Of a DNA stretch of 64,000 nt, positions 1 through 64,000 are shown piece after piece (within the stretch, counting starts at the first letter, position 1; each line of letters begins with the position of its first letter). The DNA comes from a virus (lineage: Duplodnaviria; Caudoviricetes), in IMG/VR virus record IMGVR_UViG_3300025357_000008, positions 96,001 through 160,000 of that record; one strand, 5' to 3'. Below the pieces are notes generated by a model that did no database searches, was not told the DNA's origin, and saw only the letters and a list, made by a program, of their open reading frames with translations. A program made the position numbers and the translations under genes.

Positions 1-2
1 CC

Positions 3-1172
3 GCTGGTTTTGCGAATGCCGCCTATACTTTAGCAAACACAGTAAATGTATACTCATATAGTGCATACGGTTTTGCAAATACAATTAACGTTTATGCTTA
101 TAGTGCTTATAGCGCACAGAACATAACAGCAAGTTTTGCGAATGCCGCTTTCGCTCAAGCTAATGCGGCCTTTAATCAAGCCAATACAGGTTCAAGTTCT
201 GCACCCGCTTTTAATCAAGCGAATGCCGCATTTATACAAGCAAACAATGCATATAATAAAGCAAATAGTGCTTTAGCAAATACTGGTGGTACTTTAACTG
301 GTTCTCTAGGTATTACAGGTTCGTCATCAAACATTGTTGTTTCTCAGAGTGCGACAGCAAGTGATGTAACAAACACATTCAATCATTTATATACTTTAGG
401 TTTATTCTCTGGTAATACCGACCAGTCAATACAAGTTGGTGCACAGAACTTCGCCAACACAGCAAATTCATCTACCGATTTTGCGTTGTACAATAATATT
501 GGTACCGATACTAATAACTATATTGATTTAGGTATCACAAGTAAAGCATATAATACAACACTAAACGGTTTCACAGCATCACAACCAGGTGACGGATATC
601 TATATTCTAACGGTGTTAACTTATTACTAGGTACATATACACCTGGTACTAATATGAAAGTGTTTATTGGTGGCTATACATCAGCAAACGTTTCTACAAC
701 ATTTAATGCACCGAACACAGCATCAAGTTCAAATACTACAGGCACTCTGCTCGTTCAAGGTGGTGTAGGTGTAACTGGTAATGTATACTCAGATAAGATT
801 TATACAAACGGACTATATTATGCCGCTAACGGTAACCCAATATCAACTGGTGGAGGTGGTGGCACAAGTTTAGTCTATACAGCCGCTACGACACCACCAG
901 CATCAGGAAATAACAAAGGTGACCAGTGGTACAATACTGCAACTAATGTATTGTATGAATGGGCAACTGACGGTACAAGTTACTTCTGGTTAGACACAAT
1001 ATCACCAGTATATTCAAATACTGCAAACGTAAACATAATTACATCTGGTAATGTTAATACTAATGTGGTCTTTGCGAACTCGGTATATATAGGAACTCAA
1101 AATGCAAATTCATATATACAATCATACATTCAACAAAACACGATACATCCACTAATGTTTGTGGGTCTATAG
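3..1172 (+). CDS. tail fibre/virion protein, 5'-truncated (frame is open from the window start, not from 486)
   Basis: Frame open from nt 3 (AGFANAAYTLAN...). ANAAFxQ heptad repeats, a GTLLVQGGVGVTGN fibre motif, a GDQWYN...WLD module and a C-terminal HPLMFVGL. Confidence 0.75.
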   Translation, partial: AGFANAAYTLANTVNVYSYSAYGFANTINVYAYSAYSAQNITASFANAAFAQANAAFNQANTGSSSAPAFNQANAAFIQANNAYNKANSALANTGGTLTGSLGITGSSSNIVVSQSATASDVTNTFNHLYTLGLFSGNTDQSIQVGAQNFANTANSSTDFALYNNIGTDTNNYIDLGITSKAYNTTLNGFTASQPGDGYLYSNGVNLLLGTYTPGTNMKVFIGGYTSANVSTTFNAPNTASSSNTTGTLLVQGGVGVTGNVYSDKIYTNGLYYAANGNPISTGGGGGTSLVYTAATTPPASGNNKGDQWYNTATNVLYEWATDGTSYFWLDTISPVYSNTANVNIITSGNVNTNVVFANSVYIGTQNANSYIQSYIQQNTIHPLMFVGL

Positions 1173-1181
1173 GGGATATCA

Positions 1182-1511
1182 ATGGCAGTTAATTATAAAA
1201 TTTTAGGACAATCTAATCCGGCCGCTAATACTACCACAACAGTATACACGGTTCCTGCGGCCACTCAAACTGTCGTTTCAACTATTCAAGTTTGCAATCT
1301 CTCACCAAACACATCAAGTTTTTCTATAGCGGCACAAAAAGCAGGTGCATCATTAGCAAACTCAATGTATCTTGCATATCAAACACCAATACCTGGTAAC
1401 GATTCAATCAATTACACATTAGGTGTAACTCTTGGTAATACAGATGTAGTATCTGTTTCAGCAAACACAGGGAACATAACATTCTCTTTATTCGGATCTG
1501 AACTTTCATAA
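1182..1511 (+). CDS. small virion connector-like protein (109 aa), paralog of 12461..12790 and 17763..18086
   Basis: YK/R-x-LGQ...YTVP...VCN...FG(S/C)E(L/I) pattern shared with the paralogs; RBS GGGG. Confidence 0.75.
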   Translation: MAVNYKILGQSNPAANTTTTVYTVPAATQTVVSTIQVCNLSPNTSSFSIAAQKAGASLANSMYLAYQTPIPGNDSINYTLGVTLGNTDVVSVSANTGNITFSLFGSELS

Positions 1512-4500
1512 TGGGAATTAGAAGAGCATCAATTGGTACGACAGCCGAAAGAACGGTTAGAAATCAGAGCATATTGCTACCGACTGGTGGTGCTGTTTCT
1601 ACTGGTATAACAACTGTTGTTTATACTGACAGCAATTATAATACGCTAACTGCTAATGCGGCCGCTACAACATACGGTACGTTTAGAATTTTAGGTACCG
1701 GTTTTTCACCAGGTGCAAATGTTTTGGTAGCTAACACAAGTTCAGGAACCATTGCAAACGTCACATCAAATACAACATATATAGGTGCAACTGAAATTCG
1801 TGCAAACGTAAGTGTGACTGCTGGTAACTACGCATTGTACGTTTTTAATCCTAACGGTTCAGCGGCAATCTATTATTCTGGTGTAACATTTCAACCATAT
1901 CCTGTGTGGACAGCAACGAGTTATGCATCTGCCACTACAGTTTCTGTTCAACTTTTAACATCTTCTACTGCTGTCGAACAGCCTATTACATATTCTTTAG
2001 TATCAGGTACGTTACCTACAGGTACAACATTGGCGGCTAACGGTTTAATTAGTGGTACTGCTACAGGTATTCCTAATGCTGGTCAAACATTCACATTTAC
2101 AGTTGCCGCAACAGACATCTATAATGAAACGACACAGGCATCAATCAGTTTAACAATTACGGTAGCTGATGCATATTTTGATTACACTACATTGTTGTTG
2201 AATGGTGAGACTAATTCGAACACTTATATACAAGATGCCGGTGCAAATAATTTTACGCTAACCCCATATGGTTCTTCAACATCAAATAGATTCAGCCCTA
2301 TGTGGGGCGATGGTTATTATGGTAATTCTTTTGATGGTAGTTCTGGGTTTTTAATAACAGCGGCCAATTCTATTCTTGCACCTTCAGCAGATTTTACAGC
2401 AGAGGCTTGGGCATACACTACAATTAATAATAACTTTCAAGGTATAATGAGTACAAGAGATTCCGGTTCAACAACAGGTTGGGGAATCACAATAAATTCA
2501 TCAGGATACTTAGAATTTGTTTGTACTGGTGCAACAGCATATACAGGTACATTAGCACCTTTAAACAGATGGTTTCATGTTGCAATGTCAAAAGTCGGAA
2601 GTACTGTATACTGTTATTTGAATGGTGTTCAAGTTGGAACTTTACCAAGTTCGCCGGCAATTAGCTACAATAGTCTTGGGTTAAGTCTTGGTAGATACTA
2701 TAGTAACGGTAGTAATCAATATTGGTTAAATGGTTATATTAGTAATGCACGTTATATAAATGGAACCGGCATATACACAGGAAGTAGTTTTACAGTTCCT
2801 ACAACACCATTGACAGCGATTGCAAATACTGCTGTCCTAACTTGTCAATCAAATAGATTTATTGATAATGGTCCTAACGGATTGGCAATAACACCGTCAG
2901 GTACAGTTAAAGTAGTACCTAATCAACCATTTGGTTCAATACCAACAACATCAACAGCAAATACAAACAATACTGGTTACTATAGTGCTCAGTTTGATGG
3001 TAGTACGGGGTATTTAAATCTAGGGGGTCAATCGACATTTGCATTTGGCTCTAATAGTTTTACTATTGAGGCTTGGATATACCCATTAACCGCTAGTCAA
3101 ACATCTGTTATAACTGATTTTAGACCCTCAGGAGGTAGCGGAGTATATCAATTATTTTATTTAAATTCAGGTGCTTTAACTTATTGGGTAAACGGCACAG
3201 GTGTTATTGTAGGAAGCTCGCCAGTTGCTGGCGTATGGAGCCACGTTGCAGTAGTAAGGAACGGTACAAGTACAATTATGTATTTAAATGGTGTTCAAAC
3301 AGGTTCTACGTATTCAGATTCTAATAGTTATCTTAATGGCGCCAACGCTCCAGTAATTGGAGGTTTAGGCTATACGAGAGGCCAAAACATTTTTAACGGC
3401 TATATTTCTAACTTTCGTATTGTTAATGGTACCGCAGTATATACTTCAAACTTCACCCCACCGACCACACCACTAACAGCAGTTACAAATACTTCTCTAT
3501 TAACATTACAAAATTCTGTTATTGTTGATAACTCTGCAAATGCATTTACTTTGACACCGACTGGTTCAGTTATAGTATCTAAGAATCAACCATTTGCTTC
3601 ACCGACAGTTACAAGTAATACTATAACACCAAGTGTTTATGGTAGCGTATTGCTTGATGGATCAACAGGATACATGCAAGTACAAGAATCATCTAATCCT
3701 GCATTTGCACTTTCAGGTGATTTTACAATTGAATTGTGGTATTATCCAACAGGTACATCAGGTGGTTACATATACGCACAAACTGTAAGTGGTACAAATT
3801 GGTGTATTATTGGTGCAAGTACTACAACATTAACTGCCGCACAATTTACCGCAACAACGAGTGGTGCTGGCACCGCACAGAATAGTGCGGCAGTTGGAAA
3901 TCCATATTCATGGAATCACTTAGCAGTTTGTAGAAAAAGTGGACAAGTAACTGTCTACTTAAATGGTGTTGGTGGTACATCAGTTACAAATACAACATCA
4001 ATACCATCAACATACTTACCAACCATTAGCGGTTATTCACATTCACAAACAGGTTTATTTGCTGGTTATATTTCAAACATTAGGGTAATTAACGGTACCG
4101 CAGTTTATACGAATAACTTTATACCCCCAACTAGCCCACTAACAGCAGTTGCAAATACATCAGTATTATCATTGCAATATAAAAATTCAGCAAATAACAA
4201 TGTGTATTATGATGACAGCCCAAATAATTTAGTAATTTCTAGAACAGGCATTCCAACACAAGGTACATTTAGCCCATTTAGTCCAACAGGATGGAGTAAT
4301 TACTTAGGTGGTTCTGGTTACTATATTGTTTCAAATTCAACCCCAATATCAACAACAACTTCAACATTCACTATTGAAGGTTGGATAAACATGTCGGCAA
4401 CGCCAGGAGGTTCTGCAAATCCTGCTTTGATTGGTGACATGAACCCAACTGCGGGAACTTGTAATTGGAGTTTTGGACCTAATAACTCAAACGTTTTAGA

Positions 4501-6154
4501 ATTATATGTTGTTGGTGGAACATCTTATACTATTACCGGAAACACAGTAATGTCTTTAGGTACTTGGTATCATGTTGCTGTTTCGGTAAACTCAAATTCA
4601 GTTTCAATGTATGTAAATGGTGTACAGCAAACATTAACTGGCGGCTCGACAATTGTAAATAGAAGCGGTTCTATAGGTTATTTGACTATGGGACAATGGA
4701 ATAGCGGTTCATTTAATTACGCCGGATATGTTAGTAATTTAAGAATATCGAATGTCGCATTATATTCTTCTTCATTCACACCAAGCACAGCACCATTAAC
4801 TGCAATATCTAGTACAGTATTTTTGACTGCCCAGAATAATGGTTTTGTTGATAACTCGACAAACGGGTATAGATTAACTGCAACACAAGCCTCTGTTCAA
4901 GCAGTTTCACCTTTTGCACCAGGCGTCATATACAATCCAGCAGTACATGGGGCAAGTTCATATCACTATAGCGGAAATTATATTTATGGTAGTAATCAGA
5001 TATTCAACGTAAGTAGTCCATCAATGCAATGGCAATTTGAGTGTTGGGTTTATCCAGTAAATCAATCATTCTTCTTTTGTATTGGTAACGGTGGTGCGTA
5101 TGGAAATTCATTCAATTGCGGATTTCAAGGTAATCAATTTACTTTTACTCAGGGTAATGGCAGTAATGGAACAGTAGCAACTCTTAATTCAACAACAAAT
5201 ACTTATAATTATAATCAATGGTATCATTTTGCGATAACTAAAAACGCATCAGGTGTTATTACAATGTGGGTTAATGGTACTTCTCAAGGTACTGTAACTA
5301 ATACATCAGGAACTGCCGCTTCAGGCACAACATTTATTATTTGTGGATTATATGATAATGGTGGATTAGGTTATAGTGGTTTCAGCGGTGGTTCATTTGT
5401 TAGTTATTTTAGTATTGCTAACCCGAGATTTATTGCCGGTGCTCCAATTTATACATCTGCATTTACACCACCTACTGCACCTGTAACTGCTGTTGCGAAT
5501 ACAGCATTGCTATTGAATTTTACTAACACAGGTATTCAAGATGCTACAGGTAAAAATAATATTATAACTTATGGTTCTGCAAAGACTCAAGCAAACACAA
5601 CTAAGTTTGGAACTGGTGCATTGTATTTTGATGGTTCAACTGGATATTGTTCATTCCCTAATGCATTTCCAACCAGCCCTTATTTAAATCTTGGTTCAAA
5701 TAATTTTACAATTGAGTTTTGGTTATATCCTATAACTTTTTCAAATGGTAGTGCATTTTTAACTAAAGGATGGACCGGAAGTTATGGTTCATTTTTGTTT
5801 TATTATTACAACAATACAACACCTCAAATTTATTTTTACGCAGGCTCAAATAATTCTGCATGGGATATTGTAAATGGTGTTTCGATAAATTCAAATTTAA
5901 GTTCAAATACTTGGACACATATTGCAGTAACTCGTTCAGGTAGTAACTTTTATTTGTTCTCAAATGGTGTTTTAACCAATACTGTAACGTCATCGGCTTC
6001 AATATATAACAGTACTGCACCGGTAACAGTCGGTGGTGATAACTCTGGAGGTCATTTATCTAATTGTTATATTGACGATTTAAGAATCACAAATGGTGTT
6101 GCACGATATACATCAACCTTTACCCCAACATCATTAGCTTTTTTAACACAATAA
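1511..6154 (+). CDS. large multi-LamG (concanavalin A-like lectin) receptor-binding/tail fibre protein
   Basis: About 6 repeats of FTIExWxY...WxHxA...YxNG...GYISNxR; N-terminal Ig-like region (YSLVSGTLPTGTTLAANGLISGT). Confidence 0.85.
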   Translation: MGIRRASIGTTAERTVRNQSILLPTGGAVSTGITTVVYTDSNYNTLTANAAATTYGTFRILGTGFSPGANVLVANTSSGTIANVTSNTTYIGATEIRANVSVTAGNYALYVFNPNGSAAIYYSGVTFQPYPVWTATSYASATTVSVQLLTSSTAVEQPITYSLVSGTLPTGTTLAANGLISGTATGIPNAGQTFTFTVAATDIYNETTQASISLTITVADAYFDYTTLLLNGETNSNTYIQDAGANNFTLTPYGSSTSNRFSPMWGDGYYGNSFDGSSGFLITAANSILAPSADFTAEAWAYTTINNNFQGIMSTRDSGSTTGWGITINSSGYLEFVCTGATAYTGTLAPLNRWFHVAMSKVGSTVYCYLNGVQVGTLPSSPAISYNSLGLSLGRYYSNGSNQYWLNGYISNARYINGTGIYTGSSFTVPTTPLTAIANTAVLTCQSNRFIDNGPNGLAITPSGTVKVVPNQPFGSIPTTSTANTNNTGYYSAQFDGSTGYLNLGGQSTFAFGSNSFTIEAWIYPLTASQTSVITDFRPSGGSGVYQLFYLNSGALTYWVNGTGVIVGSSPVAGVWSHVAVVRNGTSTIMYLNGVQTGSTYSDSNSYLNGANAPVIGGLGYTRGQNIFNGYISNFRIVNGTAVYTSNFTPPTTPLTAVTNTSLLTLQNSVIVDNSANAFTLTPTGSVIVSKNQPFASPTVTSNTITPSVYGSVLLDGSTGYMQVQESSNPAFALSGDFTIELWYYPTGTSGGYIYAQTVSGTNWCIIGASTTTLTAAQFTATTSGAGTAQNSAAVGNPYSWNHLAVCRKSGQVTVYLNGVGGTSVTNTTSIPSTYLPTISGYSHSQTGLFAGYISNIRVINGTAVYTNNFIPPTSPLTAVANTSVLSLQYKNSANNNVYYDDSPNNLVISRTGIPTQGTFSPFSPTGWSNYLGGSGYYIVSNSTPISTTTSTFTIEGWINMSATPGGSANPALIGDMNPTAGTCNWSFGPNNSNVLELYVVGGTSYTITGNTVMSLGTWYHVAVSVNSNSVSMYVNGVQQTLTGGSTIVNRSGSIGYLTMGQWNSGSFNYAGYVSNLRISNVALYSSSFTPSTAPLTAISSTVFLTAQNNGFVDNSTNGYRLTATQASVQAVSPFAPGVIYNPAVHGASSYHYSGNYIYGSNQIFNVSSPSMQWQFECWVYPVNQSFFFCIGNGGAYGNSFNCGFQGNQFTFTQGNGSNGTVATLNSTTNTYNYNQWYHFAITKNASGVITMWVNGTSQGTVTNTSGTAASGTTFIICGLYDNGGLGYSGFSGGSFVSYFSIANPRFIAGAPIYTSAFTPPTAPVTAVANTALLLNFTNTGIQDATGKNNIITYGSAKTQANTTKFGTGALYFDGSTGYCSFPNAFPTSPYLNLGSNNFTIEFWLYPITFSNGSAFLTKGWTGSYGSFLFYYYNNTTPQIYFYAGSNNSAWDIVNGVSINSNLSSNTWTHIAVTRSGSNFYLFSNGVLTNTVTSSASIYNSTAPVTVGGDNSGGHLSNCYIDDLRITNGVARYTSTFTPTSLAFLTQ

Positions 6155-6180
6155 ATAGAACATAAAAGGAGAAAATTGAG

Positions 6181-6576
6181 ATGAGTCATTTTGCACAGAT
6201 AGATGCTAACAACATTGTTACCAGAGTTCTTGTCATTGAACAAGACATGGTAAACACTGGTCTATTTGGAGAGCCTAATACCTTCATTCAGACCTCATAC
6301 AATACAAGAAACGGTATTCATTATGATCCTGTTACAGGTCAAGAAGACAGCGGTACTGCATTGAGATATAGATATGCTGGTATCGGTATGGTTTATGACA
6401 GAGCAAATGACGTTTTCGCATTACCAAAACCAGAAGGTATGAACAGTTGGGTTTACTCAAGCAACACATGGGCTTGGAAACCTCCTGTTGACATGCCTAC
6501 AGATGCAGTACCACCAAATTATTACAGATGGGAAGAGTCTAACACTTCTTGGATTCTAATAACAGTAACACAATAA
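6181..6576 (+). CDS. conserved phage protein, possibly tail-fibre associated
   Basis: MSHFAQID...QTSYN...RYRYAGIG...W..P pattern typical of genes next to fibre genes; RBS AGGAG. Confidence 0.65.
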   Translation: MSHFAQIDANNIVTRVLVIEQDMVNTGLFGEPNTFIQTSYNTRNGIHYDPVTGQEDSGTALRYRYAGIGMVYDRANDVFALPKPEGMNSWVYSSNTWAWKPPVDMPTDAVPPNYYRWEESNTSWILITVTQ

Positions 6577-6577
6577 C

Positions 6578-6910
6578 ATGGCATTTCCAACCTCACCCAC
6601 TAACGGTCAAACAGCAGTAGTAAATGGTATTTCATATACCTATAACTCTACGACTAATTCGTGGGGAAGAGTTGCTCAAAGTGTCCGAATCACATACACA
6701 GCGAGTCCTACACCACCTACAAATCCACTTCAAGGTGACCAGTGGTACAATAATACGACTGATGTGCTTTACGAATACACAAACGATACCGTTTCATCTT
6801 ATTGGTTAGACATACAGACACCAGCATTTGTTGGTTCAAACGCAACAACAGTTACAGGAGTATCGACAGGTAAATCACTTGCTATGTCGGTATTATTCGG
6901 AGCACAATAA
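6578..6910 (+). CDS. small virion adaptor protein
   Basis: MAFPTSPTNGQ N-terminus, GDQWYN...WLD module, C-terminal TGKSLAMSVLFG. Confidence 0.7.
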   Translation: MAFPTSPTNGQTAVVNGISYTYNSTTNSWGRVAQSVRITYTASPTPPTNPLQGDQWYNNTTDVLYEYTNDTVSSYWLDIQTPAFVGSNATTVTGVSTGKSLAMSVLFGAQ

Positions 6911-7260
6911 TGACAACCCCTAATCTAGTTCAAATCAATTATCTAAACGGCAATACAGCAGTACAAAACGTTACGACAACTGCAACTGCTATTATTTCAA
7001 ATGCAAATAATTCAAATCAATTGTTTAGAATTGACAGTTTAGTTGTTGCAAATTATTCTACGAACGTTCAATATATTACCGCAGACATATACAGAAACAA
7101 TGTACCTTATATTATTGTTTCAAATATTTCAATGCCGGCAAATACAACCTTCGGTGTCTTTGATAGAATCTTCTATGCAAATGAAGGTGATGCAATTCGT
7201 CTAACAGCAAGTAACAACGGCACACTTCAAGCAGTTGCAACATACGAGGTAATGGGTTAA
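6910..7260 (+). CDS. small virion connector-like protein (116 aa)
   Basis: Beta-rich, similar size and position to the 107-109 aa connectors; overlaps both neighbours (TAATG). Confidence 0.7.
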   Translation: MTTPNLVQINYLNGNTAVQNVTTTATAIISNANNSNQLFRIDSLVVANYSTNVQYITADIYRNNVPYIIVSNISMPANTTFGVFDRIFYANEGDAIRLTASNNGTLQAVATYEVMG

Positions 7261-10200
7261 TGTTTAATGGTGGATTTAAAGGTGTAAGAGCGGCTGATGG
7301 CGCCGGCTTTGTCTCGGCTAGAGATGTTGCCGTTCAGCAGAGTAGTCCACAACCTAAAATAACTTCTTGGGCATACACTAATGGTGCTTATGTGCCTTAT
7401 CCCGATACTGCTATTGCTGGTGGTGAAACTATAGTTATTTACGGTTCAGGCTTTCAAAGTAACGCTAACGTAGTTATTGGTGGCACAACAATAACAAGCA
7501 CAAGACTAGATCCAAATAGAATTACATTTACTGCACCATCTTTGAGTGCTGGTTCTTATCCTCTTTATGTTGCGAATCCTGGTGGTGGTACAGCAGTTTA
7601 TTTACCTGGAGTAGTATACAATAGTTATCCAGTTTTTAATTCAACGTCATATGCAAATACATTTGTATCAGCAACAACGTCTGTAGGTTTTAGTTTGAAT
7701 GTCACTGGTTCTCCAAGTTTAACATTTAGTTTACAAAGCGGTTCGAGTTTACCAACAGGATTGACTTTAGCGGCTAACGGATACATTTCAGGTAGTACGA
7801 CAGTATCAAATACAACAGTATACAATTTTACTGTTATTGCAACAGATTCATATGCACAAGCAACTCAGGCATCTATAACATATACAATTACATATGTTAT
7901 TTCTGATACATATTTTAATTCTACAACATTGTTATTAAACGGTGAGACTAATACAAATACATATATTCAAGATATAAGTACAAACAATTTTGCGTTGACA
8001 CCCATCGGTGCGGCAACACCAAATAGATTTAGCCCTCTATGGGGAAATGGATATTATGGTGTTGATTTTTTTTATGGTGGCTTTCAAACACCTGCAAGTA
8101 GTTTAACAAATATTACTGGAAGTTTTACTTCAACCTCAACGTTTACAATTGAGACGTTTGTTAAAATGAACGCATTGCCGGCTTCAACGGGCGTTAATCT
8201 TGTTGGTGATATGCAAGTTACATCAACATTAAATTATTGGTCATTTCAGATTAATACTTCAGGACAGTTACAACTATATTGGTACAACGGTTCAGTACAA
8301 ACAGCAGTTGGTAATACTGTAATGGTGCCTGGTTCTTGGTATCATGTAGCAGTTTCAATTTCATCCGGTGCTATTAAATTATTTGTGAATGGTGTTTTAC
8401 AAACTATAACAGGAACAACTACGACATCAACACCAACAGGTTCAACTTCATATATTTCTGTTGGTGAATATAATTCTTATGGTTTTAATGGTACTTTAAG
8501 TAATCTTAGAATTTCAAGTACGGCATTATATTCAACAACATTTACCGCACCAACATCACCATTAACATCACAAGCAAATACTACTTTCTTGTCATGCCTA
8601 TCAAATCAATTTTCAGACATTGGTCCAAATAGTTATGCATTAACATTAAGTTCAACACCAAAAGTGGTTGCAAGTCAACCATTTGCGACATTACCAACAA
8701 CATCAACAGCAAATACAAACGGTCAAGGATATTATAGCGGTGCAATTCTTGGTGGTAGCAATTTACTAACTTATCCAACTTCATTAAATTTAGGTACTGC
8801 ACCATTTACAATTGAATTTTGGTTCTATATTTCGAATCTTGGTAATAGCGGCATTTATTTTTTGTATGATTATATCAATAACAGTTCAAGATGGACAGTA
8901 CAATGGAACGGACCCGGATGGGCAATTGGGCATTATGATGGAGGTAGTTGGATATATACTGCAACTTCAACAAGTTCAGTAACACTAGGACAATGGACGC
9001 ATTTAGCAATTACTAGAGATTCTAGTAGTACAATGAGAGTGTATGTGAATGGTGTTTTAGGTGCTACGACTGCAAACTTTACAAGAAACTTTACAAATTC
9101 TGGTAGTTCAAAAACAATTCTAAATGACCCTACTGGTGATGGTACAGCAACTGGTTTCATGTCAAATCTACGTATCGTTAACGGTACTGCCTTGTATACC
9201 GGAAGCAGTTTTACACCAAGCACGACACCATTAACTGCTGTTGCCGGTACTACAATGTTGACATTACAAAATTCAACATTCATTGACAACTCAGCAAACA
9301 ATAATGTATTTACTCCAACAGGTTTGCCTTATGTGTCTCAGAATCAACCGTTTGCATCACCAACAGTTACAAGTAATACTATAACACCTAACATATACGG
9401 TTCTGGATATTTGGATGGTAGTACTGGATATCTAACAACACCAGCGGGAAGTTATGCTGATTTTGGTAGTAACGCATTTACTGTTGAGTGCTGGATATAT
9501 ACAACAGTAACTTCAACGCAACAAGTTATAGCGTTTCATGGTTGGTCTGGATCAGGAGGGTATAACAATGGTTGGAATTTGCAAATTAATACTAGCAACC
9601 AAATAGCTTTTTATGCTAACGGCACATTAGTAGCGTTTACTGATTTAGTAATATCACCAAATAACTGGACGCATATTGCAGTAGTTGGTTCAGGTGGAGT
9701 ACTGTCAGCTTATAAAAATGGAATAAAAAGCACAGTTACAAACACTTACACTTCTATTGTAGCTAGAGCAACTGCGACTACTGTATTAGGCGGATGGAAT
9801 AATACAAATGAAAATATTGCTGAAAGATATTGGTATGCAGGATACATTAGTAATTTTAGAATAGTCAATGGTACTGCACTATATACGAATACTTTTTTAC
9901 CACCAAATCAACCAGTAACACCAATTTCTAATACGCAATTATTATCATTGCAATATAAAAATTCAGCAAATAATAATGTGTTCTACGATGATTCTGTTAA
10001 TAATTGGCCTTTAACTAGAACCGGTGCCGCAACACAAGGAACATTTACACCATTCACTCAAACAGGATGGAGTAATTATTTCGACCAAGGTATCGGTGGA
10101 TTTATATCAACACCAGGTAACCCCACACAATTACAATTAGGTTCAAATAACTTTACAGTAGAATGTTGGTTCTTTATGACGGCCGCACCGACTTGGTCCG

Positions 10201-11873
10201 TTGCAACTATTTTTAGTGTTGAAGCAAATGGTTTAGATGGAGTATTCATTGGTATAAATGGTACAAATACTCCTACTATGCAACCTGTGATGTATTTGTC
10301 AACTACCGGCGGTTCTTATACAGGTAATGCAAATCCTGGATTATTTTCAACAACATTGTCGTTGAATAAATGGACACACATTGCTTATGTACGTAACGGT
10401 AATGTATTTTCTTGTTACATAAACGGTGTACAAGACCCAACAACATTTATATTACCAGGTGCTTTATCATACAATTCTAGTTGCAATGCAACTGTCGGTG
10501 CAAGAGCGGCTAATGCTGGTAACTATTTCCCTGGTATTTTAAGTAATGTTAGAGTAATTAATGGTACGGCACTTTATACCAGTAATTTTACACCATCAAC
10601 AACACCATTAACAGCAGTTGCAAATACTGCATTATTAACTTGTCAAAGTAATAGATTTATAGATAATTCAAACAATACTTTTACTCTAACTCAACCTAAT
10701 GGTGGTGTGCAAGTTGAACCGTTTTCACCATTTCCACCAGGCGTAACGTACTCAACCGCAAACAATGGGGCGTCATTGTATTTTAGTAGTTCAAGTGACT
10801 CTGTTGTACAAGGTTCAACTACTGCTTGGGTATTTGCTGGTGATTTTACAATTGAAGGATGGTTCTTTTTCATGCCTTCAGGTGCAGGAACTTCTAGAGC
10901 GTTTGTTAATACCTCAGGCGGTAACATGTATTTGAATACCGATAATACATTACACTATGTGTTTCAAGGCGTTACAGATTTTGGTAGTTCTCAAACAGTA
11001 AATGCAGGACAATGGGTTCACCTAGTTGTATGTCGAAACGGAGGAACTTATAGATTCTTCGTAAACGGTAACATGACTACAGGTACAGGCAGTACAGCAT
11101 CTATAGGTGCAACAGGAGGAATAAACGTAGGAACAGCGAGTGCGTTTTATGCTTACGGTGTTAAAATTTCAAATGGTGTTTCATTATATAATTCTTCTTT
11201 TACGATTCCAAACTCATTGACTACAGTTGCATCAAACAATTCTTTGGCACTATTAGGTACAAATTCAGGTATTCAAGATGTTACTGGTAAAAATGATATT
11301 ATAACATATGGTTCTCTGAAAACACAAGCCAACACAGTTAAGTTTGGTAATAATTCAATGTATTTTGATGGTAGTACAGGTTATGCTTTAATACCAAACT
11401 CAGCATTTATGTTGGTCGGTTCTAGCAATTTTACAATCGAATATTGGTTATACCCAACAACATCAACGACTCAAAGTCCATTCATGTTAAATGGAAATGG
11501 ATCTGGCTATGGTATACGAGCAGATATAGTTGGCACTTCAAATTACGTACAATTATTAGTTTCGACAAGTGGTAGTTCATGGGCTATCAATTCGACAAGT
11601 AGTACAGCAGTATCACTTAACAGTTGGTCGCATATAGCGATAGTGAGAAACGGAACTGCTATGACGGTTTATCTCAATGGAAATAGCATTATTAGTACCA
11701 CGATATCCGGTTCTATTGTATTAGGAACTATTAATTATGTTGGTGCATCATATTATAGTAGTGCGCCAGTTTACTTTTTTAACGGTTATATGGATGATTT
11801 TAGAATTACGAATGGTATTGCTAGATATACCGGTAACTTTACTCCACCAGCCTTTCAATTTTTAGGTCAATAA
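7260..11873 (+). CDS. second large multi-LamG receptor-binding/tail fibre protein, paralog of 1511..6154
   Basis: Same IPT/Ig plus ~6 LamG architecture, with near-identical inter-domain linkers. Confidence 0.85.
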   Translation: MFNGGFKGVRAADGAGFVSARDVAVQQSSPQPKITSWAYTNGAYVPYPDTAIAGGETIVIYGSGFQSNANVVIGGTTITSTRLDPNRITFTAPSLSAGSYPLYVANPGGGTAVYLPGVVYNSYPVFNSTSYANTFVSATTSVGFSLNVTGSPSLTFSLQSGSSLPTGLTLAANGYISGSTTVSNTTVYNFTVIATDSYAQATQASITYTITYVISDTYFNSTTLLLNGETNTNTYIQDISTNNFALTPIGAATPNRFSPLWGNGYYGVDFFYGGFQTPASSLTNITGSFTSTSTFTIETFVKMNALPASTGVNLVGDMQVTSTLNYWSFQINTSGQLQLYWYNGSVQTAVGNTVMVPGSWYHVAVSISSGAIKLFVNGVLQTITGTTTTSTPTGSTSYISVGEYNSYGFNGTLSNLRISSTALYSTTFTAPTSPLTSQANTTFLSCLSNQFSDIGPNSYALTLSSTPKVVASQPFATLPTTSTANTNGQGYYSGAILGGSNLLTYPTSLNLGTAPFTIEFWFYISNLGNSGIYFLYDYINNSSRWTVQWNGPGWAIGHYDGGSWIYTATSTSSVTLGQWTHLAITRDSSSTMRVYVNGVLGATTANFTRNFTNSGSSKTILNDPTGDGTATGFMSNLRIVNGTALYTGSSFTPSTTPLTAVAGTTMLTLQNSTFIDNSANNNVFTPTGLPYVSQNQPFASPTVTSNTITPNIYGSGYLDGSTGYLTTPAGSYADFGSNAFTVECWIYTTVTSTQQVIAFHGWSGSGGYNNGWNLQINTSNQIAFYANGTLVAFTDLVISPNNWTHIAVVGSGGVLSAYKNGIKSTVTNTYTSIVARATATTVLGGWNNTNENIAERYWYAGYISNFRIVNGTALYTNTFLPPNQPVTPISNTQLLSLQYKNSANNNVFYDDSVNNWPLTRTGAATQGTFTPFTQTGWSNYFDQGIGGFISTPGNPTQLQLGSNNFTVECWFFMTAAPTWSVATIFSVEANGLDGVFIGINGTNTPTMQPVMYLSTTGGSYTGNANPGLFSTTLSLNKWTHIAYVRNGNVFSCYINGVQDPTTFILPGALSYNSSCNATVGARAANAGNYFPGILSNVRVINGTALYTSNFTPSTTPLTAVANTALLTCQSNRFIDNSNNTFTLTQPNGGVQVEPFSPFPPGVTYSTANNGASLYFSSSSDSVVQGSTTAWVFAGDFTIEGWFFFMPSGAGTSRAFVNTSGGNMYLNTDNTLHYVFQGVTDFGSSQTVNAGQWVHLVVCRNGGTYRFFVNGNMTTGTGSTASIGATGGINVGTASAFYAYGVKISNGVSLYNSSFTIPNSLTTVASNNSLALLGTNSGIQDVTGKNDIITYGSLKTQANTVKFGNNSMYFDGSTGYALIPNSAFMLVGSSNFTIEYWLYPTTSTTQSPFMLNGNGSGYGIRADIVGTSNYVQLLVSTSGSSWAINSTSSTAVSLNSWSHIAIVRNGTAMTVYLNGNSIISTTISGSIVLGTINYVGASYYSSAPVYFFNGYMDDFRITNGIARYTGNFTPPAFQFLGQ

Positions 11874-11899
11874 ATAGAAGATAACTCAACTAAGATATC

Positions 11900-12451
11900 A
11901 TGTCATTTCCAGTCGCAACATCAAACGGTCAAACAGCATTAGTTAACGGCATTACGTATGTCTGGAACTCTTCTATTGGCACTTGGACTCGCCAACAGGC
12001 TTACCTTGGTCAAATAATTGTTTCTAATACTGCGCCGTCAATTAACGTTGTCGGTACTCAATGGTATTCTCAGACTGACGATGTTATCTATGAGTGGACT
12101 ACAAGCAACGGAAGTAACTTCTTCTGGTTAGATATCTCATCTTCTGCGGTAGTTTCAAACGTTGCGTTGACACCATTTCTAACAAGTACTATTGCAAATA
12201 GCGCAAACACATTTGCCAATACAGCAAACGCATTAGTTCTTGCTCAAGAAACGCTTTCAACGGCAAACGTTTCAAATTACGCAAATAATGTTGTCGCAAA
12301 TTTAGCAAACGGTATATATGCATCGGCAACATTAAATGTTAATTCTGTTAATGCAAATACATTGAGTATCGGAACTCAAAATGCTAATACATACATATTA
12401 TCATACATGCAACAAAATTCTTTCAACCCATTCTTCTTAGCGGGAATGTAG
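11900..12451 (+). CDS. virion adaptor protein
   Basis: MSFP..NGQ N-terminus, GTQWY...FFWLD module; C-terminus IGTQNANTYI.SYMQQN.FNPFFLAGM resembles that of 3..1172. Confidence 0.7.
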   Translation: MSFPVATSNGQTALVNGITYVWNSSIGTWTRQQAYLGQIIVSNTAPSINVVGTQWYSQTDDVIYEWTTSNGSNFFWLDISSSAVVSNVALTPFLTSTIANSANTFANTANALVLAQETLSTANVSNYANNVVANLANGIYASATLNVNSVNANTLSIGTQNANTYILSYMQQNSFNPFFLAGM

Positions 12452-12460
12452 AGGTACATT

Positions 12461-12790
12461 ATGCCAATAAAATACAGAACATTAGCCCAATCAAATCCTG
12501 CCGCAAATACACCTACTGTAATCTATACAGTACCGGCAAATACACAGACTGTCGTTTCAACATTTCAAGTCTGTAATCAAAACGTAAATGCGGCATCTTT
12601 CTTTATTTCAACGCAAGTTGCTGGTGCATCATTAGCAAACTCTCAGTATGTTGCTTTCAACACAACAGTACCAGGATACGACTCAATTTCATTTACTATT
12701 GGTATGGCTTTAGGTAATACAGATACCGTAACAGTTCAAGCCAATACACCTAACGTTTCATTTGTAATGTTTGGATCGGAAATAACCTAA
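12461..12790 (+). CDS. small virion connector-like protein (109 aa)
   Basis: Close paralog of 1182..1511. Confidence 0.75.
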   Translation: MPIKYRTLAQSNPAANTPTVIYTVPANTQTVVSTFQVCNQNVNAASFFISTQVAGASLANSQYVAFNTTVPGYDSISFTIGMALGNTDTVTVQANTPNVSFVMFGSEIT

Positions 12791-13707
12791 TGGCAGTTAA
12801 AAGAGATTCTCAAAACTCTGTTAAGAATAGAACAATCTCTGCTATCAATAGTGGTGGTGGAGGTGGTTCTACCACATCAACTACATATCAAATTCGTTAC
12901 TTAGCAGTAGCTGGTGGAGGTGGAGGTGGTTACGCACCAGGATCACCAAAAACTACAGTTGGTGGAGGAGGTGGTGGTGGCGGATTTTTACAAAGTCAAG
13001 CACTTTTAACTGTTGGTGTGCCTTATACTATAACAGTTGGTTCCGGCGGTAATAGAACACCATCAGCATGTGGTGCACACGTAGGAGGTACTGGTTCAAA
13101 CTCAACTATTTGTGGATCGGGATTTTCAGTAACTGCATATGGCGGTGGAGGTGGGGGTGCCGGTCCTGCAGTTGCTGGTACACCAGGTGGTTCTGGAGGT
13201 GGTGGAAATAGTTTAGGTGGTACAGGCGTATCGGGTCAAGGAAATCCTGGTGTTGCATGTTTTTTTCTAGCACCAACAAATCCTGGTTGTAATTATGGAA
13301 ATGGTGGAGGAGGTGGCGCAGGTTCACCAGGTTTTAAATTTCCTGCAACAGGTTTTACATCACCGACTGTTTATGGTGGTGGTCAAGGTGGCTACGGTGC
13401 AATAAGCGATATTTCAGGAACTGTACAATATTACAGTTGTGGTGGTGGTGGTGCATCTGTAAATAATGGCGTTACAGCAACTGGTGGATATGGCTTATCT
13501 ACATATGGAACTGGCGGCCCTGGAAGAAGTACACCAGTAACAGGTTCAGTAGCTGGTTCACCAGGTATTGTAATTATTTCATATGTAAGTCCGACACAAA
13601 AAGGTACAGGCGGTACGGTAACTTCTTATAGTCCGCCAACATCACCTTCAACAGTCATACAGGTTCACACATTCTCGTCAACTGGAACGTTTACGTATAC
13701 AGGATAA
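12790..13707 (+). CDS. glycine-rich domain tail fibre/receptor-binding protein
   Basis: VAGGGGGG...ITVGSGG...GSGGGG...GIVIISY...HTFSSTGTF. Confidence 0.75.
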   Translation: MAVKRDSQNSVKNRTISAINSGGGGGSTTSTTYQIRYLAVAGGGGGGYAPGSPKTTVGGGGGGGGFLQSQALLTVGVPYTITVGSGGNRTPSACGAHVGGTGSNSTICGSGFSVTAYGGGGGGAGPAVAGTPGGSGGGGNSLGGTGVSGQGNPGVACFFLAPTNPGCNYGNGGGGGAGSPGFKFPATGFTSPTVYGGGQGGYGAISDISGTVQYYSCGGGGASVNNGVTATGGYGLSTYGTGGPGRSTPVTGSVAGSPGIVIISYVSPTQKGTGGTVTSYSPPTSPSTVIQVHTFSSTGTFTYTG

Positions 13708-13710
13708 TAA

Positions 13711-14217
13711 ATGGCATTTCCAACAAACCCAACAAACGGTCAACAAGCATCACTCAATGGTGTACTGTATACCTACAACTCAAACTTTAATGCTTGGAAG
13801 AAGACACAAAACGTTGCGAATATTTACACCTCAACGCAACTGACAAACTTCACAAACATATTTGATTTTGATGACGTTTCATATCTAACTGACGGTTTCA
13901 CAAATACATTTCCTTTGAGATGGAATGGTTCACCTGTGACTTGTAACTCACCTTTTACTATTTCAGTAACTGTTAATGGTATATTACAGCCTGCTTTCGA
14001 CTACAAATACGACACAGTATGGTTAGCAAATATACTTACAGGTTCAAAAGGTTACACAATTGACCTTTCAGGTAACCCAACAACTAACGGATACCTTAAG
14101 TTTGCCGATTCAGTACCGGCAGATTCACAGATTTTAGTGAGAACGGTTCTAGGTTCACCTCAAACCTCAATAAAGACGTACCCATTCAAGCCGCTTGACG
14201 TAGTAATGGGTTTTTAA
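13711..14217 (+). CDS. virion protein with MAFPTNPTNGQ N-terminus
   Basis: Shared N-terminal motif; VNGILQP baseplate/fibre-type motif. Confidence 0.65.
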   Translation: MAFPTNPTNGQQASLNGVLYTYNSNFNAWKKTQNVANIYTSTQLTNFTNIFDFDDVSYLTDGFTNTFPLRWNGSPVTCNSPFTISVTVNGILQPAFDYKYDTVWLANILTGSKGYTIDLSGNPTTNGYLKFADSVPADSQILVRTVLGSPQTSIKTYPFKPLDVVMGF

Positions 14218-14271
14218 GATAGATAAATATATGATTGTTACCAAACATCCGAATAACTGGAGAAACTAATA

Positions 14272-17200
14272 ATGGCAAGAAAAGTCATCCTTGATACGTA
14301 CTACACGTTCATACCATCATCTAGAACGATTATTATACCGCACGTTGTACCTAAAGAACGTCTAGTTTTAATTACTGACTTGACAACAAATCAGGTTATT
14401 TTTAACTTCTCAGACCCTAACTTAACTACAACTGCATACACTATCGGTCTTGATACGACTGGTAATTATCCTAATGCGACCGTTACGACTGTTTCTTTAG
14501 CGTATAATACGACAGCACTATCTGCTACAGATAAGTTAAGTATTGTAGTTGACGAATACAATGAGTCATTTCAGCCTTCTGAGACTCTATTAGATCCAGT
14601 TAACAAACTAAGAGTTTCAACACCACAGTCTTTGATTGATACCGACTTTGAGTATTCAACACAAGCGACTAAGTGGGAATCTCTTTCTCGTACCAATATG
14701 AGACCGTTTTCATATTATATTACTTCAACAGGTAACCTAAACTTAATCGACTTACAAGCAGTTAACGGCTCAAGAAGTTTCACAGCAAATACAACAGGTT
14801 CAACACCACCAGCAGTTGGAACACCAATCACAATTTTAGATTCATTGTACGCTGGTGCTGACGGTAACTATGTTGTAGATTCAAACAACAACCTGACAAA
14901 CACAAACGCTTCAGGTGCCGCTAACACATTCTCATATACTGGTAAATTCTATTATACTGGTACAACAGGTACGATTTATAATCAAAACGTAACAATTGGT
15001 TATCAAGGTTATGCATTTACAAACTCTGCAATCACAATTGCAGGTATGACAACTTCTGGTCAAAACGTATTTGTAACTACAGCAAATGCTCACGGCTTTA
15101 TGCCTGGTAATGAAATTGCAGTTACTGGTGTGACAGGAACAAACCCACCAAACGGTTCATGGGTTGTTTCAACAATTATTAACCCATACAACTTCGTATA
15201 TCAATGTAACGCATCTTCAATACCTTCTGGTACAATGACAGTATCAGGTGCATCTTTATATGCAAGACCAGTCGGTACTCTAGTACATCGTTCATTTGAC
15301 GGTGGTATTCGTTTCTCTACAAACTCTGGTTCACACAATCAGCAGTTTATTCGTCAGACACGTAAGTATTTCCGTTATCAATCTGGTAAGGGTATTCAGT
15401 TGTCAACTGGTACAACATTGCAACCACAGTTTAACTTAGACGGTATCACATCAAGCGGTACAACAGTTACAGTTACAACAAAAGACCCACACAATATTTC
15501 TGCTTCAATCGGTATTCAAATCGCTGGTTGTAACGAAGCGGCATATAACGGTAACTTTGCAATCACAAACGTATTGAACCCATATCAGTTCACATATACA
15601 GCAAACTCTGTACCAGCAAATTCACCTGCATCTGGTAACTATGTTTGTTCTGCAACAACATGGTATGGTTCTTCAAATCGTATCGGTATCTTCGATGACC
15701 AAAACGGCATGTTCTTTGAATATGACGGTTCTCAATTATATGCAGTAAGACGAAATGCGGTTTATCAGATTTCCGGTAACACTTGGATTAATGCTGGTTC
15801 AAATACATTAAACGGTAACAATACAATCTTTACTAAGCAGTTACAACCTAATGATTTTATTGTAATCAAAGGTATGCCACACCGTGTACACAACATTCTT
15901 ACAGACTCTGTATTGACAGTTGTACCAACACTACGTGGTACTCAGAACGTCAACTCTGCTGTTATTAGTAAAGTTCAAGACGTTAAAACACCAGTTTCAC
16001 AGTTTAACATTGATAGATTAGATGGAACAGGTCCTTCAGGTTATAAGATTGACTTGACAAAAGACCAAATGTTCTACATCGACTATTCATGGTACGGTGC
16101 TGGTTTTCAACGTTGGGGTGTTCGTGGACCTGATGGTAACGTAATATATGCACATAAAGTAATTAATAATAACGTTAACTATCTTGCTTACATGCGTTCA
16201 GGTAACTTACCTGGTCGTTATGAAACTAATTCTTTCTCTAAGACTTCTGTTCTAACAGCAAACGTTGCACCAACAGATACAACAATTACGATATCTAATG
16301 CAACTGGATGGCCAAATACCGGAGTAGCAGTAATTAGAAATACCTCTAATACTGAATACTTTGCGTATACAGGTATCACAGCACTTTCAAACGGTGCCGC
16401 ACAGTTAACAGGCGCTCAACGTGGTGCCGCTTATCAAACGGGTAACACTGGTAATACATTGTATGTAACAACAGTTGCTGGTAATAATATTGTAACTATA
16501 CCTGCAAGTAACACAACATATGGTTTGTCAAACGGTATGTACGTGTTTGGTCCTAACATTGCACCACAAACGTTTATTCAGAACATTGTTGCAAACACAT
16601 ATATTGTGTTGAATCAAGCACCAACTGCTTCTGGTAACTCGGCAGTTATTATTCCACCATTAGCAAACATTGCACAAACAGTTGTTGTATTGTCTGCAAC
16701 TGGTGCTAACTCATTAACATACACTGGTAACAATCAAGGTGCTGTAGTTCCAACTGCTGTTGAGTTACATGCGCCATTATACGGACCTGAGATTAACCAT
16801 TGGGGTACTTCAGCAATTATGGATGGCGGTTTCACACCAGATAAATCGTTCATTTTCTCAAAAGGTATGCAAACACCTTTAACAATTTATCCAGCCGGTG
16901 GTGCCGCTAACACAATGGCTCTTTGGAGTTTCCGTGTTGCGCCTTCTGCATCAAACGGTATACCAGCTTCTGCTCTTGGTGTTCGTGAGATTGTTAATCG
17001 TATGCAACAATTACCATTTGAACTTGATGCCTATTCTAACGGTGCTTGTTTGATGACTCTTGTATTGAACGGTAGCGTTTCAAATACAACAGCACAATGG
17101 CAAAACGTTGGTGGTTCTAGTTTGTCTCAATATGTTTTCCATGCACAGAATACAACAGTATCTGGTGGTGAAACAGTTTTCGGATTCTTCTTGAATAACA

Positions 17201-17406
17201 ACTTAGGAACATTCGGTTCAACTCAAAACGATTTGACACAATTGCTTTCACTTGGTACAAGTATTCAATCTGGTGGTGTTGCAAATACTGGTGTCGGTAT
17301 CTATCCTGACGGACCTGACGTATTGACACTTGTTGCTACGAACGTATCATCAACGAACCTTGCAAGTATCTTAGCTCGTTATTCATGGACTGAAGCTCAA
17401 GCGTAA
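14272..17406 (+). CDS. large virion structural protein (baseplate/fibre associated)
   Basis: 1044 aa, Thr/Asn/Gly-rich, repeated VTVTT..HG...I.G beta modules; late-promoter-like ATAAATA and RBS GGAG upstream. Confidence 0.7.
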   Translation: MARKVILDTYYTFIPSSRTIIIPHVVPKERLVLITDLTTNQVIFNFSDPNLTTTAYTIGLDTTGNYPNATVTTVSLAYNTTALSATDKLSIVVDEYNESFQPSETLLDPVNKLRVSTPQSLIDTDFEYSTQATKWESLSRTNMRPFSYYITSTGNLNLIDLQAVNGSRSFTANTTGSTPPAVGTPITILDSLYAGADGNYVVDSNNNLTNTNASGAANTFSYTGKFYYTGTTGTIYNQNVTIGYQGYAFTNSAITIAGMTTSGQNVFVTTANAHGFMPGNEIAVTGVTGTNPPNGSWVVSTIINPYNFVYQCNASSIPSGTMTVSGASLYARPVGTLVHRSFDGGIRFSTNSGSHNQQFIRQTRKYFRYQSGKGIQLSTGTTLQPQFNLDGITSSGTTVTVTTKDPHNISASIGIQIAGCNEAAYNGNFAITNVLNPYQFTYTANSVPANSPASGNYVCSATTWYGSSNRIGIFDDQNGMFFEYDGSQLYAVRRNAVYQISGNTWINAGSNTLNGNNTIFTKQLQPNDFIVIKGMPHRVHNILTDSVLTVVPTLRGTQNVNSAVISKVQDVKTPVSQFNIDRLDGTGPSGYKIDLTKDQMFYIDYSWYGAGFQRWGVRGPDGNVIYAHKVINNNVNYLAYMRSGNLPGRYETNSFSKTSVLTANVAPTDTTITISNATGWPNTGVAVIRNTSNTEYFAYTGITALSNGAAQLTGAQRGAAYQTGNTGNTLYVTTVAGNNIVTIPASNTTYGLSNGMYVFGPNIAPQTFIQNIVANTYIVLNQAPTASGNSAVIIPPLANIAQTVVVLSATGANSLTYTGNNQGAVVPTAVELHAPLYGPEINHWGTSAIMDGGFTPDKSFIFSKGMQTPLTIYPAGGAANTMALWSFRVAPSASNGIPASALGVREIVNRMQQLPFELDAYSNGACLMTLVLNGSVSNTTAQWQNVGGSSLSQYVFHAQNTTVSGGETVFGFFLNNNLGTFGSTQNDLTQLLSLGTSIQSGGVANTGVGIYPDGPDVLTLVATNVSSTNLASILARYSWTEAQA

Positions 17407-17753
17407 TGCAAACAGCCGCACAACTTCCAGTATTACCGGTAGTATCTGAGAATACTACCTTTTACATGTCTGTTCAACCATCAACGCAAGTTGGTGGTAA
17501 AACAAGTTATGAGTTTGCGGCTACTTCATTAACATTTAATCCTTCAACAAATGTAGTAACGATGAATGTGCTTTCGACTTTAACACTCAATGCATTTACA
17601 TTAAATGCAGTCACATTAAATGCGGTTACTATGAATGTTACATCGAATTTATACACTGGTTCAATTAATATTTCGACAGGCTCAAACGTATTTGTAGGAA
17701 CAACAAGGGTTGAGTCTCAGATACCTCATCCATTTTTACTATCGTTTTTGTAG
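17406..17753 (+). CDS. virion adaptor protein
   Basis: LTFNPSTN fibre motif, TLNA repeats, C-terminal HPFLLSFL. Confidence 0.65.
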   Translation: MQTAAQLPVLPVVSENTTFYMSVQPSTQVGGKTSYEFAATSLTFNPSTNVVTMNVLSTLTLNAFTLNAVTLNAVTMNVTSNLYTGSINISTGSNVFVGTTRVESQIPHPFLLSFL

Positions 17754-17762
17754 GAACAACTC

Positions 17763-18086
17763 ATGTTATCATATAGAGTTTTAGGTCAAGCAGTACCAGG
17801 AACAACAAATACCACATTGTATGCGGTATCGACTGGTGCGAATACTATTATTTCATCAATTCTAATTGCAAACCAAGGTGCTTCTCTCGCTACTTATCAA
17901 TTAGGTGTTGTACCTAACGGACAAACACTTTCAACAAAAAACTATATTGCTTATAGTGCAAACGTGCCAGCAAACGATACAATGACATTAACACCAGGTA
18001 TTACAATGGGTGCAAATGATGCTATTGTATGTTATGCTAATAATTCATCTGTTTCATTCTCAGTATTTGGTTGCGAAATATCATAA
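17763..18086 (+). CDS. small virion connector-like protein (107 aa)
   Basis: Paralog of 1182..1511 and 12461..12790. Confidence 0.75.
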   Translation: MLSYRVLGQAVPGTTNTTLYAVSTGANTIISSILIANQGASLATYQLGVVPNGQTLSTKNYIAYSANVPANDTMTLTPGITMGANDAIVCYANNSSVSFSVFGCEIS

Positions 18087-18101
18087 CAAAGGTGCATTGT
18101 T

Positions 18102-19214
18102 ATGGCAGTTATTAAAACAAAAAGACTCAGCACAAAAAATGTTGCCAACTTAGCCGATTCAAGTAAAAGCAGATTATCAGCATCTTGTATCAATAATACA
18201 TCAACAGCATATCCTGGCGGTCCCAGTGGAAGTACCGGTCCTGTAGGTGTTCCATTAACGTTTGTGATTGTTGCGGGTGGTGGTTCTGGTGCACAACGTT
18301 GGACTGGTGGTGGTGGAGGTGGTGGTGTTATTGTTGGTGCAGTAGCGGCCGCATCAAAAGGAACACCCTACGCAATAACAGTTGGTGGTGGAGGTGCCGC
18401 ACCTGTTTATCCAACAACCATATGTTATGCTTATACTTTCCGAGGCGTTAACTCAAGTGCATTTTGTGTTACAGCAATAGGTGGAGGTGGTGGTAAAGGT
18501 TATAGTTGTTACATACCAGCTCCTACAGGGGGTTGTGTAGCACCAGGTGGTTCAGGTGGCGGTGGTGGTGGACCTACTGGTCCTCCAACAGGTGTTGCAC
18601 CATTCCCTTATGCGAACAACCAAGGCGGTTCAGGTACTCAACCAGGACAACCAACACCATCCGGACCTGCTATAGTTTGGACCAATTACGGTAATCCAGG
18701 TGGTAATTATAATGGTGGAGGTGGTGGTGCTTCATCATCAGGATCAACAAGAACATTTACAGGAACTCCACAATTTCCAACACCAGGGAGTGCAGGTGGT
18801 TCCGGTCTGACCGTTTCAATAACAGGAAGTCCTTTCATCGTAGCTGGTGGTGGAGGTGCTGGTGGACGTTATGGTGCAACTCAACCACCTAACGGTTTCG
18901 TAGGAGGCCCTGGTGGTCCTGGAGGTGGTGGTAATGGTTCAGGTTATGGATGTGCATACCCAAGATTGGGAAGTCCGACACCATTACCAGGACAAAATGG
19001 CGGTACTAATACTGGAGGTGGAGGTGGTGCAGGCTCATGTAGAGCACCTATAACTCCTAGTATAGGTGGTGCAGGAGGTTCTGGTGTAGTGTATGTTTCT
19101 GTTCCAACTCCATTAGCTGGAACTGCTGGTCCGCCAAGCGTATTTACAAGTGGACCTGATGGTGCTGGAAATACATGGTTTAAGTTTACGAGTTCTGGTA
19201 CTTATACTGCTTAA
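18102..19214 (+). CDS. glycine-rich domain tail fibre/receptor-binding protein
   Basis: VAGGGSG...ITVGGGG...NTGGGGG...GGSGVVYV...FTSSGTY; paralog of 12790..13707. Confidence 0.75.
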   Translation: MAVIKTKRLSTKNVANLADSSKSRLSASCINNTSTAYPGGPSGSTGPVGVPLTFVIVAGGGSGAQRWTGGGGGGGVIVGAVAAASKGTPYAITVGGGGAAPVYPTTICYAYTFRGVNSSAFCVTAIGGGGGKGYSCYIPAPTGGCVAPGGSGGGGGGPTGPPTGVAPFPYANNQGGSGTQPGQPTPSGPAIVWTNYGNPGGNYNGGGGGASSSGSTRTFTGTPQFPTPGSAGGSGLTVSITGSPFIVAGGGGAGGRYGATQPPNGFVGGPGGPGGGGNGSGYGCAYPRLGSPTPLPGQNGGTNTGGGGGAGSCRAPITPSIGGAGGSGVVYVSVPTPLAGTAGPPSVFTSGPDGAGNTWFKFTSSGTYTA

Positions 19215-19243
19215 CTAAATACCAGAACAAGGAGATTAATTAA

Positions 19244-20014
19244 ATGCAAGTGCAAAACAGAACCGATTTTACTAACTATTGCTTACGTAGGCTTGGTGCA
19301 CCTGTAATTGAAATTAACGTTGACCCAGACCAAATACAAGACCGTATTGACGATGCTCTTCAATATTGGCAAGATTATCACTATGATGGTATTCAAAAAT
19401 GTTATTGGATTAAACAAATTGATTCTACTGATATTGCTAATCAATATCTAGATTGTTCAAATGCGGTAGATTCAAATAACAATTCAGTTCAAATTATTGG
19501 TGTTTCAAGAATCTTTCCGTATACAGATTCACAGGCAAACGTCAATATGTTTGACTTAAGATACCAATTACGTTTAAATGAACTGTACGATTTCACATCA
19601 GCTTCATACGTTAACTTCACATTAACACAACAGCACCTTCGTTCACTAGAACTTATGTTCACTGGTGAAATACCAATTCGTTTTAACAGACACATGCAAC
19701 GTCTTTATATTGACCAAGCATGGGGTAACGAAGAAGCTCCTGCAGGTGAAGTTATTGTTGCAGAAGCATATGCAATTATTAATCCAGACCAATATAATAA
19801 AGTTTGGGACGACCGTTGGTTAAAACTATATGCAACAGCATTAATTAAAAAACAATGGGGTAATAATCTTGCTAAATTCTCAGGTCTTCAATTACCTGGT
19901 GGTGTTAAACTAGACGGACAAAAGATTCAAGAAGATGCTGACAATGAAATTAAGTATCTACAAGAACAAATGCAGAATGAATATGGTGCACCGTTAGAAT
20001 GGTTTATGAATTAA
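19244..20014 (+). CDS. gp13: neck protein gp13
   Basis: YCLRRLGAPVIEINV, KQWGNNLAKF.G.QLPGGV.LDG; synteny. Confidence 0.92.
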   Translation: MQVQNRTDFTNYCLRRLGAPVIEINVDPDQIQDRIDDALQYWQDYHYDGIQKCYWIKQIDSTDIANQYLDCSNAVDSNNNSVQIIGVSRIFPYTDSQANVNMFDLRYQLRLNELYDFTSASYVNFTLTQQHLRSLELMFTGEIPIRFNRHMQRLYIDQAWGNEEAPAGEVIVAEAYAIINPDQYNKVWDDRWLKLYATALIKKQWGNNLAKFSGLQLPGGVKLDGQKIQEDADNEIKYLQEQMQNEYGAPLEWFMN

Positions 20015-20015
20015 C

Positions 20016-20903
20016 ATGGCAACTAATCATTACTTCAATAACTACGGCTCGATTGGTGAACAAAGAGTTATTGAAGATTTAATCGTTGAGTCAATTAAAA
20101 CAATGGGCTTTGATGCTCAGTATTTACCCAACAACAACGACCAAGCAAGAGATTTACTATACGGTGAAGACCCAGTAAAACAATTCAACTCTGCATTTAC
20201 AGTTGAGATGTATCTTCAAAACTCAACAGAGTACGGCGGTGAAAGAGAATTCTTTTCTAAGTTTGGCTTAGAAATTAAAAACAATGTGACAGTTCTGGTT
20301 TCAAGACGTTCATTCAACGAAAGAGTACCACAAAATACTTACAACAGACCTCGTGAAGGTGACTTGGTTTATATACCATTTTTAAACGGTACCGGTGAAC
20401 TCTATGAAATCAAATTTGTCAATCAAACAAAAGACTTCTTTATGTTGGGTAGAAAGTATCCTTATTTCTATGAACTAGAAATGGAAAAATTCAAATACTC
20501 ACAAGAAGTTTTGCAGACTGGTGCACCAGATGTCGATTCTATTGTTGCACAATCTGGTTATACAATTGACCTTGATGTCAATATTAGCACTGGTAACGGA
20601 ACTTATCAACATCAAGAAATTGCATTCCAGTCACTCGACAATACATTGTTAAACGCTTTTGCATATGGTACAGTACAAGAATGGGTGCCAAGTGCTAACG
20701 TGTTGACTGTAAGTAATATTTTTGGTGAGTTTACATCTGGTTCTAATGTGAGAGGTCAAACAAGTAATGCATCATACAGCATCACAACTTATGATGAGAT
20801 GCAAAACAATACAGAGACAGAAGTATATGATAATGAGTTGATTCTAAGCAACGCAAATACTATTATCGACTTCTCAGAATCAAATCCTTTTGGTAGTATA
20901 TAA
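20016..20903 (+). CDS. gp14: neck/head closure protein gp14
   Basis: EDLIVESIK, FSKFGLEI, RPREGDLVY, DFSESNPFG. Confidence 0.92.
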   Translation: MATNHYFNNYGSIGEQRVIEDLIVESIKTMGFDAQYLPNNNDQARDLLYGEDPVKQFNSAFTVEMYLQNSTEYGGEREFFSKFGLEIKNNVTVLVSRRSFNERVPQNTYNRPREGDLVYIPFLNGTGELYEIKFVNQTKDFFMLGRKYPYFYELEMEKFKYSQEVLQTGAPDVDSIVAQSGYTIDLDVNISTGNGTYQHQEIAFQSLDNTLLNAFAYGTVQEWVPSANVLTVSNIFGEFTSGSNVRGQTSNASYSITTYDEMQNNTETEVYDNELILSNANTIIDFSESNPFGSI

Positions 20904-21886
20904 TGGCAAACGTATTTTATAATAGAGTAATCAGAAAACTTGTTGTCGGTTTTGGCAACTTGTTTAATAACATTACGCTTGTCAGATACAATCCGGATGA
21001 ATCAGAGGCTCAAAGATTTCTTGTACCGATTGCTTATGCACAGAAAGAATTATACGTTCAACGTCTAGAAGGTGATCCTAACCTTGACAAAAAAGTTCAA
21101 CTAACTTTACCAAGAATGTCATTTGAGATGACAGGGTTCAAGTATGATGCAAGCAGAAAACAAAATACAAACATCAAGAACTTTTCCCAAAACGGTTCTT
21201 CTTTGTCAACTCAATACAATCCTGTACCATACGATTTTGATTTCTCATTAAACATATATGTAAGAAATATCGAAGACGGTACTCAAATGATTGAGCATAT
21301 TTTACCGTATTTCACACCAGACTATACGATTAAGTTAAACTTAATACCTGAAATGGGTATCACAAAAGAGATACCAATTATTTTAAACTCAACAGACCAA
21401 GAAATAATCTATGAGGGCAACAGAGATGCAGACCCTAGAATGATTATCTGGACTCTTAATTTTACTGTAAAAGGTTTCATCTATGGTGGTACAACGTCTG
21501 CAAATGTTATTACGACATCAATCACAAACATTTTTAGCAATCCGACTTTTGGTGAAGATGTACAGTTTACGATGTCTTCTTCGGGTCTTGGCGACTATCA
21601 ACCAGGCGAAAAAGTATATCAGGGGTATTCTTTAAATACCGCTACCGCAACTGCTACTGCCGTCAACTGGTCAAACACGACACATACTTTAGTTGCTTCT
21701 GATGTTTCCGGCAACTTCATTTCAAATCAACCAATCATTGGTGCAGTCACAAACACAAAAAGAAATTTCATATCATTTGCATTGACACCGCATTTATATG
21801 CAAATTCTGTAACTACACCTTCACCTAACACAGCAACAGCAAACTCAAATTATACATATAATACTGTAATAACTGAAAGACCATAG
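20903..21886 (+). CDS. gp15: tail sheath stabilizer/completion protein gp15
   Basis: FGNLFNNI, VPIAY, LPRMSFEM, EHILPYFTP. Confidence 0.92.
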   Translation: MANVFYNRVIRKLVVGFGNLFNNITLVRYNPDESEAQRFLVPIAYAQKELYVQRLEGDPNLDKKVQLTLPRMSFEMTGFKYDASRKQNTNIKNFSQNGSSLSTQYNPVPYDFDFSLNIYVRNIEDGTQMIEHILPYFTPDYTIKLNLIPEMGITKEIPIILNSTDQEIIYEGNRDADPRMIIWTLNFTVKGFIYGGTTSANVITTSITNIFSNPTFGEDVQFTMSSSGLGDYQPGEKVYQGYSLNTATATATAVNWSNTTHTLVASDVSGNFISNQPIIGAVTNTKRNFISFALTPHLYANSVTTPSPNTATANSNYTYNTVITERP

Positions 21887-21888
21887 CT

Positions 21889-22302
21889 ATGGACAAACTT
21901 GATAAGAACATGACTGAAATATTTGATATTGAACCTAAAGCAACAGAAATTGTTAAGGTTGAAAAACCACAAGTACCTGTTGCAACTGAAGAACTCAAAC
22001 ACGACTTAGAAGATGCATATCAGCAGTCTAAAGATAATCTACAACATATCATAGACCAAGGTAAAGATGCAATGGAAGAAATTCTAAACATTGCAAAAAA
22101 CAGTCAGCACCCAAGAGCGTTTGAAGTTTACGGTACTCTTTTAAAAAATATGACTGAGGCAAACAAAGAACTTCTAAGCATACAGAAACAGATGAGAGAA
22201 ATTAGCGGTACAAAATCAGAAGCGGCTCAAACAACTATTGACAAAGCAGTTTTTGTAGGTACAACAGCAGACTTTAATAAGTTGCTAAAAGGTAAAGTGT
22301 AA
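21889..22302 (+). CDS. gp16: terminase small subunit gp16
   Basis: HPRAFEV and FVGTT motifs; lies upstream of gp17. Confidence 0.9.
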   Translation: MDKLDKNMTEIFDIEPKATEIVKVEKPQVPVATEELKHDLEDAYQQSKDNLQHIIDQGKDAMEEILNIAKNSQHPRAFEVYGTLLKNMTEANKELLSIQKQMREISGTKSEAAQTTIDKAVFVGTTADFNKLLKGKV

Positions 22303-23987
22303 TGGCCGTACAAAATAAAGATTCCTACCGTGACAATCCGTTACTTAAAAAAGTAGGCGTTGAACACCCCTATACACAAGAACAAGCAGAAGAATATGCA
22401 AAGTGTGCTTCAGACCCAGTATACTTTGCAATGAATTATATTAAAATTGTTAACGTTGATGAAGGTCTGATACCGTTTAAGATGTGGGACTTTCAAAAAG
22501 AAATGATTAAAGTCTACCATGAAAATCGTTTCTCAATTACAAAATGTCCTCGTCAGGTTGGTAAAACAACAACATCAGTTGCTTATCTTCTTTGGTCTAC
22601 AATCTTTACCGATTCACAATCAGTTGCAGTTCTAGCTAACAAAGGTTCTCTTGCACGAGACATCTTAGCTAAGTATCAACTAGCATATGAAAACTTACCT
22701 ATGTGGCTACAGCAAGGTGTTGTTACATGGAACAAAGGTAACGTAGAACTTGAAAATGGTTCTAAGATTATTGCCGCTTCAACATCAAGTTCTGCAATTC
22801 GAGGTGGATCATTTAACATTGTATTCTTAGATGAATTCGCTTTCGTTCCTAATAATATTGCTGAAGAATTCTTTAACTCTGTTTATCCTGTAATCTCTTC
22901 CGGTAAAACATCTAAGATTATTATAGTTTCGACACCTAACGGTATGAATCTATTCTACAAGTTATGGATGGATGCAATCGGTAAGAAGAACGGTTATAAA
23001 CCTTTTGAAATTCACTGGTCAATGGTGCCTGGTAGAACTGAGGCATGGAAAGAAGAAACAATTCGTAACACTTCTTTACGTCAGTTCCAGCAAGAGTTTG
23101 AAACAGAATTCTTAGGCTCGTCAAATACTTTGATTTCTGGCTACAAGTTAGCACAGTTAAGGTACATGGATGCGATTGCAGAACATGACCTGATGAAGAT
23201 ATACGAGCATCCTATTAAGACAGACGGTATTAAATACGTCAAAGATAGACTGTATTGTATTGTCGTAGACGTTTCAGAAGGCAAAAACTTAGACAGTTCT
23301 GCTTTCTCAGTCATAGATATATCAGAGTTACCATATAAACAGGTGGCAACTTATAAGAGTTCTTCTATTACACCGCTATTGTTCCCAACAGTTATCTACA
23401 ATGCGGCTCGTTATTACAATGATGCTTACGTACTGGTAGAAATAAACAACACACCACAGATTGCAGATACTTTACATGCCGATTTAGAATACGAAAATCT
23501 ATGGAAAGTATTTACCGGTAACAAGAAACCACAACAATTGTCTGCCGGTTTTGCTAGAGGAGTTCAATTAGGACTTAAAATGTCACCACAAGTTAAGAAG
23601 ATTGGTACTTCTAACTTGAAAACTTTGATTGAAGGTGACAAACTACTCATCAATGACTTTGCAACATACTCAGAATTGACAACATTCGTAGAAACTAAGA
23701 ACACTTTTGCCGCTGAACAGGGTGCAAATGATGACTTAGTGATGGGTTTGGTGATGTTTGGGTGGGTCACAACACAACCATATTTCAAAGAAATCGTTGC
23801 CCATGACCTAAGAAAACAAGTCCAATTAGAAAATATGAATCAGTTTGACGATGAAACAGTCGTTGAACCTATCATGGATGACGGTATGTCACACAATTTA
23901 GAACTTGTCGATGGCGACTTATGGGAAGTTGCTGACGGCAGTTCGGTATACAGCAGATTTATGCGAGATGCTATCAACAGTCTGTAA
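22302..23987 (+). CDS. gp17: terminase large subunit gp17
   Basis: Walker A PRQVGKTT, Walker B LDEFAF, STPNG, nuclease DVSEG and DDLVM. Confidence 0.97.
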   Translation: MAVQNKDSYRDNPLLKKVGVEHPYTQEQAEEYAKCASDPVYFAMNYIKIVNVDEGLIPFKMWDFQKEMIKVYHENRFSITKCPRQVGKTTTSVAYLLWSTIFTDSQSVAVLANKGSLARDILAKYQLAYENLPMWLQQGVVTWNKGNVELENGSKIIAASTSSSAIRGGSFNIVFLDEFAFVPNNIAEEFFNSVYPVISSGKTSKIIIVSTPNGMNLFYKLWMDAIGKKNGYKPFEIHWSMVPGRTEAWKEETIRNTSLRQFQQEFETEFLGSSNTLISGYKLAQLRYMDAIAEHDLMKIYEHPIKTDGIKYVKDRLYCIVVDVSEGKNLDSSAFSVIDISELPYKQVATYKSSSITPLLFPTVIYNAARYYNDAYVLVEINNTPQIADTLHADLEYENLWKVFTGNKKPQQLSAGFARGVQLGLKMSPQVKKIGTSNLKTLIEGDKLLINDFATYSELTTFVETKNTFAAEQGANDDLVMGLVMFGWVTTQPYFKEIVAHDLRKQVQLENMNQFDDETVVEPIMDDGMSHNLELVDGDLWEVADGSSVYSRFMRDAINSL

Positions 23988-24058
23988 AAGTGCTGGTGCA
24001 TAAATACCTTTATTGGTATAATCTGCCAAAAAGAACAAAATAATTCAAGGAGAAAACA

Positions 24059-25753
24059 ATGGCGATTCAAATCTCTCCAGGCGTAATCACTACTGAGATT
24101 GACTTAACTACAGTCGTTCCATCAGTACTTACGACTGCTGGTGCATTTGCTGGTGACTTCCAATGGGGTCCAGCCAATCACATTATGCTGGTAGACAGCG
24201 AAACAACTTTAGTAAACACATTTGGTCCTCCAGATGCAAACTCAGCAACTGCTTTCTTTACTGCCGCTAACTTCTTAGCATACGGTAATAATCTGAACGT
24301 AGTTCGTGCTGTAGGTGCTTTAAGTAACAATGCAGTTCAGAACTCTAGTTCACCTGGTGTTCAAATTATTAATGAAGAAGTTTACTTAGTAAATTATTTC
24401 AATGGTTCAGCAAACTCTTATGGTTCTTTTGCCGCAAGATATCCTGGTACACTAGGAAACTCAATTCAAGTTTCAGTTTGCGATACTTCAACACAGTTCT
24501 CATCATGGCAATATAAATCATTGTTTTCTTCAGCACCAGGAACTTCTGCTTCTGTAGCACAAGTCGGTGGTTCACAAGATGAGATGCACATTGTTGTTGC
24601 AGACGTTGGTGGTTTAATTACTGGTAACTCTGGACAAGTTCTTGAAACATTTGGTTTTGTTTCTAAAGCAGGTGATGCACAAATTAACGGCAATTCAAAT
24701 TACTGGAAACAAGTAATATTTGACAGGTCACAATACATCTATGCTATGGACCCACCAGAATATTCAGCAACTCATGCAACTTGGGGTTCAAATTCTGCAA
24801 ACACAACGTTCGTACAACTTTCAAACGTTGAAAATGCTTTCTTATCTCTTGGTACAAATCCAAAACCATCAGATGCAAATATTGAAAATGCTTATGGTTT
24901 ATTCGCTAACAAAGAGCATATCGACATTTCTTTAGTTCTAACTGGTGATGCAAACAATACAGTTCAAAACTATGTTTATAGCAACATCATTTCAACAAGA
25001 CAAGATTGCGTTGGATTCTTCTCGCCACCAGCTAACACAGTTGTAAACAATTGGGGTAGCGAAGCAAGTGCTGTTACAAATTATTTCCAAAGCACATTGA
25101 ATATTCAATCATCATATTTGGTTGCCGATTCAAACTGGAAATATCAATTTGACAAATACAACAACGTATATCGTTGGATTCCATTGAACGGTGATATTGC
25201 CGGTCTATGTGTAAACACAGATGCAGTTGCAGACCCATGGTTCTCACCAGCTGGTTTCAACCGTGGTGCAATTAAGAACGCTATCAAACTAGCATGGAAT
25301 CCTACGAAACCTGCAAGAGATACTTTGTATGCGGCAGGTATTAATCCAATCGTATCATTCCCTGGACAAGGTATCGTTCTATACGGTGACAAGACTCTAC
25401 AATCTAAGCCTTCTGCTTTTGACAGAATCAACGTTCGTAGATTGTTCTTAGTACTTGAGAAAGCAATTTCTACAGCCGCAAGATACTCATTGTTTGAATT
25501 CAATGATTCGTTTACACAAGCACAATTTGTTAACTTGGTAACACCATTCTTACGTGACGTTCAAGGTCGCCGTGGTATTACAAACTTCTACGTACAATGT
25601 GATTCAACTAATAACACACCACAAGTTATTAATGCAAATCAGTTTGTTGGTAGCATTTATGTTGTACCAAATCGTTCTACGAATTTCATTCAGTTGAACT
25701 TTGTTGCTGTAGATACAGGTGTTGACTTCTCAACAGTTGTTGGCTCAGTATAA
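24059..25753 (+). CDS. gp18: tail sheath protein gp18
   Basis: SPGV...EIDLT, WFSPAGFNRG, FDRINVRRLF. Confidence 0.96.
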   Translation: MAIQISPGVITTEIDLTTVVPSVLTTAGAFAGDFQWGPANHIMLVDSETTLVNTFGPPDANSATAFFTAANFLAYGNNLNVVRAVGALSNNAVQNSSSPGVQIINEEVYLVNYFNGSANSYGSFAARYPGTLGNSIQVSVCDTSTQFSSWQYKSLFSSAPGTSASVAQVGGSQDEMHIVVADVGGLITGNSGQVLETFGFVSKAGDAQINGNSNYWKQVIFDRSQYIYAMDPPEYSATHATWGSNSANTTFVQLSNVENAFLSLGTNPKPSDANIENAYGLFANKEHIDISLVLTGDANNTVQNYVYSNIISTRQDCVGFFSPPANTVVNNWGSEASAVTNYFQSTLNIQSSYLVADSNWKYQFDKYNNVYRWIPLNGDIAGLCVNTDAVADPWFSPAGFNRGAIKNAIKLAWNPTKPARDTLYAAGINPIVSFPGQGIVLYGDKTLQSKPSAFDRINVRRLFLVLEKAISTAARYSLFEFNDSFTQAQFVNLVTPFLRDVQGRRGITNFYVQCDSTNNTPQVINANQFVGSIYVVPNRSTNFIQLNFVAVDTGVDFSTVVGSV

Positions 25754-25756
25754 ATA
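25749..25756 (+). promoter_or_regulatory. T4-type late promoter (TATAAATA) for g19
   Basis: Exact gp55 consensus. Other exact copies at 30913, 33627, 48407, 53621, 54280 and 63451; NATAAATA variants precede several virion genes. Confidence 0.75.
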
Positions 25757-25773
25757 ACAAGTAGGAGAACACA

Positions 25774-26322
25774 ATGACATTCAACGTATCAGAATTTAGA
25801 GCACAATTGACAGGGGACGGTGCTCGTCCTAATCTGTTCAATGTGACTCTAACATTACCAAATATTGTAAAGAACGCTACAAATGCTGGCAAGAAATTAC
25901 AATTCATGGCTAAAGCCGCTCAGTTACCAGGTTCGACTGTTAACAATATACCGCTACACTACTTTGGTCGTGAAATTAAATTTGCAGGCAATAGAACATT
26001 CGCAGACTGGACATTAACAATCATCAATGATGAAGATTTCGTTATTCGTTCAGCTATGGAGAACTGGCTAAATAATATTAATAGCCATGCCGGCAACTTA
26101 CGTTCAGCAAATGCTGTAGGTCCAGCGAACTACACATGTGATGCTACTGTAACTCAGTACGGCAAAGCTGGCGACAATATTCAAGCATATGACTTTGTTG
26201 GTATGTTCCCAGTTGATGTTTCAACAATCGACTTAAATTGGGATACAACCGATTCAATTGAAGAGTACACGGTAACGTTTGCTTATCAATACTGGACAAA
26301 CAAAACAAGTACAGACGCTTAA
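25774..26322 (+). CDS. gp19: tail tube protein gp19
   Basis: GARPNLF, AAQLPGS, GR.IKFAGNRTFADW, FAYQYW. Confidence 0.95.
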   Translation: MTFNVSEFRAQLTGDGARPNLFNVTLTLPNIVKNATNAGKKLQFMAKAAQLPGSTVNNIPLHYFGREIKFAGNRTFADWTLTIINDEDFVIRSAMENWLNNINSHAGNLRSANAVGPANYTCDATVTQYGKAGDNIQAYDFVGMFPVDVSTIDLNWDTTDSIEEYTVTFAYQYWTNKTSTDA

Positions 26323-26331
26323 TTTTTCGTT

Positions 26332-26354
26332 GAAGGCCCTTCGGGGTCTTCTTT
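26332..26354 (+). terminator. intrinsic terminator after g19
   Basis: GAAGGCCC-TTCG-GGGTCTTC followed by a T-rich tract. Confidence 0.8.
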
Positions 26355-26384
26355 ATGTTTTTTGTGAAATGATAAAAAGGCAAT

Positions 26385-28109
26385 ATGAACCCATTAAATA
26401 AATTTTCTTTGTTTGGTTTTACGATTTCCCGTGACAAGGAAATTCAAAATCAACAAACACAACCATCATTCTCACCACCGAGCAATGACGATGGGGCGTT
26501 AACTATTACTTCTGCCGCTTATTACGGCACGTATGTAGACTTAGACGGTACGGCAAAAAATGAGGTAGAATTAATATCTCGTTACCGTGAAATGGCAATG
26601 CAACCAGAAATTGAATCTGCCATTGACGATATTGTAAATGAAGCTATTTGCCAAGATGACGAAGGCAACAGTATCAAAATTGTTATGGACAATGTAAGTG
26701 CTCCAGACAAAATCAAAAAAGCAATCAAATCAGAATTTAATACAATTCTAAGATTGATGAATTACCAGAATATGTCACAAGATATATTCAGAAGATATTA
26801 CGTAGACGGTAGACTTTATTACCATGTAATCATCGACAGAGAAAATCCAGTTGCCGGTATTAAAGAACTCAGATATATTGATCCACGTAAACTTAAGAAA
26901 GTTCGTGAGATTAAAAAGACTAAAGATGAGCGTACCGGTGTTGATATTATGAACGTAGTCAACGAATACTATATTTGGAACGACAAGGTCACTACAGGAT
27001 CGTCTTCCAGCTTCGGACCAGTAGGTGTACGTATAACCACAGACTCTGTGCTTTCCATCGTCTCTGGTCTCATGGATTCACGCCGTGCAGTTGTTTTATC
27101 TTACTTGCACAAAGCAATCAAACCACTCAATCAATTACGTATGATTGAAGATGCTACAGTTATTTACCGAATATCTAGAGCACCTGAAAGACGTATATTC
27201 TACATTGACGTTGGTAACTTACCTAAATTAAAAGCCGAACAATACCTACGTGACATCATGGTAAAGTACAAGAACAAACTTGTATATGATGCCAACACAG
27301 GTGAGGTTCGTGATGACCGTAAATTCTTGTCTATGATGGAAGACTTTTGGTTACCACGTAGAGAAGGTGGTAAAGGTACAGAAATCACTACATTACCTGG
27401 CGGACAAAACTTAGGCGAACTAGAAGACGTTAAGTACTTTGAAAAGAAGCTATATAAAGCGTTGTGTGTACCAGTTTCACGTTTGAATCCTGAGACTTCA
27501 GGTTTCTCGTTAGGTCGTACAAACGAGATTACAAGAGACGAATTAAAGTTTGCAAAATTTGTTGACCGTATGCGTCAGAAGTTTGCAGAAGTATTTGACC
27601 AAGCATTGAGAGTTCAATGTGTGCTCAAAGGTATTTGTAATGAAGAAGAATGGAAAGTCTTTAAAGAAGATATTCATTACAACTTTATTACCGATAACAA
27701 CTTTTCAGAACTCAAAGATGCTGAGTTAATGAAAGAAAGATTATCATTGTTGCAAGAAGTAGACCCATATACCGGTAGATATTTTTCACAAGCATGGATA
27801 CAGAAAAATGTTCTACGCTTTGACAATGACCAAATCAAGATTATGCAAACAGAGATTGAGAAAGAAAAAGAAGCTGGACTTGGTTTACCGGTTGAAGTTA
27901 CTAATCAAGTTGCTCAACAAGCAATGATGAGCACAGTACCAGAACAACCGATTCATCCAACAGACATAGAACATCAACAAGATATGGCTAAGAAAGATTT
28001 TGATAACAAGATTGAGTTAGCTAAATTGAAACCAAAACAAAAACCAGCGGTTAAAAAAGAAGAGATTGATGAACCTAATACGTTCGAAAGACTTAAAAGA
28101 ATTTTATAG
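26385..28109 (+). CDS. gp20: portal protein gp20
   Basis: IYRISRAPERRIFYIDVGNLP, EDFWLPRREGGKGTEITTLPG. Confidence 0.97.
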   Translation: MNPLNKFSLFGFTISRDKEIQNQQTQPSFSPPSNDDGALTITSAAYYGTYVDLDGTAKNEVELISRYREMAMQPEIESAIDDIVNEAICQDDEGNSIKIVMDNVSAPDKIKKAIKSEFNTILRLMNYQNMSQDIFRRYYVDGRLYYHVIIDRENPVAGIKELRYIDPRKLKKVREIKKTKDERTGVDIMNVVNEYYIWNDKVTTGSSSSFGPVGVRITTDSVLSIVSGLMDSRRAVVLSYLHKAIKPLNQLRMIEDATVIYRISRAPERRIFYIDVGNLPKLKAEQYLRDIMVKYKNKLVYDANTGEVRDDRKFLSMMEDFWLPRREGGKGTEITTLPGGQNLGELEDVKYFEKKLYKALCVPVSRLNPETSGFSLGRTNEITRDELKFAKFVDRMRQKFAEVFDQALRVQCVLKGICNEEEWKVFKEDIHYNFITDNNFSELKDAELMKERLSLLQEVDPYTGRYFSQAWIQKNVLRFDNDQIKIMQTEIEKEKEAGLGLPVEVTNQVAQQAMMSTVPEQPIHPTDIEHQQDMAKKDFDNKIELAKLKPKQKPAVKKEEIDEPNTFERLKRIL

Positions 28110-28118
28110 GAGACTTAA

Positions 28119-28673
28119 ATGACTAGCAGAGCAGTTATAGATTATACAATGGAAGACGATTCTCTTGGCGTAAGAGATGCTTTATATTCTGCAATTCAAG
28201 ACCGTGTTATGGCACATATTGAAGCAAAGAAAGCAGAAATAGCGGCAAACTTTATTACACCACATCAAGAAGAGACAGATGTTGAGGTCGATGAAGACCT
28301 AGAAAATGAGATGAAATATTATGCTAATGTACCAGAAGGTGTTGAGGTATTTGTACCAAAACAATCTATTACAGAAGCAAAAGATAAAAAGCCTAAAGAA
28401 GAGCACCCATGGAGAATGGACAAAGACCGTGAAGGTACTGGCTACCATGAAATCAATTCTGTGCGTCCTAAGACAGCATTAGTAAATGGTGTTCCTAAGA
28501 ACCTAGGTCTTGAGCATGATGGTGTTCATAGTCACGCTTTTGAGAATCAACATGAGGCAGAGAAAGCCGCATTTGATTTAGCGAGCCGTGGTCACATGTG
28601 TACTCATCACTGCCCACAAGGTTACGCTAAAGCGGTTATTCAACCACATCACTCAATGGCGATTGGTTATTAA
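28119..28673 (+). CDS. prohead core protein gp67-like with a His-rich C-terminal extension
   Basis: Follows gp20; helical N-terminus with an acidic tract. Confidence 0.5.
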   Translation: MTSRAVIDYTMEDDSLGVRDALYSAIQDRVMAHIEAKKAEIAANFITPHQEETDVEVDEDLENEMKYYANVPEGVEVFVPKQSITEAKDKKPKEEHPWRMDKDREGTGYHEINSVRPKTALVNGVPKNLGLEHDGVHSHAFENQHEAEKAAFDLASRGHMCTHHCPQGYAKAVIQPHHSMAIGY

Positions 28674-29155
28674 TGAAATCAATTAGAGAGTTTATTGATA
28701 TTAAATCATCCGAGGCGGAAACGCTTTCGGAGGACTCTCTATTGGAAGCCCCACAAGGTAAGGAAGTCTCTGCAACGAAGACTGACTTACCTTCTCTTTT
28801 GACGTTACAAAGAAAATCAATACGCCGTCTACCAAACGGTGAAAAGGTTGCTTTGTACTATGCCAGTAAGATTAATAAATATGTAACAATACCATATTCA
28901 GACGTTCATTCTGAAGAATATGAAAAAGGTAACAATTTAGAATGTCTTCAAGACATAGTAGAGAGCAATAAAGCTAATGCAATTATTTTTGAAGATGGTA
29001 AAACGATGATGGTAAATATTGCAACTGCAAAGAAAGTCTTAAGACTACACGAGTCTTTAGATGCCACAAATCGTTTAAAGATTTATAGAATGGTTGATGA
29101 GAGCAAAGAACAGTTTAAGAAAGTAGTTGGTTTTGCTTTCACACATATAAAATAA
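28673..29155 (+). CDS. putative prohead core-associated protein
   Basis: Between gp20 and gp21; TAATG coupling. Confidence 0.5.
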   Translation: MKSIREFIDIKSSEAETLSEDSLLEAPQGKEVSATKTDLPSLLTLQRKSIRRLPNGEKVALYYASKINKYVTIPYSDVHSEEYEKGNNLECLQDIVESNKANAIIFEDGKTMMVNIATAKKVLRLHESLDATNRLKIYRMVDESKEQFKKVVGFAFTHIK

Positions 29156-29163
29156 GGTAAAAA

Positions 29164-29676
29164 ATGGCAAATCAATATACATACCAAATTATAAAAGATA
29201 ATGTCAATCACACTATCATTAAATTGACTGGTCAGTTTGATGGTAGCGGTCAAGAATCTAATCTTAATAGAATTCAAGCAAACACACTTTACGGCGCTTT
29301 AAATACTGCCGGTGGTGCATTGTCAGGTGGTGGTACATCATTACCATTTTACGGATTATTAATCAATCGTGTTTGGTATGATGTTAGCGGTACAGGTAAC
29401 GCACAATTAGTTTGGTCTTCAGATACAGCACAAACTATATTCTATATGACTGGCGGACACGAATATGATGCTATGGGAAATTGGGTAACTATTCCTAACA
29501 ATGCATATGGTCAAGCTAACTGTAATGGAAATATTGGTATCATAACTCACGGTATGTCTGCAAACGATGGTTACAGTATTGTAGTAGAAGTACGTAAAGA
29601 TAACATCTATTATCAACGTGGACATCTTGATGATCCTGCTTCATTCAATTATGGCATTTATAGAACTACACCTTAA
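29164..29676 (+). CDS. hypothetical virion protein, paralog of 29679..30269
   Basis: MANxYTYQ...IKLTGxFDGxGQE...YQRG..DPA.FNYGIY shared. Confidence 0.7.
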   Translation: MANQYTYQIIKDNVNHTIIKLTGQFDGSGQESNLNRIQANTLYGALNTAGGALSGGGTSLPFYGLLINRVWYDVSGTGNAQLVWSSDTAQTIFYMTGGHEYDAMGNWVTIPNNAYGQANCNGNIGIITHGMSANDGYSIVVEVRKDNIYYQRGHLDDPASFNYGIYRTTP

Positions 29677-29678
29677 TC

Positions 29679-30269
29679 ATGGCTAACAAATATACTTACC
29701 AAGTTTTAAGAGATACTACAACAGATGCTGTGATTAAACTCACAGGCAGTTTTGATGGTACTGGACAAGAAGCAAACACATCTAGAATTCAAGCAAATAG
29801 TCTTGCTGGTGCGATTGCAACTAACGGTTATCTTGTAGCAAATTCTACAAATTCTTTTGCTAATACACCTTTATCATATTACGACCTTCAGTTAACCGGT
29901 TTAAAATATTTTGTCAACTTCCCAACAAATACTGTTGGTGGTGTCGAAATCTTTTGGTCTGGCAACGGCACATCATTCTCAACACAGTATGCAAACTCTG
30001 CAACGATAGTGCATTTGAATGGTCAAGGTGAGATGGGTATGGGAGAACAATTACCATCTATTCTAAATAATTCTGGTGCAACAGCAAACGGATATATTAT
30101 ACCAGCAAACGTTGGTCTTGGTGATATCGGTGTTACTACACAAGGTGCAACTGCAAACTGTGCGTATACATTAATATTGCAAGTGAGAAAGAATAACGCT
30201 CAATATCAACGTGGTCAGTTCAATGATCCGGCCGCATTTAACTACGGAATATACAAACAAATACCATGA
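29679..30269 (+). CDS. hypothetical virion protein, paralog of 29164..29676
   Basis: Same N- and C-terminal motifs. Confidence 0.7.
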   Translation: MANKYTYQVLRDTTTDAVIKLTGSFDGTGQEANTSRIQANSLAGAIATNGYLVANSTNSFANTPLSYYDLQLTGLKYFVNFPTNTVGGVEIFWSGNGTSFSTQYANSATIVHLNGQGEMGMGEQLPSILNNSGATANGYIIPANVGLGDIGVTTQGATANCAYTLILQVRKNNAQYQRGQFNDPAAFNYGIYKQIP

Positions 30270-30910
30270 AACTAATCAAAGAAATTACAGAATCGGTAAA
30301 CTATATTACCGAAGAAAAAGATGGAAAGAAAACTCTATTCATCGAAGGTCCTTTTTTAGTTACTGAAAGAGAAAACAAGAATAAACGTCTGTATGAACAC
30401 GGTACAATGCTTAAAGAAGTTAAGCGTTATACTGAAGAGTACATCAATAAAAACCGTGCATACGGTGAATTAGGTCATCCAGACACACCTTCGATTAACT
30501 TAGACCGTGTATCACACATCATTACTTCTCTCAAAGAAGACGGTCATCAGTTTATCGGAAGAGCAAAAATACTTGATACCCCAATGGGACAGATTGCCAG
30601 AAACCTTATCGAAGGTGGTGGTCAACTAGGAGTCTCATCTCGTGGTATGGGTTCATTGAAGAATGTTAATGGAGTCAACATTGTTCAAGACGATTTTTAT
30701 CTAGCCACAGCGGCAGATATTGTAGCTGATCCATCAGCACCAGGTGCGTTTGTACAAGGTATAATGGAAGGCAAAGAGTGGATGTTAGTAGACGGTGTAT
30801 GGACAGAACGTCAATTAGAAGAATCTAAGAAGATGATTCGTCAAGCTACACCTAGAGAGATTGAAGCTGTCGGCTTGAAAATCTTTGAAAACTTCATCAA
30901 AAAATTATAA
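30266..30910 (+). CDS. gp21: prohead protease gp21
   Basis: GELGHP, GVSSRGMGS, DIVADPSAP. Confidence 0.96.
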   Translation: MKLIKEITESVNYITEEKDGKKTLFIEGPFLVTERENKNKRLYEHGTMLKEVKRYTEEYINKNRAYGELGHPDTPSINLDRVSHIITSLKEDGHQFIGRAKILDTPMGQIARNLIEGGGQLGVSSRGMGSLKNVNGVNIVQDDFYLATAADIVADPSAPGAFVQGIMEGKEWMLVDGVWTERQLEESKKMIRQATPREIEAVGLKIFENFIKKL

Positions 30911-30950
30911 AATATAAATATACCAATACGAATCATAGGAGATTTACAAA

Positions 30951-32159
30951 ATGGGAAAATTCAATCTGTCAGATGCCGCTAAAGCTATTTTGAACGAAGG
31001 CTCAAAAGAGACTTTAGAAGGTAACGTAAAACAAAAGATGGGTCAAAGAGGATCCGACAAGCACCCAAGCGGTGAAGTTGGAAAAGATGCCGTTAAGCCA
31101 AATATTGCTTACGGTTCTAAATCTGCTGGTATGGTAGGTCAATCACCAGAAGAAATGGATGATGCATTACCAGATTACTTAAAAGGCACACCAACAGCAA
31201 CAGCACCAGGTGCAACACCACCTGTAGGTTCAGAAAAAGACGGTGTTGGTTATTCTAAGCCAAAAGGTCAACCACAAGAAACAATGGGACGCAAAGACAT
31301 TATGGTACCTGCACAAGATACAGCTAATCAATACGATGCTATCCGTGACCGTGTTGCATCAAAATTAGCAAAACAAACAATGAAGCCAAATCCAGGTGCT
31401 ACATTCCAATCATATGGTGAAGGTATTGACCTTTCTGATGACGTAAATGCGTTGCTAGAAGGTGAATCTTTATCTGAAGAATTCAAATTAAAAGCAACAA
31501 CAATCTTTGAAGCCGCTGTTACATCACGCATCGAAGCAATTGTTGAAGAAGTTGAAGCAAGTTTAGTAGAACAATACGAAGCTGGTATCGAACAAATCAA
31601 AGAAGAACTAGCAGAAAAACTAGACCAGTATATTGATTACTTTGCAGAACAATACATGATTCAAAACGAATTGGCAATTGTTTCCGGTCTACGTGCAGAA
31701 ATTGCCGAAGACTTTATGACAAGCCTGCGTAACGTATTCATGGAACACAATATTGACATTCCAGAAGAGCAAGTTCAAGTTGTCGAAGAGTTGACAACAA
31801 GAGTTGAAGAACTAGAACAAGCCTTGGATGAAGAAGTCAAAAACGCTGTTGCTTTAAAGAGAGCACTAAGCGAACAAGTAAAAATTGAGGCTATCCACAC
31901 AGCTTGTGAAGGCCTAACTCAGACTCAGGAAGAAAAATTAAAATCACTCGCAGAGGGTGTTGAATTTACTACTGAAGAAGAATTTAATGCTAAACTAAAC
32001 GTTTTGAAAGAATCTTATTTCAAAGCAGACGTTAAAGTTGCAGAAAGTTCTATGCTGAACGAAGGTATTGAAATTGAAGAAGAGAAGAAACAAAACGTTT
32101 CAACAGATGATTCAATCAATCAATATGTCAGAACTATTTCACAAACTTTGGTAAAATAA
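30951..32159 (+). CDS. gp22: prohead core scaffold protein gp22
   Basis: LSEEFK.KATTIFEAAV, acidic coiled coil, LKESYF; late promoter at 30913. Confidence 0.92.
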   Translation: MGKFNLSDAAKAILNEGSKETLEGNVKQKMGQRGSDKHPSGEVGKDAVKPNIAYGSKSAGMVGQSPEEMDDALPDYLKGTPTATAPGATPPVGSEKDGVGYSKPKGQPQETMGRKDIMVPAQDTANQYDAIRDRVASKLAKQTMKPNPGATFQSYGEGIDLSDDVNALLEGESLSEEFKLKATTIFEAAVTSRIEAIVEEVEASLVEQYEAGIEQIKEELAEKLDQYIDYFAEQYMIQNELAIVSGLRAEIAEDFMTSLRNVFMEHNIDIPEEQVQVVEELTTRVEELEQALDEEVKNAVALKRALSEQVKIEAIHTACEGLTQTQEEKLKSLAEGVEFTTEEEFNAKLNVLKESYFKADVKVAESSMLNEGIEIEEEKKQNVSTDDSINQYVRTISQTLVK

Positions 32160-32202
32160 TAAATAAACTACCAATACAAGATACTAATAAGGAGAACAAC
32201 TA

Positions 32203-33567
32203 ATGTATCTATCCGAAGAACTACAAAAGAAATGGCAACCAGTTCTGGAGCACCCAGAATTAGAAGCAATTAAAGACCCATACAAGAGAGCAGTTACATC
32301 TGTTATTCTTGAGAACCAACATCAAGCGATGCAAAAAGACCGTCAGGCTTTGCATGAGACTACAGATACTGGTCCTACAAACGTTACTGGTGGCGTTCAG
32401 AACTTTGACCCAATCTTAATCAGCTTGGTTCGCCGTTCATTACCAAACTTGATTGCATATGACATTGCTGGTGTACAGCCAATGACAGGTCCAACAGGTT
32501 TGATTTTCGCAATGCGTGCCCGTTATACAGGCCAAGGTACTGGTAATGCTGAAGCGTTCTATAACGAAGCAAACACAGTATTCACTGGTGCTAACACAGG
32601 TACTCAGTACAACGAATACGGATTCTCTGGTAACACAGCATCTGATACATCAAACAACTACTTCGCATCTACATTCGGTGCTCCAAATGGTGCAAACAAC
32701 TTCACAACTGGTATCGGTATTCAAACATCAATGGCTGAATACTTGGGTTCAGACTCTAATACTGCTTTCCAACAAATGGCATTCTCTATCGAGAAAGTTA
32801 CTGTTACAGCACAATCTAGAGCATTGAAAGCTGAGTACTCTTTAGAACTCGCACAAGACTTGAAAGCAATTCACGGTCTTGATGCAGAAACAGAATTGTC
32901 AAACATTCTGTCTACAGAGATTCTAGCTGAGATTAACCGTGAAGTTATCCGTACAATCTATTTGTCTGCCGTTCCTGGTGCACAATACGGTACAGTAACA
33001 AAAGGTTATTTCGACTTAGATACTGACTCAAACGGTCGTTGGTCTGTTGAGCGTTTCAAAGGTTTGATTTTCCAAGTTGAGCGTGATGCTAACGTTATTG
33101 CAAAGCAAACTCGTCGTGGTAAAGGTAACGTGATGATTGTATCATCTGACGTTGCTTCCGCTATGGCAATGGCTGGTGTATTGTCTTATACTCCTGCTCT
33201 ACAAGCTGACTTGCAAGTTGACGATACAGGTAACACATTCGCTGGATTGTTACATGGTCGTATCAAAGTTTACATCGACCCATACTTCGGTGGTTACCAA
33301 CAAAATATCGAATTGGCAACAATCGGTTACAAAGGTACATCACCATATGATGCAGGTCTATTCTACTGCCCATACGTACCGTTACAAATGGTTCGTGCAG
33401 TTGACCAGTTCACATTCCAACCAAAAATTGGATTCAAGACTCGTTACGGCATGGTAGCAAACCCATTTGCACAAGGTCTTAACACACCTGCAGGTAATAA
33501 CAACGGCTTGATTCAAGCTGGTACAAACGTTTACTACCGAATTTTCGGTGTTAAAAACTTGATGTAA
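32203..33567 (+). CDS. gp23: major capsid protein gp23
   Basis: GVQPMTGPTGLIFAMR, SRALKAEYS.ELAQDLKAIHGLDAE, FYCPYVPL, FQPKIGFKTRYG. Confidence 0.98.
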   Translation: MYLSEELQKKWQPVLEHPELEAIKDPYKRAVTSVILENQHQAMQKDRQALHETTDTGPTNVTGGVQNFDPILISLVRRSLPNLIAYDIAGVQPMTGPTGLIFAMRARYTGQGTGNAEAFYNEANTVFTGANTGTQYNEYGFSGNTASDTSNNYFASTFGAPNGANNFTTGIGIQTSMAEYLGSDSNTAFQQMAFSIEKVTVTAQSRALKAEYSLELAQDLKAIHGLDAETELSNILSTEILAEINREVIRTIYLSAVPGAQYGTVTKGYFDLDTDSNGRWSVERFKGLIFQVERDANVIAKQTRRGKGNVMIVSSDVASAMAMAGVLSYTPALQADLQVDDTGNTFAGLLHGRIKVYIDPYFGGYQQNIELATIGYKGTSPYDAGLFYCPYVPLQMVRAVDQFTFQPKIGFKTRYGMVANPFAQGLNTPAGNNNGLIQAGTNVYYRIFGVKNLM

Positions 33568-33594
33568 TCAAGAAGCCAACGAAGATTGGCATTT

Positions 33595-33622
33595 AAAAGG
33601 GATCTTCGGATCCCTTTTTTTT
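33595..33622 (+). terminator. intrinsic terminator after g23
   Basis: AAAAGGGATC-TTCG-GATCCCTTTT plus a further T run. Confidence 0.9.
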
Positions 33623-33639
33623 GCTTTATAAATACCCCT

Positions 33640-34143
33640 ATGACAGCACTAAACAGAAACCCACAGAATACGAATCTATTACAACCTACAAAGTTCTTGT
33701 TGAACTTTACTAAGATTGATTCGGTACAATACTTTTGTCAAGGTATCAATTTACCTGGCATTACTCTTTCAGGTCCGGCTCAACAGTCAACACCATTTCA
33801 ATCTATACCGAAAGCTGGTGACGTATTAACGTATAATCCTTTAAGTGTTACGTTTACAGTTGACGAAGATTTAAAAACAATTCAAGCAATACAAAACTGG
33901 CTCAAAGGTATTGCAAACCCATCAGGATTTTCAGGTAGAAATAAAGACTACAAAGATAACTATTCTGATGCTATTCTTACCATTCTTACTGGTTTAAACA
34001 ATACCAATTTAAGAATTCAATTTATAAATTTATTTCCGACAGACATATCAGACATCGAGTTTGATACCAAAGATTCGGCAGATAATATCATTGTCGCAAC
34101 GGCAACCTTTATATATGAATATTATAACATATTGACAAATTAA
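33640..34143 (+). CDS. gp3: tail completion/tube terminator protein gp3 (start moved to ATG 33640)
   Basis: NLLQPTKF, YFCQ.INLPGI, F.VDEDL, SDA.L.IL; late promoter at 33627. Confidence 0.85.
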   Translation: MTALNRNPQNTNLLQPTKFLLNFTKIDSVQYFCQGINLPGITLSGPAQQSTPFQSIPKAGDVLTYNPLSVTFTVDEDLKTIQAIQNWLKGIANPSGFSGRNKDYKDNYSDAILTILTGLNNTNLRIQFINLFPTDISDIEFDTKDSADNIIVATATFIYEYYNILTN

Positions 34144-34160
34144 TCGTTTTATGTTATACT
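34132..34160 (+). promoter_or_regulatory. sigma70-type promoter for uvsY-uvsW
   Basis: TTGACA-17-TATACT with extended TG. Confidence 0.75.
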
Positions 34161-34184
34161 GAAATTTTGTAATTGGATTTTGAT

Positions 34185-34619
34185 ATGGAAAAACTTGATA
34201 ACATTTTGAAAATGTGGGAGAATGATTCAGCAGTCGATAAGACAGAACCTAGTTCTGAACTTACCAGAGTGCCACAGCTTCATAGCAAATACCTAAATAT
34301 ACTAACATCACACAAGATAGCCGCAAAGAAGGCTTTCTTCGACCTTCAACGTATGAAGAAGGTGAAGTGGGAATACTATACCGGAAAGATGGACAAAGAA
34401 ACATTAGACCAGTATGGGTGGGAACCGTTCCAGTTTACATTAAAATCTGATGTAAGCACTTATATGGAAGCGGATGAAGATATGATTAGACTTAACGAGA
34501 AAAAAGTATACCACGATGAGGTGGTTTCTGTAGTTGAGTATATTATGAATGAATTGAAGTCTAGGACGTTTCAACTTAGAGACATTATATCGTGGGAGAA
34601 ATTTATTGGAGGACAATGA
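34185..34619 (+). CDS. uvsY: recombination mediator UvsY
   Basis: W..DS..D, LHSKYL, EYYTGK, I.WEKF..G. Confidence 0.9.
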   Translation: MEKLDNILKMWENDSAVDKTEPSSELTRVPQLHSKYLNILTSHKIAAKKAFFDLQRMKKVKWEYYTGKMDKETLDQYGWEPFQFTLKSDVSTYMEADEDMIRLNEKKVYHDEVVSVVEYIMNELKSRTFQLRDIISWEKFIGGQ

Positions 34620-36118
34620 GTGACTTAGTAATCTACAAGAAGAATGAAGCATTTCTTCAAATTAAATGTGAGCAACATATTGCAAAAGAACTATCTGATT
34701 ATTTTACGTTCTTTGTGCCAGGTCACAAGTTTACTCCAGCCTTTAGAAATAAAATATGGGACGGTAAGATACGTCTTTTTGATTTAAGAAACAATTCTCT
34801 ATATCTTGGTTTACTAGATTACGTTAAAGAATTCTGTAATGCTAGAGAATACACAATAGAATATACTGAACCATCGGTAGATGTAGAAGATGAGTTCAGC
34901 AGATATCATGCAGAGAAGTTTGTAGATAGTTTAAAGCTACAGTCTCAAAGTAAAGATATTCTTACTCACGACCATCAATTAGATGCGTTTATTAACGTTA
35001 TGCAGAGGCGTAGAGCACTTTTATTGTCTCCTACAGCATCAGGTAAGTCTTTAATCATTTATCTCTTTATACGTCAGTTCCTTGAGTTTCAAGGACTCAA
35101 AGGACTCATTCTAGTACCGACAACATCTTTGGTAGAACAATTACATTCAGACTTTGAAGATTATTCTACCAATAACGGCTTTAACACGGAAAAAAATACT
35201 CAGAAAATCTATTCCGGTCAAGAAAAGAACTACGATAAACCTATTACAATATCTACATGGCAATCAATGCAACGGATGCCGGATGAATTCTTTCATCAAT
35301 TTGATTTTGTAATTGGTGACGAAGCACATCTTTTTAAAGCAAAAGAACTCACTAGAATTCTTGCCGCTTGTATCAATACAAAATATAGGATAGGATTAAC
35401 CGGAACGCTGGATGGAACTAAAACACACAAACTGGTATTAGAAGGTTTGTTTGGTTCTGTCAAGAAAGTTATTTCAACAAAAGAACTTATTGATAAAGGT
35501 ATACTATCCGGATTTGAAGTCAAATGCTTGGTGTTAAAACATTCACCTGAGATTTGTGCAGAAATGAAAGATGCTACATATCAAGAAGAATTGCAATATC
35601 TTATACTGAATGAACAACGAAATAAGTTTATTAAAAATCTTGCGGTAAGCATGAAGACAAACACGTTGGTTCTCTATCAAATGGTTGACAAACACGGCAA
35701 AATACTGTATAATATGATTAAGGATACAGAGAAGATTGGCGATAGAAAAGTCTTCTTTGTTTCGGGTGGAACAGAAACAAGTGAACGTGAAGAAATTCGT
35801 AAAATTGTAGAGAAAGAAAATGATGCTATTATTGTGGCTAGTTTTGGGACTTTTAGTACTGGAATTAATATTCGCAACCTGCATAATATTATATTCGCAT
35901 CTCCATCAAAGTCACGAGTTAGAAATCTTCAGTCTATTGGACGAGGTCTTCGGAAATCGACTGGTAAAGAAATAGCAACTCTTTATGATATTGCTGATGA
36001 CCTTAGACATAAAAAACATACTAATCATACCTTAAATCATTTCATGGAACGGGTTGATATATATAATGAAGAGAAGTTCCCTTTTAAAATCTACAACATA
36101 GGACTTAAAAATGGATAA
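34616..36118 (+). CDS. uvsW: DNA helicase UvsW
   Basis: SPTASGKS, DEAH, GLTGT, LQSIGRGLR; ATGA overlap with uvsY. Confidence 0.95.
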   Translation: MSDLVIYKKNEAFLQIKCEQHIAKELSDYFTFFVPGHKFTPAFRNKIWDGKIRLFDLRNNSLYLGLLDYVKEFCNAREYTIEYTEPSVDVEDEFSRYHAEKFVDSLKLQSQSKDILTHDHQLDAFINVMQRRRALLLSPTASGKSLIIYLFIRQFLEFQGLKGLILVPTTSLVEQLHSDFEDYSTNNGFNTEKNTQKIYSGQEKNYDKPITISTWQSMQRMPDEFFHQFDFVIGDEAHLFKAKELTRILAACINTKYRIGLTGTLDGTKTHKLVLEGLFGSVKKVISTKELIDKGILSGFEVKCLVLKHSPEICAEMKDATYQEELQYLILNEQRNKFIKNLAVSMKTNTLVLYQMVDKHGKILYNMIKDTEKIGDRKVFFVSGGTETSEREEIRKIVEKENDAIIVASFGTFSTGINIRNLHNIIFASPSKSRVRNLQSIGRGLRKSTGKEIATLYDIADDLRHKKHTNHTLNHFMERVDIYNEEKFPFKIYNIGLKNG

Positions 36119-36500
36119 TAGCAACGTAAGGATAGTCAGACTCAAAAGCGGTGAAGACATTCTTTGTAATCTTCTTATTAATGAAGACAAGGTTCTTGTC
36201 AATTTGATGGAACCCATGTTACTTGAATATGAAACTTATGGTGATAGTCAACATCTTTGTATTTCAAATTGGCTTCCGGTAGCATTAGTTAAAGAAAACA
36301 AATCGGTAATACCTGTTACTGAAGTTCTTTGTGTGATGCATCCGAATGAGGAATTGATTGAATACTATAACGATACTCTTGATAAAATGAATTCTGCTTT
36401 GGTAGTTAAGCCAATGGAAGATTTAAATGAAGAAGAGATGGCTCAAATGATGGAAGTTATGGAGGAAATAAAGACTACTAAAGGATTGGTAATGCATTAA
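36111..36500 (+). CDS. conserved T4-like hypothetical protein (Sm-like pattern)
   Basis: IVRLKSGEDILC motif. Confidence 0.65.
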   Translation: MDNSNVRIVRLKSGEDILCNLLINEDKVLVNLMEPMLLEYETYGDSQHLCISNWLPVALVKENKSVIPVTEVLCVMHPNEELIEYYNDTLDKMNSALVVKPMEDLNEEEMAQMMEVMEEIKTTKGLVMH

Positions 36501-36529
36501 TTAATCAATCTCTAACAGTCTACATAGCC

Positions 36530-36558
36530 AGTGTATCATTTGTCAAGCACTTTGTCAA
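36530..36558 (-). promoter_or_regulatory. leftward sigma70-type promoter upstream of g55
   Basis: Minus strand TTGACA(36558-36553)-17-TACACT(36535-36530) with extended TG. Confidence 0.6.
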
Positions 36559-36579
36559 TACTTTTTACGGTAAACTTGA

Positions 36580-37125
36580 ATGAAAAAACCAAAGGAATAT
36601 GTTAATAATGCAGATTTTACTCAAGCATTAATTGATTATAAAATAGCATCGGAAGAGGCGAAACGTCTCGGCAAGCCTAAACCAAAGATCCCGAATTACA
36701 TCGGTGAATGTTGGATGAAGATTGCCGAGAATTTCTCACACAAACCTAACTTTATTAATTACCCACATCGGGAAGAAATGGTATCAGACGGTATAGAAAA
36801 CTGTCTAATGTATTTCGAAAACTTTGATCCCAACAAATCTAAAAACCCATTTGCTTACTTCTCTCAAGTAGTATTCTTTGCGTTCTTACGTAGAATAGAA
36901 AAAGAGAAGAAACAGCTATACGTCAAATACAAATCTACAGAAATGCTTGGTGTCTTAGATGAACACGAGCAAAATGACTTTGAAGACGGTACTTCAAGGC
37001 AGTTTCAACTGTATGACAACATTGGCGAATTCATTTCTAATTACGAAAAATCTAAAAAGACTAAACTTGCCAAAACTAAAAAGAAAGCAAAAGGTCTTGA
37101 AAAATATATTAAGGAGACGGTATGA
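36580..37125 (+). CDS. gp55: late-transcription sigma factor gp55
   Basis: YVNN..F, YIGEC..KIA, NF.NY, DGIENC, NPFAYF, AFLRRIEKEKKQ. Confidence 0.95.
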   Translation: MKKPKEYVNNADFTQALIDYKIASEEAKRLGKPKPKIPNYIGECWMKIAENFSHKPNFINYPHREEMVSDGIENCLMYFENFDPNKSKNPFAYFSQVVFFAFLRRIEKEKKQLYVKYKSTEMLGVLDEHEQNDFEDGTSRQFQLYDNIGEFISNYEKSKKTKLAKTKKKAKGLEKYIKETV

Positions 37126-37562
37126 TTGATTACAACGGTTTAAAAATAGGCTTCACATGTTCTTGTTTTGATTTGTTTCATGCCGGACATGTAATGATGT
37201 TGAAAGAGGCGAGAACACAATGCGACTATTTAATTGTAGGTCTACAATCTGACCCTACCATTGATAGACCAGAAAAGAATAAACCGGTACAAACATTACT
37301 AGAACGATATATTCAACTTGAAGGTTGCAAGTACGTAGATGAAATAGTTCCCTATTCCACCGAAAAAGAGTTGATGGACATCTTGACAAGTTACCCAATT
37401 GATGTTAGAATAATAGGAGAAGAGTACAGGGACAAGCAATTTACTGGGTTTAACCTATCAATGTCTGTGTACTTTAATTCAAGACAACACAGTTTCAGTA
37501 CAACAGAACTAAGACAACGTGTATTAACAGCAAACACAAAAAACATTACACCACCTAAATGA
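37122..37562 (+). CDS. cytidylyltransferase (TagD-like)
   Basis: FDLFHAGH (HxGH), CDYLIVGL, YVDEI, RQHSFSTT. Confidence 0.88.
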   Translation: MIDYNGLKIGFTCSCFDLFHAGHVMMLKEARTQCDYLIVGLQSDPTIDRPEKNKPVQTLLERYIQLEGCKYVDEIVPYSTEKELMDILTSYPIDVRIIGEEYRDKQFTGFNLSMSVYFNSRQHSFSTTELRQRVLTANTKNITPPK

Positions 37563-38632
37563 AAGTTGCGATAATAACGGACCAGCATTTCGGCGTAAGA
37601 AATGACTCCCCACAATTTTTGGATTACTATGAGAAGTTTTATAAGGATACTTTTTTTCCTACTCTTGATAATGAGCATATATCTACTGTTCTCATACTTG
37701 GGGATACGTTTGACAGGCGTAAATATGTCAACTTTAATACATTAAAACGTGCTAAAGAGATGTTTTTTGATGAACTTGAGCGTAGAAATATACAAATTCA
37801 TATGATTGTCGGTAACCATGATACGTTTTTTAAGAACACAAATGATGTGAATTCAGTTGATTTGTTATTAGAGAACTATAAAAATATTACCATTATCGAA
37901 AACGCTAAGACGATTGATATAGATGGTTTTGAAGTTTGTATGTTGCCGTGGATTTGTGCAGAAAATTATACTGATAGTATAAACGAAATTAAAAATACAA
38001 AGGCAACTATCTGCATGGGTCATTTAGAGATTGCCGGATTTGCAATGTATCGAGGTATGCATACAGATGAAGGTTTGGATCGTGAACTATTTAATAAGTT
38101 TGAGTATACTTTCTCAGGTCACTATCATCATAAACATAATTTTGGCAACATTTATTATTTGGGTAATCCTTATGAACTCACTTGGCAAGACTATGCCGAT
38201 CCTCGTGGGTTTCATATATTCGATTTTGGTACTCTTGATGTACCGACTTTCATACAAAACCCAAACAGTATGTTTCACAAAATCATGTATGACGATAAAG
38301 CAGAATCAGTTATTGACATAAATGCCAAAGACTTATCAAAGTATACAGATACACATGTGAAAGTGGTAGTTGTAAACAAGACTAACCCTTACTTATTTGA
38401 GAAGTTTGTAAATCGTTTGTACCAGATTAATCCTGCCGATGTTACGATTGCCGAAGATTTTTCGGAGTTGACAGAAGAGTTAAATTCTGATACAATAGAC
38501 CAAGCAGACGATACTTTGTCAATCCTAAATAAGTATGTCGATACTATCAAAGAAGACCATATTGACAACAGTAAACTCAAAAACATTTTCAAAGAATTAT
38601 ACGTAGAAGCATTGAACCCTGATACAGAATGA
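37559..38632 (+). CDS. gp47: recombination endonuclease gp47 (Mre11-like)
   Basis: TDQHFG, GDTFDRRK, GNHD, SGHYH. Confidence 0.95.
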   Translation: MKVAIITDQHFGVRNDSPQFLDYYEKFYKDTFFPTLDNEHISTVLILGDTFDRRKYVNFNTLKRAKEMFFDELERRNIQIHMIVGNHDTFFKNTNDVNSVDLLLENYKNITIIENAKTIDIDGFEVCMLPWICAENYTDSINEIKNTKATICMGHLEIAGFAMYRGMHTDEGLDRELFNKFEYTFSGHYHHKHNFGNIYYLGNPYELTWQDYADPRGFHIFDFGTLDVPTFIQNPNSMFHKIMYDDKAESVIDINAKDLSKYTDTHVKVVVVNKTNPYLFEKFVNRLYQINPADVTIAEDFSELTEELNSDTIDQADDTLSILNKYVDTIKEDHIDNSKLKNIFKELYVEALNPDTE

Positions 38633-40341
38633 TATTATTTAAAAAGATTCGATGGAAGAATTTTCTATCCACCGGAGCGCATTTTACTGAGATTGACTTT
38701 ACAAAATCTACGAACACATTAATTGTGGGGCATAACGGTGCCGGTAAGTCAACTATATTAGATGCGTTGTGTTTCGTTTTGTTTAATAAGCCTTATCGCA
38801 AGATAAACAAGACACAGATACCGAACTCTATTAACAATTCAGATTGTCTTGTTGAAATTGAGTTTGATATTGGCACAAAGAAGTATAAAGTTATAAGAGG
38901 TATCAAACCTAATACGTTTGAAATCTATTGTAACGGTGTTTTAGTGAACCAGGATGCGAAAGCAAAAGACTATCAGGAACATTTAGAGAAGTTTATTCTC
39001 AAACTAAATTATAAGTCCTTTACGCAAGTAGTCATCCTTGGTTCCGCCTCTTTTGTTCCGTTCATGCAGTTAGAAACTAAGGACCGCAGAACAATTATTG
39101 AGGACTTATTAGACATTGAAATTTTCTCTGAGATGAATGTTATTCTTGCCGATAAGTTAAAGATTGTTAAGAGTAATCTAATACAGAACACAAGCGATAG
39201 AAAACTCAAAGCAGAATTGATTAAGACTAATGAAAGTTTTATTGAACAACAGAAACAGTCACATGCAGAAGAGATTGAAACAAAAAGAAACGAAATCAAA
39301 GAATCATCCGGTGTTATTGAGAAGTTACAATCTGACATTAAACTTATTAATAAACACATTGAGGTTTTACAATCTAAAATACAAGACAAAGAATCAGTTG
39401 AAGCAAAGACAAAGAAACTTTTTCAGCTTGAAGCGAAGATTGAGTCTAATATAAAGAAAGTTAAAAAGGATATTGAGTTCTATGAAAAAAATGACCATTG
39501 CCCAACCTGTAGACAATCAATCGAACCAGGATTCAAAACAGACCAAGTTACCGAACGTCAAAGCAAAGTCGATGTTCAACAAAAGGGTCTTGAAGAAATT
39601 ACAGAGGAAATTAACAAGCGAAACGAACGATTAACAGAAATATCTGCAATAGTTAAACATATCAACGCACATAATAATGAAGTTATTACACATAACTCAA
39701 CAATATCTGCCACACAAAGATATGTTTCAAAATTATTAAAAGAAATTGACGAACTATCAATCAAACGAGACACTCTTGCAGAAGAGACCGGTATAAAGAC
39801 ATTGAGAGTTGAGTTGGAGTCCTTGCAGTCAGACCATGAAGAACTTCATAAGACGAAACAGTATTATGACTTTGCCGCCACGCTATTGAAAGATACTGGT
39901 ATCAAGACTAAGATAGTTCGTCAATATTTGCCAATTATGAACAAGTTAATCAATAAGTATCTGACTGCAATGGACTTTTTTGTTAACTTTAATATAAACG
40001 AGAACTTTGAGGAGACAATTAAATCGAGACATCGTGATGAATTTAGCTATTCTAATTTCTCAGAAGGTGAAAAACTTAGAATTGATTTGGCATTATTATT
40101 TACCTGGCGTGAGATTGCTAGAATGAAGAACTCTACTAATACGAATCTATTAATATTAGATGAAGTATTTGATTCTAGTCTTGACATTGCCGGTACGGAA
40201 GAGTTTATGAAATTACTCAATCAACTTGGTACTGATACTAATTTGTTTGTGATTTCACATAAGGGCGACCAGCTATTTGATAAGTTTAGGTCGGTGATTA
40301 AATTTGAGAAGAAAACAAACTTTAGTAGGATTGTAAAATGA
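38629..40341 (+). CDS. gp46: recombination ATPase gp46 (Rad50-like)
   Basis: GHNGAGKST, CPTC hook, FSEGEK, LDEVFDSSLD. Confidence 0.96.
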   Translation: MILFKKIRWKNFLSTGAHFTEIDFTKSTNTLIVGHNGAGKSTILDALCFVLFNKPYRKINKTQIPNSINNSDCLVEIEFDIGTKKYKVIRGIKPNTFEIYCNGVLVNQDAKAKDYQEHLEKFILKLNYKSFTQVVILGSASFVPFMQLETKDRRTIIEDLLDIEIFSEMNVILADKLKIVKSNLIQNTSDRKLKAELIKTNESFIEQQKQSHAEEIETKRNEIKESSGVIEKLQSDIKLINKHIEVLQSKIQDKESVEAKTKKLFQLEAKIESNIKKVKKDIEFYEKNDHCPTCRQSIEPGFKTDQVTERQSKVDVQQKGLEEITEEINKRNERLTEISAIVKHINAHNNEVITHNSTISATQRYVSKLLKEIDELSIKRDTLAEETGIKTLRVELESLQSDHEELHKTKQYYDFAATLLKDTGIKTKIVRQYLPIMNKLINKYLTAMDFFVNFNINENFEETIKSRHRDEFSYSNFSEGEKLRIDLALLFTWREIARMKNSTNTNLLILDEVFDSSLDIAGTEEFMKLLNQLGTDTNLFVISHKGDQLFDKFRSVIKFEKKTNFSRIVK

Positions 40342-40970
40342 GTGAATTTAAATTAGTCATTGAAGATGATAAAAAGACTTCAACAAAAAAGGTAGCTGAT
40401 GACGTAATCAGTTTTGATACGAGCAAGGCACTAGAACTACCAAAAGTAAGAAGAACGGCACCTTTAGTTCCTGAATATCATCCAGTTTTAAGTGAAGTTC
40501 TACCTGAGTTTGATTTCAGTAAACCTCCTATGGATCCTACAGAACTTGCTTCAATACTTGTTGATACATGCATCGAAAATAAAGGCTACGGTCTATCTGC
40601 AAATCAAATAGGTATTAAACACCGAGTATTTGTTATGGGTGCAGGTGATGAATATGTTGCGTTCTTTAACCCTAAATTGATTGCAACTCGTGGTAGCGTT
40701 CATATGGAAGAAGCATGTTTATCGTTTCCGTTACTAATGTTGCATCTTACCAGACCGGCAGAAGTTGATGTTGAATACCAAGACTACACAGGAGAGGTAA
40801 AAACAGCAACATTTCACGGTATAAGTGCAAGATGTTTCTTACATGAGCTTGACCACATGAACGGAATAGTGTATACTAGCCTTGCAAAACCTTTAGCCTT
40901 GCAAAGCGGTTACAAGAAACGCATGAAACTTTTAGGTAAACTTGGGTATAAATTTAAGAAAAGAAAATAA
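40338..40970 (+). CDS. def: peptide deformylase
   Basis: GYGLSANQ, EEACLS, HELDH. Confidence 0.92.
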   Translation: MSEFKLVIEDDKKTSTKKVADDVISFDTSKALELPKVRRTAPLVPEYHPVLSEVLPEFDFSKPPMDPTELASILVDTCIENKGYGLSANQIGIKHRVFVMGAGDEYVAFFNPKLIATRGSVHMEEACLSFPLLMLHLTRPAEVDVEYQDYTGEVKTATFHGISARCFLHELDHMNGIVYTSLAKPLALQSGYKKRMKLLGKLGYKFKKRK

Positions 40971-42550
40971 TGACACAATATTATTATGAAAAGAATCAAA
41001 AACTACTTGATTCTAATGTGAATGTGACGTTTGATGATGTCTTAAAGATGACTACTGACGAATTTCGTCAATGGGTTATAAATCTACGCAAGACTGTTGT
41101 AGACCTATGGGACAACGAAAACTTGCCTCCTAGAGTAGGCTACAACAAGAAAGAAATTATCAAACAGTTTGCAGAGATGCCAACGTTTCCGGTTCACAAG
41201 TTTTTAGTTAAAGACCAGCTAACAGGCGAACTAGACGTAATCAGAAACACAAGTAATGTCGGTAATGCAGTCAATCAATGGTTTCCTACCATGATGAAGA
41301 CACGTATTAACTACACAAAGAATGATGATGGTAAGTCTATCTATGATTATTTTGCTAAACCTGAACTATTAGATACATTTGTAACGTATGCGACAAGACA
41401 CTTTAAACGTGATTCGTTCTATCATTATTCACTTGTAGTCAAATCAGAAGATACCGAAAATACTGGTAGTCTTCCTATATCGTCAACAGGTAAAGAATGG
41501 ATACAAGAGTTCGAGCAGACATTTAGAAAACAAGGTAAGTTTGATTACTGGTTACAATCTAAAGATATAACTGCCGGTTATGATGGCTACAGCGAAGAAC
41601 TGAAGAACACAAAATTTCTTTCTATAAGTAAAGCAGAAATTGAAGAACTCGGTGACCTCATACCAGAACTTTGTAAATCAAATCTTAACTTTGACAAGTC
41701 AGAACATGCCGTCATTAGATACTATCAGCACGGTCAGAAACTGTTTCCAATAGGTTTAAAAGCGTTCAGAGTATCTTTCTGTCAGTATGCTGTAAACTTC
41801 CCGCCATTGACAGCCAAATACTTGTATGAACGTTTTACAGATTCATTTAAAGACCAGGAATTGATTAAAATCTACGATCCATCTTCAGGATGGGCAGGAA
41901 GACTTCTTGGTGCGATGAGTGTCAAAGATGATAGAAACGTTTTGTATATCGGTACTGATCCTAATACCGACCACACAACGACAACCGGTAGAACTAAGTA
42001 TGATGAAATTGCAGACTTCTACCGCAAGAACGTTAAGAAAGGTGGTTTGTTTTCCCATCAAGTACAACAAACTAAAACTGAAATATACCAGTTAGGTTCA
42101 GAAGTCATTCAGTTTAACGAAGACTTTCAGAAACACAAAGGTACAATTGATTTAATCTTTACTTCACCACCATACTTTGCAAAAGAAGCGTATTCAGAAG
42201 ACCCTGAGCAGTCTTATAAAAAGTTCGGTCAGTATGATGAATGGCGAGAAGGCTTTTTACGTCCTACATTAGAAACTGCCGTTGCATGGTTGAAGAACGA
42301 CAGATACATTCTATGGAACATTGCAGATGCCGTATTCGGTGGTGATATGTTGCCGTTAGAAAAAGATAGTCAAGACATACTAGAATCATTAGGTATGGTC
42401 TATAAAGGTAAGATTAAAATGGCTCTTGCACAGATGCCAGGTGGGAATCGTGTTGATTCGGAAACAGGATTACCCAAAGCAAAGAATTTCTGTAAGGTGA
42501 ATGGTATGTGGTTAAAGTATGAACCGGTATTTGTGTTCTACAAACCTTAA
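40970..42550 (+). CDS. putative DNA amino-methyltransferase (m4C/m6A)
   Basis: DPSSGWAG (SAM-binding motif I) followed by DLIFTSPPYF (motif IV); long N-terminal region. Confidence 0.75.
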   Translation: MTQYYYEKNQKLLDSNVNVTFDDVLKMTTDEFRQWVINLRKTVVDLWDNENLPPRVGYNKKEIIKQFAEMPTFPVHKFLVKDQLTGELDVIRNTSNVGNAVNQWFPTMMKTRINYTKNDDGKSIYDYFAKPELLDTFVTYATRHFKRDSFYHYSLVVKSEDTENTGSLPISSTGKEWIQEFEQTFRKQGKFDYWLQSKDITAGYDGYSEELKNTKFLSISKAEIEELGDLIPELCKSNLNFDKSEHAVIRYYQHGQKLFPIGLKAFRVSFCQYAVNFPPLTAKYLYERFTDSFKDQELIKIYDPSSGWAGRLLGAMSVKDDRNVLYIGTDPNTDHTTTTGRTKYDEIADFYRKNVKKGGLFSHQVQQTKTEIYQLGSEVIQFNEDFQKHKGTIDLIFTSPPYFAKEAYSEDPEQSYKKFGQYDEWREGFLRPTLETAVAWLKNDRYILWNIADAVFGGDMLPLEKDSQDILESLGMVYKGKIKMALAQMPGGNRVDSETGLPKAKNFCKVNGMWLKYEPVFVFYKP

Positions 42551-42567
42551 GTGTACCGCAGAAATCG

Positions 42568-42596
42568 TTGACAAAAGTATTAAATAGTAGTATAAT
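42568..42596 (+). promoter_or_regulatory. sigma70 consensus promoter
   Basis: TTGACA-17-TATAAT. Confidence 0.8.
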
Positions 42597-42648
42597 TGTC
42601 ATACTCAAGTAATTGAGCTTTATTGTTATTTTTATTATAGGAGTTAGA

Positions 42649-42936
42649 ATGACTACATTATCAGCAAAACAAAAAATGTTGCAAGCATTGAAAAACGAGC
42701 AAACTTTTACAGTTGCACAAGCAAGAGCCCGTTTCGGTGTTGCAAACGTTCCAGCACGTATTGAAGAACTTCGCAAAGAAGGTCATTGCATCTACACAGG
42801 TAGACGCCGTAATAGTGAAGGTAAACGTGTTAACTATTACACAATGGGACCAGCAACTAAGTCTCTAGTGCAGTATGCTTTGGCTGCCGGCTATTCTTTT
42901 AGCCGCCGTCACAATGGTAACCCATTGACAGCCTAA
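42649..42936 (+). CDS. small winged helix-turn-helix protein (start moved to ATG 42649)
   Basis: FTVAQARARFGVANVPARIEELRKEGHCIY; RBS AGGAG. Confidence 0.7.
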   Translation: MTTLSAKQKMLQALKNEQTFTVAQARARFGVANVPARIEELRKEGHCIYTGRRRNSEGKRVNYYTMGPATKSLVQYALAAGYSFSRRHNGNPLTA

Positions 42937-42942
42937 GTTCGT

Positions 42943-42967
42943 AGGATGCCTTCGGGCATCCTTTTTT
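42943..42967 (+). terminator. intrinsic terminator
   Basis: AGGATGCC-TTCG-GGCATCCT-TTTTT. Confidence 0.88.
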
Positions 42968-42983
42968 ATTATTTGGAGAGCAA

Positions 42984-43781
42984 ATGGAAATTTCAATAAA
43001 AAAAGAAGAGTTACAAAAAAAGAGTCTATTTGTAGCCACACCTATGTACGGTGGAAACAATCACGGGTTGTATGCTAAAGCCTGTTTAGACTTGCAAGCG
43101 ATTTGTATGCAGTATGGAATTCGAATTAAGTTTTCGTTTCTCTTCAATGAATCCTTAATTACTCGTGCTAGAAATTATCTTGTTGATGAATTCTTGCATC
43201 GTTCAGACTGTTCACATCTATTATTCTTAGATGCCGATATTCACTTTAACCCACAAGACGTTATTGCTATGTTAGCAATCGACAAAGAAGTTATTGGTGC
43301 ACCATATCCTAAGAAAGCAATCAAGTGGCGTTCAGTTGCAAAAGCACTTGAAAGAAACCCAAAGATAGAGCCACAAATGTTAGAGAACGTTACTGGTGAC
43401 TATGTTTTTAACCCAGTAAAAGGTACTGCACAGTTTAACGTAACAGAGCCTTTAGAAGTTATGGAAATTGGTACTGGCTTTATGATGGTTAAACGTGAAG
43501 TATTCCCTAAGTGGGAACTTGCATATCCAGAGTTTCGCTATAAGCCAGACCACGTTGGTCAAGCACACTTTGACGGTACTCGTTACATTCACGCATATTT
43601 CGATACAGTTATTGACGAGAAATCTGAAAGATATCTATCAGAAGATTATATGTTCTGTCAATGGTGGAGAAACATCGGTGGTAAAATCTGGTTATGTCCA
43701 TGGATGAAAACAGACCATATCGGTACTTATCACTTTAAAGGTGACATGCCAGCAGTCGCTAACTTTGTTGGAGAACTGTAA
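42984..43781 (+). CDS. glycosyltransferase-like protein (GT-A fold)
   Basis: VATPMYGG, ESLITRARN, LLFLDAD (DxD), GTGFM, SEDY.FC. Confidence 0.75.
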   Translation: MEISIKKEELQKKSLFVATPMYGGNNHGLYAKACLDLQAICMQYGIRIKFSFLFNESLITRARNYLVDEFLHRSDCSHLLFLDADIHFNPQDVIAMLAIDKEVIGAPYPKKAIKWRSVAKALERNPKIEPQMLENVTGDYVFNPVKGTAQFNVTEPLEVMEIGTGFMMVKREVFPKWELAYPEFRYKPDHVGQAHFDGTRYIHAYFDTVIDEKSERYLSEDYMFCQWWRNIGGKIWLCPWMKTDHIGTYHFKGDMPAVANFVGEL

Positions 43782-44140
43782 TGCAAACCGCCATTGATGT
43801 TGTAAAGGCTTCTCAAACAGCAACAACTGGCGGTCGTAAGTTTGATGGTAATAAACTAGAATATGGTTTGTTACCGCCTCTTGCCCTAAAAGAAGTTGTG
43901 AAAGTTCTTACTTTCGGTGCACAGAAGTATGAAAGAGATAACTGGAAACATGTACCGGATTCTAAGCGCAGATACTTTGATGCAATGGAACGACATATAT
44001 GGGCATGGAAAGAAGGTGAACAACTTGACCCCGAAACTGGTATGAATCATTTAGCACACGCAATGTGTTGTTTAATGTTTTTATACGAACATGACGTTAA
44101 ATATTCCCTTGACACAACACATGAAAAAGGCTATAATTAA
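43781..44140 (+). CDS. dATP/dGTP diphosphohydrolase N-terminal domain protein (DUF5664-like)
   Basis: KFDGNK...LLP...VLTFGAQKY..DNW...RH...DPETG..HLAHA.CC..FL. Confidence 0.8.
   Translation: MQTAIDVVKASQTATTGGRKFDGNKLEYGLLPPLALKEVVKVLTFGAQKYERDNWKHVPDSKRRYFDAMERHIWAWKEGEQLDPETGMNHLAHAMCCLMFLYEHDVKYSLDTTHEKGYN
44109..44137 (+). promoter_or_regulatory. sigma70 consensus promoter for the g45 operon
   Basis: TTGACA-17-TATAAT. Confidence 0.8.
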
Positions 44141-44161
44141 CTTTTACATTATGGAGAACAA

Positions 44162-44821
44162 ATGAAATTATCAAACGAAACAATAGATACCTTAAAGCAT
44201 CTCGCTGGTATCAATCAGAACATTGAGTTCAAGAAAGGTAAAGTACTTAAAACTGTTTCACCTTTGAAGAACATCATGGTCAAAACAACAGTCAAAGATG
44301 ACTTCCCCGAAGATTTTTGCATCTATGATTTGAATGAGTTCTTAACAGTACATACATTGTACAAAGATACTGAACTTGATTTCAAAGGTAATGATGTAGT
44401 TTTCAAGAGTGCATCTACGAAAAGCAAAATCACATATCGCAAAGCAGAAAAGAACAATATCGTTTGTGCACCGGACGGTGATTTAGAGATTGAAGAAACT
44501 CTTGCAGAAGTAACTCTGACAGAAGATAATCTAAACTCAATTATCAAAAGCGCACATGTCTTAAAACACGATTCAATTACAATCGAATCTGACGGTAAGA
44601 AAGTATATGCTACTTCTTATGAAGAAAAGAATGATGCCTCACATATCAATAAGATTGAAATTAGTACATATGAAGGTGATGCATTTAAAGCAACATTCAA
44701 AACAGAGAATCTTAAATTGATTCCTGGTAAATATGATGTTATCTTCAGCGAAAACTTTGCCCAATTCACTAACTCTGCAATTGATTTAGTTTATTGGATT
44801 ACACTTGAATCTTGGGAGTAA
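44162..44821 (+). CDS. gp45: sliding clamp gp45
   Basis: MKLS.ETI..LK...INQ, FCIYDLNEFL, NLKLIPGKYDV, YWI.LE. Confidence 0.92.
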   Translation: MKLSNETIDTLKHLAGINQNIEFKKGKVLKTVSPLKNIMVKTTVKDDFPEDFCIYDLNEFLTVHTLYKDTELDFKGNDVVFKSASTKSKITYRKAEKNNIVCAPDGDLEIEETLAEVTLTEDNLNSIIKSAHVLKHDSITIESDGKKVYATSYEEKNDASHINKIEISTYEGDAFKATFKTENLKLIPGKYDVIFSENFAQFTNSAIDLVYWITLESWE

Positions 44822-44823
44822 TT

Positions 44824-45102
44824 ATGTCATTAAAAGTAAATACGTTATACGGTACATTCGATGAAGAACAACTCAAAGACCTAAAAGGTAACATTGAAGA
44901 GATTGTTCTTTGTATGACAAAAGTACAAGCAATTAATGAATCTATTTCAGATATTGTTAACTTGACATTTGATTCTACAAAGATTCCTAAGAAAATCATC
45001 AAGAAAATGGCAAAAGTAAAGTTCAAACAAAACTTTAGTGCAGAAGTTGCAGAGAGTGCAGAGTTTGAAACACTTTACGGTGCTGTGCAGGAAGTAAAAT
45101 GA
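44824..45102 (+). CDS. small dsDNA-binding protein, T4 DsbA-like
   Basis: IPKKIIKKMAK...F..E......FETLY pattern. Confidence 0.5.
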   Translation: MSLKVNTLYGTFDEEQLKDLKGNIEEIVLCMTKVQAINESISDIVNLTFDSTKIPKKIIKKMAKVKFKQNFSAEVAESAEFETLYGAVQEVK

Positions 45103-45440
45103 GTCGTAGAACTTTCTTAAGAAGTTTCGGTTTGCTAGGGGTAGCAGTTGCGGGAGCATCTGCCGCCATGGCAAATACAACTCCTGTTGTTATACCTACA
45201 CCTGAGCCAATAAAGAAAGATTTTGCACACCTTGCACCTGAAGGTGATGTTACTGGCATACTAACTCTTGCGGCTGATAATAGAGCACGACAAGAAAAAG
45301 AAGCACAATCTAACATGGGTGGTATGTATATTATACCTAGTTTCAATCCTACGAATCAAGTATCTATGACGGTTGGTAAAGATGATAGATTGTGGCTTAA
45401 AATTGGTGATAAGTGGAAACGTGTAGCACTTGATGCTTAA
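45099..45440 (+). CDS. Tat-signal exported protein
   Basis: MSRRTFLR, hydrophobic stretch, AMA cleavage site. Confidence 0.65.
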   Translation: MSRRTFLRSFGLLGVAVAGASAAMANTTPVVIPTPEPIKKDFAHLAPEGDVTGILTLAADNRARQEKEAQSNMGGMYIIPSFNPTNQVSMTVGKDDRLWLKIGDKWKRVALDA

Positions 45441-45469
45441 TTTTTTATATTATATTATGGAGTATTTGA

Positions 45470-46405
45470 ATGAAAGACCACATGTTATGGGTGGAGAAGT
45501 ATCGCCCACATAAAATTGAAGATTGTATCCTACATCCTTCAATCAAAGAAACTTTTCAACAATATGTAAAAGACGGTAAGATTCCTAATCTGCTACTTGC
45601 TGGCGGTCCTGGTATCGGTAAGACAACTGTTGCAAGAGCCTTGTGTGATGAAGTCGGTTGTGATTACCTAGTTATCAACGGTTCAGACGAATCCGGTATT
45701 GATACTTTCAGAACTAAAATAAAACACTACGCATCCTCGATGAGTTTTGGGGGTGGGCGCAAGGTTATCATCATAGATGAGGCTGACTATCTAAACCCAA
45801 ATTCAACTCAGCCAGCGTTGCGTGGTGCAATGGAAGAGTTCTCTAAGAACTGTTCTTTCATCTTCACATGTAACTATAAGAATCGTATCATTGCACCGTT
45901 ACATTCTAGATGTGCAGTAGTTGACTTTAAGACTAACGGTTCTAAGAAAGAACTAGCAACACAATTCTTTAAACGAGTTGAATATATACTCGATGAAGAA
46001 AACATATCATTCAAGAAACCTGTAGTTGCCGCTTTAGTTGCAAAATACTTTCCTGACAATCGTAGAATTCTAAATGAATTACAAAGATATTCTGCCGGTG
46101 GAACTATTGACGAAGGTATCTTATCTTCTGTAGGCGAACTTCAGTTAGCTGAACTTATCAAAGCGTTCAAAGAAAAAGACTTTGGTGGTGTTCGTAAATG
46201 GGTTATTGGTAACTTAGATAATGACCCAACACGTATCTTTAGAACAATCTACGATACATTGTATGATGAATTGAAACCTAATTCTGTACCAGAACTTGTT
46301 CTAATTCTTGCAAAGTATCAATATCAAGCGGCATTTGTTGCAGACCATGAGATTAATCTGATGGCTTGTTTTACCGAAATTATGATTAACATGGAATTTA
46401 AATAG
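45470..46405 (+). CDS. gp44: clamp loader large subunit gp44
   Basis: LWVEKYRP, GPGIGKTT, IIDEAD, HSRC. Confidence 0.96.
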   Translation: MKDHMLWVEKYRPHKIEDCILHPSIKETFQQYVKDGKIPNLLLAGGPGIGKTTVARALCDEVGCDYLVINGSDESGIDTFRTKIKHYASSMSFGGGRKVIIIDEADYLNPNSTQPALRGAMEEFSKNCSFIFTCNYKNRIIAPLHSRCAVVDFKTNGSKKELATQFFKRVEYILDEENISFKKPVVAALVAKYFPDNRRILNELQRYSAGGTIDEGILSSVGELQLAELIKAFKEKDFGGVRKWVIGNLDNDPTRIFRTIYDTLYDELKPNSVPELVLILAKYQYQAAFVADHEINLMACFTEIMINMEFK

Positions 46406-46417
46406 GAGGAATATATC

Positions 46418-47560
46418 ATGGTACAATCAACATCCAAATTTAGAAAAGAACTAGCAATTTCTCAAGAGCCAGTAAAAGACTTGAAAATTATTGGTAAATA
46501 TACTTATCAAAAAACAATAGATACTGATTTTTGGTTATCTATGAAAGTAACTCCAGTTCAAAGAAATACTGAAGAAAGACTTAAGAAACCAGAAATACTT
46601 GAAAATTTAAGTACTCTTCGGCCTTGTCATTTGCATGTTGCGGTGGGTATTTTAACAAAAAATTCAGAATATCTAGGAACAAAATATAACAAAGGTCAAG
46701 TTTTTCTAATAGATGGGTGCACAAGGCAATTAGCACAACACCGTGGACTCGTTGATGCACGACCTGAACATATCTATGCTTCAGTTTATGAAGCTGAGAC
46801 CATAGAAAAAATGGAAGAAATTTATCGTACATATGATAATAAAATAGCAGTTGAAACCACTCAAGACACAGCAAGCGGCATTTTAAGAGCAATTGGTTAC
46901 GAAGCAAAGAGCAGTAAAATTAAAAATGGTAAATTTATATCTGCTCTTAAAGTCGTTAATGATATTCACTTCGGAATAAAAAAACCATTAAACAAGGATC
47001 ATGCATTAAGAGATGCAATTGTTGAATTTATCAATGAATTTGTAATTGTTGACAATATTATATCCATTAAGAAGAAGGTTTGGGAAGGTGACCATGGTCT
47101 TCTAGCCGCCGCTCTAATGGCATATAGAACATATGCAAATACCGACAAGAGAGACAAAGTAGACCAGTTTTTTACAGATATCGCTCTTGGGAATTCCGGT
47201 GTTTGTGTAGAAGGTGTAACAGACGGTATTACTTTTGCTATCAAAGAACTTGAAACACACAAAGAAATTCCAAAAACTGCCGGTGAATGGAACAAAGGCG
47301 AAACAATGAGAAAGAGGATTTCTCATATATTATATTGCTTAGAACAACATTTAAAAGGTAAGAAGTTTAAACAGCTTGGTGGTGGTTGGGAAAAAGTTGC
47401 TAACGAATGGTTCTCAAAGCAAGACGCCATAGTAAGGAATGTACATTTAAACACTAATATGGTAGCAATGTTTAACCTACAAACTGAAGATGCCAAGTCT
47501 AAAAGAGCAAAAAATTTAGTTCAATTTATAAAGGACAAATCAAAAAAGAATTCAGTCTGA
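46418..47560 (+). CDS. hypothetical protein, possibly ParB/DGQHR-like N-terminus
   Basis: QR near the N-terminus and LIDGCTR; RBS GGAGG; inserted between g44 and g62. Confidence 0.5.
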   Translation: MVQSTSKFRKELAISQEPVKDLKIIGKYTYQKTIDTDFWLSMKVTPVQRNTEERLKKPEILENLSTLRPCHLHVAVGILTKNSEYLGTKYNKGQVFLIDGCTRQLAQHRGLVDARPEHIYASVYEAETIEKMEEIYRTYDNKIAVETTQDTASGILRAIGYEAKSSKIKNGKFISALKVVNDIHFGIKKPLNKDHALRDAIVEFINEFVIVDNIISIKKKVWEGDHGLLAAALMAYRTYANTDKRDKVDQFFTDIALGNSGVCVEGVTDGITFAIKELETHKEIPKTAGEWNKGETMRKRISHILYCLEQHLKGKKFKQLGGGWEKVANEWFSKQDAIVRNVHLNTNMVAMFNLQTEDAKSKRAKNLVQFIKDKSKKNSV

Positions 47561-47605
47561 AGATTACATTTGTTGAAAATAAAAAATATATTATGAGGTT
47601 TTGAA

Positions 47606-47995
47606 ATGCCGGACATGTTTAAGGAGATTATACCCTCCATACTTCAAACTAAGAAATGTGTAATAAATGACGAAGTAGACCGTAAGGATTATAAGTCATT
47701 TATCATTAATCGTTCTCTGTCTTATCACAGCGATTGCGTATTGTTTGTCAATGAAATCAACAAGTTCCCTGAACTTGATGTGGATATGCAATACCAGTAT
47801 CTTCTAAATACCATCAGACCTATGAAACGAAAATTTCAACCGTGGCAAAAGTCTGATAAAGAAAAGAATATTGATGTAGTGAAAGAGTTCTTTGGCTACT
47901 CAAATGCTAAGGCCAAAGAGGCTTTACGTATTCTTACCGATGAGCAAATCGCTGAAATAAAAATAAGAATAGATAAAGGCGGAATGAAAAAATGA
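47606..47995 (+). CDS. gp62: clamp loader small subunit gp62
   Basis: Y..FIINRSLSY, QY.YLLN.IRP.KR, FGYSNAKA.EAL.IL. Confidence 0.92.
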   Translation: MPDMFKEIIPSILQTKKCVINDEVDRKDYKSFIINRSLSYHSDCVLFVNEINKFPELDVDMQYQYLLNTIRPMKRKFQPWQKSDKEKNIDVVKEFFGYSNAKAKEALRILTDEQIAEIKIRIDKGGMKK

Positions 47996-48399
47996 TTAAT
48001 ATTACCGATTTAGTTGAGGTGACTTTGAATGAAAAAGATGATTTTCTCAAAGTCAGAGAGACTCTAACTCGTATCGGTGTAGCATCCAAAAAAGACAGAA
48101 CACTATACCAATCTTGTCATATCCTGCACAAGAAAGGTCTTTACTACTTAGTTCACTTCAAAGAACTATTTGCACTTGATGGAAAGCCTACCGATATCAC
48201 AGAAAACGATTTATCTCGTAGGAACGCTATTGCAAACCTATTAGAAGATTGGGGTCTGATTAAGATAGTCAAAAAAGAACAAACAGCAACACCAGAGCCA
48301 ATCTTTTTGTCACAAGTCAAAATTCTGTCTCACAAAGAGAAGAATGAGTGGCAATTAGTACCGAAATATAATATCGGTAAAAAACCTCAAAAGGATTGA
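47992..48399 (+). CDS. regA: translational repressor RegA
   Basis: DDFLKVRETLTRIGVAS, LYQSCHILHK, VHFKELF.LDG. Confidence 0.97.
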   Translation: MINITDLVEVTLNEKDDFLKVRETLTRIGVASKKDRTLYQSCHILHKKGLYYLVHFKELFALDGKPTDITENDLSRRNAIANLLEDWGLIKIVKKEQTATPEPIFLSQVKILSHKEKNEWQLVPKYNIGKKPQKD

Positions 48400-48424
48400 C
48401 ATCTAGTATAAATACTAATATAAT
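48396..48424 (+). promoter_or_regulatory. nested early and late promoter for hsp20
   Basis: TTGACA-17-TATAAT with TATAAATA (48407-48414) inside the spacer. Confidence 0.75.
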
Positions 48425-48484
48425 TATGTGTCGTGCTAATTCTAGGCGACAATTTTTTAAACTTGCTTTTTTAAGGAGAAAACT

Positions 48485-48934
48485 ATGCTATCACTAGCAG
48501 ATATTAAATCGTTTCAAAAATCTTTTGACCCATTCGCTGTGGGCTTTTTTGATGACTTACACGGTCTTGCCCAACTAGCGGCAAAAAACCTCCCCAAATA
48601 TCCACCATACAATATCAAACAAGTTGACGATAACAAATTCGTCATCGAGATGGCAGTCGCCGGATTCTCAAAACAAGATATTGAAGTGACACTCAAAGGA
48701 AACTCTTTGGTTGTTAATGGTAATATCAATGACAATAAAGATGCTGAAGTTAAGGATCAATACCTTTATAAAGGAATTGCTGACAGAGCCTTCACGCACG
48801 AGTTCAAGATTGCCGATAAGGTTGAAATCAAGAACGCTGAAATGGTCAACGGTATGTTGAAAATTTGGTTAGAGAATATGGTAAAAGCACAAGATGCGGT
48901 CAAGAAAATAACCATAAATACCAAAGATGAATAA
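48485..48934 (+). CDS. small heat shock protein Hsp20 (IbpA-like)
   Basis: YPPYNI, IEMAVAGF, YLYKGIA.R.F, NGML.I. Confidence 0.93.
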   Translation: MLSLADIKSFQKSFDPFAVGFFDDLHGLAQLAAKNLPKYPPYNIKQVDDNKFVIEMAVAGFSKQDIEVTLKGNSLVVNGNINDNKDAEVKDQYLYKGIADRAFTHEFKIADKVEIKNAEMVNGMLKIWLENMVKAQDAVKKITINTKDE

Positions 48935-49004
48935 CTACTGGCCCGTATCAGACGAAGAATGGGAACGTCTAAATTACCCTGAGAAGTTCCAAAACAAGAA
49001 GTAA
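48927..49004 (+). CDS. 25-aa small ORF MNNYWPVSDEEWERLNYPEKFQNKK
   Basis: ATG overlaps the hsp20 end; CATAAATA at 48913 just upstream; ends before the terminator. Confidence 0.45.
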   Translation: MNNYWPVSDEEWERLNYPEKFQNKK

Positions 49005-49025
49005 TTCCTGTTGCGGAAAAACAAC

Positions 49026-49052
49026 AAGGGGTCTTGACAGACCCCTTTTTTT
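49026..49052 (+). terminator. intrinsic terminator whose loop is a -35 box
   Basis: AAGGGGTC-TTGACA-GACCCCTT-TTTTT. Confidence 0.8.
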
Positions 49053-49062
49053 ATAGTAGAAT
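49034..49062 (+). promoter_or_regulatory. sigma70-type promoter P1
   Basis: TTGACA-17-TAGAAT; predicted TSS near ATG 49069. Confidence 0.7.
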
Positions 49063-49068
49063 ACAACC

Positions 49069-49272
49069 ATGAAAACGAATAAACCAATTCTAATTGAACT
49101 GCGTTCGCTAACGAACACAAAGCAAACTTACTGGACTTACTCTAATTGGGAAGAGAAAGAGATAGACGGTGAGATGTTTACTCCTGTTACAAAGTTTATG
49201 CCTAATCAAAAACATAATACTGAATTGCATTATGTTAGGTCAAACAGTTTGGAAAAGATACGAGAGTTTTAA
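49069..49272 (+). CDS. hypothetical protein (67 aa), probably leaderless
   Basis: ORF directly after P1 with no RBS. Confidence 0.6.
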   Translation: MKTNKPILIELRSLTNTKQTYWTYSNWEEKEIDGEMFTPVTKFMPNQKHNTELHYVRSNSLEKIREF

Positions 49273-49275
49273 TTT

Positions 49276-49350
49276 CTGGCGTTCGTTCAATGGATAGGAC
49301 AGGATTCTTCTAAAGTCTTAATAGAGGTTCGATTCCTCTACGCCGGACCA
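49276..49350 (+). tRNA. tRNA-Arg(UCU)
   Basis: Cloverleaf, anticodon loop CT-TCT-AA, encoded CCA. Confidence 0.92.
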
Positions 49351-49351
49351 A

Positions 49352-49426
49352 CCTGGTATAGCATAGTGGTAGTGCCGAGAACTCATAATTCTTACGGGAA
49401 AGGTTCGAATCCTTTTGCCAGGACCA
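49352..49426 (+). tRNA. tRNA with CAU anticodon (Met or lysidine-Ile2)
   Basis: CCTGGTA/TGCCAGG acceptor, loop CT-CAT-AA, CCA. Confidence 0.88.
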
Positions 49427-49467
49427 TTTATTTTCGGTAATGATGTAGTAAAAACACAACAAATGTA

Positions 49468-49496
49468 TTGACAAGAATTAAAAATTGCTATATAAT
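49468..49496 (+). promoter_or_regulatory. sigma70 consensus promoter P2, upstream of the leader ORF and main tRNA array
   Basis: TTGACA-17-TATAAT, perfect consensus. Confidence 0.88.
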
Positions 49497-49531
49497 AGAG
49501 ACTTATTAAATTAATTAAGAAAGAAATAAAA

Positions 49532-49621
49532 ATGTTTACGAAACCGACATCCCATATAAGTTATCGCACAGAGATTTGCGATAATCAATCATGGGCCTTC
49601 CCAAAAGGGGTTTCTGTATAA
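49532..49621 (+). CDS. putative attenuator leader peptide MFTKPTSHISYRTEICDNQSWAFPKGVSV
   Basis: ATG after purine-rich AAGAAAGA; 19 of 20 amino acids; 3' end complementary to the terminator arm. Confidence 0.7.
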   Translation: MFTKPTSHISYRTEICDNQSWAFPKGVSV

Positions 49622-49654
49622 GTTTTTAATCTAAGAGATTATACACAAACCCCT
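49606..49654 (+). promoter_or_regulatory. putative antiterminator hairpin
   Basis: AGGGGTTTCTGTATAA(49606-49621) pairs 15/16 with TTATACACAAACCCCT(49639-49654). Confidence 0.75.
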
Positions 49655-49683
49655 AGCGTAAAAACTAGGGGTTTTTTGTTTTT
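49647..49683 (+). terminator. intrinsic terminator (attenuator) immediately before tRNA-Ser
   Basis: AAACCCCTAG-8 nt loop-CTAGGGGTTT followed by TTTGTTTTT. Confidence 0.88.
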
Positions 49684-49775
49684 GGAAGTTGATGCAGGTG
49701 CGTTGGTGCGCCGACCAGCCTTGAAAACTGGGTTCTCAGAAATGGGATGGGGTTCGACTCCTCCGACTTCCGCCA
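49684..49775 (+). tRNA. tRNA-Ser(UGA), 8/4-type structure
   Basis: GGAAGTTG/CGACTTCC acceptor, 4-bp T stem, 6-bp D stem, long variable arm, G73, CCA. Confidence 0.85.
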
Positions 49776-49782
49776 GTATTTT

Positions 49783-49869
49783 GGAAGATGTGTTGCAAGG
49801 TGCGACAGAGGTTTGCTAAACCTTCGTTCAGAAATGGGCAGATAGGTTCGATTCCTATATCTTCCGCCA
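49783..49869 (+). tRNA. tRNA-Ser(GCU)
   Basis: Loop TT-GCT-AA, long variable arm, G73, CCA. Confidence 0.9.
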
Positions 49870-49875
49870 GGATAT

Positions 49876-49951
49876 GTACGTGTGACCCGAAAGGCTAGGG
49901 AGCAGATTGCAAATCTGTTTTATGTAGGTTCGATTCCTATCACGTACTCCA
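49876..49951 (+). tRNA. tRNA-Cys(GCA)
   Basis: Loop TT-GCA-AA, U73, CCA. Confidence 0.92.
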
Positions 49952-49983
49952 AAATTATTTTGTTGTAATCTTGCAACAAAGTA

Positions 49984-50012
49984 TTGACAAATGATTTTTA
50001 GTGTGTTACACT
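49984..50012 (+). promoter_or_regulatory. sigma70-type promoter P3 inside the tRNA array
   Basis: TTGACA-17-TACACT with extended TG. Confidence 0.75.
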
Positions 50013-50019
50013 AGAGTCT

Positions 50020-50030
50020 GTTCTTTAAAA
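50020..50030 (+). promoter_or_regulatory. boxA-like Nus antitermination element
   Basis: GTTCTTTAAAA matches GYTCTTTAANA. Confidence 0.6.
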
Positions 50031-50046
50031 ATTTGAGGTAGTTTTT

Positions 50047-50121
50047 GCTCGGTTCGTCTATCGGTTAGGACACCGCTCTTTCACGGCGGGAAGACCAGTT
50101 CGATTCTGGTACCGAGTACCA
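50047..50121 (+). tRNA. tRNA-Glu(UUC)
   Basis: Loop CT-TTC-AC, CCA. Confidence 0.92.
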
Positions 50122-50243
50122 TTTGTTTTGCTGACGTAAGCCATGGGGGAAACGTCAACCCTGAGTAACTGCGTATATAAACGGTAAGGTGGCCACTAAT
50201 TCCGTTGAACGTAGCAAATAGTGCGTCAGCAAAACAAATGGTA
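50117..50243 (+). ncRNA. putative structured spacer RNA closed by a 20-bp perfect stem
   Basis: TACCATTTGTTTTGCTGACG / CGTCAGCAAAACAAATGGTA, with internal helices. Confidence 0.6.
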
Positions 50244-50248
50244 TTATT

Positions 50249-50323
50249 GGGGATATAACTTAACGGCTAAAGTAACTGGCTTTTAACCAGTAAATCAGAG
50301 TTCGATTCTCTGTGTCCCTACCA
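50249..50323 (+). tRNA. tRNA-Lys(UUU)
   Basis: Loop CT-TTT-AA, CCA. Confidence 0.92.
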
Positions 50324-50406
50324 TATAAAAACACATTGCCCTAGAAGCGGTGAGATGAATGACACAATAGGCTCACAAGGGGTGTCGCAATGTGTTTTTA
50401 TATGGT
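50320..50406 (+). ncRNA. putative structured spacer RNA: 20-bp stem enclosing a possible H-type pseudoknot
   Basis: ACCATATAAAAACACATTGC / GCAATGTGTTTTTATATGGT; crossed GTGAG:CTCAC and GACAC:GTGTC pairings. Confidence 0.6.
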
Positions 50407-50480
50407 CTCATAGTATAGCCTGGTGATTACAGCGGCTTGTCACGCCGTCAACAGGGGTTCGAATCCCCTTGGGACCGCCA
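50404..50480 (+). tRNA. tRNA-Asp(GUC)
   Basis: Loop TT-GTC-AC, G73, CCA. Confidence 0.92.
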
Positions 50481-50537
50481 GATTTTGTGGCATTTGCACA
50501 GTCACCAAGATAGTGCATTGTAAGTCCAATCTAATAT

Positions 50538-50612
50538 TCCTCAGTAGCTCAGAGGCAGAGCAAAGCACTGTTAATGCTTGGGTCCGTGGTTCGATCCCAC
50601 GCTGAGGAGCCA
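50538..50612 (+). tRNA. tRNA-Asn(GUU)
   Basis: Loop CT-GTT-AA, CCA. Confidence 0.93.
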
Positions 50613-50617
50613 AATAA

Positions 50618-50695
50618 CTCGGTATAGGCTAGCCCGGTCAAGTCACCTGCTTTGGGAGCAGGATATCGCAAGTTCGAATCTTGCTACCGAGACCA
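50618..50695 (+). tRNA. tRNA-Pro(UGG)
   Basis: Loop TT-TGG-GA, CCA. Confidence 0.93.
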
Positions 50696-50702
50696 ATATA
50701 AT

Positions 50703-50787
50703 GGAGATGCCGCCGCAATGGTGTGGCAGGGGACTGTAAATCCTCCGACTTCGGTCACGATTGGTTCGATCCCAATCATCTCCACCA
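50703..50787 (+). tRNA. tRNA-Tyr(GUA)
   Basis: Loop CT-GTA-AA, variable arm GAC-TTCG-GTC, CCA. Confidence 0.92.
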
Positions 50788-50799
50788 TTTAGGAAAATT

Positions 50800-51045
50800 A
50801 TGAATTATATCATAACATTTTTAGCAGTATTCATTACAGATATCTTGTATTGTTTTTTTATAAAAGCAATGAGCGAAGATAAAATGTTTCTTGCAAGTAT
50901 CTGGAGTTGCTTAGTAACATTTGCCGCAAGTGTAGCGGCAATTAATTATATTGATGACCATACAATGATAATTGCATCTGTATTAGGTGCATTTTGTGGT
51001 ACATATGTTGCAATGAAGTTGAGAAAAACATTATTGGGGGATTAG
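50800..51045 (+). CDS. small membrane protein (81 aa; start moved to ATG 50800)
   Basis: RBS AGGA; about three hydrophobic helices. Confidence 0.7.
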   Translation: MNYIITFLAVFITDILYCFFIKAMSEDKMFLASIWSCLVTFAASVAAINYIDDHTMIIASVLGAFCGTYVAMKLRKTLLGD

Positions 51046-51110
51046 TGATAATGGGAGCACATGTGCTTTGCAAGCATGAAGTAGGAGTTCGATTCTCCTA
51101 TCCTCCACCA
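51036..51110 (+). tRNA. tRNA-Ala(UGC)
   Basis: G3:U70 pair, loop TT-TGC-AA, CCA. Confidence 0.92.
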
Positions 51111-51159
51111 AATCTCACCCTTACATACGGTGTACAATAGGAAAAGTAGTATGTAATAT

Positions 51160-51234
51160 GGTGACGTAGCTCAACGGTAGAGCATTTCCTTCATACGGAA
51201 AAGGTTGTGGGCTCGGTTCCCTCCGTCACTACCA
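51160..51234 (+). tRNA. tRNA with CAU anticodon (elongator Met-like), atypical T loop
   Basis: Loop TT-CAT-AC, T loop CTCGGTT, CCA. Confidence 0.8.
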
Positions 51235-51240
51235 AATTGT

Positions 51241-51314
51241 TGGGGATTAGTTAAATGGTATAACAATGGATTTTGATTCCATCATCATAGGTTCGATTCC
51301 TATATCCCCTGCCA
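51241..51314 (+). tRNA. tRNA-Gln(UUG)
   Basis: Loop TT-TTG-AT, unpaired 1:72, G73, CCA. Confidence 0.9.
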
Positions 51315-51316
51315 AA

Positions 51317-51391
51317 CGGTCTTTAGTAAAATGAATATTACACCTTGCTACGAACGAGGAAGTGGGAGTTTGATTCTCTCAGGACCGTCCA
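51317..51391 (+). tRNA. tRNA-Arg(ACG)
   Basis: Loop CT-ACG-AA, T loop TTTGATT, CCA. Confidence 0.85.
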
Positions 51392-51395
51392 ATTA

Positions 51396-51469
51396 GCCCT
51401 TATAGTATAGTGGTATTACAACGGATTTGTAACCCGTTGACGGGAGTTCGATTCTCTCTTGGGGCACCA
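51396..51469 (+). tRNA. tRNA-Thr(UGU)
   Basis: Loop TT-TGT-AA, CCA. Confidence 0.9.
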
Positions 51470-51476
51470 AATACAT

Positions 51477-51550
51477 ACCCCGTTAGCTCAATGGCAGAGC
51501 AAAGTGCTGATAACGCTGAGACAGAAGTTCGATTCTTCTACAGGGTACCA
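51477..51550 (+). tRNA. tRNA-Ile(GAU)
   Basis: Loop CT-GAT-AA, CCA. Confidence 0.88.
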
Positions 51551-51554
51551 ATAT

Positions 51555-51628
51555 CTCTCGCAAGTGTTCCGGTAGCACAAGGTTCTCCAAAAGCCTTGGA
51601 CGGGGTTCGATTCCCTGGCGAGAGGCCA
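51555..51628 (+). tRNA. tRNA-Trp(CCA)
   Basis: Loop CT-CCA-AA, G73, CCA. Confidence 0.9.
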
Positions 51629-51629
51629 A

Positions 51630-52220
51630 TTATCTTAGAAATCCTTGTATCTCGCTGATTGCATCTTGAATTGCATCGGATGAATAGAAGTAATCTAAAA
51701 GATTTTCCGACATAAGATTGAGAATTTCAATTCTTCTTTCCATGTTCTTACGAGTATTCTTCAAGTTGTCAATATGGTTCTGTGTGAACTTTTGCAACAT
51801 GTTTTCTTTTTTCTTTGATTTGATTCGTACAACAATCAATTCAAATTTGTGTATTTGTTTACTTATTTCGGCAATGTTATTGTTGACGTTTTTAATACCC
51901 TCAATAATATCACCTTTCATCATCATAATTAAATCATCCGTAATAGGATCCATTTTGTTTATGAAATGGTGCAACAGATTAGCAAGTTCATTCATAACTT
52001 CGGCATTTATGTCTCTAGGTTGTTCGTAATTGCCGGTAGCATCATAATTGGCTCGTCTTTGAGGATCGCTAAGGATCTCATAAGCCATTTTAATTTTTTT
52101 AAACGTTTCTTCATCACCACCTTTGTCTGGATGATGTATTTGTGCTAAAGTTCTGTATGCATGTTTAATTTCTTCACTTGTACAGTCTGGTGATAATTCC
52201 AGTAGTTTGTATAGGTCCAT
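51630..52220 (-). CDS. DnaJ (J-domain) protein
   Basis: DLYKLLEL...IKHAYR.LA..HHPDKGG...AYEILSDP..RA.YD. Confidence 0.9.
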   Translation of the reverse strand: MDLYKLLELSPDCTSEEIKHAYRTLAQIHHPDKGGDEETFKKIKMAYEILSDPQRRANYDATGNYEQPRDINAEVMNELANLLHHFINKMDPITDDLIMMMKGDIIEGIKNVNNNIAEISKQIHKFELIVVRIKSKKKENMLQKFTQNHIDNLKNTRKNMERRIEILNLMSENLLDYFYSSDAIQDAISEIQGFLR

Positions 52221-52273
52221 GATGTTTAAATAGTAGTTGTTAGTTATTTATTGTTGTAAAAGAGAGGTGTTCT

Positions 52274-52750
52274 ATGAGAGATTTCGATGTACAAAAAGTC
52301 AAAGATTTTATCTTGTCTCAAGGTCCAGATACTAGAGTATATCTTGGTGCCGACTCAGAACGTCTTAGAGTTAATGGTGTATGGTATGCCGACTATGCAC
52401 TTGCCGTTGTTGTTCATATTGATGGTTGCCATGGTTGTAAGATTTTCGGTTTTGTAGACCGTGAATTAGATTACGACCACAAGAAAAGTAAACCAGCAAT
52501 GCGTTTGATGACAGAGGTATATAAAGTATCTGAATTGTTTCAAGAAATGGCAGATGTCTTAGAAGACCGCCATGTCGAAGTACATTTAGACTTAAATAAA
52601 TCTGATGAATTTGGTTCTTCTTGCGTTGTGCAACAAGCAATAGGATACATCAAAGGTACATGTGATATCACTCCTATGGTGAAACCAGATGCACCTGCCG
52701 CAAGTTTTTGCGCTGACAGATTGAAAAGAATCTTGGCAGAGCAGGAATAA
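52274..52750 (+). CDS. RNase H-like protein (YkuK/DUF458 family)
   Basis: YLGADS, RLMTEV, EVHLDLN, KPDAPAASFCAD. Confidence 0.8.
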   Translation: MRDFDVQKVKDFILSQGPDTRVYLGADSERLRVNGVWYADYALAVVVHIDGCHGCKIFGFVDRELDYDHKKSKPAMRLMTEVYKVSELFQEMADVLEDRHVEVHLDLNKSDEFGSSCVVQQAIGYIKGTCDITPMVKPDAPAASFCADRLKRILAEQE

Positions 52751-52755
52751 ATAAT

Positions 52756-52832
52756 GGAGACTATAGTGTAACGGTTTAGCACCCGACTCTGTGAAAGTCG
52801 TAGAATGGGTTCGTCTCCCATTAGTCTCCCCA
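52756..52832 (+). tRNA. tRNA-His(GUG)
   Basis: G-1:C73, loop CT-GTG-AA, CCA. Confidence 0.9.
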
Positions 52833-52851
52833 AACTTTGTTAAGGAAAATT

Positions 52852-53124
52852 ATGAAAATAGGTGGTATCTATTATGAGATTCTTCATAAGACAAATGAAG
52901 AAATGAATGGCAATATTGGTCTTGCTGATTTCAATAGACAAGAAATTAGCATCAATACTGACCATACAATGCAAACTCAAAAAATTGCTTTAGTGCATGA
53001 GATTTTGCACATACTAGACAGCACCTATCATCTTAAATTAACCGAAGAACAAGTAATCTATACCGCACATGCGCTAATAGGTTTCATTGAAGATAACAAA
53101 GATTTTCTGACCGATTTATTATAA
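52852..53124 (+). CDS. small HExxH metallopeptidase-like protein
   Basis: LVHEILH plus downstream EE; RBS AAGGA. Confidence 0.65.
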   Translation: MKIGGIYYEILHKTNEEMNGNIGLADFNRQEISINTDHTMQTQKIALVHEILHILDSTYHLKLTEEQVIYTAHALIGFIEDNKDFLTDLL

Positions 53125-53133
53125 AGGAATATT

Positions 53134-53394
53134 ATGTACACACCCTTGCATGACAAGATTATCGTTCAACGACTTGAAAAAGTCAATCAAACCGCTTCCG
53201 GTATTATACTCAAATCTTCACCCGAACCAGATAGAGCAAAAGTTGTTTCTATCGGTCCTGATGTTGAAGAAGTTGCTGTAGGAGAAGAAATTCTCGTAAA
53301 CTGGAACGGAGCAATTAAAGTAAAAGATGACTTATATACTTTAAAAGTAGAACACGTTGTAGGTGTTTTTGAAGATAATGCCTCGGTAGTTTAA
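53134..53394 (+). CDS. groES: co-chaperonin GroES-like
   Basis: PLHDKIIV, TASGIIL, VVSIGP, VGEEIL. Confidence 0.85.
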   Translation: MYTPLHDKIIVQRLEKVNQTASGIILKSSPEPDRAKVVSIGPDVEEVAVGEEILVNWNGAIKVKDDLYTLKVEHVVGVFEDNASVV

Positions 53395-53453
53395 TGGTAG
53401 AACGGCATCCTTACACGGTGCATACGGGAGTTCGATTCTCCAACGAGGTACCA
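53380..53453 (+). tRNA. tRNA-Val(UAC)
   Basis: Loop CT-TAC-AC, CCA; overlaps the groES 3' end. Confidence 0.88.
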
Positions 53454-53456
53454 GAT

Positions 53457-53532
53457 GCAACTTTAGCTGATGTGGTCATAGCGGTGGTTTGAAGAGCCAT
53501 TGAAACAGGTTCGATTCCTGTAGGTTGCACCA
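53457..53532 (+). tRNA. tRNA-Phe(GAA)
   Basis: Loop TT-GAA-GA, CCA. Confidence 0.88.
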
Positions 53533-53535
53533 GAT

Positions 53536-53619
53536 GCCCTGGTGGTGGAATTGGTAGACACACTGGTATTAGAAGCCAGCGCCAAAAGCATGAGAGTTCG
53601 AGTCTCTCCTAGGGCACCA
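53536..53619 (+). tRNA. tRNA-Leu(UAG)
   Basis: Loop AT-TAG-AA, variable arm, CCA. Confidence 0.9.
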
Positions 53620-53651
53620 GTATAAATAAAGATTTAATAATATGCTACACC

Positions 53652-54197
53652 ATGTCACATAAAGAACAAAGAGATTTTATTACTAAACTCAAAGAAAAAT
53701 TCCCAAATAATTTCAGAAACATTAAAATGCTTGAAATTGGTAGTCTAGATATAAATGGATCTATTAGAGAGTATTTTGAAAACTGCAACTATATTGGTTA
53801 TGATGTAGGTGAAGGAAAACTCGTTGATGTTGTTTATGATGGGATCACATTTAGAGCAGAAGATATAGAATTTGATACTACCGGAAGTTGTAATTGTTTT
53901 GAGCATAATCCTAATTGGGTATCCAATTTTAAAGATATGCACAGAATATTAAAATCTGGTGGTTTACATTTTATATCTGTACCGACAACAGGATGCCCTG
54001 AACATGGTACTGAAAAAGAAAAATCAGATGATAGTCCTTTGACGATTGCAAAAGGTGAAGGGTGGAAAGATTATTATAAGAATCTAACCGAAGAAGACTT
54101 CAGAGAAAACTTTAATTTAGATGAAATGTTTAGTGAATATAAATTTGAAGTAAACGATGAAGCTCACGATTTATATTTTTACGGTATTAAAAAATAA
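53652..54197 (+). CDS. class I SAM-dependent methyltransferase
   Basis: LEIGSLDING, FEH, RILKSGG; late promoter at 53621. Confidence 0.8.
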   Translation: MSHKEQRDFITKLKEKFPNNFRNIKMLEIGSLDINGSIREYFENCNYIGYDVGEGKLVDVVYDGITFRAEDIEFDTTGSCNCFEHNPNWVSNFKDMHRILKSGGLHFISVPTTGCPEHGTEKEKSDDSPLTIAKGEGWKDYYKNLTEEDFRENFNLDEMFSEYKFEVNDEAHDLYFYGIKK

Positions 54198-54272
54198 GCG
54201 GGTATGGTGCTAGTGGTAACACATGACTTTGCCAAAGTTAAGTTACGAGTTCGATTCTCGTTACCCGCTCCA
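54198..54272 (+). tRNA. tRNA-Gly(GCC)
   Basis: Loop TT-GCC-AA, U73, CCA. Confidence 0.9.
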
Positions 54273-54290
54273 AAGTCATTATAAATATAT

Positions 54291-54364
54291 TGCGGGATGG
54301 TGAAATGGTATCACAGAGGACTCATAATCCTCAGTTCCTCGTTCGAATCTTGGTCCCGCAACCA
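54291..54364 (+). tRNA. tRNA-Met(CAU), initiator-like
   Basis: TGCGGGA/TCCCGCA acceptor resembling fMet, loop CT-CAT-AA, mismatched T stem; late promoter at 54280. Confidence 0.82.
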
Positions 54365-54368
54365 AAAA

Positions 54369-55106
54369 CTACTTCAAATTTAATATTTGTTCAGCTTCTT
54401 GTATTCTTGTTCTGGTACTTCTGCTACCTAAGATTACAAGTATCTTATCATCCGTCAACATTACAATACACCCACCTGCGGGAAACGTCCATCCAGTCTT
54501 ACTGACTTGAATATTGGTATGTTTTTCTGTAAGTGGGTTTGTGTTTGTGTAATCTACCCATTTATCATTGATTAGAATTTTAGTTCTATATTGTTTGCTT
54601 AATGATATCAAAGGATAATTTTTTGCTTCTTTGACGAGTAACATTAAGTCTTTTGCCGTACTGATATTTTCTTTATCTAATCCTGTTGGCTCAATAATTT
54701 TAGTATTCTGCATACCTATTTGAATTGCTTTATTATTAATTGCCTCAATACAAGCATTTAAACCACCGGTATAATTTTGACATAAAGTTAAAGCGGCACG
54801 ATTATCTGACGATACTAATGCCATCTCTATCAAATCTTTTCTTGTAGTCTTTTGATTTTTTCTTGGTAACTTATCTCTTAGTTCTGTAGTAAGAGTTAAG
54901 ACTTGTGTTAAATCTTGTTTAGCATCTATTACTACCATTGCAGTAAGTAATTTTGTGATACTAGCGATTGAACGCACTTCATCTATATTTTGAGATGCTA
55001 TAATAGTGCCATTAATATCAGCCAATAGCCATGACTTTGCTGTTAATGTTTTTGCATTACAGAATAGTGAAAACGTTAATAGACAGATAAATAATAGACG
55101 AGACAA
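54369..55106 (-). CDS. D-alanyl-D-alanine carboxy/endopeptidase (peptidase S11, PBP7-like)
   Basis: Signal peptide; SITK (SxxK), SDN (SxN), KTG. Confidence 0.9.
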   Translation of the reverse strand: MSRLLFICLLTFSLFCNAKTLTAKSWLLADINGTIIASQNIDEVRSIASITKLLTAMVVIDAKQDLTQVLTLTTELRDKLPRKNQKTTRKDLIEMALVSSDNRAALTLCQNYTGGLNACIEAINNKAIQIGMQNTKIIEPTGLDKENISTAKDLMLLVKEAKNYPLISLSKQYRTKILINDKWVDYTNTNPLTEKHTNIQVSKTGWTFPAGGCIVMLTDDKILVILGSRSTRTRIQEAEQILNLK

Positions 55107-55283
55107 ATAAAACCTCTTTTTGCATTGATGAATGAATATTTATGGACGTTCATATACACTCATTTCAACAATCAAATGCGCTTCACAACAAAACTTTTAG
55201 AACATTTAGAAACAATAGAAAATGTCGGTAAATTTTTTCTGATGTTTTTTATATTTGGTATATCAGTCACCGTTTTTGTTTTA

Positions 55284-56090
55284 CTATTCCTCTGGTGGGC
55301 TTTCAAAAGTAGGCTTCTGTGACCTTTCAATATAGTTTAGAATTTCTCTTTTACGAAGTTCTTCATAACGATATTGATTAGTGTGGTGCATTAAATCTGG
55401 ATATCTTTTTTGTGCATCATTTGCAACTACAGCAAAAATGCATCCTGCGGCAAACAAAATAATTAGAAAAAGACCACCAAAATAAGCATCAGCTTTTAGT
55501 GTTCGCATTAAGGCTTCTTTTCTTCTTAAAGCGGCCGCTTCCATTTTCATTCTCTTGGCAATAAGAACTTTTTCTTGTTTACCAAGTTCATCCATCATTT
55601 TGTTTACATCAGACCATAGAGCACCAAGTTCCGGTGGGCTTTGGTATACAACAAGCTCACGTAAATCGACACTCATTTGTTCTAATTTCTTTTTCATTAA
55701 AACTCGTTGTAATGCACGTTTACCTATACTAGCATCACCTTCATAGATATGTGTTTGACTATGCTTTTCTTCTTCCTCTAGGACAGTTTTGCATTTGTGG
55801 AAAGCATCAAAGAATTCGCCAAGTTTTTCACCGATTTCTGAATACACATCGTCAGTTTCACCGCCCTTTTTATTGAGTTCGATGATTTCATTTTTCTTTT
55901 CTTGTAATTGTTTCTTTTGCTCGTATGTAGGAGGCTTATCTTTATGATTGGCGTGGAACTGCTTATCAAGGTCGTCAAGCACTTCTTTAACATTGCCTGC
56001 CGCACCTTTGATATCTTTGTAGAGTTGACAACCTTTTTTAACCGCCGCAACAGCGGCATTCGCCATAGCGAATAGTGTAATTGGATCCAT
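55284..56090 (-). CDS. hypothetical coiled-coil protein with a C-terminal TM helix
   Basis: 268-aa ORF; minus-strand CATAAATA upstream near 56192-56199. Confidence 0.7.
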   Translation of the reverse strand: MDPITLFAMANAAVAAVKKGCQLYKDIKGAAGNVKEVLDDLDKQFHANHKDKPPTYEQKKQLQEKKNEIIELNKKGGETDDVYSEIGEKLGEFFDAFHKCKTVLEEEEKHSQTHIYEGDASIGKRALQRVLMKKKLEQMSVDLRELVVYQSPPELGALWSDVNKMMDELGKQEKVLIAKRMKMEAAALRRKEALMRTLKADAYFGGLFLIILFAAGCIFAVVANDAQKRYPDLMHHTNQYRYEELRKREILNYIERSQKPTFESPPEE

Positions 56091-56150
56091 GTAGCGTTAT
56101 GATTACCAGATTTAATAGTCAAAATACATGGTAAAGATAACAGGAACTGC

Positions 56151-56179
56151 TTGACAGTTCGGACGATTTCATATATAAT
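56151..56179 (+). promoter_or_regulatory. sigma70 consensus promoter for tRNA-Gly and the g43 operon
   Basis: TTGACA-17-TATAAT. Confidence 0.82.
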
Positions 56180-56198
56180 AGATGAACTATCTATTTAT

Positions 56199-56272
56199 GC
56201 GTGGTTAGTTTAATGGTAGAATTAGAGCCTTCCAAGCTCAAGACAGGGGTTCGATTCCCCTACCACGCTCCA
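56199..56272 (+). tRNA. tRNA-Gly(UCC)
   Basis: Loop CT-TCC-AA, U73, CCA. Confidence 0.92.
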
Positions 56273-56288
56273 ACATTATAAGGTTATT

Positions 56289-56594
56289 ATGATTCAAATA
56301 TTGAAATTGGTTACAGGTGAAGAAGTTTTGGGTGAAATCACTAAGACCGACAAAATCCTCACAGTTAAAAATCCGGTAGGTGTCGTTGCCGTTCGTGGTA
56401 AAGATGGGCAACCGAACATCGGATTTTCACCATTTCCACTACATGCTGATCCAGTCAAAGATTTAACTATTGACTTTTCGGTCGATTCTGTAGTATACTC
56501 ATACACACCAGCACAAGATTTTATTGATAACTACAATCAAATCTTCGGTTCAGGCATCGTACTTCCAAAACCAAAAGAAATTATCCTAGGATGA
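56289..56594 (+). CDS. conserved T4-like hypothetical protein (Sm-like pattern)
   Basis: ILKLVTGEEVLG...YNQIFGSGIV. Confidence 0.7.
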   Translation: MIQILKLVTGEEVLGEITKTDKILTVKNPVGVVAVRGKDGQPNIGFSPFPLHADPVKDLTIDFSVDSVVYSYTPAQDFIDNYNQIFGSGIVLPKPKEIILG

Positions 56595-59140
56595 ACTTTT
56601 ACACAAGCGTTCACGTTATCGGCAATAACGTAATGTTTCGAGGTATCAGAAATGGTAAAAGAGTCAGACAAAAGATTGAATACTCACCATCTCTGTATCT
56701 TGAAACAAAAAAAGATTCCAAATACAAAAGTCTGCAAGGTCTAAACTTAGAGCAAAGAAAATTTGAAACTATCCGTGATGCTAGAGACTTTCTAGACGGT
56801 TGGCGAGATGTTTCTAATGCACCTAAGATATATGGTCAGGCTCGTTTTGAATATGCTTATATCACAGACCATTACCCTGGTTTGATTGATTACGACTTTG
56901 AGCATGTAAGAGTTGCCGTAATTGATATCGAGGTCGGTTCAGAGAATGGTTTTCCTGACCCATACGAAGCGACAGAACCCATCACAGCAATTTGTATTCA
57001 ATGGGTCAATGGTAAGACCTATGTTTTTGGCTGTGGCGACTATGAGACTAAAGGTGACGAAATTTATGTGAAGTGTAAAGATGAATATGACCTTTGCAAA
57101 AAATTCGTAATGCTATGGGCTGAAGATCCACCAGATATTCTATCCGGCTGGTACATGAAAGACTTTGACGTACCATATCTCGTCAATCGTTTTAGACGTA
57201 TTGTAGGCGAAGATTTCGCAAAACAACTTTCACCATGGAACATAATCAAAGAACGTAAGACTATCATTAATGGTAAACAAGTTCTTTATTACGAATTACT
57301 TGGTGTCTCTTGTCTCGATTATATTGACCTATACAAATGGTATGCTCCTAACGGTAAGTCACAAGAAAACTATCGTCTAGAAACTATTGCACAAGTTGAA
57401 TTGGGTGAAGGTAAGTTATCGTATGATGAATATGATAATCTACACACATTGTATAGACTCGACTATCAAAAGTTTATCGAATATAACATCAAAGACGTTG
57501 GTCTTGTAATGAGACTTGAAGAAAAGTTAAAGTTACTTGAACTTGCCATCTCTTTGACCTATGATACGAAATCAAATTACGATGATGTGTTTGCACAGAC
57601 TCGTATGTGGGATGCATTGACTTATTCTTACCTAAAAGAGAAAGATATCATTGTACCGCCACGTATTGTTAAAGACAAAGATATGGCATTTGAAGGTGCG
57701 TATGTAAAAGAGCCTCAAGTAGGTTTCCATGAGTATGTTGTTTCGTTTGACTTGAATTCTCTGTATCCTCATTTAATGATGCAATACAATATCAGTCCTG
57801 AAACTCTTATTGAGCCTGAAGAATATGATGATGAAATGCGAGCCGTAATTTCACAAGGTATTAATGTTGATAAACTTTTATCAAAGAGTATTGATATGTC
57901 TTCTTTACCAAAAGATGTTGTTATAACACCGAATGGTCAGTTCTTCAGTAAAAATATTCGTGGTTTCTTACCACAGATGTTGGAAGAGATGTATGAAGAT
58001 AGAAAGAAGTTTAAGAAACTATACCTACAAGCAAAACAAGAACTAGAAAACGAAAAGGATGTCTCTAAACACTATGAAATTGAAAAGAAAATTGCAAGAT
58101 ATAATAATCTACAACTTGCAAAAAAAGTGGGTCTCAACTCTGCCTATGGTGCTCTTGGGTCTCAGTACTTTCGCTTTTTTGACCTTCGGTTGGCTCTGGC
58201 TGTTACTACGGCTGGTCAGTTAAGTATTCGTTGGATTCAAGATAAGATTAATGATTACATGAACAAACTGTTGAAGACAGAAACTGATTATGTAATTGCA
58301 TCTGATACTGATTCAATCTATTTAAGACTTGGTGACTTGGTCAAAAAAGTTTATGGTGTGGATGGTGAAGTATCTTTACCTAAAACTAAGATAATCGACT
58401 TTATGGACAAGGTTTGTAGAGACAAACTTGAGCCTTATATTGATAAGTCTTATAAAGAACTCGGTGATTATATGCAAGTGTTTGCACAAAAGATGCAAAT
58501 GAAACGTGAATCACTTGCCGACAAGGGTATGTGGACTGCAAAGAAACGATATATTCTTAATGTGTATGATAATGAAGGTGTTCGATATAATGAGCCAGAC
58601 CTTAAGATTATGGGTCTAGAAGTTATTAAATCATCTACACCATCCGCTATCCGTGTTAAGATGAAAGAGATGATTGCATTGATAATGAAAGGTACCGAAA
58701 AAGATATTCAGAAGTTCATCAAAGACTTCAAGAAAGAATTCAAAGCGATGCCAGCAGAAGAGATTTCCTTCCCAAGAGGTGTGAATGGTATAAAGAATTA
58801 TTCTAATGCCGGTGGGCAACTCTATATAAAAGGTACACCTATTCATGTCAAAGGCGCAATTCTTTATAATCACTATCTAAAACAAATGAAACTTACCAAA
58901 AAGTATGAATTGATTAAAGAAGGTGAGAAGATTAAGTTTACCTATCTGAAAGAACCTAATCCATTCAAAGATTCGGTAATATCATTCCCAAGTCGTATTC
59001 CTGCCGAGTTTGGGCTTGACAAGTACATAGACTATGAGTTACAATTCGAAAAGACATTCTTAGGACCTATGCAGACAATTCTTGATTGCGTTGGCTGGAG
59101 GGCTGAGAAACTTAATACGCTAGAAGGATTCTTCAAATGA
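56591..59140 (+). CDS. gp43: family B DNA polymerase gp43
   Basis: Exonuclease DIEV, DLNSLYP, K..LNSAYG, DTDS; no intein or intron evident. Confidence 0.98.
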   Translation: MNFYTSVHVIGNNVMFRGIRNGKRVRQKIEYSPSLYLETKKDSKYKSLQGLNLEQRKFETIRDARDFLDGWRDVSNAPKIYGQARFEYAYITDHYPGLIDYDFEHVRVAVIDIEVGSENGFPDPYEATEPITAICIQWVNGKTYVFGCGDYETKGDEIYVKCKDEYDLCKKFVMLWAEDPPDILSGWYMKDFDVPYLVNRFRRIVGEDFAKQLSPWNIIKERKTIINGKQVLYYELLGVSCLDYIDLYKWYAPNGKSQENYRLETIAQVELGEGKLSYDEYDNLHTLYRLDYQKFIEYNIKDVGLVMRLEEKLKLLELAISLTYDTKSNYDDVFAQTRMWDALTYSYLKEKDIIVPPRIVKDKDMAFEGAYVKEPQVGFHEYVVSFDLNSLYPHLMMQYNISPETLIEPEEYDDEMRAVISQGINVDKLLSKSIDMSSLPKDVVITPNGQFFSKNIRGFLPQMLEEMYEDRKKFKKLYLQAKQELENEKDVSKHYEIEKKIARYNNLQLAKKVGLNSAYGALGSQYFRFFDLRLALAVTTAGQLSIRWIQDKINDYMNKLLKTETDYVIASDTDSIYLRLGDLVKKVYGVDGEVSLPKTKIIDFMDKVCRDKLEPYIDKSYKELGDYMQVFAQKMQMKRESLADKGMWTAKKRYILNVYDNEGVRYNEPDLKIMGLEVIKSSTPSAIRVKMKEMIALIMKGTEKDIQKFIKDFKKEFKAMPAEEISFPRGVNGIKNYSNAGGQLYIKGTPIHVKGAILYNHYLKQMKLTKKYELIKEGEKIKFTYLKEPNPFKDSVISFPSRIPAEFGLDKYIDYELQFEKTFLGPMQTILDCVGWRAEKLNTLEGFFK

Positions 59141-60120
59141 TTTTTTTAACTTTACTTACCGCTTTATCACTTTCCGGTGTAGCGGCATACTATTCAGTAA
59201 TAGGACTTACTGCAATTTTCCCTGGTTCTTATTGGCCTATTATTGTAATGGGTTCTGTCTTTGAAGTGGCAAAACTTGTCACAATATCATGGACATATAG
59301 AAATTGGGAGACTGCACCGAGAAGTCTTAAAGCACCTTTTGTCACAGCAGTTGTTATTTTGATGTTCATCACATCAATGGGTATCTTTGGGTATCTATCA
59401 AAAGCACACTTAGAACATTCAGCAGACTTAGGTCCTATTGTTGACAAAGTGGCAATCATTGATGAGAACATAAAAGTTGAAAGGGAAAACATTGAAACTG
59501 TCCGTAAAAATCTCAAACAAATGGATGATAGCGTTGAACAAATTATGGGTAGAACGGATACAGAAAAAGGTGCCGAGAAATCCAATTTTATACGCAACAG
59601 TCAGAAAGCAGAACGTAGCCGTCTACTTAACGAAATCACCGTTTCGCAACAGAAGATTGCTGTTCTCAATACTGAGAGAGCACCGATTGCGAACGAGCTT
59701 AGAAAGGCAGAGTCGGATTTTGGGCCGATAAAATATATTGCAGAGTTAATCTATGGTTCTGGTGACCGAGATGTGATTGACAAAGCAGTTCGTCTAGTCA
59801 TAATGTTAATTATGATTGTGTTTGACCCATTAGCAGTATTGCTTTTAATTGCCGCTAATCGTTCTATCAAAGAACAATATGATGAGATGTCAGTTAAGAA
59901 GTGGTTCAAAAAAGAAGAACCTAAAGAAGAACAGAAACCAACAACGTTTGTAAATGAAGTCACACCGAACATAACAACACCTCCGTTATGGACAACAGTT
60001 CAAGTTGATAAAGAGAATATAGCAAATATAGCATCACCTGGAGTCGCATCGACTACATATGATTATTCAGTTCCTTTTGCCTTTGAAAAGGCGAAAGATA
60101 TAGCAAGTGGTAAGTTTTAA
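59137..60120 (+). CDS. membrane protein with a central coiled coil
   Basis: N-terminal TM helices, GIFGYLSKAH, C-terminal VFDPLAVLLL. Confidence 0.75.
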   Translation: MIFLTLLTALSLSGVAAYYSVIGLTAIFPGSYWPIIVMGSVFEVAKLVTISWTYRNWETAPRSLKAPFVTAVVILMFITSMGIFGYLSKAHLEHSADLGPIVDKVAIIDENIKVERENIETVRKNLKQMDDSVEQIMGRTDTEKGAEKSNFIRNSQKAERSRLLNEITVSQQKIAVLNTERAPIANELRKAESDFGPIKYIAELIYGSGDRDVIDKAVRLVIMLIMIVFDPLAVLLLIAANRSIKEQYDEMSVKKWFKKEEPKEEQKPTTFVNEVTPNITTPPLWTTVQVDKENIANIASPGVASTTYDYSVPFAFEKAKDIASGKF

Positions 60121-60132
60121 TAGGAGAACATT

Positions 60133-60342
60133 ATGGGAAAAGCGTTAGAGAAAGCAACAATTAGTGAGAAGTTGGCAAAAGTAAATGATAGTTTTACTGT
60201 CAACATGTATGACAATGGTTTTATGTTTGAAATCTCTGGTCGTGATGATACAGATGATTGGAAAAGCGCAAAGATTGTTGTGAATACAATTGAAGACCTA
60301 GTAGACTTAATCAATGAGGCACAAACTCTACCAAGAGATTAA
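60133..60342 (+). CDS. hypothetical protein (69 aa)
   Basis: RBS AGGAG. Confidence 0.7.
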   Translation: MGKALEKATISEKLAKVNDSFTVNMYDNGFMFEISGRDDTDDWKSAKIVVNTIEDLVDLINEAQTLPRD

Positions 60343-60345
60343 TCT

Positions 60346-61416
60346 ATGAGTATACTTGAGAAGTTAAAGAAGAACACCAGTATCAAGGAATCTGCTGTTC
60401 TTTCTAAATCTAAGTTCTTCACAGAGAAGGACATGATTCCTACTTCAATTCCTATCATCAACGTTGCACTTAGCGGTGCACTTGATGGTGGGTTAACACC
60501 TGGTCTCACAATGTGGGCCGGTCCTTCAAAGCACTTTAAAACTGCTTTTAGTCTTCTAATGGCAAAATCTTACTTAGACAAATATAAAGATGCGGCTCTC
60601 TTATTCTACGATAGCGAGTTTGGAACTCCTCAGTCTTACTTTGACTCGTTTGGTATTGACACTAATCGTGTTTTACATACACCACTTACTGACATCGAAC
60701 AGTTAAAGTTTGATATTATGCAACAGTTAACTCAATTAGAACGTAAAGATAAACTGATTATCATTATTGATTCAATCGGTAATCTTGCATCTAAGAAAGA
60801 AGTTGACGATGCATTAGAAGGTAAGTCGGTTGCTGATATGTCTCGTGCGAAACAAGTCAAATCATTGTTTAGAATGGTAACACCTCATCTGACAATGAAA
60901 GATATACCGATGATTGTTGTAAATCATACTTACAAAGAAATCGGTATGTTCCCAAAAGACATTGTAGGTGGTGGTACAGGTTCTTATTACTCTGCGGATA
61001 ACATCTTTATTCTCGGTAGACAACAAGAGAAAGAAGGCACAGAAGTTGTAGGTTACAATTTCATTATCAACGTAGAAAAGAGTCGTTATGTCAAAGAGAA
61101 ATCTAAAATACCAGTTAATGTATCTTTTGATGGTGGTATTAGCAAGTGGTCTGGCTTACTTGATATCGCTCTCGAATCTGGTCATGTAATCAAACCTTCT
61201 AACGGATGGTATTCTAAAGTTGACCTTGATGGTGTTGTAGAAGACAAAAAGTATCGTTTGAAAGAGACTGATACAAAAGAATTCTGGACACCAATTCTTA
61301 GAAATGTAACATTTCAAGACTTTATCAAACAGAAATATCGAATAGCTACTGGTAATATTATGCGTGGTGATATTGAAGAAGCATTTGCAGTAGAAACTAC
61401 TAATGGTGCTGAATGA
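60346..61416 (+). CDS. uvsX: RecA-like recombinase UvsX
   Basis: AGPSKHFKT, FYDSEFG, DSIGNLASKKE. Confidence 0.96.
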   Translation: MSILEKLKKNTSIKESAVLSKSKFFTEKDMIPTSIPIINVALSGALDGGLTPGLTMWAGPSKHFKTAFSLLMAKSYLDKYKDAALLFYDSEFGTPQSYFDSFGIDTNRVLHTPLTDIEQLKFDIMQQLTQLERKDKLIIIIDSIGNLASKKEVDDALEGKSVADMSRAKQVKSLFRMVTPHLTMKDIPMIVVNHTYKEIGMFPKDIVGGGTGSYYSADNIFILGRQQEKEGTEVVGYNFIINVEKSRYVKEKSKIPVNVSFDGGISKWSGLLDIALESGHVIKPSNGWYSKVDLDGVVEDKKYRLKETDTKEFWTPILRNVTFQDFIKQKYRIATGNIMRGDIEEAFAVETTNGAE

Positions 61417-61808
61417 TAGACTGTATGATTCTAGGTGATAGCATTGCGGTCGGGACTGAAATGTTCCGACCTGAATGTGTTGCATACGCTAAAGGTGGTT
61501 GGAATTCTTGGCAATGGAAGAAAGATTATCTTCAAAATGATTTGACTGCTAACACAGTTATCATTAGCCTTGGTTCTAACGACCACAAAGGTGTTAAGAC
61601 TAGAGAAGAACTAGAAATCATCCGTGGTAAAATTAAAGGTAGCAGAGTATTCTGGATTCTACCGGCAATCAAGCCTAATATTCAACAAATCGTAAAAGAA
61701 ATTGCTGAAGAACATGGTGACACAGTTCTACCAATCACAAAATTACAACCAGACGGTATACATCCTAGTTGGGCGGGTTATAAAGAATTAGCCAGAGAAA
61801 CAAAATGA
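61413..61808 (+). CDS. SGNH/GDSL hydrolase
   Basis: GDSI, GSND, DGIHP. Confidence 0.85.
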   Translation: MIDCMILGDSIAVGTEMFRPECVAYAKGGWNSWQWKKDYLQNDLTANTVIISLGSNDHKGVKTREELEIIRGKIKGSRVFWILPAIKPNIQQIVKEIAEEHGDTVLPITKLQPDGIHPSWAGYKELARETK

Positions 61809-62125
61809 CAGAAGGTATTGACTATTGCTTTATCTATCCTAAAAATGATAAAACGGTAACTCACATCAAACTTTTAGATGGTGAATACAAAGATACCGTT
61901 TTTAAATATGGTAAAGTAAAAATAACGGAAGAAATAGACGGACCCCATTTACATTTTGCTTTCGATGTGTTAGAATCAACAGTCAAGAAGCCTAAAAAAC
62001 TACAGAATGATGTTAATTTCAAACAGTATCTTGGTGATATGTTAGTTGAATTAATGAGTGATAATATTGACGAGGAAATAATTGATGAGACTAGAACAGA
62101 CGATATTAAGGAACCTGATTTATAA
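61805..62125 (+). CDS. hypothetical protein (occupies the gp40 position)
   Basis: Between uvsX and g41. Confidence 0.6.
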   Translation: MTEGIDYCFIYPKNDKTVTHIKLLDGEYKDTVFKYGKVKITEEIDGPHLHFAFDVLESTVKKPKKLQNDVNFKQYLGDMLVELMSDNIDEEIIDETRTDDIKEPDL

Positions 62126-63455
62126 TGAAGAGTACATTCGCAAGGTACTCCCTTTCCTCAAAGATGAGTACTTCTCGGATTCAATTGAGAGGACAATTTT
62201 CAAAGAACTCAGCGCATTTGTTTCAAAGTACAATACTACACCAACGATTGAAGCAATTGGATTGGCCATCAAAGAGAGGAGAAATCTCTCAGATGCTGAA
62301 GTGGAGAAGTCAGAATCTTATCTACAAGAGATTGTATCGTCTAAGGGAGAAGAATCCAAGATTCAATGGCTTATTGAAAAGTCAGAAGCCTTTTGTCAAG
62401 AAAGGGCAATCTACAACGCAGTATTGGGGTCTATTTCTATATTGGACGGTAAGGACAAAACAAATGACAAAGGTGCGATACCCAAAATATTATCGGACGC
62501 TTTATCGGTAAGTTTTGACAATTCAATTGGGCATGATTACTTGGAGAACTCTGATGAACGATACGACTTCTACCACAGAAAAGAAGAACGAATTCCGTTT
62601 GACCTCGACATGTTTAATAAGATTACAAAAGGAGGTCTCCCGATTAAGACTCTTAATATTGCTCTTGCTGGCACCGGTGTTGGTAAGTCCCTTTTTATGT
62701 GTCATTGTGCCGCTGGAAATATGTCGATGGGTAGAAACGTTCTTTACATCACTATGGAAATGGCTGAAGAACGTATTGCAGAAAGAATAGATGCAAATCT
62801 ATTGAATGTGACACTTGATGATTTGTTAGATTTACCTAAAGAGACTTATGATAAGAAAGTTGCGAATCTTAAGAACAAAGTAACAGGTAAATTAATCATC
62901 AAAGAGTATCCTACCGCATCTGCATCATCACTACATTTCAGAACCCTACTTAATGAACTTAATCTTAAAAAATCGTTTGTTCCAGATATCATCTATATTG
63001 ATTATCTTAATATTTGTTGTTCTTCTCGAATTAAACCCGGTTCCAATATCAACTCCTACACCTACGTCAAATCCATTGCAGAAGAGTTGCGAGGTCTTGC
63101 CGTTGAATTCGGAGTACCAATTGTTTCTGCTACACAAACAACACGGTCAGGATATGGTAGTTCAGATCCAGGACTCGAAGACACGAGTGAGTCTTTTGGT
63201 TTGCCAGCTACAGCCGACATGATGTTTGCCTTGATTAGTTCTGAAGAACTTGAAGGACTCGGACAGATAATGGTCAAACAGTTGAAAAATAGATACACAG
63301 ACCCATCACAATTCAAAAGATTTGTTGTAGGTATTGACAAACCTAAAATGAGACTGTATGATATTGATGATTCAGGTCAAACAGGTATCGTTGATTCAGG
63401 TATGCCATTTAAATCTGAAAGTCCTAAGAAAAAGTTTGAAGGTTTCAAGGTATAA
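62085..63455 (+). CDS. gp41: replicative helicase gp41
   Basis: AGTGVGKS, IDYLNIC, SATQTTRSG, SESFGLPATAD, KQLKNRY. Confidence 0.97.
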   Translation: MRLEQTILRNLIYNEEYIRKVLPFLKDEYFSDSIERTIFKELSAFVSKYNTTPTIEAIGLAIKERRNLSDAEVEKSESYLQEIVSSKGEESKIQWLIEKSEAFCQERAIYNAVLGSISILDGKDKTNDKGAIPKILSDALSVSFDNSIGHDYLENSDERYDFYHRKEERIPFDLDMFNKITKGGLPIKTLNIALAGTGVGKSLFMCHCAAGNMSMGRNVLYITMEMAEERIAERIDANLLNVTLDDLLDLPKETYDKKVANLKNKVTGKLIIKEYPTASASSLHFRTLLNELNLKKSFVPDIIYIDYLNICCSSRIKPGSNINSYTYVKSIAEELRGLAVEFGVPIVSATQTTRSGYGSSDPGLEDTSESFGLPATADMMFALISSEELEGLGQIMVKQLKNRYTDPSQFKRFVVGIDKPKMRLYDIDDSGQTGIVDSGMPFKSESPKKKFEGFKV

Positions 63456-63462
63456 ATAAACG

Positions 63463-64000
63463 ATGGGAGTCAATACACAAGCACTAATAGACGAGAAGGC
63501 GGCCTTTAACAAGGTCAAAAAACTTCTTGGCAATCCACAAACATTTGCAGAACCTGCAGGCTTTGATGTAGGATTCCCTGACTTTGGTTTTTCAGTATTT
63601 GTCAATAAGAAACGTGTTGACTTATTCTTTGAATATAAATCAAGTTATAAGGCTCAAATGGGTTCAATGAGAAACTGGACATTTGAGAAAGGTGTTTTTG
63701 ATGCACCGGATGCGGAAACTTCACAAGAAAAACAGCAACTGCTAGAAGTTATGAACGCAACAAAAGCGGCAAAAGATAATGCTGAAAGATTGCTTGAAGA
63801 CTTTCATAATTACTTTGACAATCCTAAAAAACCGATGTATAATATCACAAAGATTTCATCGGGTATGCTTTCAGTTGAAAAGAATCTTGCTATGAGAAAA
63901 GTTAGACTACAACACTTCTCAAACAATACTGAAAAGTTTTCAATTGCAAATATTGACAGCAGTAATCTTGGTGCTGAGATTCTAAATCACTATCACAAAA
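63463..64000 (+). CDS. 3'-truncated ORF, possible PD-(D/E)xK nuclease-fold protein (absent from the ORF track)
   Basis: Open from ATG 63463 to the window end; FPDF...FFEYK; late promoter at 63451. Confidence 0.6.
   Translation, partial: MGVNTQALIDEKAAFNKVKKLLGNPQTFAEPAGFDVGFPDFGFSVFVNKKRVDLFFEYKSSYKAQMGSMRNWTFEKGVFDAPDAETSQEKQQLLEVMNATKAAKDNAERLLEDFHNYFDNPKKPMYNITKISSGMLSVEKNLAMRKVRLQHFSNNTEKFSIANIDSSNLGAEILNHYHK

Follow-up and report, generated by a model that had tools for sequence, protein, structure and literature searches.

An uncultured T4-like phage with a 170-kb genome retains GATC almost exclusively where the site overlaps a doubled G or C. This dependence on the flanking base recurs across at least 16 different motifs in the phage and its relatives, and it is absent from unrelated T4-like isolates, a pattern from which we infer a DNA modification encoded by the phages themselves. 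The window analyzed here is a 64,000-nt stretch of the genome (IMGVR_UViG_3300025357_000008, positions 96,001-160,000). A preliminary description of the window had stated that every GATC lies within GGATC or GATCC, and exact counting bears this out: 41 of 41 sites are so flanked, HGATCD does not occur, and the sites that it had named are present at 1495, 6325, 14593, 33601, 41876, 57125 and 63165. Across the whole genome 131 of 134 GATC sites are flanked as GGATC or GATCC, with the three exceptions (genome positions 31946, 46203 and 56827) all falling outside the window. The probability of finding 41 of 41 sites flanked by chance is ~1e-15, and that of at least 131 of 134 is ~1e-43.

To obtain expected counts, synonymous codons were shuffled inside the 233 ORFs of the whole genome. 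Against this null, GATC is present at a third of expectation (134 vs 405, ratio 0.33), with the loss concentrated in HGATCD (3 vs 230, ratio 0.013), while GGATC/GATCC is close to its expected frequency (143 vs 191, ratio 0.75). A Markov null agreed with the codon shuffle. The preliminary description had proposed a comparison with models of this kind, and HGATCD (0.013) and GCWGC (0.01) both fall far below expectation. The base beyond the GG was without effect, as NGGATC ranged from 0.64 to 0.82 for every N, and the surviving sites lie in unrelated, unique contexts save for a few paralogous fibre-gene repeats.

GATC is one of many sites purged from this genome, in which short palindromes fall far under codon-aware expectation, as in restriction-site avoidance. 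CGCG is missing altogether (0 vs 81 expected), CGWCG has a ratio of 0.02, 14 hexamer palindromes are at zero, and AGCT and many further hexamers are also purged. Several of these sites survive by the same rule as GATC (figures of the form a/b for motifs are observed/expected). CASTG followed by G was found at 28/43 versus 4/127 for other flanks, with 14 of the 16 window occurrences flanked to give CC/GG; GAATGC followed by C at 20/11 versus 4/57; GACGAC followed by C at 7/6 versus 1/23; and GACGC preceded by G at 8/15. The four window CTGCAG sites, at 13166 and the other positions in Table 1, are all CCTGCAG, as had been reported, and the fifth in the genome is CTGCAGG. Among palindromes without CC/GG, 25 of 82 had observed/expected values below 0.35, versus 1 of 20 among those containing it, and some words that contain CC/GG are themselves depleted (CCSGG 11/44, GGCC 0.66).

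The near absence of GCWGC (2 in the genome vs 211 expected, ratio 0.01) proved real, as did its sole window exception, GGCTGCC at 42883. Codon counts likewise agree with the earlier observation that Ala-Ala pairs begin with GCC or GCG while single Ala codons are mostly GCA or GCT: the first codon of such pairs is GCC 171 times, GCG 82, GCT once and GCA never, whereas before any other residue Ala is encoded by GCA 1992 times, GCT 1045, GCC 462 and GCG 266. The further proposal that one rule explains the GATC, GCWGC and CTGCAG patterns held only in part. Sites do survive according to whether their edge falls in a CC/GG step, and this extends to further motifs, but doubling the end C or G did not rescue CGCG, CGWCG or GCWGC in this genome. 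Flanked GCWGC numbers 2 against about 52 expected, and one rule therefore does not cover all three patterns. The retention of GCSGC (283 vs 90 expected) is better read as the result of a GCWGC-specific (TseI/BbvI-type) enzyme together with codon compensation.

The flank rule was found in about twenty uncultured relatives of the phage. These IMG/VR contigs purge other sites, including CTCTTC, GTGCAC, GCATGC, CAGCTG and GACATC, and the survivors follow the rule, adding at least 10 motifs to those above. Examples are CTCTTC followed by C (12/13 vs 1/61), and GTGCAC preceded by G (20/26 vs 4/68), GCATGC preceded by G (7/10 vs 1/50) and CTGCAG preceded by C (8/10 vs 0/53). When 234 depleted words were pooled over 13 clade genomes, G-initial sites preceded by G reached 862/1475, or 0.58 of expectation, versus 0.12-0.15 for other flanks, and C-initial sites preceded by C reached 0.31 versus 0.13-0.17, so that the two geometries are unequal; A/T-ended words in the same pool showed no flank effect. 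Words containing CC/GG tend to escape depletion in the clade but not in control phages: they make up 18% of depleted words in the clade (baseline 38%) and 54% in six T4-like isolates (baseline 40%). Such escape of motif-overlapping sites across many recognition sequences is what a protective modification would be expected to leave. Our literature searches found no description of a flank-conditional pattern of this kind.

Within the clade, one member (G002) showed no rescue (GATC 0/258, GGATC 0/84) and another (G015) was largely without it. In the six isolates the rule was missing or was seen for single motifs only. Cr30, DLP6, phiM12 and S-SSM4 showed no rescue, with ratios of 0.6-1.5; Melnitz, which lies outside the clade, had isolated cases (GAAGAC followed by C, 15/16 vs 0/74; CTGCAG kept as GCTGCAG), and DSL-LC03 kept GGCC only as GGGCC. 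These comparisons make it very improbable that the pattern arose without any protection, whether as an artefact of mutation or DNA structure or through biased expected counts. We found nothing specific in favor of such an origin, and the agreement of the codon-shuffle and Markov nulls, the lack of effect for A/T-ended words and the ratios in the unrelated isolates all argue against it. Moreover, flanked sites at 0.6-0.9 of the neutral level beside unflanked sites at 0.01 would be impossible under mutation-selection balance.

Table 1. Features of the 64,000-nt window, with positions counted from its first nucleotide
Feature	Position	Strand	Basis or detail
Compositional footprint	1..64000	.	41 GATC, GCWGC once, CGCG 0, CTGCAG 4, CASTG 16
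CCTGCAG, one of four	13165..13171	.	other window CTGCAG at 19740, 33488, 63554
Peptide deformylase, left border of variable slot	40338..40970	+	Pfam PF01327 1e-31; synteny
P0001, 526 aa, SPPY amino-methyltransferase-like	40970..42550	+	Pfam PF01555, motifs I and IV
107-aa winged-helix protein, right slot border, clade-specific	42613..42936	+	Pfam HTH_39 3e-9
GGCTGCC, sole window GCWGC	42882..42888	.	exact count
orf265, 265 aa, Anp1 (glycosyltransferase family) match below threshold	42984..43781	+	Pfam

The obvious candidate for the source of the rule was P0001, the single DNA-methyltransferase-like gene recovered in a search of the genome, and the preliminary description had proposed it for expression in a methylation-free host. 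Its product joins an N-terminal domain of ~290 aa without known function to a Rossmann fold bearing a SAM-binding motif I (DPSSGWAGR) and motif IV (FTSPPY), the combination that defines the PF01555 class; the profile match itself (29.9 bits, cut-off 26.7) spans profile positions 1-61 only. FTSPPY is invariant across an alignment of 50 sequences, and FTSPPY with DPSSGW(A/G/S)GR is kept in 13 of 13 homologues compared, with DPSMGWGGR in G002. Fold comparison places the structure model (pLDDT 87) closest to Trm11, TrmN and Trm14, which are m2G tRNA methyltransferases (Z 15.5-16.4, ~1 above generic methyltransferases), and the PDB entry best matched in sequence is 2zie, annotated as a putative modification methylase (E 0.17). 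Two complete relatives, G020 and G021, have neither a P0001 homologue nor any ORF with a (D/N/S)PP(Y/F) motif, yet they keep the rule in full (GGATC 189/203 vs AGATC 33/352), which refutes the assignment and shows that P0001 is not required. We also considered P0001 as the source of the C-preceded geometry alone. This was promising in pooled data but failed per genome and after motif matching: contigs without the gene still had CTGCAG preceded by C at 13/18 versus 13/89, and CAGTG at 44/102 versus 24/316, and motif-matched pooling revealed no link between P0001 and the flank rule.

P0001 is instead accessory, encoded in a variable slot for modification/counter-defence genes. Relatives carry in this slot an SPPY methyltransferase, a DruA-like protein, or a TAGT with a TrmB-like methyltransferase, and the flank rule is independent of these variable genes. 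The 107-aa winged-helix protein at the right border is in all complete clade genomes and absent from the six isolates. The neighboring orf265 is in every clade genome examined, but Cr30, DLP6 and phiM12, all without the rule, carry it too, so it is not the determinant.

These observations bear on two alternatives to a mark directed by the phage at CC/GG steps. In the first, several site-specific methyltransferases of phage or host, such as an M.AlwI-like enzyme recognizing GGATC, would each guard a longer site overlapping a restricted shorter one. Single-motif cases of this sort exist, namely GGGCC in DSL-LC03 and GCTGCAG in Melnitz, but we regard the idea as quite improbable for the clade, where at least 16 motifs obey an identical flank rule. 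A single methyltransferase gene is present in this genome, genes with an amino-methyltransferase motif are missing from G020 and G021, and no C5-methyltransferase was matched in the clade genomes tested. The second places the cause in the host: a widespread host methyltransferase might mark CC/GG DNA, which the phage would inherit, or host enzymes might cut sites flanked by a doubled G or C poorly. Independence from the slot genes and the partial cases in Melnitz would fit this. It nonetheless seems improbable to us, as flanking bases alter restriction-enzyme cutting only modestly in vitro and could not yield 0.01 versus 0.75 over more than 16 specificities; in addition, the rule is common to clade members whose purged sites clearly differ, implying that their hosts or strains differ too, and it is missing from G002.

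Family searches of this genome returned no Dam, C5-methylase (PF00145), TET or TAGT. TGT/DpdA (PF01702) and QueC (PF06508) gave no match at E<=1 in the complete genome, a search that a very divergent DpdA could escape, and ThyA-like dCMP/dUMP hydroxymethylase (PF00303) gave no match either. By these searches the genome has none of the genes diagnostic of Dpd-type, T-even hydroxymethyl-pyrimidine or TET/TAGT pathways. No modifying enzyme co-occurring with the footprint was found, P0001 and orf265 both failing in this respect, and none of the clade-specific genes listed (GATase-like at genome 11153-11809, GT2 and GT-like at 160573-162149, cytidylyltransferase, an O-methyltransferase of sugar type, small ORFs and fibre-like proteins) could be linked to DNA. 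Phosphorothioation, with GpsG as the scissile bond, would fit ^GATC only and not the other enzymes, and was dropped on reasoning. That no motif-reading enzyme was found does fit bulk replacement, in which all C or all G would be exchanged at replication for a modified nucleotide, two adjacent copies blocking most enzymes and one copy not. This would leave the same footprint with no such enzyme needed, and the genome does encode ThyX, a MazG-like dNTP pyrophosphohydrolase and a clade-specific GATase-like protein. We consider it unlikely, given that dCMP/dUMP hydroxymethylase, QueC and TGT all gave no match in the genome, and that sites with several C or G (CGCG, GCWGC, CTGCAG) are still heavily purged, contrary to what wholesale modification of C or G should produce.

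Our best reading is a covalent mark that the phage directs to CC/GG steps and that stops many restriction enzymes of its hosts; with some reserve, we hold this to be probable. The phage and a large clade of uncultured, freshwater-type T4-like relatives would meet hosts with many restriction systems, and they have purged GATC, GCWGC, CGCG, CGWCG, CASTG, AGCT, CTGCAG, GAATGC, GACGC and many hexamers. A putative covalent mark at CC/GG steps would shield from mark-sensitive enzymes any site whose outermost C:G pair falls in such a step; selection would then stop removing the shielded site, so that GGATC, CACTGG, GAATGCC and CCTGCAG stay near expectation. A single flank, equivalent to a single strand, would suffice, and shielding would be stronger where the site contributes the 5′ C of CC (3′ G of GG). 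Several observations speak against this reading: the negative family searches, the unrescued CGCG, CGWCG and GCWGC, the clade members G002 and largely G015, the depleted words that contain CC/GG, and the isolated cases in Melnitz. In addition, rescue occurs with the in-site C in either position of CC, so that both bases would have to be marked or the group would have to be bulky. A more specific version is tentative and, in our view, rather doubtful: a large, abundant clade may carry a novel base modification, probably a bulky one, at every CC/GG step. Enzymes outside all recognized DNA-modification families would make it, and it would block the majority of Type II enzymes contacting the step, with the hypervariable slot adding lineage-specific second marks.

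The result corrects the obvious candidate gene, and a sequence footprint alone here points to DNA being modified at a dinucleotide in a clade of environmental phages that is widespread, one slot gene having more than 1,500 homologues and a clade marker gene occurring at more than 580 IMG/VR loci. If confirmed, the modification would represent a new anti-restriction chemistry or enzyme, possibly useful for DNA labelling or protection, and would give the reason why certain sites are tolerated in these phages. Looking for flank-conditional site avoidance would then also be an inexpensive computational way to screen phages for hidden DNA modifications.

Several known systems resemble the putative mark in part. 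In phage CAjan, DpdA inserts 7-deazaguanine at GA and GGC. A report on Pseudomonas phage iggy describes dPreQ0, a 7-deazaguanine, at GA as a dinucleotide-directed protective modification (PMC10484667). Like these, the mark proposed here would be partial, post-replicative and set at the dinucleotide level, shielding overlapping restriction sites; unlike them, it is accompanied by no TGT/DpdA or QueC gene and its context is GG/CC rather than GA. Mom of phage Mu produces N6-carbamoylmethyl-adenine in a short degenerate motif. It is presented as a single phage function protecting from a wide variety of restriction enzymes (PMC3299994). Broad protection through a short motif would be common to both, but Mom acts on adenine and the footprint here lies at C:G pairs. 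Of the TET/TAGT hypermodification islands of phages (PF20691), relatives G007 and G008 carry TAGT alone, at the slot position where this genome, itself without TAGT, TET or C5-methyltransferase, has P0001. M.CviPII (CCD) of chlorella virus NYs-1 is a short-motif viral C5-methyltransferase that lays down a CC-directed mark, and the stronger geometry seen here is the one that a target at the 5′ C of CC would give; unlike that virus, the present phage has no PF00145 gene, and its lone SPPY enzyme is dispensable. Finally, staphylococcal phage K has lost GATC completely, a classical case of restriction-site avoidance. Many palindromes are strongly purged here too, but whether a site is lost depends on the base beside it.

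The window, bases 96,001-160,000 of a 170,261-bp virus record (37% G+C, complete per CheckV), belongs to a T4-like myovirus. The genome encodes gp43-47, UvsX, a late sigma factor, peptide deformylase and MazG, and the DNA polymerase shares 46-50% identity with its counterparts in cyanomyoviruses and in Methylophilales phage Melnitz. We counted motifs across the whole genome against a null model in which synonymous codons were shuffled within the 233 called ORFs. GATC occurs 134 times against 405 expected, and 131 of these copies, including all 41 in the window, lie inside GGATC or GATCC; HGATCD is reduced to 3 copies (230 expected) and GGATC/GATCC stands at 143 (191 expected). GCWGC is nearly eliminated (2 observed, 211 expected) and GCSGC is in excess (283 versus 90). 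Of 254 Ala-Ala pairs, 253 begin with GCC or GCG, even though 81% of the remaining Ala codons are GCA or GCT. All four CTGCAG copies in the window read CCTGCAG. These exact counts bear out the GATC, Ala-Ala/GCWGC and CTGCAG patterns that the preliminary description had noticed by eye, all far beyond chance. CC and CCC are slightly under-represented genome-wide, at 0.96 and 0.82 of codon-shuffle expectation.

Other sites are purged as well, including CGCG (0 observed, 81 expected), CGWCG (2/91), CASTG (32/173), AGCT (142/490), GACGC (17/107) and GAATGC (24/68), and 14 hexamer palindromes, among them AAGCTT, ATCGAT, ACTAGT, TCATGA and GCATGC, have no copies. With so many sites purged, the phage is evidently confronted by many restriction systems.

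When every depleted word was lengthened by one base and survivors were compared by flank, those in this genome had their end C or G doubled. CACTGG was found at 28/43 (observed/expected) against 4/127 for the three remaining bases, and GAATGCC (20/11 versus 4/57), CCTGCAG (8/22 versus 2/78) and GACGACC (7/6 versus 1/23) likewise exceeded the other flanks of their sites; GGACGC stood at 8/15. The base beyond GG had no influence on GATC survival. Several GAATGCC survivors sit in a repeated Ala-Asn-Ala-Ala motif (GCG AAT GCC GCN) of fibre genes, in which GCWGC avoidance forces GCC, and because they share this coding repeat they are not fully independent. Flank rescue was absent in this genome for CGCG, CGWCG and GCWGC, the last with 2 flanked sites against about 52 expected. 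The earlier proposal that one rule also explains GCNGC is therefore not supported, and a GCWGC-specific enzyme plus codon compensation is the simpler reading of that pattern.

We then scored every depleted 4-6-mer against order-2 Markov expectation in 26 further contigs (33-177 kb) of the clade, the related uncultured T4-like phages. Different sites are purged in these relatives, yet survivors follow the same flank rule, as seen for CTCTTCC (12/13 versus 1/61 for other flanks) and GGCATGC (7/10 versus 1/50) in G003, GGTGCAC (20/26 versus 4/68) in G020, CCTGCAG (8/10 versus 0/53) and CCAGCTG (6/10 versus 0/37) in G013, and CCGCG (12/31 versus 6/86) in G007; GACATC is rescued at both ends in G008. 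Pooled over 13 genomes, G preceded by G reached 0.58 of expectation (other flanks 0.12-0.15) and C preceded by C 0.31 (other flanks 0.13-0.17), with no flank effect at A/T ends; CC/GG words made up 18% of depleted versus 38% of testable words. Clade members G002 and, largely, G015 showed purging without rescue.

As controls we used six isolates (Melnitz, S-SSM4, DSL-LC03, Cr30, DLP6 and phiM12), in which CC/GG words were over-represented among depleted words (54% versus 40%). General flank rescue was absent from all six, with two single-motif exceptions, GGGCC in DSL-LC03 and GAAGACC in Melnitz. In Synechococcus phage DSL-LC03 (OR003938.1), GGCC occurs only as GGGCC or GGCCC (23/12 and 10/7; 0 for other flanks), which suggests overlapping, putative GGNCC-type methylation. 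In Melnitz-1 (MZ577095.1), GAAGAC occurs only as GAAGACC (15/16 versus 0/74 for other flanks), GAGCAC survives as GAGCACC (6/6 versus 2/21) and surviving CTGCAG is mainly GCTGCAG, so single-motif flank rescues do occur outside the clade.

Coordinates of genes and loci (window positions unless a genome or contig is named)
Feature	Position	Remark
P0001	40970-42550 (+)	only methyltransferase-like gene of the genome
P0001 slot	40338-42936	lies between peptide deformylase gene and winged-helix gene, both included in the span
Further slot locus	L183:17603-18868
Further slot locus	L190:11301-13416
Further slot locus	L200:4336-5600
Shorter paralogue	G005:31300-32571
Shorter paralogue	G008:55539-56540
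Cytidylyltransferase-like gene	37122-37562
Gene cluster	genome 160287-164245	partly past window end; GT2, 289-aa GT-like, 93-aa ORF, TylF-type O-methyltransferase
Repeated GAATGCC	14-230	genome 96014, 96140, 96221
Repeated GAATGCC	genome 84619, 86665

In the methylase gene proposed in the preliminary description, P0001, motif I and an invariant motif IV (FTSPPY) are present, along with a partial match to Pfam PF01555 over threshold; in a confident structure model the nearest folds of its product are tRNA m2G methyltransferases, by a small margin. Metagenomes yielded more than 1,500 homologues, but 50,697 phage records contained no close one. The content of its slot is hypervariable across the clade, being a DruA-like (PF14236) protein in G006 (G020 and G021 have a gap of matching size there, ~1.4 kb), TAGT (PF20691) plus a TrmB-like SAM methyltransferase in G007, and TAGT in G008. 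The slot resembles a hotspot for DNA modification or counter-defence. The complete genomes G020 and G021, which lack P0001 and any (D/N/S)PP(Y/F) methyltransferase ORF, still show GGATC at 189/203 versus AGATC at 33/352, revealing that P0001 is not required for the flank rule and is not its source. A pooled contrast hinted that P0001 adds the weaker C|C geometry; this failed per-genome and motif-matched tests. In P0001-bearing genomes, CCAGTG (130/196) is more rescued than CCACTG (75/195). Some relatives, G017 and G019 also among them, carry, outside the slot, a second, shorter paralogue family (334-424 aa) sharing the motifs TSPPYF and D(P/T)xxGWG(G/D)R, sometimes alongside P0001.

No Dam, C5-methylase, TGT, QueC, ThyA-like, TET or TAGT gene was found in this genome, and orf265, the conserved neighbour of P0001, was rejected as determinant since it also occurs in isolates without the flank rule. 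A GATase-like protein, GT2, GT-like proteins and many small ORFs occur in all complete clade genomes and not in the isolates (0/6 for the GT2 and GT-like genes); none of these could be linked to DNA. The 93-aa ORF, the TylF-type O-methyltransferase and the cytidylyltransferase-like gene have partial profiles. The products of these genes and of the GT2 and GT-like genes may act on DNA or on sugars of the host surface.

Judged from motif counts, the survivors match the pattern predicted for a protective mark placed on CC/GG steps, and we find no other explanation that would account for over 20 genomes and for more than 16 recognition sequences. Because rescue operates from either side of the step, the mark would lie on both bases or be a group so bulky that it obstructs enzymes even from the neighbouring pair. 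The geometry with the larger effect suggests that the main target is the 5′ C of CC (3′ G of GG). Complete replacement of C or G, with only tandem modified bases blocking cleavage, would be a less likely source of the same footprint. Separate site-specific methylases, a host-side cause or an artefact are each unlikely. Under a mark at CC/GG steps, some motifs and lineages should lack rescue, provided that the mark does not stop every host enzyme. The dPreQ0 system of phage iggy, which marks GA (PMC10484667), offers the closest precedent, but its genes are absent from this genome.

Follow-up and report, generated by a model that had tools for sequence, protein, structure and literature searches.

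A leader peptide of nearly all amino acids in front of phage tRNA genes: a candidate attenuator responding to decoding speed

What is a short open reading frame, built from almost every amino acid, doing between a perfect promoter and an intrinsic terminator that directly precedes the tRNA genes of a phage? To our knowledge, the regulation of phage tRNA genes has hardly been addressed so far. The purpose of these genes has been debated for about 50 years, and codon compensation, host tRNA decay and escape from tRNA-cutting defences have all been put forward (e.g. PMC10264068, PMC11555353).

The window analysed here, a stretch of 64,000 nucleotides, corresponds to bases 96001-160000 of a 170,261-base IMG/VR virus record that is judged complete, and its G+C content is 37%. 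The source virus is a distant T4-like phage and is uncultured. In the GenBank phage collection, only distant regA and tRNA similarity to T4-like phages was found; neither the leader of the window nor that of a relative was matched there, and the collection gave no cultured carrier. The tRNA island comprises 24 genes called by ARAGORN and one that ARAGORN misses, which was recovered with Rfam. The features on which the argument depends are the following, in coordinates of the window.

47992-48399: regA homologue
48485-48934: Hsp20-like gene
49468-49496, + strand: promoter P1, with TTGACA (49468-49473), a 17-nt spacer and TATAAT (49491-49496), read directly and given a scan score of 12/12
49516-49522, + strand: weak purine-rich ribosome-binding stretch AAGAAAG, 10-16 nt before the ATG
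49532-49621, + strand: leader ORF of 29 codons and TAA, MFTKPTSHISYRTEICDNQSWAFPKGVSV
49560-49585, + strand: conserved hairpin inside the ORF, codons 10-18, with the core TATCGCA/TGCGATA
49606-49621, + strand: 5' arm of the putative antiterminator, the last 13 coding nt and the stop codon, pairing 15/16 with the 3' arm
49639-49654, + strand: 3' arm of the putative antiterminator; the terminator 5' arm begins with its last 8 nt (49647-49654)
49647-49683, + strand: intrinsic terminator with a 10-bp stem (49647-49656/49665-49674), an 8-nt loop and a T-run
49684-49776, + strand: tRNA-Ser(UGA)-like gene, the one next after the terminator; its variable arm is long
49783-49951, + strand: tRNA-Ser(GCU) and tRNA-Cys(GCA), called by ARAGORN
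49984-50034, + strand: internal promoter P3, TTGACA-17-TACACT with a TG extension, plus the 16-mer TGTTCTTTAAAAATTT

A first-pass annotation of this DNA had described the succession of promoter, ORF, terminator and first tRNA gene, and all its coordinates and anatomy proved correct by direct reading and with the tools used. P1, which shares its perfect 12/12 score with two other promoters in the 11 kb scanned, is of the host sigma70 type and is thus probably a phage early promoter. The leader ORF starts 35 nt past its -10 hexamer; typical genes of this phage use GGAG/AGGA as ribosome-binding site. The terminator stem contains 5 G-C pairs and is followed by the T-run TTTTTTGTTTTT (49675-49683). 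The tRNA-Ser(UGA)-like gene behind it is called as tRNA-Ser(tga) by ARAGORN with relaxed settings only, the default run missing it, and gives a sub-threshold match (49684-49771, 35.5 bits) to the tRNA-Sec model of Rfam, which belongs to the tRNA clan; a 7-bp acceptor stem and an encoded CCA can be read by eye. The gene is of type II with an unusual D-arm, and its homologue is likewise missed in the relatives L001-L003 and L007. Upstream of the P1 region, a bidirectional terminator-like hairpin (AAGGGGTCTTGACAGACCCCTT) is found at 49026-49062, whose loop and 3' arm contain the -35 hexamer TTGACA of the next promoter (49034-49062); this promoter drives a 67-aa ORF and two tRNAs (Arg-UCU, Met) that lie upstream of P1.

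The peptide encoded between P1 and the terminator contains 19 different amino acids, Leu being the missing one, and 27 different codons among its 29, so that the counts given in the first-pass annotation were reproduced. At least 19 different residues in 29 are found in 5e-4 of windows taken from the phage's own proteins and, in the random-ORF simulation that had been proposed as a check, in 1.5e-3 of random draws. Among the fetched loci, ORFs of 40 codons or fewer that reach 19 different residues by chance also exist, and the diversity of the window ORF, taken alone, is suggestive and not decisive; the weight of the argument lies with the relatives. It had also been claimed that repeated residues switch codon. 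The 27 distinct codons compare with a null mean of 24.5 (P = 0.07), which is not above chance, and this argument was dropped. As for codon usage, the codons of the leader are rarer than those of the phage genes (mean RSCU 1.14 vs 1.40, P = 0.012), ACG, CCG, TCC, CGC, GCC and GGG being examples, and several of the rare codons fall in helices.

Does the diversity recur in other phages? Relatives were sought around Hsp20 homologues in IMG/VR, which gave leaders in L014, L001-L003 and L007; a small profile added divergent leaders (L005, L048, L066, L076, L021 and L080), and a DNA pattern scan gave 116 further stretches, in which GAGTATCGCACA and TCATGG are fixed by the pattern and hence invariant by construction. 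After deduplication, 60 distinct homologous leader peptides of 29-44 residues were obtained, from uncultured phage contigs and beside tRNA arrays. All 20 amino acids occur in about 45 of the 60 leaders (31-44 residues), 19 occur in 12, and 17-18 in the other three, while a stricter start-codon rule leaves all 20 in 29 of 51 leaders. By comparison, none of 16,479 31-residue windows from the phage's own proteins holds all 20, and random 31-37-mers do so with a frequency of 1.5e-4 to 1.4e-3. When the 80 Hsp20-neighbour loci and the window were screened for ATG-started ORFs of 25-40 codons that use all 20 amino acids, nothing but these leaders was returned. No residue is enriched in them, 19-20 different amino acids being used one to four times each, and no run of regulatory codons for the operon's own amino acid(s) was found. 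The leader of the window is the shortest member of the family and among the few that have lost a residue (Leu).

An independent profile search of 1.84 billion protein representatives, free of the bias of the DNA pattern, returned only about 11 small clusters of the leader family, and in the six that were counted by eye (P0001, P0002, P0004, P0005, P0011 and P0014) the leader stretch holds 20 amino acids. The peptides share the motif EYRT..D..SW..G.C, and their alignment has no conserved stretch of 7-10 columns. Almost all of the 60 relatives retain a promoter of the form TTGCCA/TTGACA-17-TATAAT, and a tRNA gene lies within 269 nt in all 57 members with enough downstream DNA. Initiation signals are more diverse, with AGAAAG or GGAG as ribosome-binding stretch and ATG, GTG or TTG as start. 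In L183, L186, L196, L198, L090, L121 and others, the leader ATG stands 6 nt past the -10 hexamer, and the leader mRNA is thus probably leaderless.

The presence of the leader is patchy. In L014 it has no sigma70 promoter of its own and follows an upstream gene directly, a 183-aa gene with an HExxH motif; in L009 the same gene abuts tRNA-Cys, and L009 and its kin, although close relatives, have a tRNA array without a leader. Bases 7279-7442 of L014 and 49520-49683 of the window show 90% DNA identity, the neighbouring Hsp20 proteins being only 61% identical. These comparisons suggest that the leader module may have been gained, lost or exchanged between lineages.

Is the amino-acid coverage maintained, or is it simply inherited? 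The observed number of 20/20 peptides was reached in none of 5000 column shuffles, in which residues are permuted within alignment columns so that composition is kept and within-sequence combinations are broken, a treatment that does not fully remove phylogenetic relatedness. Among 14 representatives of less than 70% identity, eight have all 20 amino acids compared with 0.9 expected (P < 2e-4), and among eight representatives of less than 55% identity the figures are five observed and 0.34 expected. Moreover, His, Lys, Leu, Gln, Val and Cys are drawn from alignment columns that differ between lineages; His, for instance, is placed near the N terminus in L076 and past the Trp in L113. To judge from these alignments, amino-acid coverage is maintained, beyond mere inheritance, and a conserved leader of all amino acids is hard to explain other than as a test of decoding.

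The end of the ORF is tied to the terminator by base pairing. As had been noticed at first reading, its last 16 nt pair 15/16 with 49639-49654 and compete with the terminator for 49647-49654. When the nascent stretch 49600-49664 is folded, the antiterminator results (-20.4 kcal/mol, z = -5.3). For the full-length RNA 49600-49684, the preferred structure is the terminator together with the upper half of the hairpin (-24.9 kcal/mol), and removal of the 5' arm leaves the terminator alone (-17.8 kcal/mol). This geometry is general in the family: the 54 distinct arm pairs all have their 5' arm in the final 12-36 nt of the ORF, and their 3' arm extends over 6-12 nt of the terminator stem (8 nt in the window). 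The arms pair with a mean energy of -20.0 kcal/mol with their own partners, compared with -15.4 for the arms of other members and -11.2 for shuffled arms; the terminator hairpins average -13.8 kcal/mol across the family.

In an alignment of 69 sequences, 70% of the antiterminator cells pair, against 37-50% with partners slid, and the covariation score was exceeded in none of 500 shuffles. One covarying position is occupied by U-A (27), U-G (29) or C-G (3), and a second by U-A (41), G-U (18) or A-U (3). The distance from the stop codon to the terminator is 23-34 nt in every member, and the sequence of the terminator stem varies by lineage with its pairing always kept. Since MAFFT misaligns the variable terminator stems, the count of terminator pairs is uninformative, and terminators were therefore detected per sequence and not from MAFFT columns.

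The hairpin reported within the ORF was also recovered (49560-49585, -9.9 kcal/mol, z = -4.6), and 79% of its cells are paired across the 69 sequences. The changes in this hairpin are one-sided only. By analogy with trp, this hairpin may pause RNA polymerase until the ribosome comes. The sequence TCATGG after the hairpin was considered as a consensus pause site; by eye it suits only some members, and it is left as speculation.

Four structural parts by which an attenuator is recognised are at hand. A short promoter-proximal ORF precedes the regulated genes in the window and in the 60 relatives, an intrinsic terminator separates the two in the window and in all relatives, the antiterminator excludes the terminator and is backed by conservation and covariation, and a terminating ribosome would cover the 5' arm, as indicated by the placement of the arm and by the mask proxy described below. 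The same data bear on two explanations of another kind. One is that promoter, ORF and terminator are a monocistronic small gene, whose peptide of 29-44 residues acts in trans and whose proximity to tRNA genes is unrelated to its function. The unit does have its own promoter and terminator, the motif EYRT..D..SW..G.C is conserved, the tRNAs have a separate promoter in most relatives, and trans-acting leader peptides are known (peTrpL, PMC7298713). Single-nucleotide codon differences among the leaders, however, divide into 4282 synonymous and 8470 non-synonymous ones, which indicates that the sequence of the peptide is weakly constrained and its composition held. An insertion of one nucleotide in L014 changes the C-terminal frame and leaves the arm nucleotides and the switch in place, the new frame still giving 19 residues. 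Nor does the leader peptide match any family in PHROGs, and the non-coding 3' arm is conserved as well as the ORF and covaries with its end. As a separate gene would account for neither the antiterminator nor the 20/20 coverage, we hold this explanation to be very unlikely.

The opposite explanation is that the frame is untranslated and the P1 transcript acts as RNA, either as a structured small RNA or as a leader with a protein or a tRNA as its ligand. The whole transcript, roughly 180 nt (49503-49684), is indeed unusually structured (z = -5.4), the ribosome-binding site is weak, and terminated attenuator RNAs can act in trans (rnTrpL, PMC6614838). Against this, the frame is open in 60 of 60 variants, with its start just past the promoter and its stop fixed relative to the arm, and a maintained amino-acid coverage matters only with translation. 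On the + strand of 49430-49683 no Rfam family was matched, neither leader families nor T-box, the sole match being a chance-level hit to STnc490 on the - strand (E = 0.12). An exclusively non-coding function seems most unlikely to us, and we infer that the leader ORF is translated.

How could translation of the leader decide between the two helices? In equilibrium folding with ribosome masks, the terminator was favoured at almost every ribosome position, and in the equilibrium fold the 5' arm has the start region as its partner. The decision must consequently be kinetic; in the trp attenuator, too, the terminator wins at equilibrium. As the equilibrium masks failed to separate the states, a nascent-RNA proxy was used, in which only the RNA available just before the terminator 3' arm emerges is folded and 28 nt are masked around the A-site codon. 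For the window, the proxy predicts the antiterminator with the A site at codons 2-21, partly at codon 22, or in untranslated RNA, and its loss once the A site has reached codon 23, up to and including the stop. A near-identical on/off map was obtained for nearly all 60 leaders with this proxy, which cannot model a ribosome in the loop of long-tailed relatives, and untranslated RNA gives the antiterminator in most members. The two behaviours that had been proposed from the window are reproduced by this folding: a ribosome on the last eight codons or so, or on the stop, masks the antiterminator arm and lets the terminator form, and a stall at roughly the first 20 codons (2 to about 21 in the proxy), or no translation, leads to read-through.

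The reading that we favour, with a probability of roughly 0.6, is that of a ribosome-dependent attenuator placed before phage tRNA genes and sensing general decoding speed. Host RNA polymerase would start at P1 and transcribe the 29-codon leader, whereupon 49606-49621 would pair with 49639-49654 to give the antiterminator, which would occupy 8 nt of the terminator 5' arm. A ribosome at about the last eight codons or the stop would cover the 5' arm, the terminator would form, and P1 transcripts would end at 49683. Were the ribosome late, with its A site in codons 2 to about 21, or had it never started, the antiterminator would form first; P1 transcripts would then run into tRNA-Ser, tRNA-Ser and tRNA-Cys and supplement the P3-driven transcription of the rest. 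With nearly every amino acid present one or two times, the ribosome should be held back when almost any charged tRNA runs short, and fresh phage tRNAs would restore termination, which would make a feedback loop. On this model, the phage probably makes more tRNA when ribosomes read slowly. The arrangement of the sequence leads us to infer a race of ribosome against polymerase, and likewise the physiological signal. With a weak ribosome-binding site and with untranslated RNA predicted to read through, basal read-through could be high.

How much of the tRNA array would be under this control? The first-pass annotation spoke of a leader gating the array and remarked that P3 could restrict control to the Ser/Ser/Cys tRNAs. 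The restriction is real, as the tRNA-Ser(UGA)-like gene, tRNA-Ser(GCU) and tRNA-Cys(GCA) are the only genes that lie solely behind the terminator and before P3 (49984); gating in the strict sense would apply to these three only, and the rest of the array would also be served by P3. P3 and its 16-mer are homologous to a promoter that directly follows the terminator in most relatives. A near-consensus promoter is found between the terminator and the first tRNA, in a gap of about 85 nt, in 49 of 57 relatives, and the first tRNA after this gap is usually tRNA-Gln; the terminator also abuts a tRNA in L190 and in L128/L132/L134. Given this second promoter in the relatives, and P3 here, the switch would add to tRNA transcription and not be its sole gate: P1-driven read-through would supplement a constitutive baseline, and the array does not depend on read-through. 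The exact 16-mer TGTTCTTTAAAAATTT (50019-50034 in the window) stands after the -10 of the internal promoter before tRNA blocks and is present in 74 of 199 fetched loci, sometimes twice per locus; its role could be that of a conserved initial transcribed sequence, or of a regulatory one, in the tRNA precursor.

The range of amino acids that would be sensed is likewise wide and incomplete. In the window, 15 elongation amino acids are predicted to be sensed in full and Ala partly (16 counting Ala); Gly and Val fall inside the masked arm and would not be sensed, Leu is absent, and there is no elongator Met codon. In the proxy, the claim that almost any tRNA failure would be felt applies to 15-16 amino acids and fails for Gly and Val. 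Across the leaders, the sensed part averages 24.7 codons and 16.6 amino acids, and in the relatives Val and Gly, and in many cases His, Ala and Trp, are confined to the masked arm or its vicinity; the sequence of the arm, GGG GTT/TTT TGT GTA, itself encodes these residues. Up to and including the conserved Ser-Trp, the leaders average 18.1 different residues in 26.4, well above expectation, 18 being reached by just 0.3% of 27-residue windows from the phage's proteins. When N- and C-terminal parts are taken from the same leader, all 20 amino acids are present in 74% of cases, compared with 44% for mixed parts, so that the tail seems to count. The simple steric model does not account for this tail coverage.

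It may be asked whether the attenuator reads codons at all. A translation-dependent attenuator could report only the initiation or pace of ribosomes, residue diversity being a by-product; its signal would then be the shut-off of host translation, the availability of ribosomes or the phase of infection, or else the device would keep the strong P1 insulated from the promoter downstream. Read-through is predicted for untranslated RNA, initiation varies widely among relatives (weak SD, GTG/TTG starts, leaderless mRNAs), a second promoter stands right after the terminator in most of them, and Val and Gly codons lie in the blind tail, all of which suits such a device. It would, however, leave unexplained the 45 of 60 peptides with all 20 amino acids, their excess over column shuffles and the relocation of rare residues. 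In addition, the part before the arm alone averages 18 different residues in 26, a number that 0.3% of 27-residue windows in the phage's proteins attain. We therefore regard a diversity that is only a by-product as rather unlikely, and return to an attenuator that senses decoding speed. What remains of the original interpretation is the attenuator architecture, strongly supported through the relatives; sole gating, full sensing and codon switching have fallen away.

A further step would be to regard the element as a pan-tRNA surveillance switch, in which any slow decoding boosts the phage tRNA genes and the new tRNAs shut the switch off. We put this forward tentatively, as a possibility to which we give somewhat less than even odds. 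Host tRNA decay, amino-acid starvation or cleavage of host tRNA by anticodon nucleases could be the triggers, and the link to anti-phage anticodon nucleases, or to host tRNA-cutting defences in general, is speculation. If such a switch exists, the phage measures decoding capacity and adjusts its tRNA supply, and the debate on phage tRNA genes becomes one about a directly testable switch. Classical attenuation would be extended from sensors of single amino acids to a general sensor of translation speed, and the element would be a regulated arm of phage counter-defence. It would also be a compact natural part, of about 220 bp, that reports tRNA or amino-acid limitation. In the literature, no account of an all-amino-acid leader, or of attenuation of phage tRNA genes, was found; if the reading is true, this would be the first leader-peptide attenuator known for tRNA genes and the first to sense the whole aminoacyl-tRNA pool.

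Several known systems share parts of this design. In Sinorhizobium, the attenuator-derived RNA rnTrpL and peptide peTrpL act in trans (PMC6614838, PMC7298713). As in that case, the terminated leader RNA and the peptide of the phage would be abundant and could have second functions, a likeness that we mention as a possibility only. T-box riboswitches resemble the phage element in the choice between terminator and antiterminator, and they report tRNA charging and control translation-related genes, as the phage element may; a T-box, however, binds uncharged tRNA directly and needs no ORF, whereas here the ORF is conserved and no T-box is matched.

The wiring is that of the enterobacterial leader-peptide attenuators (trpL, hisL, leuL, thrL, pheL and the multivalent ilvGMEDA and thr). 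In both, a short promoter-proximal ORF is followed by a terminator before the regulated genes, the antiterminator shares bases with the terminator, and the position of the ribosome decides, in the phage element presumably, which helix forms. As in the trp-type attenuators, the terminator is more stable but comes later, and a hairpin within the ORF is possibly a pause signal. The enterobacterial leaders are enriched in one to three cognate amino acids, the multivalent ones (ilv, thr) sensing two or three, whereas the phage leader is spread over 19-20; and they regulate biosynthetic enzymes, whereas this element precedes phage tRNAs. Also unlike them, the phage element appears to have no clear 1:2 protector helix, and its untranslated RNA is predicted by the proxy to read through and not to super-attenuate. 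The nearest functional analogue that we know of is the leader of pheST in Escherichia coli (pheM), an attenuator of phenylalanyl-tRNA synthetase that senses Phe. In pheST as in the phage element, a component of translation would be placed under leader-peptide attenuation that responds to the supply of charged tRNA; pheST senses one amino acid and controls a synthetase, whereas the phage leader samples nearly all of them and precedes genes whose products are tRNAs.
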